Shown: positions 1 to 64,000 of the stretch, piece after piece | Numbering within the stretch: position 1 is the stretch's first letter | Layout of the letters: every line of letters begins with the position of its first letter | NCBI GenBank assembly: GCA_951406725.2 | Contig: OX597833.1 | Span: 71,920,001-71,984,000, forward strand | Reading direction: 5' to 3' | DNA length: 64,000 nucleotides | Origin: Octopus vulgaris | Taxonomy: Eukaryota | Notes under the pieces: model-generated | Seen by the model: only the letters and a program-made list of their open reading frames with translations | Databases searched by the model: none | What the model was told of the DNA's origin: nothing | Position numbers and translations under genes: made by a program

Positions 1-207
1 GCAAATGCGCAGGATCAATAAACACAAAAAACGTACGGAGAATAAATTTTCTCAAATGATAAAAGAGACTCCCTAGAGGCTGTAGATGGTTTGTTACCTA
101 GGTGATTTAATTAACGTTAGAGGAATAAGAACAGGTTGGAGAATGTTCAAAGAGTTATTACTACTGTTGGCTACAAAAGGTTTCTGAGAATGAAAGGCAT
201 ATTATAT

Positions 208-1191
208 TGTAGCGTACGCTTAGTGAAATTCTTTCTCTGTTATATATAACATAAATACGGACGTAGCAGATAACAGCTAGTCTTCGGCCGTTTGGACCCT
301 GGTCTGTCCACTACTCTGATTGGTTGGTATTGGCGCAATTTGTCTCTTGCTCTATTACGCGCCAATGTGCAACCCAACTAATCGCAGCCGTCTGATAAAG
401 TCCTGTGGCACAGTCTTCTAAATCTCCGTTTGAGCCTCCTAGTACCTATAAAAGCTAGTTACAACAACGGTATTTCGTCTTGTTTCTAGACCTTCTAAGG
501 TCTAACCACTGACCACAGAGCACACAGCCAGTTCTAGCGACAGACAACACCAGCAGCTCACATGGAGACTCAACTTTGTCCAGCAGCATACAGGACATCT
601 ATCTCCGTCGCCCCCATCTTCTTAACGACGCCAACAACATCTCTACGTACACAGCAACATTCACCCAGGTACTATCCCCACACTGTTTGTGAATTACTTC
701 ACCATGGTTAACAGCAAGTACAACCTTCGAGATCTTCCTGTATCAAGTAACTGGCTCTGCATAGTAGCCACAACTTCTTATACGACACGTGCTTCAACTG
801 GCTCTGCTTCTTCGCCATAACTTCTTGTTACAGCACTTCAACTATTATGTACCTTACTACGAACTGGTATTTATCTTCATTGAGTCTGAACTTCTAGCGT
901 CCTGTTATAGACTCTTTCCATGCTCTGTATTTTATCTCACATGCATACACCCTTGTTTGTACACACATACACATTATGTATGCATGACAGCCTGTCTATT
1001 GTTATTATTATTATATATGTACTTATGTCACACACACATGTTAACACCTAAATAAAATCTTTCTCTTAAACATTCTAACGGTTGTGTTGTTTTTCTTTTC
1101 CTTCTGGCACTCTTTCTCATTTATCCATTTTTGCTTTTATTGTAAGGAGTCAGTCATTCGTCACCTCTCCTTTCGCACAGCTGTTATTACA
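208..1191 (+). mobile_element. Solo LTR of an LTR retrotransposon (4-bp TSD, gypsy-like)
   Basis: Starts TGTAG (208) and ends TTACA (1191). ATAT flanks both sides (204-207, 1192-1195). TATA-like CCTATAAAAG at ~445 and AATAAA at ~1051. No internal coding region. Confidence 0.7.
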
Positions 1192-1356
1192 ATATGATGC
1201 TCGTGTACGAACTGCGAGGCCCAGTGGTAGTGAAACAAGAGCTGTGAAAGCTGAGGACATGAAATGACTAAAACGAAAAGCAGCCAGCACTGGATGTGTT
1301 GGATGTGCAACGTCAGTTCGTCTCAACAATGAAGTATAAATGTATTGTGAAAAAGG

Positions 1357-1715
1357 ATAGGTGTAGCAGTAGGGTAAGAAGTTAGCTTCTAAACCGCTGG
1401 GTTCTGGGTTCAGTTTCACTGCATAACACCTTTCTATAATTTCAGGTCAACTAAAGCCATGTGAGTGGATTTGGTCGACAGAAACTGTAACAAACCCTTT
1501 GTGTGTGTGTGTGTGTGTTAGTCCCCCACCACTGCTTGACAACCGGTGTTGGTGAGTTTACGTCCCTATAACTTAGGGATTCAGCAAAAGAGATCAAGAG
1601 AATAAGTACCAGATTTAAAAAAGGTATTGGAGTGGATTGATTCAAGTAAAAGTTTCTTCAAGATAGTGCCCCAGCATGGCCACAATCTAATGACTGAAAC
1701 AAGTAAAAGATAAAG
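1357..1715 (+). mobile_element. Degenerate tRNA-derived SINE (same family as 28282-28690)
   Basis: Shares the GTGAGTGGATTTGG..GAAACTG core and the CCAGCATGGCCAC...ATGACTGAAACAAGTAAAAG tail with fuller copies in this window. Confidence 0.7.
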
Positions 1716-2589
1716 GCTAGGAAGAATCAGATGTGGTGTGTCATGTTGGAATGGATGTAATGTACATGGATCTGGGCAACTGTATAAAGAAGTGCCAATC
1801 CCTTGGAGTGTGAACTTCATGGAGGAAATGGCTGAAGACCGGAATGACTGGTGATATGTGATGCTTGAGAAGAGAAGCTCATCTGAGCAAAATTGAGCTT
1901 TTGCAAGCATAATGTGTATCTACACAACTGGGCCTCTCACCCAATTTGCTTGCCAAGCTTTCTCACCAGCCTTTCATTTCTCCAACACTGATACAACCGA
2001 TTCCTTGTACTTCCCACCTGCAGTACAAGTATTCTGCTCTAACCAATGAAGACAGAACAATATATTTCATCATCTTTCTCACTACCCAGAAGCACTTCAC
2101 TTGACCTCCATCTTTCATTCTTAACATTGTCCCTCTCCATTCACATTTTACATTGATCGCCCTTCCAAGGTCCTAAATTATCTCCCCTTTACCTCTGAAC
2201 AACTTCCTGTCGACTTCACCATACATCTCTCACCCTCCCCACACATCATCTCCATTTCTCTCATCTTTCCTAACTGTATTATTATTATTACTATTTTGCT
2301 GCACTTCCCCCCCTCCTGAACTGCCAGTCATCACTAACTCTCCATTTACTCAAATGCATCATCACCTCCACCCTTGTTCACCATTCATTACATCCAATCC
2401 TTAATCCTATTCAGTCTCTACACTCATTACCTACTTCTTCATCTGCTTACCATTATTTTTAGTCCCACCCTTACCTGATCTCTTATCACCCCTCAATTTC
2501 CCCATACATTCTTCTAATCTCTATCCACTCACCCTTCCTGTTCATCTGCCTCTACTTCTAGTCACCTTCTTGCAAACCCTACTTGTGAA

Positions 2590-3027
2590 GACCTGTTGAG
2601 GCAAGTGAAAATCGAAATCTTCAACATCAATGAAAATTGTAGCTGAGATACCAGTGCCGGTGGCACATAAGAGAACCATCCGAACGTGGCCGTTGCCAGC
2701 GCCGCCCCAACTGGCCTCCGTGCCGGTGGCACGATAAAAACACCATCTGATTGTGGCCGTTGCCAGCCTCGTCTGGCCCCCGTGTCGGTGGCACGTAAAA
2801 AGCACCATCCGATCGTGGCCGTTTGCCAGCCTCGTCTGGCACCTGTGCAGGTGGCACATAAAAAGCACCCACTACACTCTCGGAGTGATTGGTGTTAGGA
2901 AGGGCATCCAGCTGTAGAAACACTGCCAGATCAGACTGGGCCTGGCGCAGCCTTCTGGTTTCCCAGACCCCAGTTGAACCGTCCAACCCATGCTAGCATG
3001 GAAAACAGACATTAAACGATGATGATG
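2590..3027 (+). mobile_element. Non-autonomous retroposon with RTE-like (GAT)n tail and internal ~48-bp tandem units
   Basis: Repeated GGTGGCAC..AAAAAGCACCATCCGATCGTGGCCGTTGCCAGC units, then TTAGGAAGGGCATCCAGCTGTAGAAAC...CCATGCTAGCATGG...TTAAACGATGATGATG. Related copies at ~7320-7617, 15105-15440 (-), 16990-17297, 29460-29665, 33745-33890 and 40088-40465 (-). Confidence 0.75.
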
Positions 3028-3479
3028 TACTCAAAGGGCTCACCCTGACACCTTGTCACCACCATCTTTATCTCTTTTTCCGGTTTCATCCTTCAATGTA
3101 TGTGGGTCCCAAAAGATCTGTTCTAGCCCTTTCTTTCATATTCAAATTTCTCACCACCAAGCATAAAGCCATGTCCTTCTCTACTCGAGCCCCACTCAGT
3201 CAAAGGAGATCTTGGTCTAGCAAGCTCCATGGTGACCTCAGTACTAATCACATGGAAAAAAGCACCCGGTACATTCTTTCAAATGGTTGGCATTAGGAAG
3301 AGCATCCAGCTGCAGAAACCATGCAAAGGCAGACATTGGAACATGGCACAGTCCTGCAATCCATTCGATCCTGTCCAACTCTTCACCCATGCCAGCATCA
3401 AAGATAGACATTAAAAGATGGTTGTTATTATGATGACGATGATATGATATAATGATATATATATATATATATATGAAGG

Positions 3480-3880
3480 CAGCCAAAGGTCTCTCTCTCC
3501 AAGCAAAAAGAAGATTGTATGATTCACGTATATGAACAGCAACGCTACATGGCAGTGCTACATGGGCTCTGAATGTAGATGGCATGCAAAGGCTAGAGAG
3601 GAGTGAAGCTGGTATGCTCCACCGGGTGTGCAATGTAAGTGTACACATGTGCAACAGAGCACTGGGGTACTGAGGGAAAAGTTGGGCATAAGAGGAATTA
3701 GATGCAGTGAGCAAGAGAGGAGGCTGTGCTGGTTTGGTCATGTGATGCATGCAGAAGTGATGGTCACTTAGAGTGGATGGAGCTTGTGGAAGAGGGAGAC
3801 CGAGGAAGACATGAGATGAAATATTAGAAGACACTCATCCTTAACAAAGAGATGACAAAGGACTGAGATATCTGGCTCTT
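3480..3880 (+). mobile_element. RTE-clade LINE 3' fragment (degenerate)
   Basis: Broken reading similar to RLYDS.IxTAxLHGSATW...RLERSEAGML...RRLCWFGHVM...RGRPRKT, the C-terminal region of RTE ORFs. Confidence 0.7.
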
Positions 3881-3884
3881 TGCT

Positions 3885-4745
3885 CTACTCAAGAAGACTG
3901 CTCTTCATTCTCACTGACATTGCACAGTGTAGCATACTAGCTTCATTTCTTTCAAGCCTACGCATGTCCTCAGTAGTCACAGCCCATGTTTCACTGCCAT
4001 GTAGCACAACTGTTCTCACGCAGGCATCATACAATCTAACTTTCACTCTGTAGGGGAGGTCCCTTGTTGCCAACATAGGTAGGAGCTTTCTGAACTTTTC
4101 CCAGCCTATTCTTACTCTTGAGCCATGCTCTCTGAGCATCTACCTCTGCTACTAATTTGGTCACCTAGATGGAGGCTCTCAACCACCTCTGGCTTATCCT
4201 GCTGGCATTTGATGGAGTCTATTTTCTGTACATTTTTAGTGTTGATCGTACCTGTGCACCTTCCACACAAAAACTATTTTCCCAGTTAACCTTCCTCTGA
4301 TGTTGCTGCACCTCTTATGTTTCCATAGCTTACACTGAGTACATCTTATGGAATTTCTGCTTATGCCCTTCCAACAGATTGAAAAGGGCCATCTACCTGA
4401 AGGGATTTGTGATTTGACTGCCTTCCTACTTACTAAGACTTTGGTTTTTGCTAGATTGACTCTAGGGCCCTTTGATTCTAGACCTTGCTTCCACGCCTGA
4501 AACTTCTTCTCTACTTCTGGTAGTGATTCAGCTATAAGAACAAGGTTATCAGCATAGAGGAGCATCCCATCTTAAATTCCTCAGTTATTGCCTGGAGGAC
4601 TATGATGAACAAGAGGGGACTGAGGACTGATCCTTGGTGAACCCCTACTTGTACCCTGAATTCATTGCCAACCCTCACCTTACTGACGACATCCCTGTAC
4701 ATGGCTTGTACAGCTCTCACCGACCATCATCTATACCAAGTTTCT
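3885..4745 (-). mobile_element. RTE-clade LINE reverse-transcriptase fragment (frameshifted)
   Basis: Minus-strand ORFs with GVHQGSVLSPLLF, LLYADNLVL, VNLAKTKV and GWEKFRKLLPML..LYDACVRTVVLHGSETW. Confidence 0.9.
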
Positions 4746-5758
4746 GCAGTTACCACCAGATAAAAAATCAGAGGATCCAGTCAAAGGCTTTTATATCAAG
4801 TATACTAAATACACCAAATGCAAAATCTGTCTGTCTGTACACGTGCAAAAGGAGAGAAAGCAAAATGTGGAAACTTTCCCATGATTATAAATAAAAGAAA
4901 ATGCTTTTGGAATTTTATTAGGAATAAAAGAAAGGAAACATTAATGTTTGTTGAAATATGCTTTTGATTTCAATCAGTTTTTAAGAAAATTTAGCCAAAT
5001 TGAAAAAGAAGTGAAAACTATACTGAAGTTTATTAGTCTTCCATTTCTATCGGTTGAAGAAGTTCATCTGTATTTCTCACAAAATCCCTTTGGGGCTGGT
5101 GGTTGGTTCCCTTCCAATGACTGCTCGTAGTAGGAACGGTAACAGTTTCCACAGTGATTGTTGCCTTTTGTCCCTTAGCAGCAAAGTCGGTACTAAGGAG
5201 AAACTATAAGCTGTAGTAGTGTTGGTAGACATAGTAAAAGCAGTGGGAGTACCTTGTTCCTCTTCTTTAAGAATGAGGTAGTGGCTGTAGCAGAAGTAGT
5301 AGTAGTAGTAGCAGTAGTAGTTTCTCTGCCACATGGGTTTACAAATGGTATTTACTTAAAATGTTGCCTTATTAATCTGTTGCGATTGTGATGTGCAAAT
5401 GACAAAAACTGGTATAAAGGCGAAGATTGCAAAATTTCATTCTTTCTTATTGGCACAGGGGCCGATATATATATATCACTGGATTCTGTTTGTATTAACC
5501 GCATTTTAATTTATCATCCCTACAGAGTCTTGTGTTGTCTTTAACAAATATTGTAGGTTGAAATGTAAGGTAAAATTCTAAGACAGAACACCTGTGTAAG
5601 TAAGGCACAGTGATACAGAATCTGGGTTTAGGGTTCATCTTTGTTACAAATCCCCAATGATCTCTGATCAACCCCGGTCCCATATCCTATGTTAAAGAGA
5701 CAAGTTAAAAAAGGACGGGTTTTTAATATAGAATAATTATAATTTTCAGGTTATCTTT

Positions 5759-6376
5759 TTAAACATGGCGAAGTTCTTTAATTTTGTTAATTAAAACTAT
5801 ATTGTCAGTCTCTTCAAGTGCTTTGATGAAAATAGACATGGTATTGTTAAAACGTTTTGGTAAAATATCAAGGAGGTTTCGAATTTGCTTTGACCGTTCC
5901 AGATGCCTCAGGATTAAACTTTTGTGTGAGTCTTTAATAACATCTTCACTGAACAAAATGTCAACAACTCCTTCCACATCGATCATATTTTTCACAAACT
6001 GAACTCGTAATTTTCTCAAAATGTCTTTATCTTTATCGTCCATGATAGTTCTTTTCTTGTTTACTAACTGCAAAGACGGAGCAGTTTCGTTCTTGCTCAA
6101 AGGTCCATCAGAGGTTAACTTTAAAGCAATGTGTTCATTACCAGTTGAGTTCAAGGCAGAGCAGAACATATTGAATTCAGATTTATCTTTTTTCACAAGA
6201 AAATCAAGCAGTTTGCGTATTTTATTATCCTCATTCTCGCAGGATTTTATGTCCTCGTTAACTGAAGTTGTGAGGATACCATCAGAAATTAAAGTGTCAA
6301 CCACATCTTCAATGGAAACCAAGTTCTTAACTATAAATGGCCGATAGTTTAGAAGTTTCTCCTTGGAAGAAGACAT
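5759..6376 (-). CDS. Tandem CARD (2xCARD) death-fold protein, 205 aa, single coding exon
   Basis: Intact ATG-to-TAA ORF. Two ~90-aa repeats with the CARD pattern (KLLNYRPFIVKNL..VVDTLISDGILT..KIRKLLDFLVKK..FCSALNSTGN and DILRKLRVQFVKNM..VVDILFSEDVI..QIRNLLDILPKR..FIKALEETDN). A poly-T/CAG acceptor ~40 nt upstream (~6417-6432) implies a non-coding first exon. Confidence 0.85.
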   Translation of the reverse strand: MSSSKEKLLNYRPFIVKNLVSIEDVVDTLISDGILTTSVNEDIKSCENEDNKIRKLLDFLVKKDKSEFNMFCSALNSTGNEHIALKLTSDGPLSKNETAPSLQLVNKKRTIMDDKDKDILRKLRVQFVKNMIDVEGVVDILFSEDVIKDSHKSLILRHLERSKQIRNLLDILPKRFNNTMSIFIKALEETDNIVLINKIKELRHV

Positions 6377-8342
6377 TCTGAATGAAGTTTGTGTTTTGTT
6401 TTTCTTCTGTTATTACTGAAAAAAAAAAAAAAGGTAAAAAGCCCTGGATATAAACTCTGTGCAAATACATTTACAACAAAAGTATCAGTATAGTGTTTAC
6501 ATTTCATTTCATTAATTTTTTACATCCATTTTTCTATGGTAGCATGAGTTAGAAGAATATATTGAGATATTGTTATACAGTTGGAGCCCCTTCCTCACAC
6601 ATTTTTCAAATAAGGGACCTCTTTGAAAGCACAAAACCAGCAGATGATATGTTGACAGGGTAAATGACAACCCCATCACTGCTTATGGCTGAGGGAATTT
6701 TGGACAGACACAAATGCAGTGAAGCGATGTGTGTTCCACCCACACGTAACAAGAAAACTTTTCACACACCCTACCCCAACAAACCAAACTACATCTCTTC
6801 TCTTCCTCACATCTCTTTCATGCATTAAACTTATCTCTCACTCCCCAATCCTGTCCTCGTGGCCCCGTTTACTGAATAATTGCTATCCAGTAGCCCCTAC
6901 CCTCTATATACCCAGGTTCTCACCACTCACTACATTCCTCCCCTTCATTCTCAACTCAGGCAATGCCCTGCCACTTATATTAGGACTTTCATGCCACCAC
7001 CTCTCTCTCCCTCTTCTTTTACTCAACCATCCCATTTACATTCTGATCCCTGTTCCTCGAGAGTATGCCCTGGTACTTTCCTACCATCTCTCCCCTGCTC
7101 TCTCCCTCCTTCTCCTGCTCTTCTCTCAGGCTGGGTAACCAATAACAACAGCAGCCCACTTGCTTCTGTCCTCATTCCTGATCTTTCTCTGCCCGGGTAA
7201 CCCTGTACCTCTTCTACACCAAAACACCTGTTTCTGTTCACTAAAACCTTTCATCATCTGACACAGGATCACTCCCCCAATTTCCCCTCCCCTCTCAAAA
7301 GATTCTTTGTCTTGCAAGTTACTTGGCAACCCTGTCAGTGCAGGTGCCACTTAAAAAGCATCCAGTCCACACTGTAAAGTGGTTGGCATTTGGAAGGGCA
7401 TCCAGCTGTAAAAATCATGCCAAAAACGACCTCATCTGTGCTTGTACCACTTAAAAAGCACCCAGTCTACTCTGTTGGGTGGTTGGTGTTAGGAAGGGCA
7501 TCCAGCCGTAAAAACCCTACCAGAACAGGCACAGAAGTCTGGCCAACTCCTGTCAAACCGTCCAACCCATGCCAGCATGGAAGGCGGACGTTAAACGATG
7601 ATGATGATGATGATGATGCACACACAAGCTTCAGTGGCTAAATTATAAAGACCATTCCAATTAGAGCTGGCTTTTTTTGAAACTCATCAGAAATCTTATA
7701 ATGATTACAGCTGCTGAAATTAAGGATTTAATGACAGAATGCATGGATGATAGAGAAGAGAGGAGTTAAAGGGAGGTGGGTGGGGGGAATGGGCAGAAAA
7801 GGAATTACATCGGGGTGGAGAAGTATCAGACAACACGGGTGGAAGGAATTTGCAAAAAGAGGTTAAAGAAATTATGAAAGCTGATATCACGACTGGAAGA
7901 AGGGAGACAACTGAGCAGAAGCTATGCTGGATAAAAGCGATTCAGAGAAGCAGAGAAAAGAGACATTAAGTAAAGACGACGACGATATATAAGTGTAATG
8001 TTTCTCTTGATAAATACCCAATATTGTTCTTGTTCTGAGAGACGGCCTTGAATCCTGCTGCTACCCTAACCTCCAGCCTCTCACTAATATAGCATCGACA
8101 AACCCCTGTCTGCTGAGTATTCAAAACCCAAAAACCATGTGAAAATATTCTCAAGAAATTTTGACCAGCAAAGTATTTGGATATTTTAGGGGAGTTTATC
8201 AATGGTCTTCCTACACCATTCATGTGAAAGTTAATTTGTAAATATAACTTCTTACAGAGTTATATATATATATATATTACGGAGATGTACTTGCATAGCA
8301 AGTGACCTGATCTGAGATCGTGTGCTGGAACGAAAACAATTG

Positions 8343-8688
8343 CAGCGTGGAAGGTGTTTGTAAGCCATTTAAGAAACACACAAAAGCCGTTCGATTCACT
8401 TCAACATTTAAGTTTAATTTGTCAAAATATTTTCGTCGCTTTAAGACCGCGACCTGTTCACTGACAAAAATCATGCCAAAAATGACGTCATCTGTGCTTG
8501 TACCACTTAAAAAGCACCCAGTCTACTCTGTTGGGTGGCTGGTGTTAGGAAGGGCATCACGGATTTTTGTTAGTGAACAGGTTGTGGTCTTATAGCGACG
8601 AAAATATTTTGATAAATTAAACTTAAATGTTGAAGTGAATCGAACGGCTTTTGTGTGTTTCTTAAATGGCTTATAAACACCTTCCACG

Positions 8689-8691
<3 letters not shown>
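8343..8691. repeat. Inverted repeat (~130-bp arms, 8343-8472 and 8562-8691) between (TA)n tracts, with a captured spacer
   Basis: Arms read as reverse complements with few mismatches. Spacer 8473-8558 matches 7417-7502. Confidence 0.9.
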
Positions 8692-8747
<56 letters not shown>

Positions 8748-8813
8748 GGTCCCGGGTTGATTCGGGGTTAACCACAGTAAGTAAGGTACTCAATACATAG
8801 CAGAGTAAAATTG

Positions 8814-8942
8814 ATTTATTATATAGAAGGAGCTTCTACAGGACTAGTACTGTTTCATTCAAGAGAAATCTTCAGGAAGCAGCTTCCTGAAGATTTCTCT
8901 TGAATGAAACAGTACTAGTCCTGTAGAAGCTCCTTCTATATA

Positions 8943-8948
<6 letters not shown>
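8814..8948. repeat. Perfect palindrome, 67-bp arms, 1-nt loop (8881); Penelope-like terminal-repeat remnant
   Basis: ATTTATT...TTCAGGAAGC-A-GCTTCCTGAA...AATAAAT, lying between (TA)n tracts. Confidence 0.9.
8881..8931 (+). ncRNA. Putative minimal type I hammerhead ribozyme motif (mirrored on the - strand)
   Basis: Stem I AGCTTC/GAAGCT; core CTGAAGA; weak stem II TTC-tctt-GAA; GAAA; stem III ACAG/CTGT with a loop containing palindromic ACTAGT; GUA cleavage triplet at 8923-8925; AATAAA downstream. Confidence 0.5.
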
Positions 8949-8984
<36 letters not shown>

Positions 8985-9255
8985 TCATCCATCACCCTCT
9001 TGTACTGTCTTATATTCCTCCCCACCACTACAAACTCAAGACCACTATAAAATGGTCAAAACTTTTCACACAGGAACTTAGTTTGATTTGAAAACCCCAC
9101 TAGAATGGGAGAAAGCGCTAATACATGATCTAAGTTATATGATATATATATAAAGAATGTAATATACAAATAAATATCTGTAAATATAAACCATCCGATT
9201 TTCTGAGTACCTCATTTCTTCTAATATAAAATACCTGCACATCATCTCCAAACCT

Positions 9256-9329
<74 letters not shown>

Positions 9330-9799
9330 ATACTGTGACACCTGTTCCCCCTGCCAGCCAGCCAGCACAGCTATGCATTATGTAATAGAAAGTGAAAATC
9401 TCTGGCCGGACTCAAGAGTCATACATCGGGCTCACATTGGATCAACATTGACTCATTTCAATGACTCTTTCTAGTAATGGCTTTGCTCTAATATGAGAAA
9501 GCAGATCGTAAAGATGGGCTTCAATGGACTGCTGCCTGTATGTGCTTTGAAATGCTTCTTTGTCAAAACAGGACTTGAATGCCTTAGGGTTTAAACTGGC
9601 CATATTTGACTTCTCACACCTACCCTACAATGTCATTCTAAAAACGAGAGTTTTGTAGCATAATTAGGTCACCGGAATTCAGTCAACGAAAAGAAAAGAA
9701 AAATTTCCAGTGATTCCAGGACAGGATCGATCCCCAAATCTAATCAGTCCGTGCCAGTGACGAGGCCAAACATCCCTGAAACAATACCTCCACTTTCAA

Positions 9800-10033
9800 G
9801 GCGAAGGTACTGGCAGAAACGTTAGCGCCCCGGGCGATATGCGTAGCCGTATTTCGTCTGCCGTTACGTTGTGAGTTCAAATTCCGCCGCGGTCGACTTT
9901 GCCTTTCATCCTTTCGGGGTCGATTAAATAAGTACCAGTTACGCACTGGGGTCGATGTAATCGACTTAATACCTATGTCTGTCCTTGTTTGTCCCCTCTG
10001 TGTTTAGCCCCTTGTGGGTAATAAAGAAATAGG
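9800..10033 (+). mobile_element. tRNA-derived SINE with Meta-like central domain
   Basis: TGGCAGAAACGTTAG (A box), GAGTTCAAATTCC (B box) and GTCGACTTTGCCTTTCATCCTTTCGGGGTCGATTAAATAAGTACCAG core. Second copy at 10884-11088; fragments at ~42920-43085, 46430-46620 (-) and 53140-53280 (-). Confidence 0.75.
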
Positions 10034-10729
10034 TAATAATAATAAAGCAACAGACATCATTCCAGCAACACAACCATTTATTTGATATCATTCTACCATT
10101 TCGAAAACGTCTGTAAAACTTTTGCTCTCCCCACAGCATAGAACCCCTCAAAACCTTTCCATTTTTTGGAATTTTCAGAAAACTTTTGCGAATTTGTGTT
10201 CTACACACGGAAAATCATACGACTATCCAAAAAGAAAAGAAGTTTGTGTGATTTAAAGGGTATTTAGCTGTTATTTTTAGCAGTACCTGACCGAGCGTTG
10301 AGAAAAATTAGTTTATGAATTTGGAATTATTGATTGTAATTATAAAATTTGTTCTACTCCGTTGTGTTTTCAGGAGATCAACTGGTTTTCCCCGGATTGT
10401 TTACTTTAATTAAGTCAAAAACAAATGACTTCCTAATCAGGAAATCTAAATCTCAGGATTTTACAGAATTTAAAGCAATTAAGGAAAAAGTAAACTAAGT
10501 TATGTTAATTGGAACCCTAAATTCGAAAATCAAACAACTTTTTAATACCTGATGTTCGTAAATAATTTTTACCTGTCAATTTTGAAAGATTTCAGGAAAA
10601 GTTTTCAGGATGTAAATAAACAAATTTCGGGAAGTCTGACAAATTACAATCCCGCAGAGAATAAATTACTGCGTGATAGCTACAAGACTTCCGACTTATT
10701 TGATCGCTATCAGAAAACGAAAGCATTAC

Positions 10730-10743
10730 GTTACCATGACGAC
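10730..10743. promoter_or_regulatory. RFX X-box-like motif between the CARD gene and KIAA1328
   Basis: GTTACCATGACGAC versus consensus GTTNCCATGGNAAC, ~470 bp upstream of the KIAA1328 ATG. Confidence 0.4.
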
Positions 10744-10883
10744 AATTTAACTTAATTTTTGTTTATATTTAGTTTTAAAATTTTGTTAATGTTTTACTTT
10801 TGAAATATGAAAAAAAATTGGCTTAAGCTTTTCTTTAACACGCTGCCACCATGTGACATCTTGATATAATTTTTCACGCTGAA

Positions 10884-11088
10884 AGGCAGCGAACTGGCGG
10901 AGAGGTTAGCACGCCGGACGAAATGCTTAGAGGCATTTCGTCCGTCTTAACGTTCTGAGTTCAAATTCCGCCGAGGTCGACTTTGCCTTTCATCCTTTCG
11001 GAGTCGATTAAATAAATACCAGTTATGCACTGGGGTCGATGTAATCGACTTAATCCCTTTGTCTGTCCCCTTCTGTGTTTAGCCCCTG
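10884..11088 (+). mobile_element. tRNA-derived SINE with Meta-like domain, in the KIAA1328 promoter region
   Basis: Close copy of 9800-10033. Confidence 0.75.
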
Positions 11089-11139
11089 AAACTTGGTTTA
11101 ATTGAAAGCGAAACAAGAACGGAGGAATTGCGGGAACAA

Positions 11140-11217
11140 TTAAGACTGGACGTCGGATGCTGTTTGCACATGCGCAGTGCGAAGGATTGCGTTGATTGGT
11201 TGATTGTAGAATGGCGA
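11140..11217 (+). promoter_or_regulatory. KIAA1328 proximal promoter: NRF1-like, reverse CCAAT and YY1-like motifs
   Basis: GCACATGCGCA (~11166-11176), GATTGG (~11194) and AATGGCG over the ATG, in a locally CpG-rich stretch. Confidence 0.45.
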
Positions 11218-14200
11218 CGGGTTTGAGTCTGCAGCGACGAGAGACCGGAGAGGCGAGAAACAGCAGCCCGAGTGGGTGGAGGCGGCCGTCGACGGATGGC
11301 AGTTTAAATGCGAACAGTTGGACCAAGAACGACATCGTCTGGAAAAGTGAAGGTGAACGACTTGTTTCTCTTTATCCACAAATTTACAAAAAAGAGGGTG
11401 AAACGACAACAGCAAAAAGAAACCCGTTTTTGGTTTTGGTTTCGGGGTCGACCGTTTTTTCTGGTCGTCCGTGAATTTTGGGGATAATAATAATAATCTG
11501 TTGGCAAAGAGACAACCGTCGTTGCTACTGAGCAATGGTTGTACGGTGAATAGAAAGGCTGGCATGTCGAGACCTGTTAACGTTTATAATGTTTCAAGAT
11601 AAACACAAGCCGAAGTGGAGGCCCCTACGTGGAAGCCCCTACGTGGGCCTGTTAGAAACAGCAGCCAAAGCGACCCATAGGTTAATGTGCTCGAAGGTAC
11701 GCAGTTATTTATAGAAAGACGAGGTGGTCATGGTCGGAATACATTTAATACTTGGTTAGCTTGGTCGAGGCTGACCTGGGGCTAAATATCAACAGGCTAA
11801 ACACTAACCTATGAAGGAACTTGTATGTGGTCCTTCGACCTGCTAAAGATAGCAGCGTGATGTCTCAAATTACTCCACAGTTTCACGTAGGAAGTTTATA
11901 CGGCAGTGGAGCCGCTCGGGGCAACCCATGAATTTGTAACCCCCACCTCACAGCGGACCCTTAAGTGTCGTCCCCGAAAAGCGTCGCTCGGGGCCCTTCG
12001 CCCTCTCCAGCTACGTTACTGTTATAGGCCAGGGCTGTCCTGGGACCCTACAACAAAACGCTTAAAAGGAACATAAACAAACCGTCTACAAACTAATGAT
12101 TGTCAGCAAACCAGCAACTTGCTGCTTTATTTTGTATTTTTATCGACATGTTGTAAACAGCGTCGTTGGTTACAGGTTTCTAAGGGGCCATTCCTGGTCC
12201 CCTGCATTTATGGAAGACATCAGTGACTAGGGAGTGTCTGTGTCTCTCGGACAAAATAAACAAGTTTTTTTCTTCTTTTATTGAAACTGCCTGTTTATTG
12301 AATTTCTCGCCAATTTGTACATTTTGTGACGAATGATGGCGTGCGCGCACTCACGGTAAAGATGTCGAATATGTACGTACCCAATGACCTCCGGTATAAA
12401 ATGGAAAGGGATCACAGAGACGATATGTTGGACTCCCAAGATTCTCTGTATAAATTCTAAGGTTATGTCATTTTATGTCCATAAAATTCATCATAGAATG
12501 GTTAACTCAGTTTAATTAATCTTAGTTGTCACTTGTTTAAAATGGCAATTTGGTAAATTTGGGGAATGTAGCATGTTTCTTTCTGTATGGTCCCTTCAGG
12601 TGTAAACACACACACACACTTACATATAGACATAGAATGGATTTATTTTTATGATGTATATTTTCCCCTTAAATGTGGCTAACCCTTAAGGGTGGATGCT
12701 ACTGTAGCTTGTAGCCCCAGGTAGACATCTCCTCCAGCTGGCTGTTGGCACGCTTTCAGAAAGTGTGTCAATAGCCAGCTAGAAGAGATGTCTTCCTGGG
12801 GCTACAAGCTACAGTAGCATCCACCCTTAAGGGTTAGCCACATTTAGGGGGAAAATATACATCACGCTGTCATGCATCAGAGATTTCTTATTGGATTTAT
12901 TTTTAGTTTCTGTTAAATTCACTCAAGGCTTTGGTTGTTTGGTTGACCCAGAGCAATACTAGAAGGTTCTTGGCCAAGGTGCCATGCATTGGGACCGGAT
13001 TCCAGAAACACAACTATGAAATAGTTATATAACTGGGCAAGGCAGGTGGGTGGTTGATGGTAAATATAAGTCAGGGGTGTGAGTTCTAAGAATGGGAGAG
13101 GAATGTCAATAATAAGTGGCTCAGGGGAGAGGGAGTGATGACTGGCGATGCAGGAAGAGGGATGATATGTTATAACGGGTGCTACTTTTGTAAATTACAG
13201 CAGCAGAATAATAGAGTAGATAGAAGAGTGACAGATGGACGGGTGATAGAGAGATGGAGTGGAAACAGCAGGTATAGACATGACAGAAATATTTGGGGCA
13301 GGGCATCTGTTGGTATTTATTGGTTCCAGTGACAAGAACTGAAGGATCACTGCTACTATTTTGGCTGCAAGTGTCAGAGGATCTTCCTCTTAGAAGAGCT
13401 GCCTTTCCCATGGCTTTTCAAAAGTAAGGGGAGGGGGCATCCTCTACTCCTGGGAAATCTATTTAACCCTTAGATGGAACTCCTATAGATACTGCTGTTC
13501 CAGGTCAGAATAAACCTGAGGGTTATGGTAATGAAGGGGCGACTCCACCGTCCCCACAACTCCTGAATTCCTGAACTGGACCTTTGTTCCTAGATGCAGT
13601 TTAATGTCATATCCCCTTACACACACGCACAATGGACTTCCTCACAGTTTCTGTCTACCAAATTCAAGGCACTGGTCAGCCTGGCACTGTAGTAGAAGAG
13701 GTTTACCCCAGGTGCCATGCAGTAGGATTGATCTTGAAGTCACATGGTTGTGAACTTGTTAACCTCACAGCCATTCCTGTCATATTTTTATTGACTTTTC
13801 TTCCAATCCTGTTTCTATTTTCAAACATTTTACAGCATAAACTGCATACATTTTATCACACCACCATCGGCCCTGGCCAAAACCTCCCCATTGTCCAGTA
13901 TCATTATTTCTTCTAACCTTTCGGCTGCTTTTGATCCATCCTGTGTCATGTCTCCATCTCCTCCGTGTAAAACCCATCAATAAATGTTACAAACAAGATC
14001 AGCAGATATTACAAATGCTTTCTAAAAGAACATTCACTAGTTTCTGTGTTCCTCTTCTCTTTCAGATTCCTGTGCTACTCGCGTGTACATACCTGGTAAG
14101 ATCGTCTTTGAGAATTCTTTCTGTTAACTATTTATCATGTGTTAAAACTGTTGGCATTGAACCCATTGATTACTAATCTACAAGTCGCTGGTTCAAACCC

Positions 14201-17200
14201 TGCCACAACTGTCACACAGTCACATCATATTTTTTACTGTAGTTAAGAATGTGTTAAGCTTCATTTCATTATTTTGTTAAGGTTATTTCTACAACCCTAA
14301 CAAAATAATGTAAAGCACACAGTAGGACCTGGTGGTGTTGACTTTTATAAAATTTGTTTTATTGTTGCATAACAGAATACCACCACGTGCCTACAAGTCA
14401 TTAATCTTTATTCCATTGTCAGTGTTTTTCAATCTTGTGCATATATACATGTCAAGTGCAGAAGTCCCTTCAGTCCCTGACAAGGCCCTTCTGTAATGAG
14501 TGCCAGAGCAGAACACACTTCATCCTTGCTACATGGAAATATCCTGATTTTCAGAAACATGCCATGGTGTGTCTTATTTCTAAGATAGCTGACCCCTTTG
14601 GCCTTGCCCCTTATTGGCCTGTCATATAAGATTTTATCTTCCTCCTTCCGCAGTGACTAGCAGCATGGTTTTTGTAAAACTATATCAACATCCCTCACCA
14701 GTAAATCTCTCCAGACTTCAGTTGTCTGGAATCCCATCTCTGGACATGTATTTCAGCAGCTGCCTGAGAGGAATACTGACCCCATCAGTGTCGCTGAGCT
14801 CAGAATGTTTGCAAAAATCATGGATGTAGGATCCTTTCCTCCAGATAAATTCATTAAAAAAGAAGAAAATTATGGAGAATAAATTAGGATCTTGTTGCAC
14901 AAACAATCCCTGATGGTCAAACGTGTGTTAATACCATGTTGTGTATGTTGCACTCCCTAATTTTGTGTTAAACCTTGGTGCAAAACTTTTTCCATTCATA
15001 GCTTTGTGTTGAGTACGAGTGAGGTCCCAGATCAAGCAGAGTGACTCACACATGAGTTAATAGGGTAATTTTTTTTTGAAATTGTAGTTCTTGAGATACA
15101 TCACATCATCATCGTTTAACGTCTGTTTTCCATGCTGGCATGGGTTGGACGGTTCGACTGGGGTCTGGGAAGCCAGGAGGCTGCACCAGGTCCTAATCTG
15201 ATCTGGCAGTGTTTCTACAGCTGGATGCCCTTCCTAGCGTCAACCACTCTGAGAGTGTAGTGGGTGCTTTTTATGTGCCATTGGCACAGGGGCCAGAGGA
15301 GCTGGCATTGACCATGATTCGATGGTGCTTTTTATGTGCCACTGGCACGGAAGCCAGTGAAGGTGGCACTGGCATCGGTCACATTCGGATGGTCTTTTTA
15401 TGTGCCACTGGCATGGGGGTCACAACTACAGTTTCCAGTTGATTGTAATTTGATTTGATTTTGATGTTGATGTACTTGACTCAATAGGTCTCCTCAGGCA
15501 CGGCATGTCACCCTACAATCCAAGGTACTTTTGTTAAGTGGGCTGGTTATGCAACACTGGTGTAGGCTACAGCTGTGGACTCACTTTATTTGCCAGGTCT
15601 TCTCAGTCACAGCATATCTCCACAGGTCTTGGTCTTTTGTCATTGCCTCTGTGAGGCCCAACGTTTGAAGGTTAAGCTTCACCAACACATCCCATGTCTT
15701 CCTGGGTCTCCCTCTTCCCCGGATTCCTTCCACTGTTTGGAAGTGGCACTTCTTCACACAGCTCCCCTCACAAAAAGCTTTAAATAATGGAATGTAAATA
15801 CTGAGTTGAAATATCCTGTTGGATAGAAAAAATCAGAGGCTGTTCATATCTACAGGAAATGTAGGTTCAAATCCCATGAACAGCCCATAACTTTTTCTGT
15901 CTAAAGTGTTTTTCAACTTAATATTTACGTGTATTGTATATAGCATTATGTGCTTTCAGATCCCATGTTTCAAAACGATTATTTCACTTTCCTTTTCATT
16001 TTGTGTTAGGCGTAGACATGAATTGCAACAAAAGGGCAAGAAAAGTGAAGTGGCAGCCATGCAAAGAGGTTCATTTCAAATCTCCTCTTTTGACCAATTC
16101 TCGACACAATTTAATTTCCCCTCAAACAGACCCTGTAAGTAGAGTTTTCTTTTGCTCTTTGAAAGTTTTTGAATCCTTGAACATCTTTGATATAACAGTC
16201 AATGGCTTTGTTAGTTATATACTATTGTTTTAGGATGCCACCAACAACAGAATTGATATCCTAAAACCATGGTGCTTATGTAAAGAGAGATTGGTGCCAC
16301 GTGAAAAGCCCTCACTCTGTAAAGTGGTTGGCATTAGGAAGGGCATCCAGCTGTAGAAACCAGGCCAAAATCAAACTGTGGAACCTGGTACAGGCCCCTG
16401 TCAATCCTTCCAACCCGTGTCAGCATGGAAAGTGGACGTAGAATGATGATGATACAGATCCCAGTACTTATTTCATTGATCTCTATTTGACAAACCACTA
16501 AGTTATAAGGCATGCAACAACACAACATGAACAATGCTAGTTTTTTGAATAATGTAAGCACACACACACACACACACACACACGTATATACAAAATGAAC
16601 TTTTGCACGGTTTCCCTCCACTAAATCCCACTCACCTGGTATTGGTCAACCTAAGGCAGCAGATGCACTTCCTGTCCAATCCTCTCGACCATTTCCCTTA
16701 TATTTGTCTCCCTGTTATGTCCTGAAACTTTCTCTTTTCCAACTGGGGAGCCATGACAGTTAAATACCCTATTTTAACGGGTATAACCTAATTGTCAAAA
16801 ATTAGGTTAAAAAAATATGGGAGTTTCTTATACATGGATAGTATCATAATCCCTTACAAGACCTTTCTTCAAAATTTTAAGCCCCCAAAATTAGGGGATT
16901 CCACATACATGTTATAATACGGTATATCTTTACTTATTTACAAAGAAATCATCAATATTTTATTGAATATTTACCACTTTATCTTTTTTAATGGCACGTA
17001 AAAAGCACCATCCAATCGTGGCCATTGCCAGCCTCGCCTGGCCCCTGTGCCGGTGGCACATAAAAAACACCATCCATCCGTGGCCGTTTGCCAGCCCCGT
17101 CTGGCACCTGTGCGGGTGGCACGTAAAAAGCATCCACTGCACTCACAGAGTGGTTGGCGTTAGGAAGGGCATCCAGCCATAGAAACACTGCCAGATCAGA

Positions 17201-20200
17201 CTGGGCCTGGCGCAGCCTTCTGGCTTCCCAGACCCCATTTGAACCGTCCAACCCATGCTAGCATGGAAAGCGGATGCTAAATGATGATGATGATGATGTT
17301 TTAAGCATTTTCTCAGTTTTTATATTTTTTGACTTTCCATGAATTTCCTTTTTCTCAATATTATTTCCAAGATGTCATCTGATCCTAAGTCCAGCCGACT
17401 GTCTGGTAAACTATCAGCTTCCACTAAACTCTGCGATGATGCAAATTCAAAGGAAGACCATTCCAAAGTGCTGCTCAAAGATCTTTGCCACGAAGACAAA
17501 CTGCGTGTGGCCAATCTCATTTTGGAACTAGCTAAGTCAGTTTTTTTTTCTTGTTCATTCTTTTTTTTTTTCACTATAGCAACGCATTTCTTTATTTGTT
17601 GTCTTTATTCTTTGCTTTTTGTTTGTTAATGTAAGCTGAGACATTATTCTGGTCATGTGACACACCATTTCTAACCTTAACTGTGAGACTAGAAACTGGA
17701 TTTAATTGGGGTCTTAAATAGTTCGTTTTCAATCTTGTATCTCTTCACTCACTTTTCTTTAACCATGGGACCTAACTTTATTAGGAAGACTAGGCATATC
17801 TAGGCACACACAGATGCTGGCGCTGGTCAAGAACTGTACTTCTTAGTCATTTCAAAAGTCATTCTTTGTGAAGTTCAACAACTTAGGATGAACTTTCAAC
17901 ACTTCCACCCGTATCTTCTTTGCTCTTCCTCATCCACAACGTCAGTTCCCCTTACTCTTCTTTACCCATCTGTCAGCATCCATCTTTGTTACATGCCCAT
18001 ATCAGTGCAGTCATCTCTCTTACTGCATCTGACTTGCTGAAATACACTAACATTACCCATCCAGTGAAACAGGATCGCATCATGTTTCTCCAGCCTTTGC
18101 ACACCCTCTGCGGCCAATATTTCAACTGTGCTGCATTGCACTTTGTAAACAAGTGTGCACAATCCACTCTTTGCTCAAAGAGAGAATCCCTTGTTGTTAG
18201 CAGACGTGTGGCTCAACTGCTGAATTCAAGATGTTCAAACTTTGCTAAAAGCTATTTTTTCACAACCTTTCAATGATATTTTAGTCATTGATGCGAGGCT
18301 GTCAATCTTGTACTTTTATGGTAACGAGTCATGCCAATATAATAATAATATATTCCCTCTCTCTCTTTCGGAGAGGCACTGAGCAACTATACACACACAT
18401 ACACACGTGGCAGTAACTTCCGCCTACCGAATTCAATCACAAAGCTCTGGTCGGCTCAGGGCTATTGTGGAAGACAGCTACCCAAAGTGCCACGCAGTGG
18501 GACTGAACCCGAAACCATGTAGCTAGGAAGCAAGCTCCCTAACCACACAACCATATTTCTAATAAGTAGTTTTATGCAATTTGGAAAGCAGAGGTGAGTG
18601 TGGTTTAACCTTGAAACCTAATTTCACAACAATACTGTGTATTAATTAAACACGTGGATATCACTCCATAAACCTCTTTATTCCTCTTACAATAGTTTTT
18701 AGCAAGGTTTGAACCTGTGAACTTAAATTCACCTGTCCAGCTCTAGCTTTTTTTCATTTTTACCAGAAAATGTTGGAAACTCTGTGATTTTGAATACAAT
18801 TTTAATCTCTTTAACATCCTGAGAAATTTAGCTCCCATAAAATTGGGCTGTTTATTCCAAATAACCTCACTTGGTCAGGTTGACACACTCTTTGAGACGA
18901 ACTCTCTGTCTTAAAGTGATCTTAACTAAAAGCTTCTTCCATGAAAGTTTCATGTTAATTTATGTTCCAGAGACCTGTTTAATAATGACAAAATTATTTT
19001 TATAAATTCTTGATTTATTTTTAAAATTGACTGAAAGTTTTTGTGCTTCAATAGAAATATAATGAAAGGATTAACTCATTTTACCATTCTTCTGATGAAA
19101 ATTAAATGACCAAAAGGTATGCTTTGTATCTTATTTTGGTAGACTTGGTGATGAACGGGACAATGTCAAGGAACAATTAAACAAAGAACGTGGCAGTTTT
19201 GAAGTTCAAATCCAGCGTTTAACAGATCAACTGAAAACCCTCACCGATGACCACAAACGTAAATTCTTTATTGTTTTAGTCAAGTTTATTTTCACCTGAA
19301 GATGACTGCGAATAGCAATTGTTTCTCCCTCTCTCTCTCCTCACTGTCATTGCCTTTTCACTAAATCTCCATAGCTTAATAACAATTTTGCTCTGATTAT
19401 ATAAGATTGATCACCATCATTGAATTAACAGAGTAGGTTTTACAGCCACATCATCCAAACTGACCAGGTGAAACTGGGCTTAGCTGCTAGTATATATATT
19501 CAATTATGAACAAGCAGAACACATACACTATGTGTGGTCGATAATATATATAAATTATATATATGTATATAATTATTATCATTCTTTTAACATCATTTTC
19601 CCATGGTTGCATGGGTCATATAAAATTTGTTGAGACTCATTTTCGATGATGGGATGTTCTGCCTTTTATTAACCCTCGCCTGTTTTGAATTAAGGTAATA
19701 TAGATGTTTCCGATCAAGTTTGGATTCTTTGCAATCAAATTTGAATTTTTCAGTTGGTGCTCAAGCCTTGAAGAAAAAAAGAGTTAAACTACATCAGCCG
19801 TAATGGAATACATGTCTATCTTATCTAACTCGTCCAGTAGAGCCCACCAATCGATATCTGAAAAGTTCGATGAAATAACTCATGAACACTGCGATAGCTT
19901 CTACCAAAAGATGCTACGTTATGTGGACAGGTCTGAACAAGGGGAGATAATAAACGAATGATTCTTTTTCTATTATCTCCCCTTGTTCAGACCTGTCGAC
20001 GTAACGCAGCATCTTTTGGTAGAAGCTATCGCAGAGTTCATGAATTATTTCACTGAACTTTTCAGATATCAATTGGTGGGCTCTACTGGACGAGTTAGAT
20101 AAGATAGTCATGTATTCCCTTACAGCTGATGTAGTTTAACTCTTTTTTTTCTTCAAGGCTTGAGCACCAACTGAAAAATTCAAATTAGATCGAAAACATC

Positions 20201-20558
20201 TATATTTCTCGTTGTCTGTCAAACACTGAACAACTCAAGGGCCGGGTTGGGTTTCCTGGAAGATTGCAAATGAACGACCCTCCTTCTTTAACAATGCCAA
20301 GACAAGGTGACATAAGTAAGCACATGCACACACACATATCTGTATGGGTCTACGTAGGTATACAGTGGGATTCTTTCATTTTCCATTTCCCAAATCCACT
20401 CACAAGGCTTTGGTTGGTGCAGGGCCATAGTGGAAAATACTTGCCCAAGGTCCTGTATTGTGGGACTGAACCCACAACCACATGGTTGCAAAGTGAGCTT
20501 CTTAACTACCAGTCATCAGTCATGTTTGCTCTTCCCTACCTCCCTCTCTTTCTCTCTT

Positions 20559-20595
<37 letters not shown>

Positions 20596-23500
20596 ACATA
20601 TATATACACATATATATATCATCATCATCATCTGTTTTCCATGCTGGGATGGTTTGGACGGTTTGACTGAGGTCTGGAGAGCCAGTGGCTGCACCAGGCT
20701 CTAATCTGATCTGGCAATGTTTCTACTGCTGGATGCCCTTCCTAACGCCATATATATATATTTATAAAATGAAAATACAGATGGACACACTCACACACAT
20801 ACATAATTAATGCTTTGTCTATTTTGTCTATTTTGTGCAGAAATTCTGTGTAAAATGATGGACTGCCAACATCTGTTGAGTATTTACCAACACATTCTTA
20901 CTGAAATACAAGACCAAAAGAGGAACCCAAAATCTGACCAAAATCTCCAAGAAATAATCAACACCAAAGTATGTTTGGCAAATGTTTTAAATTTTGTTTA
21001 GCTCCTCCTCATTAATTCTGACCAATCAAACCTTCTTTCCAAAGGTCCTTCACCATTTTTTATGCTTTTAAAATGTGTTTTGTTGGAGATTGAGTTGCTA
21101 TTTCTTGCTAATTAAATAATCATAAACAGGCTGTCTCGTTAGCTTAAATTTTCTTTCTTTTGTCTCAGCCTCAAGTTGTTTGCATTAGTTTGACACAAAC
21201 CAGCAGTCTCCCAGATTTGTTGACTTTCCTGCAGACAACAGACCCCAGTCCCCCCCTCACAATGGAAAGCACACCCCACCCGCTTCAATGGGAGGAAGCC
21301 AACACTGACTTATATTTCATGCTCAGAGCAACATAAAGGAATGGAGCAAACACCAAACGACATTCTTATTTAGTATTCGCTTCAGTCTTTTATGTTGTTT
21401 TAAGTGGGGAAAATTGTCGACTTTGCTTTTCCATCCTTTGACGCATTCACTGTGGGGCCAAGGATTCACTTCACAACTGCATGATTCTGGGTTTCATCCT
21501 ACTCTACTCTACTTTGTGTGTGTGTTCAACTATAGCCTTGGAAGTGACTAATACCTTGTGGTTTTGAGTTTGATCCTACTACATGGCACCTTGGACAGGT
21601 GTTTCTACCATGAACTCAGATCAACCATAGACTTGTGAGTGGAGTTTGGTAGCTGAAAACTATGTAGAAGCCCAGTGGAGAAACTGTTTCTGGGTTTTGA
21701 TGCACCAAACAGAATCTATTCACAGTTTTACCTGGATATATCTTGGGTGACTAGCAATCTTCCCTCTGAAGCACTTAGACCAGCTCTCTTCCCCACCAGC
21801 TCCACTGGGCCTTAAAAGAGTCAAATGATGGCAGTCTACTGTTCCACTTCTCTACTAAGACATTAAAACAATAGAATTAATCAAACTGGAATTTTACAAG
21901 ATGTTATTTCTGCTGTTGTTGTTGTCGTACAACCTCAGGGCAGCCCCAGTTGAGCAGGTCTGTGTCACGTAAGATGGTTGACTGAATGAATTGGTGAAAT
22001 ATATTGAGTCTTGCCTCTGGTTGTACGATGCTCATGTGAGGTGAGGCCAGGCCATCCTTTACATCGGATGTGTGTTTTATGGAAAACCTTGCAATATTTG
22101 TTCTGATGTTTGGCAATGTGAGTTCAAATTCTGTCATGGCCAACTTTTCCTTCATTCTTTTGGGTTCAATAAAAAGGTACGAATTCAGGGCAATGGGTTG
22201 GAATTGTAAGAACATTGGACTGCATACCTTGTGGTATTCATTTTGGCCTGTTGCATTCTGACTTCAAATCTCACCATGGCCTATTCTGGTGGTAAATTCA
22301 TCCAACAACAGATTTAATTGCATTGCCTGTCAACTTGAGTGTTTTTAGTAGGGCCTGTTCCATTGCAAGCCACATGTGTGGTTTGACGATGCCTTCCTTC
22401 CTCCCTTTCACAAATCCTTTAGGCCCTGTGAAAGGTCTTGCTCACTGACCTCCTTCCCCCACTCCCTAAAAGATAACCGAAATGAAAAATGTGTTTCTGC
22501 CCAAGTCACATTTCTTTCCACAATGCTCTTCCAACAACCGAGCAGTGCATGAGAAGGGATTATGAAATGTGGTCCTGAAATGGCACATCCCAAGAACCAC
22601 TTCCATTGTTTGCCTTTAATCAACATCATCCACCATTTTGATAGAAAATATTTTAAAAATTGAAATCTTTGAATTTTTTTTTTCCCCCTAATAATTGAAT
22701 GGGAAGCTGGGGGCAGTGGCCCTGGCCTTTGGAAGGCTGTCCAAGATGAATCATAAAAATATAGCAAAGCAGGGACTTTGAGAAGATTGATGTTCTGGTA
22801 ACACAAGGAAAAATGGTTTGTGTGGGGGCCCTGGGTGTGTGTGAACAATATAGGGGTGATACAAGTATGTTAGTGGAATGGCACAAGACTTATCAGGTGT
22901 AACAGAGCAAAGGCCACTACAATAGTGGTAGAAAAGGTGTGAGGAGGTCTCACATTGTTGAGTCTGAGGTTGGAACATTTAAATGAGAATCCCTTCTTGT
23001 TGGTATTTTTCTTTCTTTCTTTTTTTTCTGCCTTTCCATTTGTTTAATTTATTTTCTCTTTCTTTATTATGTTTTCCTTTAAGGATAATTACTGGTATTG
23101 ATATTTTTTCATGCTTTTCTAACAGAAAAGAAAAACAACCTTGAACTGAATCAATGGACAAATTTTTAAAATATTTTTATGAAAATTCAATACTTAAGAA
23201 TTATGTTTTTTGTTTAACTTTTAAATTGAATCATTTTCTGATTTTCTAGGAAAATGTGCAACATCGCACCATTTCCCAAGAGTGTGCTTGTGAACATGTT
23301 GCTAAGCAACAGCCTGTCTTCAAGACTCATGAGTGTGTTTCTAATCAAGGCAATCATTGTAATTTACCTTCAGACAGTTGTGTTCCTCACTCAAAAACTG
23401 CAACGATGTCGCTTTCTCGTAATAATTCCAACATTTCAAATCCACAGAATTCAAACTCATTAAATATTCATTCGTCAAGAAGGCTGCCACATCATAAAAA

Positions 23501-26500
23501 AGCTAATTTGGTGTCTCATGTTGCCAGGAAAGACTTGAGACCTGCTAAATATATATTCAAAACCAGTCCTCGTGATGAACCCCAAAACTGTGCTAATGGA
23601 GAAATACCAAGAGAAAGATCTTTGAAAGACTTCAGAGAGGCCAGTGCGAAACCTACCTCTTCTCAAAAAGGTCTCACTGCCTCAGAAATGAATTATACTG
23701 AAGAATGTGCTGAGGATTTGGCTGGTGCTGCCAAAATAAATATTTCTAAAACTAGGGAGCCAGTGTCTTTGCATGCTGAGGAAATGGTAACTTCAAAGGA
23801 TCATTTAGAAAAACCAAAGAGTAAATGTGATAAATTAAATGAACGGAGATTGTTTGGTCCTCTTCAAGAACCGATTATGTCGAGTACTCAGAGGAGCTCA
23901 GAATTTGCTTACAGTGGCTCAGTCTGTTCACAAAACACAGTTGCCAACGCTGTTAATGCTGGTGCCGCTCACCATTCTTTCCGATCTGCATTTAGTCTTC
24001 CAGAAACCCTTCACTCGTATAAAAGACTTGCGCATCTTAACTTTTCCGATACATCTCATTCGAGAAACAATATTTACAACAATTATGCAAAACATAAAAC
24101 ATCAAGTCTTCGCTCATCTCTGCACAGTTTGCCAAATGTCTTGTTGCAGGCTGCACCTTCCAGAAACACAGATTTAACCAATAAAGCTGTACTTTCTGAC
24201 AAAACTAATGAGGGGGAACTACACAACACATCGTTACAATCAAACGCTTCTAAAACATCTCATCCTGATTTGTTGGCAAATAATTTAAATGCTGCACAAT
24301 TTTGTCAAATGGACTTTGAAGAACGTCGACAGTTTCTTGTGAAACAAAGGGAATTATTGAATGAAGAGCGGAACCGTTTGATGTCCATTCTTAATCATCC
24401 AGACATCAAACCTTTACAACTCAACTCCATTTCTAATCGTAGTAAGTTCCTTCTTTTTGTTTTTTAAACATTTATATAAAATATTTCACCATATTTTCAA
24501 GCATATAAGGCACACTTCCCTTGCCACCTACGAAATCCCCCTGTGCCTTTTAGGCCCCTGGTCAGACTTTTGGATTGGCACAAGTTGCAGGCAAGGGATC
24601 ACATTTAATCTGTGATGAGAGTATTAGGGGTGGCAATGAGAGTATTAGGGGTGGCAATGAGAGTATTAGGGGTGGCAGTTGGTCAAGTCAGCAGTGGAGA
24701 TTGATAAGATTGGGCACGGTGGTGAAGGTCAGATTAGGTTAATACTCTTAATCCACCCAAATTAAATGAAAGTCTATAGTTTTGAATGGCTAAACACGTG
24801 ATTTCGAGGCTGGAATTGTTTAACTTTATTTTAGGGCAAAATCTCTTCAAATTTTCTGATTCATATTTGTTTTTTTTTTTGTGTTTTTTTTGGTACGTTT
24901 TGGGATATAATTTTTATTTGCTGTTTGTAGTTTCTTAAAATTCTTCGTTAGGGAAACATTGTAAATTAACGAGCTGTTTACTCATTAATGTGTTTCTTTA
25001 CTTTTCTTCCAGAAAATTCTATACCTGAATTATCATTTACCAGTCAAGCAATACCAATCAGTTGCCAAGATAAAGAGAATTCTTGTAGTATTCATGAAGA
25101 CACTGAAGAAGCTTCATTGAAAAGTGAAATTGTGTCCAAAGAACCCTGTGATGAGGTTGTCTCTGATTCAAAGTAAGTGGATTTGCTTTGAGGAAATTTA
25201 TGCAGTAAGCATGGCTGTGTGGTCAAGAAGGTCACTCCCCAACCACATGGTTTCAGGTTCAATCCCATTCTGTGGCCTCTTGGGCTGACCAAAACCATTA
25301 TGGGTTGATTTAGTCAACAGAAATTGAAGGAGGCCTGGGGCTGGCCAGATTGGAGCAATCTCGAGTATAATCAGCTGAAATTGCAAAGATAATCTGGAAC
25401 TTGACTGAGGAAAGAAAACTCCGAATGACCTGTCCTTGTTCTTTCTTGTCCCTTTTTTTGTATCATCCAACTGTCTGGATGTTTTGTGTTCTTGTCCCAT
25501 TTTTTGTATTCCTTTATATATATATATGTATATCCCTCTCTCTCTTTTGGAGAGGCACTGAGCAGCTATATGCACACATACACACACGGCAGTAACTTCC
25601 ACCTACCGAATTCAATCACAAAGCTCCGGTCGGCTCAGGGCTATTGTGGAAGACACCTACCCAAAGTGCCACGCAGTGGGACTGAACCCGAAACCATGTA
25701 GCTAGGAGGCAAGCTCCCTAACCACACAGTATATATATATATATATAGATAGATAGATGTGTGGGTTTGTGTATTTGTGTAGTGAGTTCATATTTTCTCC
25801 AGTTTGTAAATAAAAGGATCTTTCATATGGTGTTGTTGTAAACACGTCTGGGCTGTTTGTTGTTTGATAGACTGGGTTGATTATTGCCCTGTTTGGAAAC
25901 AGGGTCGGGTGTCAGTGACAGGAAAGCATGGAAAAGTAGATGTTAAAACGATGAGGATGATGATGCTGTTTCGAAATCCCAATAAAAGCCAACATCTTGG
26001 TATGGAATGGCTCAACTTGGTGTTTCTCAAAGGAATGGGGTGTCTTAGCTGACTTGACCTATTTTTTTTCATTCTATGGTGTTTCAAGTAAAGTTTGGCT
26101 GCTATTTCTTGCAGGTTGAATAATTACATAGAGGTTCCTTCATTGGTGCATTTTAATTGTTTTATTGTATTGGTTGTAGTTGTTTAACCTCTGCTGAACC
26201 CTGACCAAACAAGCTTATGACCAAAAGCTTTCCAGCCATGACCATTCCCTATTTTTTATATATCGGAAACTAAATTGTCTAATGGATCCCTTTTTTCTCT
26301 TTGAGGTGATAGCATGTAATCTGAGGGAGATTTTGACTGCTATTTCCAGCAGGTCTTTTTTCTTTGACAGATATAGATATCCTCCACTAAATGGTTGGTG
26401 CCAATAATTAATATTTCTATAATTATATTTTCAGTCTTGGAGAAGTGGTAACCAAGGTAAATTCTGAAGATTGCAGCAGTGTTACATCTCAAAGCAGCTC

Positions 26501-26957
26501 AAAGTAAGAGAAATACTTTGTCAGCCATTGGTGTTTTCATTGTATTTAACGCTTTTGTAAAACCTTTAATCATTTTTTTCTTTTTCTTTTAAAAAGATAC
26601 TTTATCATTGTCCATCAGGTGAAATTGTCTTTTTGCTTCTTAGAACAAAAATGTTTAGAGTGAAATTTCCTATAACCAACAAATGCTTCTTGTAATCTGT
26701 TCTCCTGACTAAATGTTCTGTATTTCCAAGAGAGAACTTATTTTCTGGTTGATTTCTTCCTATTTTTCAGACAATCTTCACTTTGTCTCGCCGACTTGAT
26801 TGATTCTATAGAATCGGACCTGCCTCTTGCACAAAAACAACATTTCCCAAAGAAATCTCACAGATTATCCCCAAAACTTACCAAACCTTTTCAATCAGAG
26901 AAATTGGAAGAGATATGTGAAAGGGAAATTTTGAAGGATGTTTTCTTTTTAAACTGA
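11211..26957 (+). CDS. KIAA1328: KIAA1328 / hinderin homolog, 10 coding exons, 770 aa
   Basis: Exons 11211-11352, 14066-14095, 16010-16134, 17372-17535, 19143-19258, 20841-20968, 23250-24441, 25013-25172, 26435-26503 and 26771-26957. All GT-AG and phase-consistent; total 2313 nt. Hinderin-like motifs VYIPG, LKDLCHEDKLRVANLILELAK, CQHLLSIYQ, LADLIDSIE and C-terminal EILKDVFFLN*. Confidence 0.88.
12652..12891. mobile_element. Fold-back insertion: 106-bp arms, 1-nt loop, 14-bp TSD
   Basis: Arms 12652-12757 and 12759-12864. TGGATTTATTTTTA flanks both sides (12638-12651, 12892-12905). Confidence 0.85.
19698..20205. mobile_element. MITE / fold-back element (~250-bp arms) in KIAA1328 intron 5
   Basis: ATATAGATGTTTCCGATC...AAGGGGAGATAATA-loop-TATTATCTCCCCTT...GATCGAAAACATCTATAT, with TA at both ends. 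Confidence 0.8.
24615..24677. repeat. Minisatellite, 3 x 21 bp (ATGAGAGTATTAGGGGTGGCA)
   Basis: Three exact tandem copies. Confidence 0.95.
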
Positions 26958-28281
26958 TTTCTTTTTAAACTGATTTCTTTTTAAATTTATTTAATAATTT
27001 CCATGAATGTGATATAATTTTTGGAAGACTTTTTTTATATTTATTTCTGCAATCCATTTTGGTCGATAATGAAATATGAACAACTTGAAAATATATTTTT
27101 ATCTTCAATGTGTTTGATAAATTAATTACCCTCCTGGGTCTTTCTTTTTTTTTCTTTCTCTTTTTCCTTTTTTATGTCAGGAATATTTTGAGAAATTTTG
27201 AGATATATCCTCTGGAATCATCTCAAAGAAAACTGCCTCAATAGCGGTTCAACCACAGATGTTCTTTTTTGTTAAAAGGAAAAAAGCAAAAAGCAATAAA
27301 ACCCAGATAAATAAACGATTAATTCTGAAAAATTCTCTTGAGAATTTTTCTTCAGTTTCTGTCCCTTCCACAAATCTGAAGAAAGATTGCCAATATAGAG
27401 AATCAATGTAGAAAAGAGAAACTTTTATTTTTTCTTTTGAAAACCCAAACAGATTTTTTTTATTTATAATTATTTTAGTTCAATTTTTATTTGTGGTTGA
27501 ACAATGTAAATATGTCTGTAAGCGTGGATCAGTGTGTTTTTGTATGGTTTCTTAAACATTTTTAAAGATGAAATTTGGTGAGAGTCTATTTTTTCATGTC
27601 ATAGATCAAAGATGTGACTAATATTTAGGTCAAATATTTTGATTCTAATTTTATCTAAACACCTCGACCCCCCCCCATTTAGTGACCACTGATATTGCTT
27701 TTGTATCTCCTATGTTACTGACCAATGGCCACTTGTCCTTGAGAAATTTTGTGAAAACAGGATTGTTGTATTTGGCATAAACAAAATCTTCACCTGTGTC
27801 TGGCACACAAATCCCTCGTCAGAATGGCTCACCTGTTTGGTTCACCTGTCTCCTGGACCAGTGGCTTCCCAACAGACCACAGCATCACAGTTGATGTTGC
27901 TGCAGCTCTCTCCATCCGATGCTTCACCAGCCTCTGTGTACTTTGTTGCTCACACTCTTTCTCCTTTACACCAATCACCTTCTGACCATCACCTCTGACA
28001 CTGACCACTTCTACCACCCTTCATATCTGAATACCCTTATGTCGATAGAAGAAGTGCCAGGCTCAAAATAAATACGTACTGGAGTCAATTCATTTGACTG
28101 AAAGTTCTTCAAGGCAGTGCTGCCCCAGCATGGCCGCGGTCTAATGACTGAAACTAGTAAAAGATATAGACACACAAGCACATACAAATAGATCTGCACA
28201 CAAACACACAAACTTATTAAAAACTTGTTTTTTTTTTCAAAAGATATATTTTACTATAAAAGATAGATGAATACAAACATA

Positions 28282-28690
28282 GGCGCAGGAGTGGCTGTGT
28301 GGTAAAGTAGCTTGTTTACCAACCACATGGTTCCGGGTTCAGTTCCACTGTGTGGCACCTTGGGCAAGTGTCTTCTGCTGTAGCCCTGGGCCGACCAATG
28401 CCTTGTGAGTGGATTTGGTAGACGGAAACTGAAAGAAGCCCGTCGTATATATGTATCTATATATATATGTATGTGTGTGTTTGTGTGTCTGTGTTTGTCT
28501 CCCCAACATTGCTGGACAACCGATGCTGGTGTGTTTATGTCCCCATTACTTAACGGTTCAGCAAAAGAGACCGATAGAATAAGTACTGGGCTTACAAAAG
28601 AATAAGTCCCGGGGTTGAGTTGATCGATTAAAGGCGGTGCTCCAGCATGGCCGCAGTCAAATGACTGAAACAAGTATAAGAGTAAGAGTA
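28282..28690 (+). mobile_element. Full-length tRNA-derived SINE (the abundant family in this window)
   Basis: GGCGCAGGAGTGGCTGTGTGGT head, GGTTCAGTTCC B box, CCTTGGGCAAGTG core, internal (TA)/(TG) tract and ATGACTGAAACAAGT tail. Other copies at 40758-41185, 45663-46045, 47960-48280, 56476-56910 and 58363-58770. Confidence 0.85.
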
Positions 28691-28869
28691 TAGGTTTGTG
28701 TGTGTGTGTGTGTGTGTATGTAGTCTGATGAATAAGTATCCAGACTGTTGCCATAGCAATGAATCTAAAGCACTCAGAATGAAGCCCTTGAACTCTGCTG
28801 TGCATGAGCACTATCTTACAACATTCTGGCTCACTTTTGCTGTTTACAGCAGTGCTTGGAAGGAAGGTG

Positions 28870-29250
28870 TGTAGCATGTGATCGTCGTATTGACCATGGT
28901 AGAGAATCTGCAGGAAATTTTGACAAAAGTATGGTGATACCTGCTCAGAGACCTGCACAAAGTTTTCAAAAAGCTTTCATCATTCTCGACACAATCAAGG
29001 AGATATTGTGCAACTGAAACCCAAGTGTCTTTTTGGTCTGTTGAAAGTAGTTTTGGCACAAACTTGGCAGACACACGTCTCATACCCAAATCCTCAGTGA
29101 CAATGGACTGCACTGAACTGTAACCAATCTGCACATCCTTGCGATTCTGCAATTTCCTGTCACAGCTGCATGCACATCTGCAATGTTTTTCTCAGTTCAG
29201 CTGGTTGCATGTCTCCCCGAACATTCGACACTATTGACATTTTTTTCAGC
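28870..29250 (-). mobile_element. Mariner transposase fragment
   Basis: SSVQSIVTEDLGMRRVSAKFVPKLLSTDQK..ENDESFLK matches the mariner HTH-linker WVPxxL region. Confidence 0.85.
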
Positions 29251-29660
29251 CATGTCCACTTATTCTGTCGTGGTCAATGCAAAGATCACACGAAGATATG
29301 CTGTGACTGAGAAGACCTGGCAAGGAAAGTGAGTCCACAGCTGTGACCCACACTAGTGTTGCATAATCAACCCACTCAAAAGCTACTTGGATTGTAGGGT
29401 GACATGCTGTGCTTGAGGAGACCTACATCAAAATCAAATCAAATCACATTCAAATGGAAATTGTTGTTGTGATCCCTGTGCCGGTGGCATGTAAAAAAAC
29501 ACCCACTACACTCTTGGAGTGGTTGGCGTTAGGAAGGGCATCTAGCTGTTGAAACACTGCCAGATCACACTGGAGCCTGGTGCAGCCTCCTGGCTGCACA
29601 GACCCTGGTCGAACCATCCAATCCATGCCAGCATGGAAAGCAGATGTTAAATGATGACAA

Positions 29661-29704
<44 letters not shown>

Positions 29705-30649
29705 GAGACCCCCTCCAATGGATGGCTTTATCGATTGCATTCTCACCTGGAATCGATTTTTGTAATTTTTTCAAGACTTATAGACGCCCTAATACCATCG
29801 GTATCTACATGTTAAATTTGAGCACAATCGGATGGAGGATGCCCGAGATCCTAGAAGACACACACACAGACAGAACGGATTTTATATGAGATATATATAC
29901 ACAAGCATGCATATATATACACATACACATGTACACAAGAGTGTTGCCTTCTCTGTCTTTTCTACCACTGCTGTTGCTACTACTACTACGATAACAGCCA
30001 CTGTTCCTCATATGTGACTCCTCTTGTGCCACCTCCGCTCAGGTACTCTTCACTTCCTTGTCAAAAGCGTCTGACTACCACTGGCCTCCAACCGCAAACC
30101 CCTACACTGGTCACTATGTACAATCATTCCTCCCCAATGTTGTCCCTCTGAAATTCCCTTTCTGCACATACTTGAACCTGTTCCGCTCCCTTTCTAGAGA
30201 AAGCCATTACAATTTTTTTTTAAAAAGACAAAGATTTAGAGATAAAATTTTCCCAACAATTTTGGAAATATTTTTGATTCAAATATAAGATATTTTAACC
30301 ACTTCCTTATATAATTTATATGAAGTGGGTTTTTTGTTTTTCCTGACAATCAGATATTTAAATTGTTCTAGAAGTATGTGTGTGTGTATCAAAAATCTCT
30401 CGTATCACTGCAGAGAATTTTTGTAATAAAGTGTTTATTTATTGACTTCTTAAATTAGTTGTTTGGAAATCCTAAATAGATTTTAAAATATAATTAAATA
30501 TTCATCACCAAAAGTTTTAATCACTGCATGTTTATTTAATGACAAATCTCAATTTGACTGCATGGCAGCTTCAACCAATTGTCTTGTAATGGTAACCTTG
30601 ACTCTGGGTGTGCAATTTTGCTTAATGTACACTGTGGAAGCTCAACATT

Positions 30650-31125
30650 TCAGGCATTTGCCATATCCTGAATGCCTTACTTCCCTGGGCATGGACACAT
30701 TGAAACTCCGACGTCTGGCAGCTGACTTGGCAGACACCCATAAAATTATCAACCATCGCACAAACAATAACTCTGAGCACCTCTTCAAACTCCACCCATC
30801 TAACACCCGTGGATATATTTACAAAGTAAGAAAACAGCACACCTCCCATGACTTTAGGAAACATTTTTTCACGCTGAGAGTTGCTGAAGCATGGAACAAA
30901 CTGCCGGCATCGGTTGTTAGTTGTCGGAGCACTGCATCCTTCAAAACTTCCATGCTTCCTGAGATTCGCCAACACTACACCTGATTTTCTCCCCTCCATA
31001 CACACACAAGCATGTATCTGACTCATACATTGTTCGCTTTCCAGACATTTCTACATTACTGCATGTACTTTATATGCACTTTCTGACAAGTTGTGGTGCA
31101 CCTGAGCACTGTATACAATAATTTC

Positions 31126-31130
<5 letters not shown>
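30650..31130 (+). mobile_element. CR1-clade LINE 3' end with (ATT)n tail
   Basis: YPECLTSLGMDTLKLRRLAADL...FFTLRVAEAWNKLPASVV, then a 3'UTR and microsatellite tail. Confidence 0.85.
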
Positions 31131-31166
<36 letters not shown>

Positions 31167-31479
31167 TATATATGTGAGAGGGGGTGGGAGGTAACAATAG
31201 GCTTGTCTCTCTCAGAGAGGAAAGCAGGTTCTGAGGTATGGGTCCTGAATGCAGAGAACATGCAAAAACAGGAGAGAAATGAAAGTAGTGTGCTCTGAGA
31301 TGGATGTGCACGTTGGACAGGGTGCAAATGTGATGAGAGGAAAGTCTGGTATGAGAAGAATCAGATGCAAGAGGGGTGGCAAGAATGGTTTGGTCATGTG
31401 ATACGTATGGATGAGTGCAGCTGAATAAAGAGATGCTGGTGGCTGGAAGTGGATGGAACCTGCAGAAGAGGGAAACCCC

Positions 31480-32070
31480 GCAGCCCCTGTTCTTGCGAAC
31501 CTGATAATGGGTTATTTTGAATTCACCACGTATGAAGTGTCACTGCAAAAATATGGTTATCACTTCACCATTACATAAGAAAAAAGTAGAAAAGATACCT
31601 GGATGACTGTTTTATCATTTGGAAGGAGACCCTTGACAAACCTTTTGAATTCAAATCAACATTAAATGATGATGTAAACAGTAACATTCAATTCACAATG
31701 GAATACAGCAAAGAACAGCTCCCATTTTGGGATATTATGATAAAAAAGTCAACAACCGAATTATAAATGACATCTATCATAAACCAATGGACTCGAAACA
31801 ATATCTCCTTTTTAGCTCATGCCACCCGAAAATAAATATCCCCTTTAATTTGGCAAAAAAGGATTTGCACAATAGTATCTGACAGAACTACTTGGGCCCT
31901 TTGTCTTCAAGACCTCAAAACAACACTAACTGAAAGACAGTATCCACCCTCATTTATAGACGAGGGAATTAAGCATTCCAAGAAATTAGACATAAAAACA
32001 CACTAAGGACAACAAAACATAACACCTCATCTCACAACACGACTGTATGTATGAACCTACAACCCCAGAA
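31480..32070 (+). mobile_element. Penelope-like element reverse-transcriptase fragment (degenerate)
   Basis: Broken reading APVLANLIMGYFE..RYLDDCFIIW..IQFTME..LPFWDI..DIYHKPMDSKQYLLFSSCHP..NIPFNLA..ICTIVSD..RQYP. Confidence 0.85.
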
Positions 32071-32144
32071 ACAACACTGTTGTGGTGGTCATGGTGGTAG
32101 TGGTGGTGGTGGTGTTTGTGGCAGAGTTGTTCTTTGACTGTGAA

Positions 32145-33000
32145 GCTGTCGTCTGGGTTCTTCCAATTCTTTCTGTCGGTGGCAGAGTTGGCGTCCATGC
32201 TCGCACCTGCACCTGTTTTGCTCCTCTCCTTCTTCCCTCCTTCATGAAGCTGTGGGGAAGGCAGGGTAGGGAAATCAACGTTGTAAGCGTTGTCAAGGAG
32301 ACCAGTGACCTTCCCCCCCCCCCCCCGCCGACGACTTCATGGCTTTGAAGTCGCCAAAACAGAAATGGTTAAGAAAGCCCGAAAACAAATTTACAAAATG
32401 GGGAAATACGCCACACAGGGAAGGTTTCCCGTGCAAAGAATTTGCACAACCGAATGTATTTATTAGTTGTTGCACAACTTTTACATAAAAAACATTATCC
32501 AAACACAAACTTTTGAAGGCAATAAAAAGGCAAACTTGAAGACAATATTGTATGGCGATGGTACTTGTGAAATATGGTAATAGATTTAGTAGCCAAAAGG
32601 AGAGAGAGCAGAGGTATAGTATGGTGGTGGCGGCGGTGGAAATAGCGACGGCGGAGGCGGTGGCGGTGGTGGTGGTAGCGATGTTGGCGTCCATACTCGC
32701 ACCTGCACCTGTCTTGATCCTCCCCTTCCTCCCTCCTTCATGAAGCTGTGGGGAAGGCAGGGTAGGGAAATCAACGTCGCAAGCGTTGTCAAGGAGACCA
32801 GCCTTCTTTTAGAACGACTTCATGGCTTGAAGTCGCCAAAACAGAAATGGCTTAGAAAGCCGAAAGCAAATTCTACAAAATGGGGAAACACGCCACACAG
32901 GGAAGGTTTCCCGTGCAAAGAATTTGCACAACCGAATGTTTTAGTTGTTGCACAACTTTTACATAAAAAAATATTATCCAAACACAAACTTTTGAAGTTT
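32145..33000. repeat. Direct duplication of a ~330-380-bp unit (about 32145-32518 and 32682-32997) beside the Helitron fragment
   Basis: GTTGGCGTCCAT.CTCGCACCTGCACCTGT...TTATCCAAACACAAACTTTTGAAG occurs twice. Confidence 0.85.
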
Positions 33001-33204
33001 AGTATTGTCTTTTTTTTGTTTTAACGCTTGTGCAAAATTGGATTTGTTTTTGGTAGTAGTGTTGGTGGTAATGTTGGTGTCACTTGTAGTGGTTGAGGTT
33101 GTAGTAGTAGTGGTGTTGTTGTTGGCAGTTATGGTAGACGGCAAAACGACGATATCATTGCTGCTGCTGTTGCTGTTGCTGTTGTTGTTGTTGTTGGTGG
33201 TGGT

Positions 33205-33670
33205 GGAATTTCCCAATTCACTGGAGCCTCCTGGACTACCTCCCCACATATTAGCACTTAAAGTTGGAACTCCTGTAATGCTACTCCGCAATCTGGAACC
33301 ACCAAGACTTTGCAATGGAACACGACTGGTGATAAAGAAAATGATGTCACACGTTATCGAGGCGATCATTCTTTCTAGATGTGGAAAAGCTGATGACGTC
33401 TTTATTCCAAGAATTCCTCTTAGTCCATCAGGAGCAGAAATTCCATTTACATTCAGAAGACTGCAATTCCCCCTTCGTGTCAGCTTTGCCATGTCCATTA
33501 ACAAATCTCAGGGTCAAACCCTCTCTGTAGCTGGTCTTCTCTTGGAAGAGCCCTGCTTCTCGCATGGGCAACTGTATGTTGGTTGCTCAAGAGTAGGAAC
33601 CAAAAGAAACCTTTTTGTATATGCTCCACAAGGGAAAACAAGGAACATTGTTTACAACGAAGTGTTATAA
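33205..33670 (+). mobile_element. Helitron RepHel PIF1-like helicase C-terminal fragment
   Basis: [84 protein letters not shown]. The 5' part of the listed ORF is only (GTT/GTG)n repeat. Confidence 0.92.
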
Positions 33671-34455
33671 TCTCAACAGCCAGGAGGTATATACATGATC
33701 CCCCTTTTTTTTAACAAACTTTCATGTATTTATATTAATATACATGGCATTAGGAAGGGCATCAAGCTGTAGAAACACTGCCAGATCAGACTGGAGCCTG
33801 GTGCAGCCTCCTGGCTTCCCAGACCCTGGTCAAACCGTCCAACCCATGCTAGCATGGAAAACGGACGTTAAACGATGATGATGATGATATATATCGGTTG
33901 AAATATGTGGAAAACATATATAGAAAGTGGAAGAGAAATGCCTTCATTTCACATAGTTTACCCTTCCAACCTAATTACAACAAACAACATTTTTTAGACA
34001 GAGAGACACAGGGACACACGTTGGCAGCAACGAAAACAACAGAGGTACATACACTGTAATATGTTGAAGTAGTTAAGGACCCTTTTAAACTACGACTAAA
34101 TAACCACAGGTCCTCTTTTAGGATCCCAGAGAGGCGCAACGTTATGGTATTGGCCAACTACATATAGTGTTTAAAAGAAAAGTGAACTCCACACAGGGTT
34201 AAATGGAAGCTCCTAGGACAGCTTGGGCCATACCGCAATGAAACCAGGTGATGCAAACTGTACTTGGCTGAGGGGGCAAGGATCCCAAAAAATTCGATTA
34301 ATCCTGGTGCCCTCTTGAATTAAAATGGTGAAGTTTATAGTTGGTGCCCTCTGACGAGTCGCCTATATTACGTGGAGCTGTAATAGACGCGAAGCCAAAG
34401 GTAACTTTCTGACCAGTCATAACCAATGACTGGATAAAATAAGAGAGAGAGAGAG

Positions 34456-34489
<34 letters not shown>

Positions 34490-34534
34490 CACACATACAT
34501 ATATATATATGTATAGAGGGAAGGAAGGAAGGAC

Positions 34535-34621
34535 GGCCGGGTGGCTGGATGTGTGTGACTAGCTCGGTTAGGATCTTAGGCAATTTACGCGAATGTCGTG
34601 GGTTCGATCCCCATATTGGCC
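34535..34621 (+). pseudogene. tRNA-Ile-like pseudogene
   Basis: GGCCGG...TAGCTCGGTTAG...ACGCGAATGTCGTGGGTTCGATCCCCATATTGGCC. The 3' half resembles metazoan tRNA-Ile(AAT) as I recall it; the acceptor and anticodon arms are disrupted. Confidence 0.5.
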
Positions 34622-34994
34622 TGACTAAATGTTTCGATGGTGCTGCCCCCAAAACGTTTACAGCAGTGTGTGTGTGTATTGATCGACAAGCGAACTTCTC
34701 ACCCACACAGCCTTACATATTGCAGTCCACATCTTTCTGTTTTGCTCTTCAGATTTGAACCGTTTATATTTTGGGGGTTATAATTTCTTTATTTGAAGGG
34801 ACTTAGGGAATTTTAGGAACTTCTTTAGCAGGAAGTTTTCAAATATGAAAGCATTCAAAATTTCGTAAATGGCGAGGGATCGATCGCAGTTGTTGGTGTT
34901 GCGGTTCCTTCGCTCGTGCGAACAACAACAGTAACAGCAGCAACAACAACGAACAGCCAAAGTCGAGGTTGTCAGGGGAATTGGTGCGTTGGTT

Positions 34995-35027
34995 GTTTCT
35001 AGGCAACGGATATCGTTGTTTAGTGAC
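34995..35027 (+). promoter_or_regulatory. RFX X-box plus forkhead (FOXJ1-type) site in the DRC12-A promoter
   Basis: GTTTCTAGGCAAC (34995-35007) then GTTGTTTAGTGAC (contains TGTTTA), ~130-160 bp upstream of the ATG; conserved in the paralog. Confidence 0.7.
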
Positions 35028-35152
35028 ACGGAAAAAGACCAGAGGAAGCTCAAAGCTTTTAATAGAATCTACAATCGTCTCTGAACACACATGAAATAGA
35101 GTATCACAACCACACTCAAACACATATATACACTCACACACCATAATTCAAA

Positions 35153-38100
35153 ATGTCTACTCAGAAGAAATCTACGAAAACTTCCAAAAAAACTAAGAAA
35201 AAAGACGGTTTGACATGATTTACTTTTATCTACGATTTTTAAAATATTGCCAGTTTGTTGTTGCTGTTGTTGGTATTATTGTTTCTGTTTAACACCAGGC
35301 CACCCCAGTCCTGTCTAACCCTTCTTTATCATGTGTAATTTTTAGGTATCATTTCTAAGACAGCAAGACATGATTTAAAGGGATTTGAGCTGTTATTTTA
35401 GCAGGCTCTCTGCTGGCCCGTGGCTCAAATTGTTCATGCTGTTGCTGTTGATGTTGTTGAACTCTAGGTATTATCTTGATCGAATAGCCAGGCGAGGGAT
35501 CAAAGGCATCCCAGCCACGACCTCTTGTCCCATGTACGCGGAACCCAGGATCACAGTATCCTATGGATTCTTTGGCAGGGTGTTAGAGTGTGATCTGACA
35601 GAGATTTAGGGGTTATTTCCTGAGGGGCAAACGTGCACATCGATGCCCAGTTTTAGCTCAGGGTTTGTCTTCACTTGGGTCAACCTTGCTATTGATACAC
35701 CAGTTATTTTCTATGTCTGTGCCTTTTTTTTATGTTTGTTTGGTTCGAGCAGGAAACAGAGTCGTCCTCTTTCGATGTTCCCGATCGACCGTCTAATGGT
35801 TGTTGTCGTTTTTGTAGGCATTCTGGAAAAGGATGAGAAATTTAGGAAATCACTGGTTGAACTGAATGCCATGAAAGATTACATTGGTAAGTATTGTTAC
35901 ACTTGTCCTCCAGTTTTGGGGGGGAAACTAAGAAATAGGGAGTTGAGCCTGTGGTATGTCTTTCATTCTCCCGGTCTCTCTTGCTTCCTCACACATTCAT
36001 ACTTTAGAGTAGTATTAAGGATATATAGAGAGCAAGACATGATTTAAAGGGATTTGAGCTGTTATTTTAGCAGGCTCTCTGTTGGCCCGTGGCTCATATT
36101 GTATATGAGTGGGAAACGTTGCTGGCTCCTTACGACATCCCTTTACAGTATTGGCAAGATTTTCATCGGGTCCAGGGACACGGAATTATTCCCTTCCAAC
36201 ATTCCTTCAGGACATTCCCAGGAATTTCATGAAATCCAACGGCTTTGGCAGGTTCGGTTTATTCTCTTCAGTATCGAAAGAAGAATTTGGTTGTTGCTCA
36301 CCACATTTCACGGGCAGCACTCGTGCTTCTCCAAATTCCTCATTATGAACACATCCCCCAACAAACACATTCTCTTGCAAATATTTATGGAGACTTTTCT
36401 CTCTCTCTTTGTCTAAATTCGTTTTAAATCTCCGTAACATCCATCCTTCCCCTCTTCTAACAATATGTCTCCTTGCTTTCACTCTGTTCCTCTTCCCCCA
36501 CTTCTCCCTTATAATCAAAGGGTCCCATCTAATGGAATCAATCCGTAATTAACCCCCTCCCCCCTTTATCCTCTCCCTTCTTTAATACTTAGCTTTCATT
36601 CTCTCTCCCTTTCTCTCTCTCTCTTTCACTCTCGCACATACCCTCTCTCCGCTTTCTCTCTCTCTCTCTCTCTTCCTTTATCATTACTTGTTGGCCACCA
36701 TCACTTTCCTTCTTTCCCATTTCTGCTTCTCCTCTCTCTCTCTCTTCAACCATAACACTACTCCTGCTGTTTCTATTCAATTTCCATACAATCAACACAT
36801 AGCCATCTTTTTTCTTTTCTCTTTTTCCCTCCCCTCTCTCTCTCTCCTTAGTTCCCCTCTCTCTCTTCCTAGTTCCCCCCTCTCTCCCTAGTTCCTCTCT
36901 CTCTTCTCACACTCAGTCACGTTGCTTCTATCCAATTTCCTTACCAACAACCATCATATAGCTGTCTGTCACTCCCTCTTTCATCTCTCACTCTTTCTCA
37001 TCTCTCTCTCTCTCTCTCTTTCCTCAATCACTCTTCCCTCACCTTATTTTCTATCCCTCGCTTGTTATCATTCTGGATTACCCCTTCACTTACTCCCCCC
37101 TCTCTCCCTCTCTCTCTTCCTCCCTGGCCCCTTTCCTATCAGTTGTGAGGAGGGAAAGAAAGGGGCAGACACAACAAAGAGAAGGGTTCTCTTAGTTTTG
37201 CTGAGGATGAAACAACCTTTCGTATTTACTGGGAGCTGAGTGAATGGGGGACAATATAGAATAGGGAGGATGTTCTAGTCTTCCTGGGGACAAAACAACC
37301 GCCCTTGCAGAGGGGCCGAGATAGAATACACCACAAGGAGGCTGGCAGGAACAGAGGTATCTAATCCAACAATGGCCACGTCAAAAAACATGGCAATATG
37401 CAAGTGTGATGTGGTCCCCATGGCAACTGACTTCAAATCATGCTGACACATCCAACCCATCTTAAACACCTGGGTACCTTACCTGTAAAATGGTGGTGGT
37501 GATGATTATGACGATGATGATGATGATGATGATGGTGTGTGTGTGTGTGTGTATATGAAATTTTTATGTAGGTCTATATGCATGTATGTATGTGTGTATG
37601 CATGTATGAATGTATGTATGTATGCATGTATGTATGTATGTATATGTTTGTGTGTATATATATATATACTTTATATCATAAAACTTGTAATTGCAGCTCA
37701 GCGTGATCTGATGCTGATGGAAAGTTTGGCAGCTGGCGAAGAACGGAACAAAGAACTGGATCTGTTAAAAATAGATTTTGAGTCACAGAAAGGTGATTAC
37801 AGGTCAATAAGAGCTGGTGAGTGTTGTTCTCGTTTTTTGTTGTAATGATGAGGATGGCGTTGGAGGAAGATGCTGAAGTGATTGTGACCTTCTTCTGCGA
37901 GGGAAGGTGGATGACTGTGGCAAAAATGGTTAAGGTGAATGGAGTTGCTCTAAATATGTAGTTGTGTATCAGAGAATAACAATGGGGCCAGGGTTTTGTG
38001 TTGTTGGGGTCTGGATGGCCCTGGATCTGTGGCTTTTTGTTGGCTTTCTGTTGTTTTTTGTTTTTTTTTGTTTATATTGGTTGTTTTAAACTGCAGAATT

Positions 38101-40655
38101 GGATAAGATGGCCATGTTCGTTTTGATATGTCTCCGTAGATATGACACGGCAGTACAAGACCATGGAGTCGGAGATGAATGCAAGGATACGTATTTTGGA
38201 AACTGAGTTGACAAGCTGTCGAATAAAGTTAAGTAAGTAGCCCCGGGCTGGGGTCTTTTTTTTTTGTATTGGTTTAGAGACAGAATTACTAAGCTGTATA
38301 GGATGGTTTGATTAATATGTTTAATTTAACAATAATGAAGGAATCCAAAGAAAAGGCAAAATTTGTATAGTTTCTCATTTTCAAATCATTTTCATGTTTT
38401 ATTGTTAAAAGCTTAAAATGGAACAGGACAGTTCCAAAATAAGAAACTAAGAGAATAACCTCAGAAAAACAAGATTTATGTTGTAGTTTGATTGTGCAAT
38501 CATAAAAGAGTAAAAGTCCTTAGAAAATAACAGAGAATTTCGTTTTGTAGCCGTTTCAGTCATTCGCATTATCAGATAATCAATAGTGTCTGATGTGATG
38601 CAGTTTTATCTCATTGAATTCAATTCATTTGACTGAAACCTCACAAGGTGGTGCCCCAGCATGGCCACAGTCCAATGACTGAAACAAGTAAAAAATAAGA
38701 GATTAACAAAAATGAAAACTAATCAGTGACACCCAACAACTAAGAATAAAATTTGTTGACTGAGGCCAACAAAAGGACAGCCGATCGATAAAAAGCTGTT
38801 GATTGTAAATCAGTGAATCTTTGATTTAGCAAATTAGTTGATAAAATGGAGAGTCAAATGGCAGAGAATGACACGGTTGGTGTATTTCACAGGTGATAAA
38901 GAATCAGAATTACTAAAGGCACAAAAAGAAGCCAAACTTCTTATGAACCAGAAACAGGAAGAAATTGTGCTTTTCCAGCGGAAGAACAATGCCATGGAGA
39001 ATTCCTACCAGGACATACTTCATGTAAGGGCTCACAACCATTTCCCTGATTTTTAATTCTCAGTTCATTATTTACATAACATGTTGCTATCATCATTATT
39101 GTTCGACCGTGGTCAAGACAATGGAATTTACTATGTTACGCCAGACTTCACGGTCCATCATAGCATTACGGAGGTCCTGTTGCTGGATGCCTGTATCCCT
39201 GGAGATTACATCAGGGTAGGAGAGTGTGCCTACCCATGTTGCTATATTTTCAGCCCCCAACTGATATTAACCTTCTAATAATAAATTAACTCCCATTTCT
39301 CAACATTTTGCAAACATTTGTCAGCACCCTGGGGAAAATGCTTAGCTGCAGTTGATAAAATAAGTACCAGTTGTGTCCGGGGGGTCAATGTTAATCACTT
39401 ACCCCCCCTCCCCCAAATTTGCTGGCCTTGTGCCAAAATTTAAAACCGATAATTTTCCTTGATATTTGTGTTCCTGAGCAGCCTGTTCTGTTGAGTGGAT
39501 CGACTGGAACACATGTAACTGGAAGCATACAGGTTTATTTAATTGTTAATTAATTAATAATTTAATTTTATTCAATTATTCGGGCATTGGAGCTCAATTG
39601 GTTGCAAACATGGGTGTTTGGTGAAGAATTTTGTTGTGCAATCATTTGATTTCAAATCTGGCAAGTGTCACTGGGGGAGGTGGAAATGTAGCCATTAGTC
39701 TGCTGGACGGACAGAACCTGTTGTCCGGTGATAGACTGAATCCGTTACCCAGTTTAAAAAGCCCACAGGATTCCTGGGCCCCTGTTGCAGAATTCACTCT
39801 TCTCTAATTCATTCACAGAAGCTCTTTCGTCTGAAGATAACTCAGCATCTTCCTCCTTTGCCAGAAGCCATGTAAGTGTGAGGCTTCTATGATTAATTCC
39901 ATTCACATCTATGATGTTTTATTGGAATGTTAAACCACCTCCAGCACATGACTGGTACTTTATCATATCAAACAGAGAAGAATGAAAGACAAAGTTGACC
40001 TGAGGATGCAAAAGCTAGGACTTAAATACCACAAGGCATTTAACTCTCACGATTCTACCATGTACTATCCTCCTCCTCCTCCTCATCATCATCATCGTTT
40101 AGCGTCCGTTTTCCATGCTAGCATGGGTTGGACAGTTCTACTGGGGTCTGTGAAGCCAGAAGGCTTCATCAGGCCCAGTCAAATCTGGCAGTGTTTCTAC
40201 GGCTGGATGCCTTTCCTAACGCCAACCACTCTGTGAGTGTAGTGGGTGCTTTTTACGTGCCACCCGCACAGGTGCCAGACAGAGCTGGCAAATGGCCACG
40301 AACGGATGGTGCTTTTTATGTGCCACCGGCACGAGGGCCAGGCGAGGCTGGCAATGAACACGAAACGGGGCGGTGCTGGCAACGGTCGCGAAACGGAAGG
40401 TTCTCCTACATGCCACCGGCACTGGTAACACATCTGCAATTTCCATTGATCGATTTCGATTCTGATCCTCCTCCATAAAATTCACATATTTATTTAAATG
40501 TCTTTTTATTTATTTATTTATTTCAGGGGGCTTTGGATAATCTTGTGTTCAAAATGGAGAAGTTAAAGGATCGATGGGAGAAACAAGCCAAAGTGATTCA
40601 GGCCAGAAATAAGAAAAAACTTCTTGAATTTGGCTTAAATCCTCTTGATTTGTAA
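35153..40655 (+). CDS. DRC12: Dynein regulatory complex protein 12 / CCDC153 homolog, copy A, 6 exons, 198 aa
   Basis: Exons 35153-35207, 35818-35886, 37697-37816, 38140-38232, 38893-39023 and 40527-40655 (597 nt, GT-AG, phases fit). Lys-rich N-terminus, coiled coil, DMTRQYKTM motif and C-terminal [11 protein letters not shown]. Confidence 0.82.
37414..37427. promoter_or_regulatory. Intronic X-box-like site (DRC12-A intron 2)
   Basis: GTCCCCATGGCAAC; the paralog has GTTGCCATGACAAC in its intron 2. Confidence 0.45.
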
Positions 40656-40757
40656 CATTTTGCCTCAAGATTTTCTGCTCCACAAGGTATGGCTTCACCT
40701 TTGTCTTCAGACAATTGTCTTCTCTTCGACAGGAAATGTTTAAAAAGGTTATTACAA

Positions 40758-40920
40758 GGCGCAGGAGTGGCTGTGTGGTAAGTAGCTTGCTAACCAACCA
40801 CATGGTTCTGGGTTCACTCCCACTGCGTGGCACCTTGGGCAAGTGTCTCCTGCTATAGCCCCGGGTCGACCAATGCCTTGTGAGTGGATTTGGTAGACGG
40901 AAACTGAAAGAAGCCTGTTG

Positions 40921-40973
<53 letters not shown>

Positions 40974-41185
40974 TTATGTGTCTGTGTTTGTCCCCCTAGC
41001 ATTGCTTGACAACCGATGCTGGTATGTTTACGTCCCCATCACTTAGCGGTTCGGCAAAAGAGACCGATAGAATAAGTACTGGGCTTACAAAGAATAAATC
41101 CCAGGGTTGAGTTGCTCGACTAAAGGCAGTGCTCCAGCATGGCCGCAGTCAAATGACTGAAACAAGTAAAAGAGTAAAGTGTAAA
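40758..41185 (+). mobile_element. tRNA-derived SINE inserted in the DRC12-A 3'UTR
   Basis: Interrupts AAAAAGGTTATTA|TAAGCAACCAAGG, which is uninterrupted in the paralog at ~52745-52772 (-). Confidence 0.85.
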
Positions 41186-43748
41186 AGAGAGATAAGCAAC
41201 CAAGGCTTTAATTAGGCCCCAAATCGATCCCCTCAATCTTTGTCCATGTAATACAGTGTTTCTGTCTGTCTCAAACTTGTTTGTATTTGAATTCCGCACT
41301 TGCAAGATTCCCTGCCAAATTCTTTCTTCTAAAAATATCAGAATATCTCTGGAATTGTCTGCTGCTTATATCAAAGTACCATCAACCATCACACAAGTCA
41401 TTGATTTGTGGTTGTTCAAGAAAAACATGACCCCCATTGATCTTGCAAGTATGAGAGGGTCTGCAAAGGACAAGAGCCCAGCCAACGCATTAAGAATATA
41501 AAGCAAACAACATCTGACTAGTCTCGGGGATTCCAACCCATTCCTTTTGACCAAACCCTTAAAATCAAAATGCAACTAAAACCTGAAATCATTTATTCAC
41601 TGATACAAAGATTAACATGCTTTTGACTCACGAGGAAAGAACCCTGTATCTGGAATATTTGCGGTTCTACAGGAAGAGAAAGATTTCAAAATTAAACAGT
41701 TTTTTTTTATTTAGAAATTATTTCTTGTCGAGTCTGACCGAAGGGACATTACCGCTGAACATTGCAGGTTCTCTGAGACTTGTGATGGGGTCATTTCTGT
41801 TCCATTTGTAATTCAACATATGCTAAAAAGACATGAACTGGGAGGAAGATTCCAGAGGGATGGCATTGTAGGGAGGAAGAAGGAATGGACATAATGGTGA
41901 GTGCATGGGGGTGGATGGGTGTGAGACGGATTGGGTGCACCTGGGTGACAAGTAGGCGGGGTGGGGGAGACCAGTGTGTGGAGGGTGCATGAATATTGGT
42001 GGTAAGAGGCCGAGACCAACCAGCTCACAGTTCAGAGGTCATTATAGTAGTAGTAGTAGTAGCAAAGGTAGAGAGTGGACACAGCAGCACCCAGTTTTGG
42101 GTTCACGTCTGTTAGTGATTGATTTTCAACCAGTGGGATGTTGATGTTTCGCTCCACGCCAGCCTTGGGCTCAATTCTATTCATCTCTCGCCTTTTTTCC
42201 CCCTCATCTTCTTTTTATATCGGCCAGTCATGAAGAGTTATGTCCCTTCGTTTGGTCTTTTGAATGGAGTCACGAGATTTGGATTTTCATCTCCCAAAAC
42301 TATTAAAACTCCATTAATATAACAAATAAAAGTATTCTTTAAAATAAAAATTCCAAATATCAAAGCGAAATTAAAACAATAATTAAGCAATTTACTTCAG
42401 TTTGAATGAATAAAAATATTTGCACAATAAAAGTAAAGTAATTTGTTTTATTTTGCCTCTGTTGGTTAACGACCTCCATTCTCGTTGATGCATGAAAAAT
42501 TATGAAAGATTCAGATTACAAAAGAAAAATTATACAAAGAGCGGAAATGTGGGCGAGTGGGGGGTGAGTGTATTAGGAGCATTAGGCAAAAAGGAACTTT
42601 ATAAGGTTGTGTGAATTAAAAGCTTATAATAATGAAATTATTGTATACAGTTCTCAGGTGCACCACAACTTGTCAGAGTATATTAAAAGCTTTTAATAAA
42701 TAACTCTAAAAGGAAAACGGATCACAAGTAATGCAAGTTGTTATTTTAAAAAGTAGATGCATTAGGATTTCCCATCCACTCAAGGGACACACTGGTTAGG
42801 TCAGGTTAGAGTCCCCTGATGTCTCTGTCCACTTGCCATTGTTCAGATTAGAGACTGATATACCCAGAGATGAAGGTGCCTCTCCATATTCTCTTCATGG
42901 AAGGCTGACTCATTGGCACACGGGGCAAAACGCTGAATGCAGCATTTTGTCTGTCTCAATCTTCTGAGTTCAAATTCTGCTTCCATCCTTTCAGGGTTGA
43001 TAAAATAAGTACCAGTTATGCACTGGAGTCAATGTAATCAAGTTACCCCCCGCTCCCCGTACTTGCTGGCCTTGTGCCAAAATTTGAAGCCAATGTTTGT
43101 CTTCATGAAACAAATGAGAAATTTTCCCCCTCCTCTTGGTACTTCCCTTGGCATTCCTACTTCAGTCTCTGGTTATTCGATAATATTCCCTTTATCAAAA
43201 GTCTTTTACTTTCATGCTGCAAATATTTTGCCCGTTTTGCCCATTTTTTTCCTCCTCAGCAATCAAGACATGGAAACAGCCTCCGCCCCATCATGTCTCC
43301 CTTATTCTGTTTATCCCCTGCTTTTCCTTTGCCGACTCACTTCTCTTTCATCTTGCTCGTCTCCATAACAACTGCACTCAACACGTTTTTAGAGTAATTC
43401 TTTTTGTCAATTTCGTTGTGTCCAGGGACGGTCATTCTTCCAATAACACATGCGCTGGTTCAATTCCTCTCCTTTAGTATTAGTCAATTGGTTAACTCTT
43501 CACTAACTAATCGATCGTTTGTTTAACTTGGTTGACCAATTAGTCTACTTTTTTGTCAAAGCTCTTTATATCAAATATCATTTATTTTTAGTTTTATACA
43601 ATTTAAGTATAATTTTTTTATATCACATATATATATGTATTCATTAAGTATCGTTTTTATATAAAATATATACCATTTACCATATCAATTATATATCATT
43701 TATAACGTATATCATTCCCACTTTGTTAATAAAATATTTCTTTGTCCT

Positions 43749-43939
43749 TTAATTAAATGGCAGAGAATGGAAGAGTGGAGTTGGCCTCACCATCATCAGA
43801 TAACAAGCAACAATGATGGCACTTCTTGTCCGTCCAGCTTTACAATGGACATAAACACACTGACCAAGTTGTTGATAATAGCTGATGAAAGCCAGGGCTT
43901 GATTGACCTGCCACTCAATGAAATATTCAACTTCCATTC
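43749..43939 (-). pseudogene. Inverted partial PTPMT1 copy (catalytic exon 3 only)
   Basis: Near-identical to ~50308-50490 ([37 protein letters not shown], donor and intron start). Acceptor AG lost; ~31-nt and 12-nt deletions. I found no copies of exons 1, 2 or the coding part of exon 4. Confidence 0.85.
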
Positions 43940-44233
43940 CAAAGATGACACAATTGTAGAGGTGAAAAGGAAAAAGTGAGAAGGAGGGAGAGAGAGAGAG
44001 GGAAAGAGAGTGAAAATTAATTGTTAATTAATAAATCATTTTTTTATAATTACGTTTTATTGTCTTTGAATTCTTTCAGAAAATAATGACTTTATTATTT
44101 CGTAAACCATCCCACTTCCAACATAAATATGTATTGAGTAATTTTGTGTGTGTGTGTGTGTGCATATATGCACATATACACACATACAGATACTACATAC
44201 ACACACCAACAAACATTTATATACATACATATA

Positions 44234-44280
<47 letters not shown>

Positions 44281-44686
44281 TATATGTATATATGTATGTA
44301 TGTATATGTATACGTCCAGCCCATGCCAGCATGGACAACAGACATTAAATGATGATGATATATATACGATGGGCTTCTTTCGGTTTCCGTCTACCAAATC
44401 CACTGACAAGGCTTTAATTGGCCTGGGGCTTTAGTATAAGACATTTGCCTAAGGTATCACACGGTGGGACTGAACCCAGAACCATGTGGTTAAACTTCTT
44501 AACCACACACACAAGTCATATGTGTGCGTGTGTGTTTGCACGCGCACACACACACATGTATACATAATAGATGTGTATATATATATATATATATATGAAA
44601 CAGCAAGAGAGAGGGACATTCAGTGATGGAGATGATGATGATGTAAAAGAGGATGGGGTAGGAGAGGTGGTAGTGGTGGTGATGGT

Positions 44687-44788
44687 GAGAGTAATGATGA
44701 CGTGAGAGTAATGATGACGTGAGAGCAATGATGACGTGATAGTAATGATGACGTGAGAGTAATGATGACGTGAGAGCAATGATGACGT
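44687..44788. repeat. Minisatellite, 6 x 17 bp (GAGAGTAATGATGACGT)
   Basis: Six tandem copies with single-base variants, each containing TGACGT. Confidence 0.95.
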
Positions 44789-47133
44789 AATGCCTTGACG
44801 AAATAGTTAATGCTTGTAATTCTTCAATTTTTCTTTGTTAAATCCTTGTGTGTTTATGTACCTATGCATACGGGTGTGTGTGTCTGTATGCACTTGTGTG
44901 TGTGTGTGTATGTTTCCATATGTGTGTGTGTTTGTGTGTGTGTGTGAACAATGTCAGTGTGGTCGTTTTCTTTCTCCCTATTGTTGGTGAAATCACGAGG
45001 AATTCTTTAGTATTTCAAAGAATTCAATGCTGTGTGGGATGGAAAATGCCAACCCATTCACATACAAATTGACGGCCACCAAACAGAATCCGCGTCATCC
45101 AAGGCTGCCTTCCCTCGACAGCTTCATCTTTTCAACTCCTCTCCATCATTCCTCCTCGATTCCGCTTTGTGGTTTTGCACAGGACACAACAACTGGTCAC
45201 TTGAAAGCGTTTGGCCAGTTTGACCAGTGGACACATTCACACACACCTGACAACAAGAAAACAAAAACTATTTTTCTTCAGTGGTGGTCATCATACTGAG
45301 AACAGCGTTCAGTTGCAGAGTTGAGGTAGGTTGATATTCAATTGTAAGACATTCACACACTTTGGGGATTTTTAGAATTTTCCTTAACTTAATGAGAATA
45401 CTGTTTCCTCTCTCTCTCTCTCTATCTCTGCTTGTCTCTCTCTCTCTCTCTCTCTCTATATCTCTCTGTCTCTGCTTGTCTGTCTCTTTCTCTCTGCTTC
45501 ACTCTCTCTCTCTCTCTATTCCCGTCCCTTTCTCTGCCTTTTCTGTTGCTTTTACAGTAGTATTTGATCCTTGGACCCCTTTCACCCAGGCTCTTGTCAT
45601 CCACCACCCCCTTCATATACTTATTATTGTCCCCCCTCAAAACTCCACACTTTAGCTGCAAATATGGCTGTGTGGTAAGAAGTTTGCTTCCCAACCACCT
45701 GGTTCTAGGTTCAATCCCACTCTGTCTCACCTTGACAAATGTCTTCTACAACAGCCTTGGGTCTTTGCAACAACCTTAGGCTGACCAAAGCTTTGTGAGT
45801 GGATTTAGTAGATGGAAACTGAAAGAAGCCCTTCATATGTATATCTATGTGTGTGTGTCTTTGTCCCCTACCATAGTGTTGGTGTGTTTACATCCCTGTA
45901 ACTTAGTGGTTTGGCAAAAGAGATCAATAGAGTAAGTGCCAGGCTTGAAAAAAAAAGTACTGGATTCGAAGAATTGGACTGGAAATTCTTTAAGGTGGTG
46001 CCCCAGCATGGCCACAGTCTAACGACTGAAATAAATAATAGATAAAAGAATATATAACCTCTTCAGCCAATCCTTCCTCTCCCAGAACAACGGCCCTCCC
46101 CACTAGAATTTCCTGTCAACTTGCATCTATTCAATAGGACTATAAACCACACCAGTGTCAATCCTTCCAGAGGTGAGGGCCATGGCCACTGACTGTTCCT
46201 CTAAACCAAAAGAAATACAGGGTAAGCATCCCCACCTTGGTCCCTGTCAGAACCTTTCTGCTGATTATATCAACTGACATTTTCAGGGTTTCTCTTGTCT
46301 CACAAAACAACAATTTCAAACTCCCCAACTCTTTTGTTGTTTTGATAATTTGAGAAACGATGGCAACATTTGATACATGAGCATAGAATAATAACAACAA
46401 CAACAACAACAACAATATTAGATTCAAATTTTGCCACAAAGGCAGCAATTTGGAGGTTCAGTTGATTACATCGACCCCCAGCACTCAACTGGTACTTGTT
46501 TTATTAACCCCAAAAGGATGAAAGGCAAAGTCAACCCTAGCAGAACTGGAACTCAGAATGTAAAGTCAGACAGAATGTCACCCCAAGCATTTTGTCCAGC
46601 ATGCTAAGGATTCTTCCAGTTTGTTGCCTTGATGATAATAATAATAATAATAATAATAACAACAATAAGTGTTATCATGTACATTGTTTTGTCTTGGTAC
46701 AAAAGATGGGCTACAGTAAATATTCTGCTTAATACCACAGATTTGCTTGTCAGTTGTTTGACCTTAACCAGTTGAGCATGTCCCTTAGTGGCTGACGATA
46801 TGTGCATCTCTGATCATGAGCAGAAGTAGTGGGGGAGCATCATAGCCATGTCTTGAGAGGGATTCTTTGGGGTTTGAATAATTCACCTCTGGAAACATGG
46901 GTGTTTCATTCAACATCCTTAAACAACCCTTATTCGGGAGCAGGATGGGCTACTCGACCTGATGAAAATTCTAGCTGGGTCCCACCTGCAGGGTCATGCA
47001 CTGTTGACCTTGTTATGAGCTTACTAAACCTTTGAAGAAACAACCAGGGTTTGAAACTTGTTTTTTTTCATCTCATTTCAGATCAATTGGTTAAAATTGT
47101 TCCTTGGAAAACGTGAATATCTCCAGAGGCAAA

Positions 47134-47408
47134 ATGGATCAATTTTCTGCCATTGGAACATCAATCCTCAGCAAAGTTGCCTTTTATCCGTCCCTTTTCT
47201 ACAATTATGCCTTGTATTTAGCTTCCTTTCGTCACTGGTATGTTCGTATAGACAGCTCAATCATCTTTGGTGCCTTACCATTTCGGCAAATGGCCACAGA
47301 GGTAAGATTTATGTACATGTATATATGTGTGTGTGTGTGTATGCATGCATATATGTGTATGTATGTATGTGTGCATGTATGAATGTATGTATGCATGTAT
47401 GTATGTTG

Positions 47409-47441
<33 letters not shown>

Positions 47442-50400
47442 ATCAAAATAAGCAACAAGGATATCCAGAGGTAATGCATTACCTGTGGATATCCTTGTTG
47501 CTTATTTTAATTCTAATCACCTTATTTTGAAATTGTATCGATAATACCGTACTAAATTCTGGTGCCTTAACTTAAGTACCATATTCATCTGAATCTAAAT
47601 TTTTACTGAACTCATATATATATATATGGCTATGCTTGAGTACGTATGGTACTAATATCTGTCTGCATTTTCTCTGTGGAATGGTCAACTTTGCAGTAAT
47701 TCCTTCCCAAATCAGACCGGGGGGTCAACCTGATCCCCCCACCCCACTCACAACTGCTTCATCTCCTCCTCCATCCAGGTTACACTGGACTGATGATGAC
47801 ATCTCAACATGGCTGAGCTCCGTTATGGGGACGGAATTGGTCGAAATGAGATTGCGAATGGGGAAGTAGTTTTATTTATGGCTTTGGCCCACGAGAAGAG
47901 GATTTTCAATGGACCTCTTCAGTTTTATGAAATGGTCGGTAAATTCCACAAAGTGCCCCAAATGTGGCTGTGTGGTAAGAAGCTGGCTTGCTGCCCACAT
48001 CGTTCTGGGTTCAATCCCACAGCATTACACCTTGTGAAAGTGTTTGTGTGTGTCTGCGTTTGTCTCACACCACAGTTTGACAACTGGTATTGGTGTGTTT
48101 ATATCCCTGTGACTTAGCGGTTTGGCAAAAGAGATCAACAGAATAGGTACCAGGCTTAAAAAGAACAAAAAAAAAAAGGAGGTCCTGGGGTTAATTCATT
48201 CAACTGAAATACTTCAAGGAGGTGCTCCAGCATGGCCACAGTCTAATGACTGAAACAAGTAAAAGGCGAAAGATAAAAGGTTGTATAAATGCATAAATGT
48301 GGCCTTCAGTCAAATGGGTCTATCAGACATCAAACGCCAACAGAACTAAACAAGGAAAGATTTATTGAGTAATATAGTTCTCAAAGGATGGCTATGGTTG
48401 GATTGTGTTTGATCATAGGTCTGTTCAATCAAGGTTGATTGGATGTTAGGGGACAACAACAACAGCAACATCTTAAGACTTCAGCCTCTTGTGGTGTCAT
48501 CACAGTGAAAAGTCTCATTTGATTCAATGACAGCCTCTTCGTTAATTAACTTTTAATGAAAATTCTGATTGAGTTAATTGAATTTTTCTTTTCTCTTTTC
48601 ATTCCAGTTGGTGGAAAAGGAAAACGTCAGAGGTGTTCTCTCAGCCAATGAAAATTTTGAAACAAAGCATTTTACACCATCAAAAGAGGTAGAATCCATC
48701 TCGGTGTTATAAAGACATCATCACCACCTCCACCACCATCATCATCATCGTTTAACATCCGTTTCCAATGCTGACATGGGTTGGGTGGTCTGACAGAGCT
48801 GCACCAGGTTCCAATCGTCTGGTCTGGCACAGTTTCTGTGGTTGGATGTCCTTCCTTATACCAACCACTTTATAGAATGTACAAAGGGTGCTTTTTCTGT
48901 GGTGACAGCATGGGAAAGTATCTATCATTATATAACGATATATCAGTATGTAAATCAATCAATCAATCAATCCATCTATCCATCCATCAATCCATCCATC
49001 AATCCGTCCGTCCATCCATCCATCCATCCATCCACAGGGTGCATAAGATATTTGAGGACAGGTTTATGTTTATAACAAAAAAACAGATATAATAACAGAT
49101 AATAACTTTATTTATCAAAAACTGCTATGAGGATAAAAATAAACCTTCTTTTCTATAATGTTATTCAATAAAGCCATCTTCAGCTCCAACAACTGCTTCT
49201 ATATGAGATCTAAATCATTTACATGCTTGAATCAAGTGGTCCTGGTTCATTTTGGACATTACTCAGACTATGGCAGCTCTCAAAGAAACTTTGGTTTCTA
49301 TAATGTTATTCAATAAAGCCATCTTCAGCTCCAACAACTGCTTCTATATGAGATCTAAATCAGTTCGATGGATTGAGATCTGGGGAATTAGGAGGCCAAA
49401 TGTTAGGGGTTATGTGATTTCCAGCCATTCATTTCTGTGTTACTAGAGTCATGTGTGATAGTGCAGAGTCTTACTGAAACACATATGGCCCTCCATTGCA
49501 TACACTGTCTATCTAGGGCTTGATTGTTTTCAGGAGGATCTCAATGTAGGCAGCAGAGTTAACTCTAAGGCTCACATAGATATATATCTTAACAGACCTG
49601 TTGACATGAAAAAGAGGCATCTATCTCCATGTAGAAAGTATTTACAAACACATAAATATATATCTAATATATGAAGCAGACCTGTAGACATTGGGAAATT
49701 TTTACAGAAATGAACCTGAACATACAGCTAGAGAAATAGAAAGCTGGAGAAGAATATAAAAAAATGAAAGTACCTTTAGAAATTCTTTTTATTAGAAACC
49801 ATCACAATTGTAATGATGTATACATACGTGTGTGCGTGTGTGATTGTGTGTGTAAATAGTCGGTTATTTAGTTACTACGTCAGAACACCAGACACAGGAA
49901 GTTGACATTGGCAAAACAGCTGAAATGAATCTTTCTGTTATATATAAAGCAATATTATTTATTTCCAATGTCAAATTGTTCACGTACCCCAAGTATGGTA
50001 CAGATTGATCCAGAGGTTTGGCCATGCACAGACAACACACACACACAGGCACCGCATTTTACATAGTAAGATAATGTATATTTTTAGTTGGTGCATTCTA
50101 CAATTAGAAAATAACTATAAAATGCAATTATAGAGAATAATTTTATTAACGCTTTTTCTCTCTCTCTTTCTTCCTCTCTCTTTCCTTCTCTTTCACCCTC
50201 CTTTATATATATATATATATATATGTTTCTTTCTAAGGAATGGAAGGATCTTGGTGTTGGTTTCCTTCAAGTGGAAGTTGAAGATTTCATTGGGACACCC
50301 AGCTTGTGGCAGGTCACTCAAGCCCTGGCTTTCATCAGCTATTATCAACAACTTGGTCAGTGTGTTTATGTCCATTGTAAAGCCGGGCGGACAAGAAGTG

Positions 50401-51016
50401 CCATCATTGTTGCTTGTTATCTGATGATGGTGAGGCCAACTCTACTCTTCCATTCTCTGCCATTTAATTAAAGGACAAAGGAATATTTTATTAAAAAAGT
50501 GTGAATATTTCATCTCATGCACGAAATAGAAATGTTTTATGAAACAATTTATAAATGATTCAATTAATGAAATACAAGATATTTAAATGTTATTAATGCT
50601 ATATAATATATATTTTATAATTGATATATAAATACTATACACATGATACAATATATTGTTATAAGAATTACATAAATATTTGGGATAGTAAAGGATGCAT
50701 GTGAAAAAGGCCTTGTAAATGCCATAGAATTTGGATGACATATAAATTATATATATATTATATACATATACACATACATATATAAACAAATGTATATGAG
50801 CATATCTATCTAAATGTCCTTCTGTGTGTGTGTGTGTGTGTTACGAATAATATATAAGTGACGTATGAATTCTGAAAATGCTTTGTAATATATAATATAA
50901 ATGATATAAGTATTACGGAGTTTATAATATACAAACGATATTACACTCTGACACGTGATATTAATGATAAATGAATTAACCAACAGATAAAGTAACCCTT
51001 ATAACTATAATCAAAC

Positions 51017-51068
<52 letters not shown>

Positions 51069-51416
51069 CCTGCAAGCTAATGAAATCCTTGTTTTGATTA
51101 GATTAACGAGAGCTGTACCTAAGACACGCTACCTAGTTACAACTAGTTATACTGATCCAACAAGAGTTAAATGTCTTGACCAAGGTTATTGTTGTGTTGC
51201 CAGTCCAATTCCTAACCAATGTCCTCTCTGTTTGGCTCCCTTTTTTTCATACCAAACATGTCTACGTATTTACAGAAGAACCAGTGGGATGACACGACCG
51301 CATGGAACCACATCCTCTCCAGATGCACCCATGTGCGACTGACCCAGCAACAGCAACAATTCCTTCACTTCTTCTACTTAACTGAGACCAGTATGCAGAA
51401 ACTAAGAACCAGATGA
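47134..51416 (+). CDS. PTPMT1: Mitochondrial phosphatidylglycerophosphatase / dual-specificity phosphatase PTPMT1, 4 coding exons, 193 aa
   Basis: Exons 47134-47301, 48608-48688, 50238-50429 and 51276-51416 (582 nt, all phase 0). Motifs [36 protein letters not shown] and P-loop [13 protein letters not shown]. An acceptor at ~47081 implies an upstream 5'UTR exon. AATAAA at ~51908. Confidence 0.92.
47445..47508. repeat. Near-perfect 64-bp palindrome beside (TA)n in PTPMT1 intron
   Basis: AAAATAAGCAACAAGGATATCCAGAGGTAATG|CATTACCTGTGGATATCCTTGTTGCTTATTTT, one mismatch. Confidence 0.9.
49034..49570 (-). mobile_element. Tc1/mariner transposase remnant with an internal ~67-bp direct duplication
   Basis: Minus strand reads [10 protein letters not shown] at ~49368-49398. 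ACAGGGTG TIR-like end at ~49034. Segment 49151-49217 is repeated at ~49296-49362. Confidence 0.65.
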
Positions 51417-52856
51417 TTCCCAACTCAGACAAGCTTCAACCTCCATTCAGTTTACAAGAAATAGCGACTCAACATATATTTATCGGCTGAAATCAATCCA
51501 ATATGAACTCTTCTGAAACCTTGGGTGTCCCTCCACAACAACTTATATTAAACTCACTTTAACAATTTGATCTCAACATACGGCTTTAGCTCAACGTACG
51601 ACAGCCACAATGCATCATAGAATGACTTCAACCCACAAGAACTACTTTAACTCAACATACAACAGCCTCAACCCAATATATAAAACAATCTCATCTTAAT
51701 TAATATGATCTCACTCCCCAGTTATTCTATAACGAACTCAACCCTTTTCATGAGCTCCCTTCAAAGTAAGATGGCCAGCACTCGGCCCAGCCTTCGTCTA
51801 TCAGCTGCCATTGTGTAAATTGTTGAATTATTCAAACTGAAGTAAATTGTTTAATGTTTACTTTGATTGTTGGTATTTTTATTTGGAAATATTTCTCTGT
51901 TTGTTGTAATAAAGGTTTCCAGTTTGGCACAAGGCCAGCATGTTCGGGTGGGAGAGGGGTAAGCCGATCGCATCACCCCCACCCCACATGCTCTGCTGGG
52001 GCATATTTTAGGTTTGTTGTAACAAGGGACTTTAAAAGCTAACTGATTAAAAGGGACAATTTTGTGATTGCATTAGTTATATTATCGAGCAAGGGACGTA
52101 ACTCAAATGTGAACGGTGAACCAACCTGGTCCAAGATTTTTTTTGACACATTTACTCTCTAACCACCCAAACAAAAGAAATAGGGCTCCTCACGGCAGTC
52201 AAAGGAACGTATTTATCAAATTATACTGTTACAGCCAGACTTGTTTTTATTCTTATTTAACCCCGAGATCAGTCCTGATCGAGGAGATTTGTGATTCAAA
52301 GCATTTAAGTTATTTTAAGGCATTGTCTATCTTGGACAACATTAAGCATTTTTGGTACAGTAGTGTGATACGATGGAGATTTGGCTTCTATTTTCAGCAG
52401 TCCAGGTGCTCATGGAGACATTTTCTTGTCTGGAAAAAAGCGGATTGCGGGGGTTTCGGAACAAGGGACATAACTCTAGCCGAGTGGCTATGCCTACTTT
52501 GTGAGGACAGTTCTCTGTATAGTAAAAAAGACCCTTTTGGGGTCAATAATCCCTTGTATCTGGTGTCTCTAAACCAATGGGAGAGAAAAAGAGAGTCCCT
52601 ATGTGACTTCTGATTCTGCTGGAAATAGCAGTCAATCACACCTTCCTATATTAAATAATGACACTGTAGGGGATGTTGTACATGAAGACCTTAGCTCTAA
52701 CCTACAAACAAACTCGTGACCCCACTAAAGCGTGCCTAATTAAAGCCTTGGTTGCTTATAATAACCTTTTTAAACATTTCCTGTCGAAGAGAAGACAATT
52801 GTCTGAAGACAAAGGTGAAGCCATACCTTGTGGAGCAAAAATCTTGAGGCAAAATA

Positions 52857-53911
52857 TTACAAATCGAGTGGATTTAAGCCAAATTCAAGAAGTAGTTTCT
52901 TATTTCTGGCCTGAATCATTACACCGTGTCCTTCGAAATGATCTCTTCCTGTATTGATTTGCACCACAAGGTTATCGAAAACTTGCTGGAATAAACAAAT
53001 AAAGAAATGTTTTTCATTTAAGGCGTAATAATAACAATAATAATAATAATAATAATCATAATAATAATAATGATCCTTTCTATGATAAAAGCAAAGCCTT
53101 AAATTTTTTTTGCAGGGGTGGGGTGAGTAGGTGGTTAGACAATTACATCGACCCCAGTACTCAACTAATGCTTATTTCAATGACCCTGGAAGGGCGAAAG
53201 GCAGAATTTGAACTCAGTGTAAAGACATGAAATGCCACTAAGTATTTTGTCTGGCATGCTAACGATTCTGCCAACTTGCTATCTTAATAATGATGATGAT
53301 AATATTGATAATAATAAAAATAATTTATTGTAACTATGAATATTTACTGTGACATAACCTTTTCAATCCAAACTTTAAAAAACTTTCTAGATAGAAATCT
53401 CAAATACAACCTCAGTTCAATCCGAACAGTAAAACCAAATGTATTATCTATAAACAGAAACACCAACCTTACACATAAAGAATATTCTGACCTGAATATG
53501 ACACATCTATTTACTCCTTTACTTCTTTACTTGACTGAAGCCAAAACAACAATACTATTCCTGTGTCATACCAAAATAAATCTCCTCACCATACATTTGT
53601 ATTATGTCATACCTACAAACACATATTTGCTTCTTATCCTTCTCTGTTCCACCTTCTTCCTCTACAACTATTTCCCCTGTTTACTTTCACTATACATATT
53701 AAAAAAAACCCCACCAAACACTGTATAAAGCCAGAAAGAACCACATTGAATCACCCCCTGATGAAGCCAAAACTTTGAAGTCAGTCAACCTTTCCCTTGA
53801 GCAACTCTGTTGAACAATACTGAGTTATCTGTCAGTATAATGTTAGATTGTTTCTATAAATAACATTAAATTAAACAATAATATACATAAATGTGTGTGA
53901 GTAATATATAC

Positions 53912-53954
<43 letters not shown>

Positions 53955-56199
53955 TACATATATACATGTGTGTGTGTGCATAGCAATGTATGTACACACA
54001 CACACACACACCAGCAATAGTCTTCTTTCTGTTTCTATCCAACAAATTCACTAACAAAGCTTTGGTTACTGAAGTAGAAGACCTTTATGCCAAAGACACT
54101 TGACCAAGGCACCACGCAGCTTGATTGAACCCCAAACCTCTAAAACCATGTGGTTGAGGAACAAATGTCTTAATCATGTGGCTAATGTGTGTGTATGTGT
54201 GTGTGTGTGTGTGTGTTGGCAGAGATTTTAAAATAGTAAACAGAATGTCTTGTAGAATTGGTTCCAGCTCTTGGCACTCAAAGTTCAAACAGTGCTGGGC
54301 TTAGTTTCGCATTTCGTCCCTCAGGGGACGCAGTAATGAACTAATCCAGGACTATTCTTCTCTCTTTCTCTTTCTCTTTTGAAAAACTCAGCCATGGTAA
54401 TATTTGGTCCCCATTCCTTTCAATACCAAACTCCACCCATCACTGTCCACGGTTCTATGAGACAAACTTTCTGTTTTTAGAATGATCGAAATTTAAATCT
54501 TACTTCAAAATTTCATGTGAATTCAGGTTCCAAACACCAGCCTAATAACGAGAAAGTTCTTTTACTAAATTCTTCCACATATTCAAATCAATAGAAATAA
54601 AGATGGTCGAGAGAACGTGGGTAACGAAAGGTTTGAAATGTCCAAGAGGTGCCATGTGCCATGATGGTGCCCCAACTGACTTGAAGAGAAGATCTCAACT
54701 GATATGAAGGAACATAACCTTTCCAAAAACATTAACAAAGGAGACTGTATGTGTTAGATAAAGCTTTAAGAAATAACAGCCAAATTTACTCAAATCACAC
54801 TTTACTGCCTCTGGGAAAAGACTACATTGGATAATTTTAATTTGAATGTATTATTTGTGGAAAAGACAGGATAATTATGGTTGGAATACTTCTAACCAAC
54901 AATTTTTTCAAATGCTTTTCTTTCCTTTTTCTCTACCAGAATAAATGGGATGACTTTTATTGGAGAAATTGTTTTGTTGTCTTCTTTCCAAATTGCATGG
55001 CCTCCATATTGTTAATGACTCAACAAAAAAGTGGGAAAAGATAAAAATTGATAAAAATTCAAATAAAAATGTAATTTTGGTAGAGAATTGTATGAAGTTG
55101 AATGAGATGTGTTCCAGGATGTCTGCCCAAACATTACGAAACTCTTTTAAGAATACATTGATATTTAATGAAGGACATACAACCATGAAATCCATTCTTT
55201 GACCCAGAGAAGATTTTTGGGGGCAGCTTTATGTGAAAAGAATATTGAGAAATAGGGACTTAATGTTGGTATAACACTGAGTAGAAACTGATTGTTTAAT
55301 TTGAAGAGAAAATTGAAGATAAGAAACAGTTTAATGTTAGTAAAATATTAAAAAATAAGAGTTAGTTTATTATTAGAAAAATCCCGAGAAACAAATGGTA
55401 AAATTAATGACGACAGAAGAATATGACAGGGGTCAGGTTAATGTTAGTTGGGGGCTGAAAATATAGCAGCATGTTAATTAAAAAAGGAAACTGAGAATCA
55501 AGGATCAGGCACATGAGCCCTTACATGAATTATTTTTTCATAGAAACTCTGAATTGAATTTTGCTTGTGGTGAAGAAGATCGATTTCTTTCTGTTTTTCT
55601 TTAAGATGTTGCATCGTTTCTGCTCGTGTACTCAACAGCTTTGCTTCTGTTTCACCTGCGAAAAACAGTCTTCAATTTTGAATTTTACTGTTACTTCGTT
55701 TTATCAATTATTTGTTTGTCTGTCTGTCTGTCTGTCTGTTTGCCTGCCAGCTTGCCTGTCTGTCCGTCTGTCCCTCTGTCCATCTCTCTGGCTGGCCGGC
55801 ATTTTCTCTGTCCGTCTGTTCGATTTACCAACAAACTGTTTGTCACTTGATTTCTAAAACTCTGGCCAAAAGAACCTGAATCTTCCAGACTTTTATTAAC
55901 TTTCATTTGTCTTTTCTGTGTCTGTGACCGTCCACGATTTAGTGGCTCAGTGGTCAGTGTGTTGCACTCGCAATTGCAAGGTTCTGGGTTTGATTCCCAG
56001 ACCAGACAGAGTGTTGTGTTCATTTCATGTTGCTCCAATCCATCCAGCTATGATGGACTGGAGTTCCATTCCTGGGGGATGTTGGCCTGTTTGTCTGCCT
56101 TATCAGCTGCAGGACATCATTCAAAAGCTACAACAATATGTGGAAGTGCATTGTGAGTAGTGGTGTATAACAACATCTGATAGTCTGGCAATTACAGCG

Positions 56200-56233
<34 letters not shown>

Positions 56234-56637
56234 ATACACACACATATAAATATGTATATACATATGTCATAGGCAGAGAAGTGGCTGTGTGGTAAGAAAC
56301 TTGCTTCCCAACCACATGGTTCTGGGTTCAGTTCCACTGCATGGCACCTTGGACATGCAGTGGGCATGCTGACCAAAGCCATGTCAGTGGATTTGGTAGA
56401 CAGAAGCTGAGAAAAGCCTGTCGTGTATATATATATCATCATCATGCAAATTCGTGAAGCGTTCCATATTTTTTGGGCGCAGGAGTGGCTGTGTGGTAAG
56501 TAACTTGCTTACCAACCACATGGTTCCAGGTTCAGTCTCACTGCGTGGAACCTTGGGCAAGTGTCTTCTACTATAGCCTTGGGCCGACCAAAGCCTTGTG
56601 AGTGGATTTGGTAGATGGAAACTGAAAGAAACCCGTC

Positions 56638-56673
<36 letters not shown>

Positions 56674-58532
56674 GTATGTGTGTGTGTATATGTTTGTGTT
56701 TCTGTGTTTGTTCCCCCAACATTGCTTGACAACCGATGCTGGTGTGTTTACATCCCCATAACTTAGTGGTTCGGCAAAACTGACTGATAGAATAAGTACT
56801 AGGCTTACAAAGAATAAGTCCTGGGGTTGATTTGCTCGACTAAAGGCGGTGCTCCAGCATGGCCACAGTCAAATGACTGAAACAAGTAAAAGAGCAAAGG
56901 AATAAAAGAACATATACATACATATATCCTCATCATCATCATCGTTTAACATCTGCCTTTCATGCTGTGTGTATAGAAACACTAGCTTAATACAAACGAA
57001 ATAATTTTACTAAATTTTTCATTGTTTTTGAAATTAATTCAAAGTCTGTATCAAGAGAAATATGGCAACAAAAGTTAACCATTTGAAGAAGCCAATCAAT
57101 TCTGTTTCAGAAAACCAAAACAAAACTAAATTCAACCTAGGAATACTTACGTAACTTTTGCTTACAACAAGCCAGTTTGGTTTCCAGAAGGTGTACCTTC
57201 ACACTCATTTCTGATTCCATTGTCTTGTACTGTCGTTTCATTTCTAGGAAGAGATATCAGACCAAATACATTAAAGCTAGGCACCTGTTATCGGGAATGT
57301 TGTCAGAATGCAATCCCTGTTCTCTGTTGGTCGATCAACGAGGTCAGGGCTTTGTGGATTATTACATTCTTAAGTGGATTAACAGGGAATGTGAGTAGTA
57401 ACATAATCAAAGACGTTTTAGGAATTAATAAAGATCGAATGAACAGAATACTCCAGAAGCTGTTCACTCTGAAGACTTTGCACAGTTCTAGAAACATCTG
57501 ACCTGAAAGCGCTACCAGGAAGTATTACTGTTTCAGGATAAACTCCAGAGGTGTAAAAGTGCCATTAGTTTGGCATGTCCAAGACATGCTCAAACTGATG
57601 AAGTCAAATGGGAAAAAATTACATATAAGCAAGCAAAAACAGACATTTATACCAGACAGAAAAGAGAAATGATGATTTCACAAACACAACTAACAATGAA
57701 GACTGCAGCAAAGGCACAAAATTTGCTAAAGTTGTTAATGAAACAGAAATTCTTTTGAATATAAGTCATCTCTAACAAATAACAGATTGTGGCATTGGGG
57801 TCTGTTGACAGAGCAAAGAGAAAAAGGGACATACATCTACGTATCAAAAAGAATAAGGATTTTCAACAGATCCTCAAAGGAGACATCAAAAGAAATGAAT
57901 GAAATATTGTGGGGCTTCTCTGACCAAGGGTGTACAATTTTTTAAGTGATTTATAAAACCATCAAATCTCAGAGAATGAGTCTGTAAGAGAAGAAAATGA
58001 AGTGAAGAACATCGGAAGCAAGAAACCAAAATAAAAGGTGACCCCTATTTGTAGAGAAGCAATTACTATTTCAACATTCTCCTATGTCACCACCCTGATC
58101 CCTAAATACATACAATTGACTCCAAACAATAGAATAATGAAGAGACAACACTTACCCTCTGAAACTGACTTGTAATCCCCTTTCTGTGTCTCCAGTTCGG
58201 CCCTCAACATGTTCAGCCGTTTGTGACAGTCTGACCTGTTTGCCACACTCTTTACAAGCAGCGAATGGCGTTGGGCTGGAATTCAACAAATTTACTGGGT
58301 TTAATTCGCATCATATACATGTGGGTGTGTAGGTGTGGGTGTCCCCTTTTGTGTATATATATACGCAGGAGTGGCTGTGTGGTAAGTAGCTTGCTAACCA
58401 ACCACATGGTTCCGGGTTCAGTCCCACTGCATGGCATCTTGGGCAAGTGTCTTCTGCTATAGCCTTGGGCCGACTAATGCCTTGTGAGTGGATTTGGTAG
58501 ACGGAAACTGAAAGAAGCCTGTCGTATATATG

Positions 58533-58563
<31 letters not shown>

Positions 58564-58964
58564 CTGTGTTTGTCCCCCTAGCATTGCTTGACAACTGATG
58601 CTGGTGTGTTTATGTCGCCATCACTTAGTGGTTTGGCAAAAGAGACCGATAGAATAAGTACTGGGCTTACAAAGAATAAGTCCAGGGGTCGATTTGCTCG
58701 ACTAAAGGCGGTGCTCCAGCATGGCCGCAGTCAAATGACTGAAACAAGTAACAGAGTAAAAGAACAAAAGAGTATATATATATATATTTCACAAATCACC
58801 ATTTGAGTAAAACAGTGATGGAGATGTTCACATTGGTGGTTGCCATGACAACTGGTTGCTTGGTTCTTTTAAAGAAGTGACGGAATAAAAAAGAAACAAA
58901 ACAAATATCTCTCATTCTCAAAAACTGGAGAAAGATGGTGAAAGGAAGGGAGTGGAAAGAGGTA

Positions 58965-59004
<40 letters not shown>

Positions 59005-59877
59005 TTGAAAGTGTGTATACACATGCACACACACACACACACACTCTCCATTTCCAACTTTTACCAAAGTATAAATGTTAAAATTCTTACCAAGATATTC
59101 TTTCAAATTATTCAGTTCCACAATTGAGTTCTGGAATTTCTCCTCCTTTTGTCTGTCTTCATAAGCTTGCATGTCTAGTACTACAACAACAACAATAAAA
59201 CCAACCATAATATTTTTCATTGTGAAAACTGGGAAAAAAAGAGAAAAATCTGGATTTCTCTTTTTTAAACCATTAGTGCAAGGACAATGAGACTTAAACC
59301 AGCAAATCCCCTAATCCCAGGGAATGTCCTAAGGGGATCTCTTTTTTTAAGGGCTGCCTAATTGGGGCCACACTGACTCCACTATTTTTACTGCTAAATA
59401 CATGGCACTGGCGACCAAGTCGGAGCAATGACAATGAATTTCATACCACAAACTCCCAGGGAGTATCTTAAGGGGGCTCAATTTCTGAAGGGCCGCTTAA
59501 TTGGGGGCCACACTGACCCCCACCCTCTATTTTTACTGCATTTGCCTCGCCCCTACGCTTATTGATCAGCATCATTTTTTAACACATTTGCAGAAATAAG
59601 TTCAGCCATTCTAAATTTCTTCCCCTACATTCAAATGGAGATAAAGGGTTCTAACAGGTACGTTTCAAGTGTGGTAGGGTGGATGTTTATATTTTGGAGT
59701 TTATGAAACTTATGTCTAAGATATATATATATATATACACACACATATGCGTATATATGCTTTCCAACCTCATGCTTCCGGGTTCAGTTCCACAGTGTGT
59801 CACTTTGGGTGTTTTCTACCATAACTGAGTAAAGCCTTGCAAATGGATTTGGTAAATAGAAACTGAAAGAAGCCTGT

Positions 59878-59922
<45 letters not shown>

Positions 59923-60701
59923 AATTAATAACTAAAACATATGCATATATACATACATATATGTACGTACCTACCTCTGCATGTATATATACATGCATAT
60001 ATGGGTACAGGACACCAAAAAAACGTCAAACACAATGAGAAACGAAAACATAAACACAAAACCAAGGAACTGGACATGTATATAAATGTATATGTATGTA
60101 TATGTATATAAATGTATATGTATGTGTGTGTGTGTGTATTCACTTGTCACTTATGGATGAGGAAAGGAGTACTCAATCCATGTGCAAAAGTATGTTGGTT
60201 TTTAATACTCATCCCCTTCGTCACGAGACGAAATCAACTGCTGGAATAAAAGCCACGATGCTGTAATGGGAACAACGCCAAAGCAAGAACACCAGAAAGC
60301 AACCAACAGAAGAAGCAAGAGACGGGGGCGGGGGACAGGCAGACACTGATCGGTGAGAAAGAAGAGGCGTTTGTCTTGCTCGAAATAGCAGCCAAATCTC
60401 CCTCAAATTTCGGTCAATAGTTTTAAAACTAGAAGGTCTCTCTGAATAATGTAATCCTAGATACACTTATGCGTGAGGGTATGATGGGATTGTTATTATT
60501 TACTCCCAGATCCGCTAAAAAGGGCTGACCTGGAAACAACAACGACAACAACAAGGGCAATGAAAACATCAGCAACAACAACAACACGAAGACGACGACG
60601 ACAATAGCAACATAATGTAACGTCAAAAAATAAAATGGAGTCAAACCATTTTTTTTGCTAGGTTTTTTGGCCATTTTTGGAGCTTTCTTCTTGGTCGACA
60701 T
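52857..60701 (-). CDS. DRC12: Dynein regulatory complex protein 12 / CCDC153 homolog, copy B, 6 exons, 203 aa
   Basis: Minus-strand exons 60701-60647, 59174-59091, 58275-58156, 57243-57151, 55655-55525 and 52985-52857 (612 nt). Same exon sizes as copy A except exon 2 (+15 nt). [13 protein letters not shown] and [11 protein letters not shown]; no in-frame stops. Confidence 0.82.
53340..53860 (+). mobile_element. Degenerate Penelope-like element 3' end
   Basis: [17 protein letters not shown] resembles the LxTxxPxGLN tail of PLE GIY-YIG domains. A CTGATGA remnant sits at ~53758, next to (TA)n. Confidence 0.4.
58839..58852. promoter_or_regulatory. Intronic RFX X-box (DRC12-B intron 2)
   Basis: GTTGCCATGACAAC, one mismatch from the GTTGCCATGGCAAC palindrome. 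Confidence 0.55.
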
Positions 60702-60751
60702 TTTCAGTTGGTGTGTGTGTGTCTTTGTGAACGTGTGTGTGTGTCTATATC

Positions 60752-60800
<49 letters not shown>

Positions 60801-60918
60801 ATGAGTGTGTGCGTGTGTGTGTGTGTGTGTGTGTGATACTCTATTTCATGTGTGTTCGTTCAGAGACTGTTTTGTAGATTCTATTAAAAGCTTTGAGCTT
60901 CCTCTGGTCTTTTTCCGT

Positions 60919-60951
60919 GTCACTAAACAACGATGACCGTTGCCTAGCAAC
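60919..60951 (-). promoter_or_regulatory. RFX X-box plus forkhead site in the DRC12-B promoter
   Basis: GTTGCCTAGCAAC (60939-60951) and GTCACTAAACAAC (60919-60931). Confidence 0.72.
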
Positions 60952-61772
60952 GACCAACGCACCAATTCCCCTGACAACCTCGACTTTGGCTGTTACTGTT
61001 GTTGTTGTTTTTATTTTTATTGTTGGAAGCAACGAAGGGAACATCAAGGAACCGAGGCAAGGAATAGAGAGGAACCCATCGCCCTCATTCAACTCTTGAT
61101 CCCTTCCATCGAGGAAGTCCAGAAAGTAAAAACCCCACAAGGGGGTAAAAGATAAGGGAGTCCCTTGAAGACGGCGACGGAGTCAGAAGACGAACCCGGA
61201 AAGCATTTTAGCAAGTGAAGGTAGACAGGTGCATTGTATGCTGTACACCTTGAGCGGGTAGACACCACAAACAGGGTTACCTACTACCACCACCACCACC
61301 ACCACCGCCACCACTGCTACTGCTCAGTCCATTGCATATACAAGTACGCACGGTCCCCACCCTCCCCTATACACGGCTCGCAGCTCCTCGCTCACCATTC
61401 CACACAAACTACACCTCTTCGTCCTCATTAATCTCCTTTAATTCCTGTTTCAACGAATTCAACGTTTTTTCATACAAGTTTCCTTGTCTAATCAAGACTT
61501 TACCACTTTTTGCTAAAAAATTTATACGACCCACCCCCACCCCCCACCCACGCAAGATACTCGTTTACGCTGTAAGACATTGGTTACGTAACCATAGCTA
61601 CCATAAAACATCTTCTCTCCCACCACCGTATCCTTTCAAACTCAAAATTTTGATAAATTAAAATTTTGTGAGTTCTCTCCCTTAATTCTTTTAAGAGTAA
61701 TTTTCATTAGCTCGGCCTCCTTAGCATGGATCTACGATCTAGAAGGGTTTAAACTGGCTTTGCTTACGTTTC

Positions 61773-61804
<32 letters not shown>

Positions 61805-61914
61805 TGTATGTATGTATGTATGTATGTATGTATGTATGTATGTATGTGTGTGTGTGTATGTATGTATGTACGTATGTACGTGCGTACGTATGTATGTATG
61901 TATTTATGATGTTC

Positions 61915-62655
61915 TGGCTGCTGCTCATGCAAATGACATCAAGAAGCTTTACCATCTTATGAAGCAAGTTTATGGGCTGAAGAAATCTTCATCAGCTCCT
62001 TCGCTTTCCAAGGAGTCTTCTACTCTGTTTAATAAATCAACAGAGATCACGGGTCACTGGATTGACCATCTTTCTGAACTCCTGAACCGTGAGCCAGTTG
62101 TGGGACGAAGCAGTGATTGACACCATGCAACAAACACCTGTCATTAGCTCCTTAAATTCCCTCAATAGTTCAGGTAATGGCATCAATAAGTGCATTGAAC
62201 CTTGGTTAAGGCACCTGGTAAGGATGGTATTCGTGCTGAAGTCCTGTGATTTGGTGGTGATCACATCACACAGTCCCTTCGTGAACTTATAACTGTAATC
62301 TGGACGGATGGTGCAATGCTTAAGGACTGGAAGGATGCAATTATTCTTCCTCTCTATAAAGGAAAGGGGGCCAGAGGAGAGTGTGGCAACTGCAGAGGTT
62401 TTGTTCTACTGACAGCTGCTGGCAACGTTCTGGCAAGTATTCTTCTTACCCGCCAGAATGGGTGTTTCGTAAATGATGTCCTGTCTGAATCTCAGCGTGG
62501 TTTCCGATCCGGAAGAGGAATGATGGACATGATTTTTACAGCGAGACAGATGCAGGAGAAGTGCTATGAGCAGAATATGGACCTTGTCCAGGTATTCATT
62601 GATTTAACCAAGGTGTTTGATACTGTGAATAGGGCCTTGCTATGGAAAAATATTT
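61915..62655 (+). mobile_element. RTE (BovB-like) LINE ORF fragment
   Basis: WKDAIILPLYKGKG..CGNCRG..LSESQRGFRSGRGMMDMIFTARQMQEKCYEQN..FIDLTKVFDTVNR. Confidence 0.9.
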
Positions 62656-62682
62656 AAGTCTCAATCTTATTTTTATTACTTT

Positions 62683-62721
<39 letters not shown>

Positions 62722-62769
62722 TACTACTACCACCACCACCACCACCACCACCTTCGGTATATTATTAAT

Positions 62770-63137
62770 ATTACCTCCGCCTTTGCGAATGCGGGGGTAT
62801 TCTTTTCAGTCATGTTTGTTTGTTTGTCCATGGACAAGATATCTCAATAACCACTGGATGGATTCAGATGGAACTTTCAGGGATGTTAGGCCTCGTGACT
62901 GGCACAAACTGATTAGATTTTGGGATCGATCTGGTATCGGACAAGGATTCTGGGTTATTTTTCCTGTTCTTTTTACTTAATTTTTGAGAGCGGTCGGATT
63001 CATTTTTAGTATTCCCATTTGTGAGAGTAGCCGAGTTTATTTCAGATATTCTCATTTTAAAAATCCTCTCTGGCTAATCGTTGAGAGGACATTGGTGTTG
63101 CCTTGGCGGGGGTTTGTGCTCTCTGAGTGCTCTTGTT
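62770..63137 (+). mobile_element. Non-autonomous Helentron-associated (DINE-1/HINE-like) element
   Basis: Sub-terminal inverted repeat ACCTCCGCC / GGCGGGGGT, (GTTT)n core, 3' short hairpin-like GTGCTCTCTGAGTGC and T-rich ends. Confidence 0.65.
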
Positions 63138-64000
63138 ATTACTATTATTGCAAACTGGCAGAACCATCAGCACTCTGGACAAAAGGCTTCAGCACATTTC
63201 TTCTGGTTTACATTCTGAGTACGAATTCTACTGAGGATGATTTTGCTGTTCATCTTTTTGGAGTTGACAAAATAAGTACTAGTTATGGACTGGGGTTGGT
63301 AAATTCGACTTACCCCTGCCTCCCCACAAATTCCAGGCCTCGTGCCAATAATAGAAAGGATCATTATTATTATTGGCAACATATGTTTCTTGGATGTGCT
63401 CCAATACATTATCAGTGATGTGACCTATGCTTTGTCTGATGCTTTGGGTTTTTCACCATCAGAGACTCAAATCCAAGTGTCCTAATCTGGAGTTGATTAG
63501 ATCCGGATTCACATCCCAACATTTAGCCACCCCCCCGCCAATAATCGAAAGCCACTTGCTAACTCTGCAACTTAGCTTATAGATTGAATGCCCTCAATAA
63601 AACCCCTTTGAGCAAAGACTTATCAACACAAGCGTCCTTTAGAGACCCCTTCTTCGAGCTCAAAGCCGGTCTTCCGGCCCCTGTCCTGGCACTTCCCAAC
63701 TCTTTGTGCAATTCCTTTCAATGCTTTCTTCCCGGGCATGTCCTTTCGTAGTGTTAAACTTTTCATTTAAATATAGAATGATCTCATTGCTATTTCTAGC
63801 AACTCGAGCTGTCAAGGAGAGGACACCCCGGCTTCTTCTACGACTGTTCTCTGTACGATTAGGCGTCGGGCTCGCCGTAAGACCGACCGTCTGTCATTTG
63901 AACAGCTGATCCAGGTCTGAATCTAGGATTGATAGGGGAGATAAATCTGTAAATACGATTCTGTGTTATCGTTCTAGGGGAGATAAGTCAGGTGTGACTG

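Follow-up and report, generated by a model that had tools for sequence, protein, structure and literature searches.

A tail-to-tail pair of DRC12/CCDC153 genes in octopus with near-identical ends, diverged cores and a possible heterodimeric product

The 64,000-nucleotide stretch of Octopus vulgaris DNA analysed here (the window) contains two convergent, tail-to-tail DRC12/CCDC153 genes, A (forward strand, 198 aa) and B (reverse strand, 205 aa). Self-BLAST of the window recovered mirror-ordered homology blocks at both arms (Table 1), as an earlier note on this DNA had described. The note's ~26-kb inverted duplication is correct as to the inversion, but 26 kb is the total span; the left arm is only ~9 kb (34907 to ~44050) and the right arm ~11 kb (~50120 to 61040), with a ~6-kb spacer. 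Each copy has six coding exons with GT-AG introns, phases identical between A and B, and open frames, which bears out the claim that both copies are open with all splice sites. Manual identity counts of 16/40 for exon 3, 18/31 for exon 4 and 14/44 for exon 5 were reproduced exactly. Six is the right number for the coding exons, but RNA contigs revealed a seventh, non-coding exon that had been missed. The exon 6/3' block matches just two places in the 2.8-Gb genome, both in the window. With a cuttlefish DRC12 query, five of the six matches in the genome fell in the window, and the sixth (E=0.68) carries four stops. An assembly artefact with collapsed arms was considered and rejected: one RNA contig matches B at 159/159 positions, another has A-specific letters, and the genes are annotated in three species. 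The spliced A coding product is identical to the annotated protein P0001.

The spacer and right arm hold an intact gene for a 193-aa phosphatase-like protein, which we take to be PTPMT1; Pfam places a DSPc domain in its exon 3 (E=3e-12). B exon 7 is antisense over PTPMT1 exon 3, and PTPMT1 exon 4 falls within B intron 6. The left-arm counterpart of this block had been read as another PTPMT1 exon 3. However, exons 1, 2 and 4 were not found on the left, and tblastn finds part of exon 3 only, whose 5' part is degraded, lacks 12 nt and shows no acceptor in the corresponding position. The left arm was thus judged to hold no second PTPMT1 gene. Its block is better read as exon 7 of A, which it most likely is. 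A exon 7 matches B exon 7 at 96% over its first 153 nt, and this stretch is complementary to PTPMT1 exon 3; complementarity to this catalytic exon is kept, with only 4 of 42 codons differing. The B exon 6-7 junction was read directly, as the B contig from run X14 has a loose end that picks up the genomic sequence again at 50456. An A-type RNA contig departs from the genomic sequence at the exon 6 donor, with one post-donor base seen; splicing to A exon 7 is most likely, supported by this base together with the acceptor shared with B. The duplicated unit was very probably the DRC12 gene plus the overlapping 3' half of PTPMT1.

Table 1. Features of the DRC12 locus, in window positions.
Feature	Positions	Strand	Remarks
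A promoter/5' tract	34953..35107	+	96% to B: 145 matches, 6 mismatches
A RFX X-box-type motif	34995-35007	+	motif match; putative function
A coding exon 1	35153..35207	+	
A exon 2	35818..35886	+	
A exon 3	37697..37816	+	
A exon 4	38140..38232	+	family RQYKTM core
A exon 5	38893..39023	+	
A exon 6	40527..40686	+	stop ends 40655; donor after 40686
Tract 2, probably homogenised (last 20 codons, UTR, first 72 nt of intron 6)	40594..40758	+	94-99% to B
SINE-like repeat in A intron 6	40759..41191	+	missing from B here; next 26 nt identical to B
Old PTPMT1 3'-end relic within A intron 6	42311..42428	-	71-79% identity
A exon 7 (putative, non-coding)	43764..44050	+	AATAAA at 44030; end approximate; acceptor as in B
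PTPMT1-like gene, intact, 193 aa	47134-47301, 48608-48688, 50238-50429, 51276-51416	+	four exons; AATAAA at 51908
B exon 7 (non-coding)	50125..50456	-	AATAAA at 50147; end approximate
B exon 6	52827..52985	-	stop ends 52857; donor after 52827; RNA contig 159/159
B exon 5, alternatively skipped	55525..55655	-	skipping gives 123-aa product
B exon 4	57151..57243	-	
B exon 3	58156..58275	-	
B exon 2	59091..59180	-	RefSeq acceptor; second AG 6 nt further in
B coding exon 1	60647..60701	-	
B promoter/5' tract	60833..60989	-	X-box-type motif at 60939-60951
Promoter block	34907-35140 vs 61038-60798		86%, self-BLAST
Exon 2, 4 and 5 blocks			69-76% between arms, self-BLAST
Exon 6/3' block	40505-40758 vs 53007-52755		84%, self-BLAST
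PTPMT1 3'-end block	42311-42428 vs 51915-51810		71%, self-BLAST
Exon 7/PTPMT1 exon 3 block	43714-43936 vs 50506-50272		91%, self-BLAST

Both proteins belong to the CCDC153 family. A search with A returned 58 matches, including named mollusc and fish CCDC153 proteins at 32-42% identity over ~90% of the length. B is annotated as CCDC153-like and is 31-38% identical to named non-cephalopod CCDC153/DRC12 proteins. Against the PDB, a profile that includes both A and B matched only Tetrahymena CCDC153 (E=1.2e-18; four chains in two entries, 8th8 and 8tid), which was also the top match of B alone, but at E=0.06. Pfam at E<=0.1 gave no family for A or for four B exons, the library seemingly holding no model that reaches these proteins. 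In an 11-row alignment that includes A and B, the RQYK(T)M core and a C-terminal FGLNPLD motif are invariant. B is altered at three near-invariant residues flanking the core (A81, D82 and T84) and at a conserved Trp (W173). Departures at 70 conserved columns number 24 in A, 26 in B and 17 in the cuttlefish protein. Relative to an Aplysia reference, B has 29 unique changes and A has 16 (chi2 3.8); measured against cuttlefish, no rate difference between A and B was found (28 vs 23). AlphaFold2 predicts one long helix (residues 18-190 in A, 18-197 in B; mean pLDDT 89) and a disordered, basic, Lys-rich N-terminus in both models, which are not independent because they were built from the same 42 sequences.

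The A and B proteins share 93 of 198 residues (47%). Their dN/dS is ~0.34 (95% bootstrap interval 0.21-0.52) at a dS of ~1, and the pair is under purifying selection; no positive selection across the whole gene is seen at this ratio. Between species, identity is 82% for A and 81-83% for B, so that both lineages are fast-evolving. A crude tally of e/g charges (attractive/repulsive) gave 16/2 for A/A, 13/3 for A/B and 8/6 for B/B. The tally is best for A/A, and A would therefore not need B.

Contigs from both RNA runs (2/2) contain A and B transcripts; the RNA nature of these coded runs, possibly of whole animals or mixed organs, was judged from splice junctions. The contigs show both copies spliced, which answers the concern in the earlier note that one copy might never be. 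In the RefSeq form of B the exon-2 acceptor lies 6 nt further upstream, and the product is 205 aa long. A 191-nt contig from run X10 (30+131+30) includes exon 5 of B, and the sole B contig recovered from run X14 skips it. The O. vulgaris database record for B is the 123-aa exon-5-skipped form, and the O. bimaculoides record spans exons 4-6 in frame at 83% identity. In the skipped form the stop lies 145 nt upstream of the last junction, so nonsense-mediated decay would be expected; with such decay, exon-5 skipping likely tunes the amount of full-length B. The earlier note is silent on this skipping, on the antisense seventh exon, on the near-identical tracts and on the reported DRC12 dimer.

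Identity between A and B stands at 94-99% in three tracts, namely the promoter with its X-box-type motif, the final 20 codons together with the beginning of intron 6, and exon 7; introns 1-5 are diverged. Intron 6 matches at 40/40 positions over its first 40 nt and at 38/40 over its last 40 nt, in contrast to 14-24/40 (ungapped) at the ends of introns 1-5. Around the SINE in A intron 6, 140 of 143 intronic bases flanking it on both sides are identical between A and B, and the SINE itself is 87-90% identical to its six nearest full-length copies (144 kb searched). Within exon 6, identity jumps from 36/67 (54%) to 58/62 at a sharp border. Over the last 20 residues, paralogs are 90% identical (in O. 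vulgaris/sinensis and in O. bimaculoides) and orthologs 80-90%, whereas over residues 83-178 the values are 35-41% for paralogs and 76-81% for orthologs. One Arg/Lys site tracks species rather than paralog. Suggestive only are the presence of both letters in both arms at window position 52856 across four organisms and the entry of a B-type contig of organism D into the SINE found in arm A here; at ~98% identity, the other organisms compared are too similar to allow deep cross-species testing, and one contig from every DNA run may be a chimera of the arms. Synonymous divergence (pS) is 0.16 in the tract and 0.61 elsewhere, and synonymous matches are 16/18 versus 39/62 (Fisher p=0.045; p=0.11 after correction for window choice, weak alone). 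Taken together, interlocus gene conversion between the inverted arms probably keeps the tracts alike, and plain purifying selection may also hold the C-terminal motif and promoter. An X-box-type motif is retained in both promoters, by a pattern that follows the consensus in PMC2375033 and was written after the site was seen; as discussed in that paper, an X-box by itself is not sufficient to predict RFX control.

The annotations of O. vulgaris, O. sinensis and O. bimaculoides include both genes, and one DRC12 copy was seen in a cuttlefish. The earlier inference of a retained pair is well founded, with both copies spliced, a dN/dS of 0.34 and presence in three Octopus species. A and B group together in a tree of 53 rows (100/98) and in a 20-row tree from which exon 1 and the final 20 residues were left out (99/95). 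Among 144 new 50%-cluster representatives, none is closest to A or B, and two are closest to the cuttlefish protein, one at 71%. An ancient pair general to metazoans, the case that the earlier note had set against its own reading, is not supported by these trees and representatives. Duplication after the cuttlefish split is favoured, although an AU test does not reject the grouping of A with cuttlefish (p=0.158).

The near-identical promoters and 3' ends suggest that both proteins would be made together. Tetrahymena DRC12 is modelled as a homodimer, as described in PMC10504270, and the simulations reported in PMC11066126 commonly favour heteromers after duplication of a homodimer. Since DRC12 is reported as a homodimer, an A/B heterodimer with co-regulation is our leading reading: the same ciliated cells would produce both proteins, which would probably assemble into A/B heterodimers, alongside A/A, where the DRC12 dimer sits. 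A member of the family would be expected to bind DRC1 as a dimer in the N-DRC linker of motile axonemes. We give it a probability of roughly 0.4. Co-expression in the same cells is, by itself, slightly better than an even bet, and heterodimer formation is fairly probable once co-expression is granted. In the proposed course of events, an old inverted duplication would have left two spliced, open-frame DRC12 genes tail to tail. Arm-to-arm conversion would homogenise the promoter, the last 20 codons and the non-coding exon 7. The common promoter tract would bring about production of A and B together in ciliated cells, and A/B heterodimers, with A/A, would occupy the DRC12 site of the nexin-dynein regulatory complex. 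A fuller scenario, in which an octopus DRC12 homodimer turned into an A/B heterodimer, conversion locked one promoter, C-terminal anchor and 3' UTR while the coiled-coil core diverged, and the PTPMT1-complementary exon of both mRNAs might serve as a partner in antisense control or RNA editing, is rather unlikely to hold in all its parts.

The tissue partition proposed in the earlier note is possible but on the unlikely side. Under it, A and B would each form homodimers in axonemes of their own, such as those of the sperm flagellum on one side and of somatic cilia or statocyst hair cells on the other, with specificity coming from sequence outside the shared tract. This partition would accommodate the deep protein divergence under constraint (93/198 at dN/dS 0.34) and the fast evolution of both lineages (A 82% and B 81-83% across species). 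A and B differ in their introns and in the stretch from the promoter tract to the start codon, so separate enhancers are possible. However, the ~155-nt promoter tract is 96% identical, the 3' UTR exons are common to both, and the charge tally is least favourable for B/B; both transcripts in both runs, possibly of mixed organs, argue mildly in the same direction. We consider it improbable that A is the working DRC12 and that B is relaxed and mostly non-productive, kept through its PTPMT1 overlap and conversion-repaired ends and yielding mainly exon-5-skipped RNA or the 123-aa protein. The skipped form alone in run X14, the 123-aa O. vulgaris record, the changes at A81, D82, T84 and W173 and the 29 versus 16 unique changes relative to Aplysia (chi2 3.8) point that way. 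But all six exons are open after a dS of ~1, the O. bimaculoides record has exons 4-6 in frame at 83%, run X10 contains the inclusion form, and A and B depart alike at conserved columns (24/70 and 26/70), with no rate difference against cuttlefish.

It is very doubtful that the tracts are independently conserved rather than converted, with strong selection in both genes on a promoter, a C-terminal motif and an RNA element that pairs with the PTPMT1 transcript, either for antisense control or to guide editing. The tracts do fall on functional parts, the PTPMT1 reading frame on the opposite strand constrains B exon 7, A exon 7 stays complementary to the catalytic exon (4/42 codons differ), and the corrected synonymous test gives p=0.11. 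Such conservation fits poorly with 140/143 identical intronic bases around a SINE differing by 10-13% from its neighbours, with the sharp border within a coding exon, and with letters common to paralogs by species.

For the co-regulated A/B heterodimer, use of two 47%-identical chains would be a natural experiment on which dimer surfaces matter, and the pair would be a young parallel to old heterodimeric axonemal coiled coils. The locus is also a compact case of probable conversion that affects only the regulatory ends of an old duplicate. A short read from either the promoter or a 3' end is not assignable to one copy, so 3'-tag single-cell data would likely blur A and B, and the octopus signal may also be mistaken for PTPMT1 antisense. 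DRC12 received its name as recently as 2023, and the cited literature, in the parts that bear on it, gives no tested function. Literature searches found no paper on octopus CCDC153 or on five accession numbers, none on a DRC12 heterodimer and no relevant one on octopus PTPMT1. The octopus pair is undescribed in the literature searched; both genes are already publicly annotated, and the mechanisms are ordinary, none of them new.

Tail-to-tail overlapping genes form cis natural antisense pairs. The last exon of B overlaps PTPMT1 exon 3 likewise, but, unlike in plain cis pairs, the duplicate A probably has a further copy of the antisense exon, complementary in trans. The octopus proteins resemble DRC12/CCDC153 of the Tetrahymena nexin-dynein regulatory complex as described by Ghanaeian et al. 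(2023, PMC10504270; PDB 8th8, 8tid): same family, ~200 aa, a Lys-rich disordered N-terminus, a long predicted helix and, in both copies, the RQYK-M core. The Tetrahymena site holds two identical chains, whereas octopus has two paralogs 47% identical, known from genes and transcripts alone. The axonemal paralogous heterodimers DRC1/2, DRC4A/4B, DRC9/10, CCDC39/40 and CCDC96/113, as listed in PMC10504270, show that a coiled coil of this complex may combine two related chains; those were established by structure, whereas the octopus heterodimer is a proposal from sequence. In accounts of segmental concerted evolution at BMP8A/B, DDX19A/B and TUBG1/2 (Carson and Scherer, 2009, PMC2720389; Osada and Innan, 2008, PMC2588116), old neighbouring duplicates likewise keep homogenised segments, including intron, beside diverged ones. 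Compared with BMP8A/B-type pairs, the octopus tracts are short (~150-200 nt) and lie at the regulatory ends, and the coding core has a dS above 1.

The inverted duplication is real, and both DRC12 (CCDC153) genes, DRC12-A in the left arm and DRC12-B in the right, are retained. Comparison of the window with itself recovered mirror-ordered inverted homology blocks at ~34.9-44.0 kb and 50.1-61.0 kb. The earlier note had described a 26-kb inverted duplication; the inverted arms stand, but 26 kb is only their overall span (arms of ~9 and ~11 kb on either side of a spacer). As it had claimed, both copies are intact, each with six coding exons, GT-AG introns, matching phases and zero stops, and they are strongly diverged (93 of 198 aligned residues identical); its identity counts per exon were reproduced exactly. 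In genome searches, the final coding exon with its flanking sequence matched these two places only, and a cuttlefish DRC12 query gave five exon matches in the window and one spurious match elsewhere.

Features of the window and its right flank (window numbering)
Feature	Position	Strand	Remarks
DRC12-A coding region	35153-40655	+	198 aa
DRC12-B coding region	60701-52857	-	203 or 205 aa by choice of exon-2 acceptor
Complement of PTPMT1 catalytic exon, expected in DRC12-A mRNA	43764-43916		in trans
Complement of PTPMT1 catalytic exon, expected in DRC12-B mRNA	50238-50456		in cis
Short direct repeats, DRC12-A introns 1 and 2	35358-35433, 36027-36102		94-96% identity
Short direct repeats, PTPMT1 intron 2	49137-49220, 49282-49365		94-96% identity
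PIF1 helicase fragment	32996-33670	+	Pfam Pif1_2B_dom, E=1e-17; 1.3 kb upstream of DRC12-A promoter; probably a Helitron relic
Second PTPMT1-like gene	84573-89484	+	four exons; contig position about 72,004,573-72,009,484
Intronless ORF	5762-6373	-	~204 aa, two tandem CARD domains (Pfam CARD, E=2e-25); possibly a retrocopy or CARD-only regulator
KIAA1328 (hinderin) match	17375-17554	+	weak Pfam match, E=3e-4, below cut-off
405-codon open frame	23250-24467	+	downstream of KIAA1328 match, perhaps another exon of that gene; X-box-type palindrome at 23298
Local palindromes	8343-8948, 12652-12864, 19728-20196		200-470 bp, 79-99% identity; probably MITE-like

Both genes are already in databases, since A and B carry annotation in Octopus species. 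DRC12-A matches annotated proteins of O. vulgaris and O. sinensis exactly; DRC12-B is annotated in O. sinensis (isoforms of 205, 167 and 123 aa), O. vulgaris (123 aa) and O. bimaculoides, where A is annotated as well. Homologs that bear names are called CCDC153/DRC12, and Tetrahymena CCDC153 is the only solved structure matched by profile. Each protein is predicted to consist of a disordered basic tail followed by a single long helix. Our literature search found no publication on the octopus DRC12 pair.

The best-supported new points are an antisense seventh exon and a conversion-like mosaic of identity. Four public runs were aligned to the last coding exon of DRC12-B; contig depth in them is not an expression measure. 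In run X14 (coded source organism A), a 643-nt contig matches B at 159/159 bases, joins upstream straight to exon 4, thus skipping exon 5, departs from the genome downstream at 52827 and resumes at 50456. In run X10 (organism B), both upstream junctions of this exon are present, and a 191-nt contig consists of exon 5 with two 30-nt flanks. A-type contigs also occur in both runs. These contigs show that A and B both yield spliced transcripts, in the same pair of samples, that B has a seventh exon and that its exon 5 can be skipped. The skipped form encodes 123 aa, with its stop 145 nt upstream of the last junction; the normal stops of A and B lie 30-31 nt upstream. A stop more than 50 nt before the last junction usually leads to decay, and by this rule the skipped RNA would be a decay substrate.

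The non-coding seventh exon of DRC12-B runs antisense across the entire PTPMT1 exon 3, and PTPMT1 exon 4 sits inside B intron 6. In DRC12-A the matching donor lies at 40686 and the matching acceptor at 43764, with AATAAA at 44030. The left block, previously read as PTPMT1 exon 3, is therefore most likely the terminal exon of A; no copy of PTPMT1 exons 1, 2 or 4 was found in the left arm. We infer exon 7 of A, because the A-type contig covers only the first base past the exon-6 junction. The complementarity between DRC12 and PTPMT1 is a possible double-stranded RNA or editing substrate. The second PTPMT1-like gene, in the same orientation and 51-58% identical per exon to PTPMT1 in the window, indicates that PTPMT1 was duplicated at the locus too; no DRC12 remnant was found near it.

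The two arms agree almost base for base in three tracts. One covers the promoter and 5' region, with 145 matches and 6 mismatches. The second takes in the final 62 coding bases (58/62), the UTR (29/30) and the beginning of intron 6 (71/72), and continues at 26/26 past a SINE found in A only. The third comprises the last part of intron 6 (43/45) and exon 7 over its first 153 nt (147/153). Identity is 36/67 in the coding bases directly upstream of the second tract and 14-24/40 at the ends of introns 1-5. In the last 20 residues the paralogs are as close as orthologs or closer, whereas the core shows the reverse; one Arg/Lys site tracks species. Among the other organisms compared, which are ~98% identical and represented by one, possibly chimeric, contig per DNA run, close relatives carry both letters at position 52856 in both arms, and in organism D a B-type contig extends into the SINE. 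The SINE and its nearest copies share 87-90% identity; as a rough indication, the element would predate the last homogenisation of the arms. Together these sequence patterns suggest arm-to-arm gene conversion (probability about 0.8), a process described in PMC2720389 and PMC2588116. Against conversion stand a marginal test of synonymous sites in the tract versus the rest (p=0.045; 0.11 after correction), the closeness of the compared organisms and the possible chimeras. Selection alone is an improbable source of the tracts: an intron-6 identity of 140/143 is hard to explain by selection because the two proteins are half different.

Retention of the pair is borne out by dN/dS (dS 1.03, close to saturation; dN 0.35; ratio 0.34, bootstrap 0.21-0.52; Nei-Gojobori). 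In gene trees, DRC12-A and DRC12-B form one group that includes the O. bimaculoides ortholog of each, and the cuttlefish protein falls outside it (support 100/98 with 53 rows; 99/95 with 20 rows, after removal of exon 1 and the final 20 residues). The trees and annotated orthologs place the duplication before the O. vulgaris/O. bimaculoides split. It is probably, not certainly, younger than the split from cuttlefish; a grouping of A with cuttlefish is not rejected in the 20-row set (AU test, p=0.158). None of 144 additional cluster representatives had A or B as closest. Beyond octopus, Bulinus truncatus has a pair of close CCDC153-like records (P0030, P0031) that share a contig, an independent DRC12 duplication of recent date.

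The homogenised parts coincide with expression-setting parts and the C-terminal motif. An X-box-type motif is kept in both promoters (4 sites in 64 kb against 0.22 expected, with a pattern chosen post hoc after the site had been seen); PMC2375033 warns that an X-box by itself is not predictive. PMC10504270 models DRC12 as a homodimer, cross-linked to DRC1 and placed in the linker of the nexin-dynein regulatory complex, which contains several paralogous coiled-coil pairs; PMC12747526 repeats the assignment. Simulations outlined in PMC11066126 indicate that duplicated homodimers tend to drift to heterodimers. Given the shared ends, the homodimer model and this drift, our leading reading is that A and B may be co-expressed, with putative A/B heterodimers forming alongside A/A. 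A crude charge tally (attractive/repulsive: A/A 16/2, A/B 13/3, B/B 8/6) would fit, B/B being least favourable, yet A also appears self-sufficient. A split of A and B between tissues is the strongest rival, somewhat less probable than this reading; the finding of both transcripts in the same two samples leans mildly against it. That B is a relaxed copy is less probable still: the sole B contig of one run is the skipped form and core residues are changed in B, but overall it departs at conserved columns about as often as A (26/70 vs 24/70). The locus joins known kinds: a lineage-specific duplicate, segmental concerted evolution and a possible homo-to-heteromer shift.

Follow-up and report, generated by a model that had tools for sequence, protein, structure and literature searches.

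Three short islands of high identity suggest patchy gene conversion between the inverted arms of an old DRC12 duplication in Octopus vulgaris

Palindromic amplicons of sex chromosomes consist of inverted arms that are near-identical over their full length, are separated by a short spacer and undergo arm-to-arm gene conversion. Neighbouring paralogs outside such structures can also exchange sequence. In primates, SIGLEC11 and SIGLEC16 are opposite-oriented neighbours whose converted region takes in upstream sequence, with an identity of 96.9-99.3% inside the region and lower identity outside it (excerpts of PMC5701461). Long-lived mosaic conversion has been described for the pairs BMP8A/B, DDX19A/B and TUBG1/2, and the authors speculate that regions engaged in homo- or heterodimer binding are kept alike (passages of PMC2720389). 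In the flip/flop region of yeast chromosome XIV, inverted repeats bearing duplicated genes are homogenised by conversion in the course of non-allelic recombination, and crossovers between them invert the enclosed interval (sections of PMC9731477). The locus described here carries two genes for DRC12, a dimeric N-DRC (nexin-dynein regulatory complex) subunit that is co-expressed with DRC1 and DRC2 and has been modelled as a homodimer in Tetrahymena (parts of PMC10504270). Among the papers listed in a literature search that covered few subscription journals, none dealt with this locus and none joined octopus with CCDC153 or DRC12.

Here, we compare the two arms of an inverted duplication within the window, by which we mean the whole 64-kb stretch of O. 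vulgaris DNA analysed. The order of elements is DRC12-A (plus strand), an orphan exon 3 of PTPMT1 (minus strand), a spacer of ~6 kb, PTPMT1 (plus strand) and DRC12-B (minus strand). Inverted matches are collinear from 34907/61038 inward to 43936/50272, with six exon pairs in line. The genes are as follows:

35153..40655, plus strand: DRC12-A gene, 198 aa, six exons, GT-AG introns, open frame
35153-35207, 35818-35886, 37697-37816, 38140-38232, 38893-39023 and 40527-40655, plus strand: exons of DRC12-A
52857..60701, minus strand: DRC12-B gene, 205 aa, six exons, GT-AG introns, open frame
60647-60701, 59091-59180, 58156-58275, 57151-57243, 55525-55655 and 52857-52985, minus strand: exons of DRC12-B
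47134..51416, plus strand: intact PTPMT1-like phosphatase gene, 193 aa, open frame, GT-AG introns
47134-47301, 48608-48688, 50238-50429 and 51276-51416, plus strand: exons of PTPMT1

The sequence-only reading had named the paired genes DRC12, and this identification holds. Fifty-eight homologs of full-length similarity were found, many of them named CCDC153 or DRC12, and the family profile matches PDB 8th8_S with an E value of 7.7e-21; a Pfam search with the DRC12-A protein gave no match. This protein (P0001) is annotated in O. vulgaris and in O. sinensis. The DRC12-B protein is that of O. sinensis P0066 save for one residue, at which it agrees with O. vulgaris P0065. Three open reading frames near the DRC12 promoters, candidates for head-to-head partner genes, had no Pfam match. 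Homology between the arms upstream of 34880/61066 is at shuffle level in 300 and 1000 nt, and a comparison over 2500 nt scored 65 against a shuffle maximum of 44, probably on account of a repeat.

The window holds other elements besides. A Pif1-type helicase fragment, probably Helitron-derived, lies at 32996-33667 (+), ~1.3 kb upstream of the A promoter. Reverse-transcriptase fragments at 62250-62654 (+) and 4239-4571 (-) are probably LINE elements, and an open frame of 216 codons at 5762-6409 (-) encodes two CARD domains (E 2.9e-25). Local inverted repeats that are short and nearly perfect occur at 19774-20149, 12652-12864, 8343-8691 and 8814-8948, the first three being 93-95% identical with spacers of 1-89 nt; these are possibly MITE-like foldback elements.

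The body of the two DRC12 genes has diverged extensively. Their proteins are identical at 93 of 198 residues (47%), and the coding sequence before a C-terminal tract is identical at 341 of 537 nt (64%), with a pS of 0.60, a dS of 1.21, a dN of 0.39 and a dN/dS of ~0.3. Ten 120-nt intron flanks show 50-73% identity between A and B, and because five of the ten exceed shuffled sequence at z>3, the introns can be regarded as homologous but eroded. The earlier statement that adjacent introns barely align needs correcting for the start of intron 5, where two patches stand out:

39235..39318, plus strand: intron-5 patch of middling identity with 55333-55473 (minus strand), 92% over 39 nt and 83% over 46 nt

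Identity is intermediate across the start of this intron as a whole, 39020-39318 (+) against 55333-55530 (-), and both copies contain AATAAA; the segment possibly represents conversion of an earlier date, or else a polyadenylation site conserved within the intron. Intron 5 of A also has an extra insertion of ~150 bp flanked by 11-bp direct repeats. One annotated isoform of O. sinensis B stops just past exon 5.

Both paralogs are present in O. bimaculoides. In a tree of residues 1-178 of 43 proteins, which was flagged for long branches that join and for unusual composition of the B sequences, A and B form an octopus clade (100/99) beside the Sepia type, and A and B each group with their O. bimaculoides orthologs (100/98 and 100/99). 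The duplication thus predates the split of O. vulgaris from O. bimaculoides, which is put at ~34 Mya in a portion of 10.1101/2023.05.16.540928. That the duplication as a whole is young and its proteins have evolved fast is ruled out by the dS and dN/dS values, the eroded introns and this ortholog grouping. The octopus branches are long relative to most mollusc branches in the tree (a stem of 0.75, then 0.6 and 0.8), which suggests faster DRC12 evolution around the duplication. Bulinus truncatus has two DRC12-like proteins, P0030 and P0031, with close locus numbers, perhaps an independent local duplication.

Three islands stand out from these eroded arms. At three places, each a patch of 160-230 bp with sharp edges, identity in sliding windows of 50 columns climbs to 0.88-1.0 over a level of about 0.5-0.8, and the arms outside these patches are only ~50-80% identical. 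The islands carry 6 mismatches in 155 columns, 6 in 184 and 9 in 223 (homogeneity p 0.99, on near-identical counts), a pooled divergence of 21/562 or 3.7%, with 95% intervals per island of about 1-8%. Among 2621 anchored columns, the longest identical runs (97, 66, 63, 55, 42, 39 and 37) all fall within the three islands; in 2000 permutations, made on segments picked by hand and with gap columns left out, the longest run averaged 25 and reached at most 53. The GC content of the islands (0.42, 0.35 and 0.39) is not raised over that of the arm (0.405), which weighs against conversion, although raised GC in tracts is a supporting sign and no requirement. Even divergence in all three islands, against a pS of 0.60 elsewhere, counts for gene conversion. 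We consider it probable that the islands, each ~96% identical, reflect patchy gene conversion from arm to arm, which short patches held similar by selection would have seeded.

Island 1 lies upstream of both DRC12 genes, and its label as promoter and 5'UTR follows from its position relative to the ATG:

34952..35107, plus strand: copy A of island 1; promoter/5'UTR block of DRC12-A, with 45 nt between its end and the ATG
60834..60994, minus strand: copy B of island 1; promoter/5'UTR block of DRC12-B, separated from the ATG by 132 nt that include a CA/TA microsatellite

A non-coding match of ~155 bp with few differences had been claimed at this place, and the alignment agrees: 149 of 155 aligned columns are identical, with two small gaps and mismatches at copy A positions 34994, 34998, 35010, 35011, 35075 and 35076. 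The two longest identical runs measure 61 and 42 nt. If the best intron is taken as background (27% mismatch), the binomial probability of six or fewer mismatches is 3e-14. The block, at 96%, is also far more alike than the synonymous sites and intron flanks given above. The four codon pairs cited in the same reading as differing (CGG/CGA, ACC/ACA, GAG/GAA and TCG/TCA) are all there, and five of the ten codons of the ten-residue motif to which they belong differ. That the block is more alike than the coding exons is correct for the body of the protein but fails at the end of exon 6, whose final 19 codons are identical at 53 of 57 nt.

A dispersed repeat that happens to lie beside both genes, or an assembly artefact, might produce such a match, the more so as the window is rich in SINEs and in other repeats that give inverted matches. 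Within the 64-kb window, however, island 1 occurs exactly twice, at mirrored places upstream of both ATGs and collinear with the six exon pairs; its copies differ at six sites and two gaps, and a separate O. sinensis annotation also contains the coding part of island 2. We regard this explanation as highly improbable. In metagenome contigs, a 26-nt motif of island 1 had no match, and the DRC12 protein alignment detected 26 loci (best segments 35-70% identical), among which the islands had only one match, of 15 nt with an E value of 0.06.

Each copy of island 1 contains two 13-nt matches to a restricted consensus for the X-box bound by RFX factors:

34995..35007, minus strand: predicted X-box match 1, copy A, fitting GYTRYY-N-RRHRAC
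35015..35027, plus strand: predicted X-box match 2, copy A, same consensus
60939..60951, minus strand: predicted X-box match 1, copy B, fitting the consensus on both strands
60919..60931, minus strand: predicted X-box match 2, copy B, fitting the consensus

The consensus, GYTRYY N1-3 RRHRAC within 1 kb of the ATG, was taken from PMC2375033 and searched with a spacer of one base only; parts of the same source state that a match to the loose consensus does not by itself predict regulation. The window as a whole has 10 matches against 2.8 expected, and four of its seven distinct sites are in the two blocks. Two matches per copy fit a ciliary gene. Island 1 therefore likely has a regulatory role, which perhaps aids its retention, and RFX-type control common to two divergent DRC12 proteins would be a likely effect of their similar promoters. 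Further two-strand matches occur at 7318-7330 and at 23298-23310, the latter near the start of a 405-codon open frame (23250-24464, plus strand) that has no convincing Pfam match and is possibly a further ciliary gene.

These motifs bear on the main alternative to conversion, namely that constraint alone has held the promoter, the 3'UTR and an enhancer in PTPMT1 exon 3 in both arms since the duplication, for co-regulation of DRC12 and with no copying. The enrichment of X-box matches in the blocks favours it, as does the dimeric nature of DRC12 and its co-expression with other subunits, introduced above. The motifs, however, occupy only 26 of the 155 columns and are kept no better than the rest of the block: one of 26 X-box columns is mismatched compared with 5 of 129 elsewhere, which argues against constraint alone. 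Moreover, constraint alone would require 86-94% of island sites to have stayed fixed over a time in which synonymous sites became saturated. The cis-regulatory option of the earlier reading is supported as to a likely function and is the less likely account of the identity. Conservation for RNA structure was rejected, since there is no Rfam match in 33000-63000 and the three UTR and intron parts show no unusual fold (z 0.36, 0.13 and 0.62). The whole island 1 block folds with a z of -1.98, its two X-boxes pairing with each other. Overall, we hold constraint without copying to be unlikely, and two further islands add to the case for conversion.

Island 2 starts abruptly inside exon 6 and comprises the last 19 codons and ~120 nt of 3'UTR, interrupted in copy A by a SINE:

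40595..40758, plus strand: island 2 copy A, left part, with the last 19 codons, the stop and ~100 nt of 3'UTR, 157/163 identical, one gap
40759..41191, plus strand: SINE of ~430 bp inside island 2, in copy A only, with an empty site in B
41197..41217, plus strand: island 2 copy A, right of the SINE, 21/21 identical
52734..52917, minus strand: island 2 copy B, exon 6 end and 3'UTR, unbroken

The SINE is flanked by 5-bp target-site copies, at 40754-40758 and 41192-41196, with a single base difference between them. Relative to three other copies in the window, it has private substitutions at 9 of 346 columns, or 2.6% per lineage. A SINE tolerated within the island speaks against constraint, and its private divergence fits an island age near 4% pairwise. 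The 3'UTR has 2 mismatches in ~120 columns across both sides of the SINE. This identity, close to 99%, is a point in favour of constraint; it hints at real constraint or at more conversion after the SINE inserted.

The coding part of island 2 is conserved in general, a point against conversion, with Sepia matching at 14-15 of 19 residues in the tract compared with 41-44 of 97 before it. Synonymous differences are fewer in the tract than in the rest (2/18 versus 25/71), a contrast that is not significant (p 0.08). We compared four proteins over 116 columns: O. vulgaris A, O. sinensis B (standing for the window's B) and O. bimaculoides A and B. The 29 sites that group orthologs all lie in residues 83-179, and there are none in 180-198; the one site that groups species, residue 183, lies in the tract (Fisher p 0.033). 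This residue is R in A and B of the vulgaris/sinensis lineage and K in both O. bimaculoides paralogs and in Sepia. Grouping by species is the sign of conversion that the sequence-only reading had called for. As the single informative residue of the tract, it stands against constraint; it is labile, however (33 K and 14 R among 67 motif-matching homologs, out of 211 proteins), so that parallel change is possible and the grouping is weak evidence. Paralogs within a lineage are identical at 18/19 and 17/19 residues of the tract and orthologs at 16/19 and 17/19.

Island 3 acts as a control within the locus. It consists of a catalytic exon of PTPMT1, with part of the adjoining intron, and a damaged copy of both in the other arm:

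43714..43936, minus strand: island 3 copy A, orphan PTPMT1 exon 3 with 77 nt of donor-side intron, 214/223 identical, one gap
50272..50506, plus strand: copy B of island 3, comprising catalytic exon 3 of the intact PTPMT1 gene and the beginning of the following intron
42311..42428, minus strand: eroded homolog of 51810-51915 (3' of PTPMT1), 71% identical

The central gene has its HCxxGR loop in an intact frame, and the best match of its exon 3 is PTPMT1 in PDB 3rgo (E 8.6e-16); its exons 1 and 2 are situated in the unduplicated spacer. In the orphan exon, the native acceptor and the 34 nt that should follow it are missing; it has also lost 12 nt to a deletion and carries a D-to-Y change at the column aligned with the conserved D of 3rgo, which we take to be the general acid in catalysis. 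Despite this damage, no more than 2 of its 41 codons show a synonymous difference, and the intron part is identical at 73 of 77 columns. Protein constraint cannot account for a damaged exon and its intron remaining nearly unchanged, a result that counts for conversion and makes constraint unlikely; the 12-nt deletion that island 3 took is a further point against the latter. An enhancer in exon 3 would, on the other hand, explain why this exon alone survives in arm A. A second complete PTPMT1 gene in that arm is ruled out: no remnants of exons 1, 2 or 4 were detected on the minus strand of 41200-47000, where these exons score at shuffle level (exon 2 reached 23 against a shuffle value of 22 in one 250-nt window, taken as noise). 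The eroded homolog at 42311..42428 places island 3 within the old duplicated arm. That island 3 persisted when the copy of exon 4 did not weighs against conversion.

The sequence-only reading had set gene conversion, as in palindromic amplicons, beside cis-regulatory constraint. Conversion is the option favoured here, on the strength of two other, equally diverged islands, one of them in a damaged exon with its intron, and of one protein site that groups by species; the comparison with palindromic amplicons went too far. For the promoter block itself, we infer conversion by extension from islands 2 and 3. In the mechanism that we propose, purifying selection would keep short seeds alike, namely the X-box promoter core, the conserved C-terminus and the catalytic exon in the intact PTPMT1. 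Even once most of the arm sequence was too diverged to pair, such seeds could still have done so between the inverted arms when breaks were repaired; tracts of ~150-250 bp, copied in this way, would have carried identity into nearby neutral sites while the remainder escaped. The last homogenisation would have occurred roughly 4% divergence ago, with the SINE, the 12-nt deletion and scattered substitutions arriving later. A rough hand scaling (ortholog path of 0.25 against paralog path of 1.65, multiplied by the dS of 1.21) gives a neutral divergence between O. vulgaris and O. bimaculoides near 18%; 3.7% would then correspond to ~7 My, after the species split, a figure that is only indicative and assumes a constant dN/dS.

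Copying might instead have happened once, in a single recent episode or as separate small templated insertions ~4% divergence ago, with no exchange since. Equal divergence in all three islands is what this would produce, and the SINE and deletion have been left unrepaired. The island counts are small, however, given the breadth of their intervals, and the likeness of the O. bimaculoides paralogs in the tract (17/19) suggests exchange in that lineage too. We view a one-off event as very unlikely, and as a variant of conversion in timing rather than another mechanism.

A more far-reaching version of patchy conversion would treat the islands as regulatory bookends: conversion of the promoter, the C-terminal tip and the 3'UTR would be recurrent and selectively favoured since it would co-express the two 47%-identical proteins as an octopus-specific A:B heterodimer which, in motile axonemes, had taken the place of an ancestral homodimer, and the islands would double as crossover sites that flip intervals of 26 kb and 12 kb and swap the outer flanks of the genes. 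We consider this version doubtful. As to patchy conversion in general, DRC12 is modelled as a homodimer, and if A were to pair with B, there would be cause for the two copies to remain co-expressed. A predicted complex of A and B scored 0.53 against 0.00 for the best control, runs agreeing on at least 95% of contacts and partner pLDDT being at least 81; of 78 solved pairs 51 pass the mark for this score, as do 2 of the 108 mismatched ones, and at 0.60 or below the passes are only 5 solved pairs and all 4 false ones. The prediction lends weak support to A:B, which it does not tell apart from A:A, and the pass may derive from a like complex that has already been solved.

If confirmed, patchy conversion at this locus would be a clean natural case in which conversion, long after the divergence of two paralogs, is confined to short patches; the damaged exon, renewed from its functional counterpart, would supply a neutral control from within the locus. 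The case has a bearing on how duplicated genes may specialise in protein yet stay co-regulated, and it warns that high non-coding identity between paralogs does not necessarily imply function.

On the conversion reading, the locus is an unusually clear new example of an already well-known process. It shares inverted arms and a spacer with palindromic amplicons but is not one itself, since its arms are not near-identical throughout (flanks 50-73%, exons 64%). Both octopus proteins belong by sequence to the DRC12/CCDC153 family; in contrast to the homodimer modelled in Tetrahymena (parts of PMC10504270), octopus has two 47%-identical paralogs, and the Sepia cluster has one type. Like the flip/flop region of yeast, it has inverted repeats ~25 kb apart that carry duplicated genes; the yeast repeats, however, are 4 kb long and near-identical throughout, with inversion polymorphism demonstrated (sections of PMC9731477), whereas in octopus short patches are alike and one haplotype is represented. 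With SIGLEC11/SIGLEC16 it has in common opposite-oriented neighbouring paralogs, converted upstream sequence and the involvement of a non-functional copy. The primate pair is head-to-head, 9 kb apart, with a single tract of ~2 kb on an 88-93% background in several species (excerpts of PMC5701461), in contrast to three tracts of 160-230 bp on a near-saturated background between tail-to-tail octopus genes, leaving out the protein body, in DNA of one species. BMP8A/B, DDX19A/B and TUBG1/2 are likewise two-copy families of old duplication with mosaic identity, in which identity of introns excludes protein constraint; according to PMC2720389, their coding segments are homogenised while upstream regulatory regions have diverged. 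The octopus pattern is the opposite of the mammalian cases compared, in that promoter and 3'UTR, the control regions, are alike and the body of the protein is divergent.
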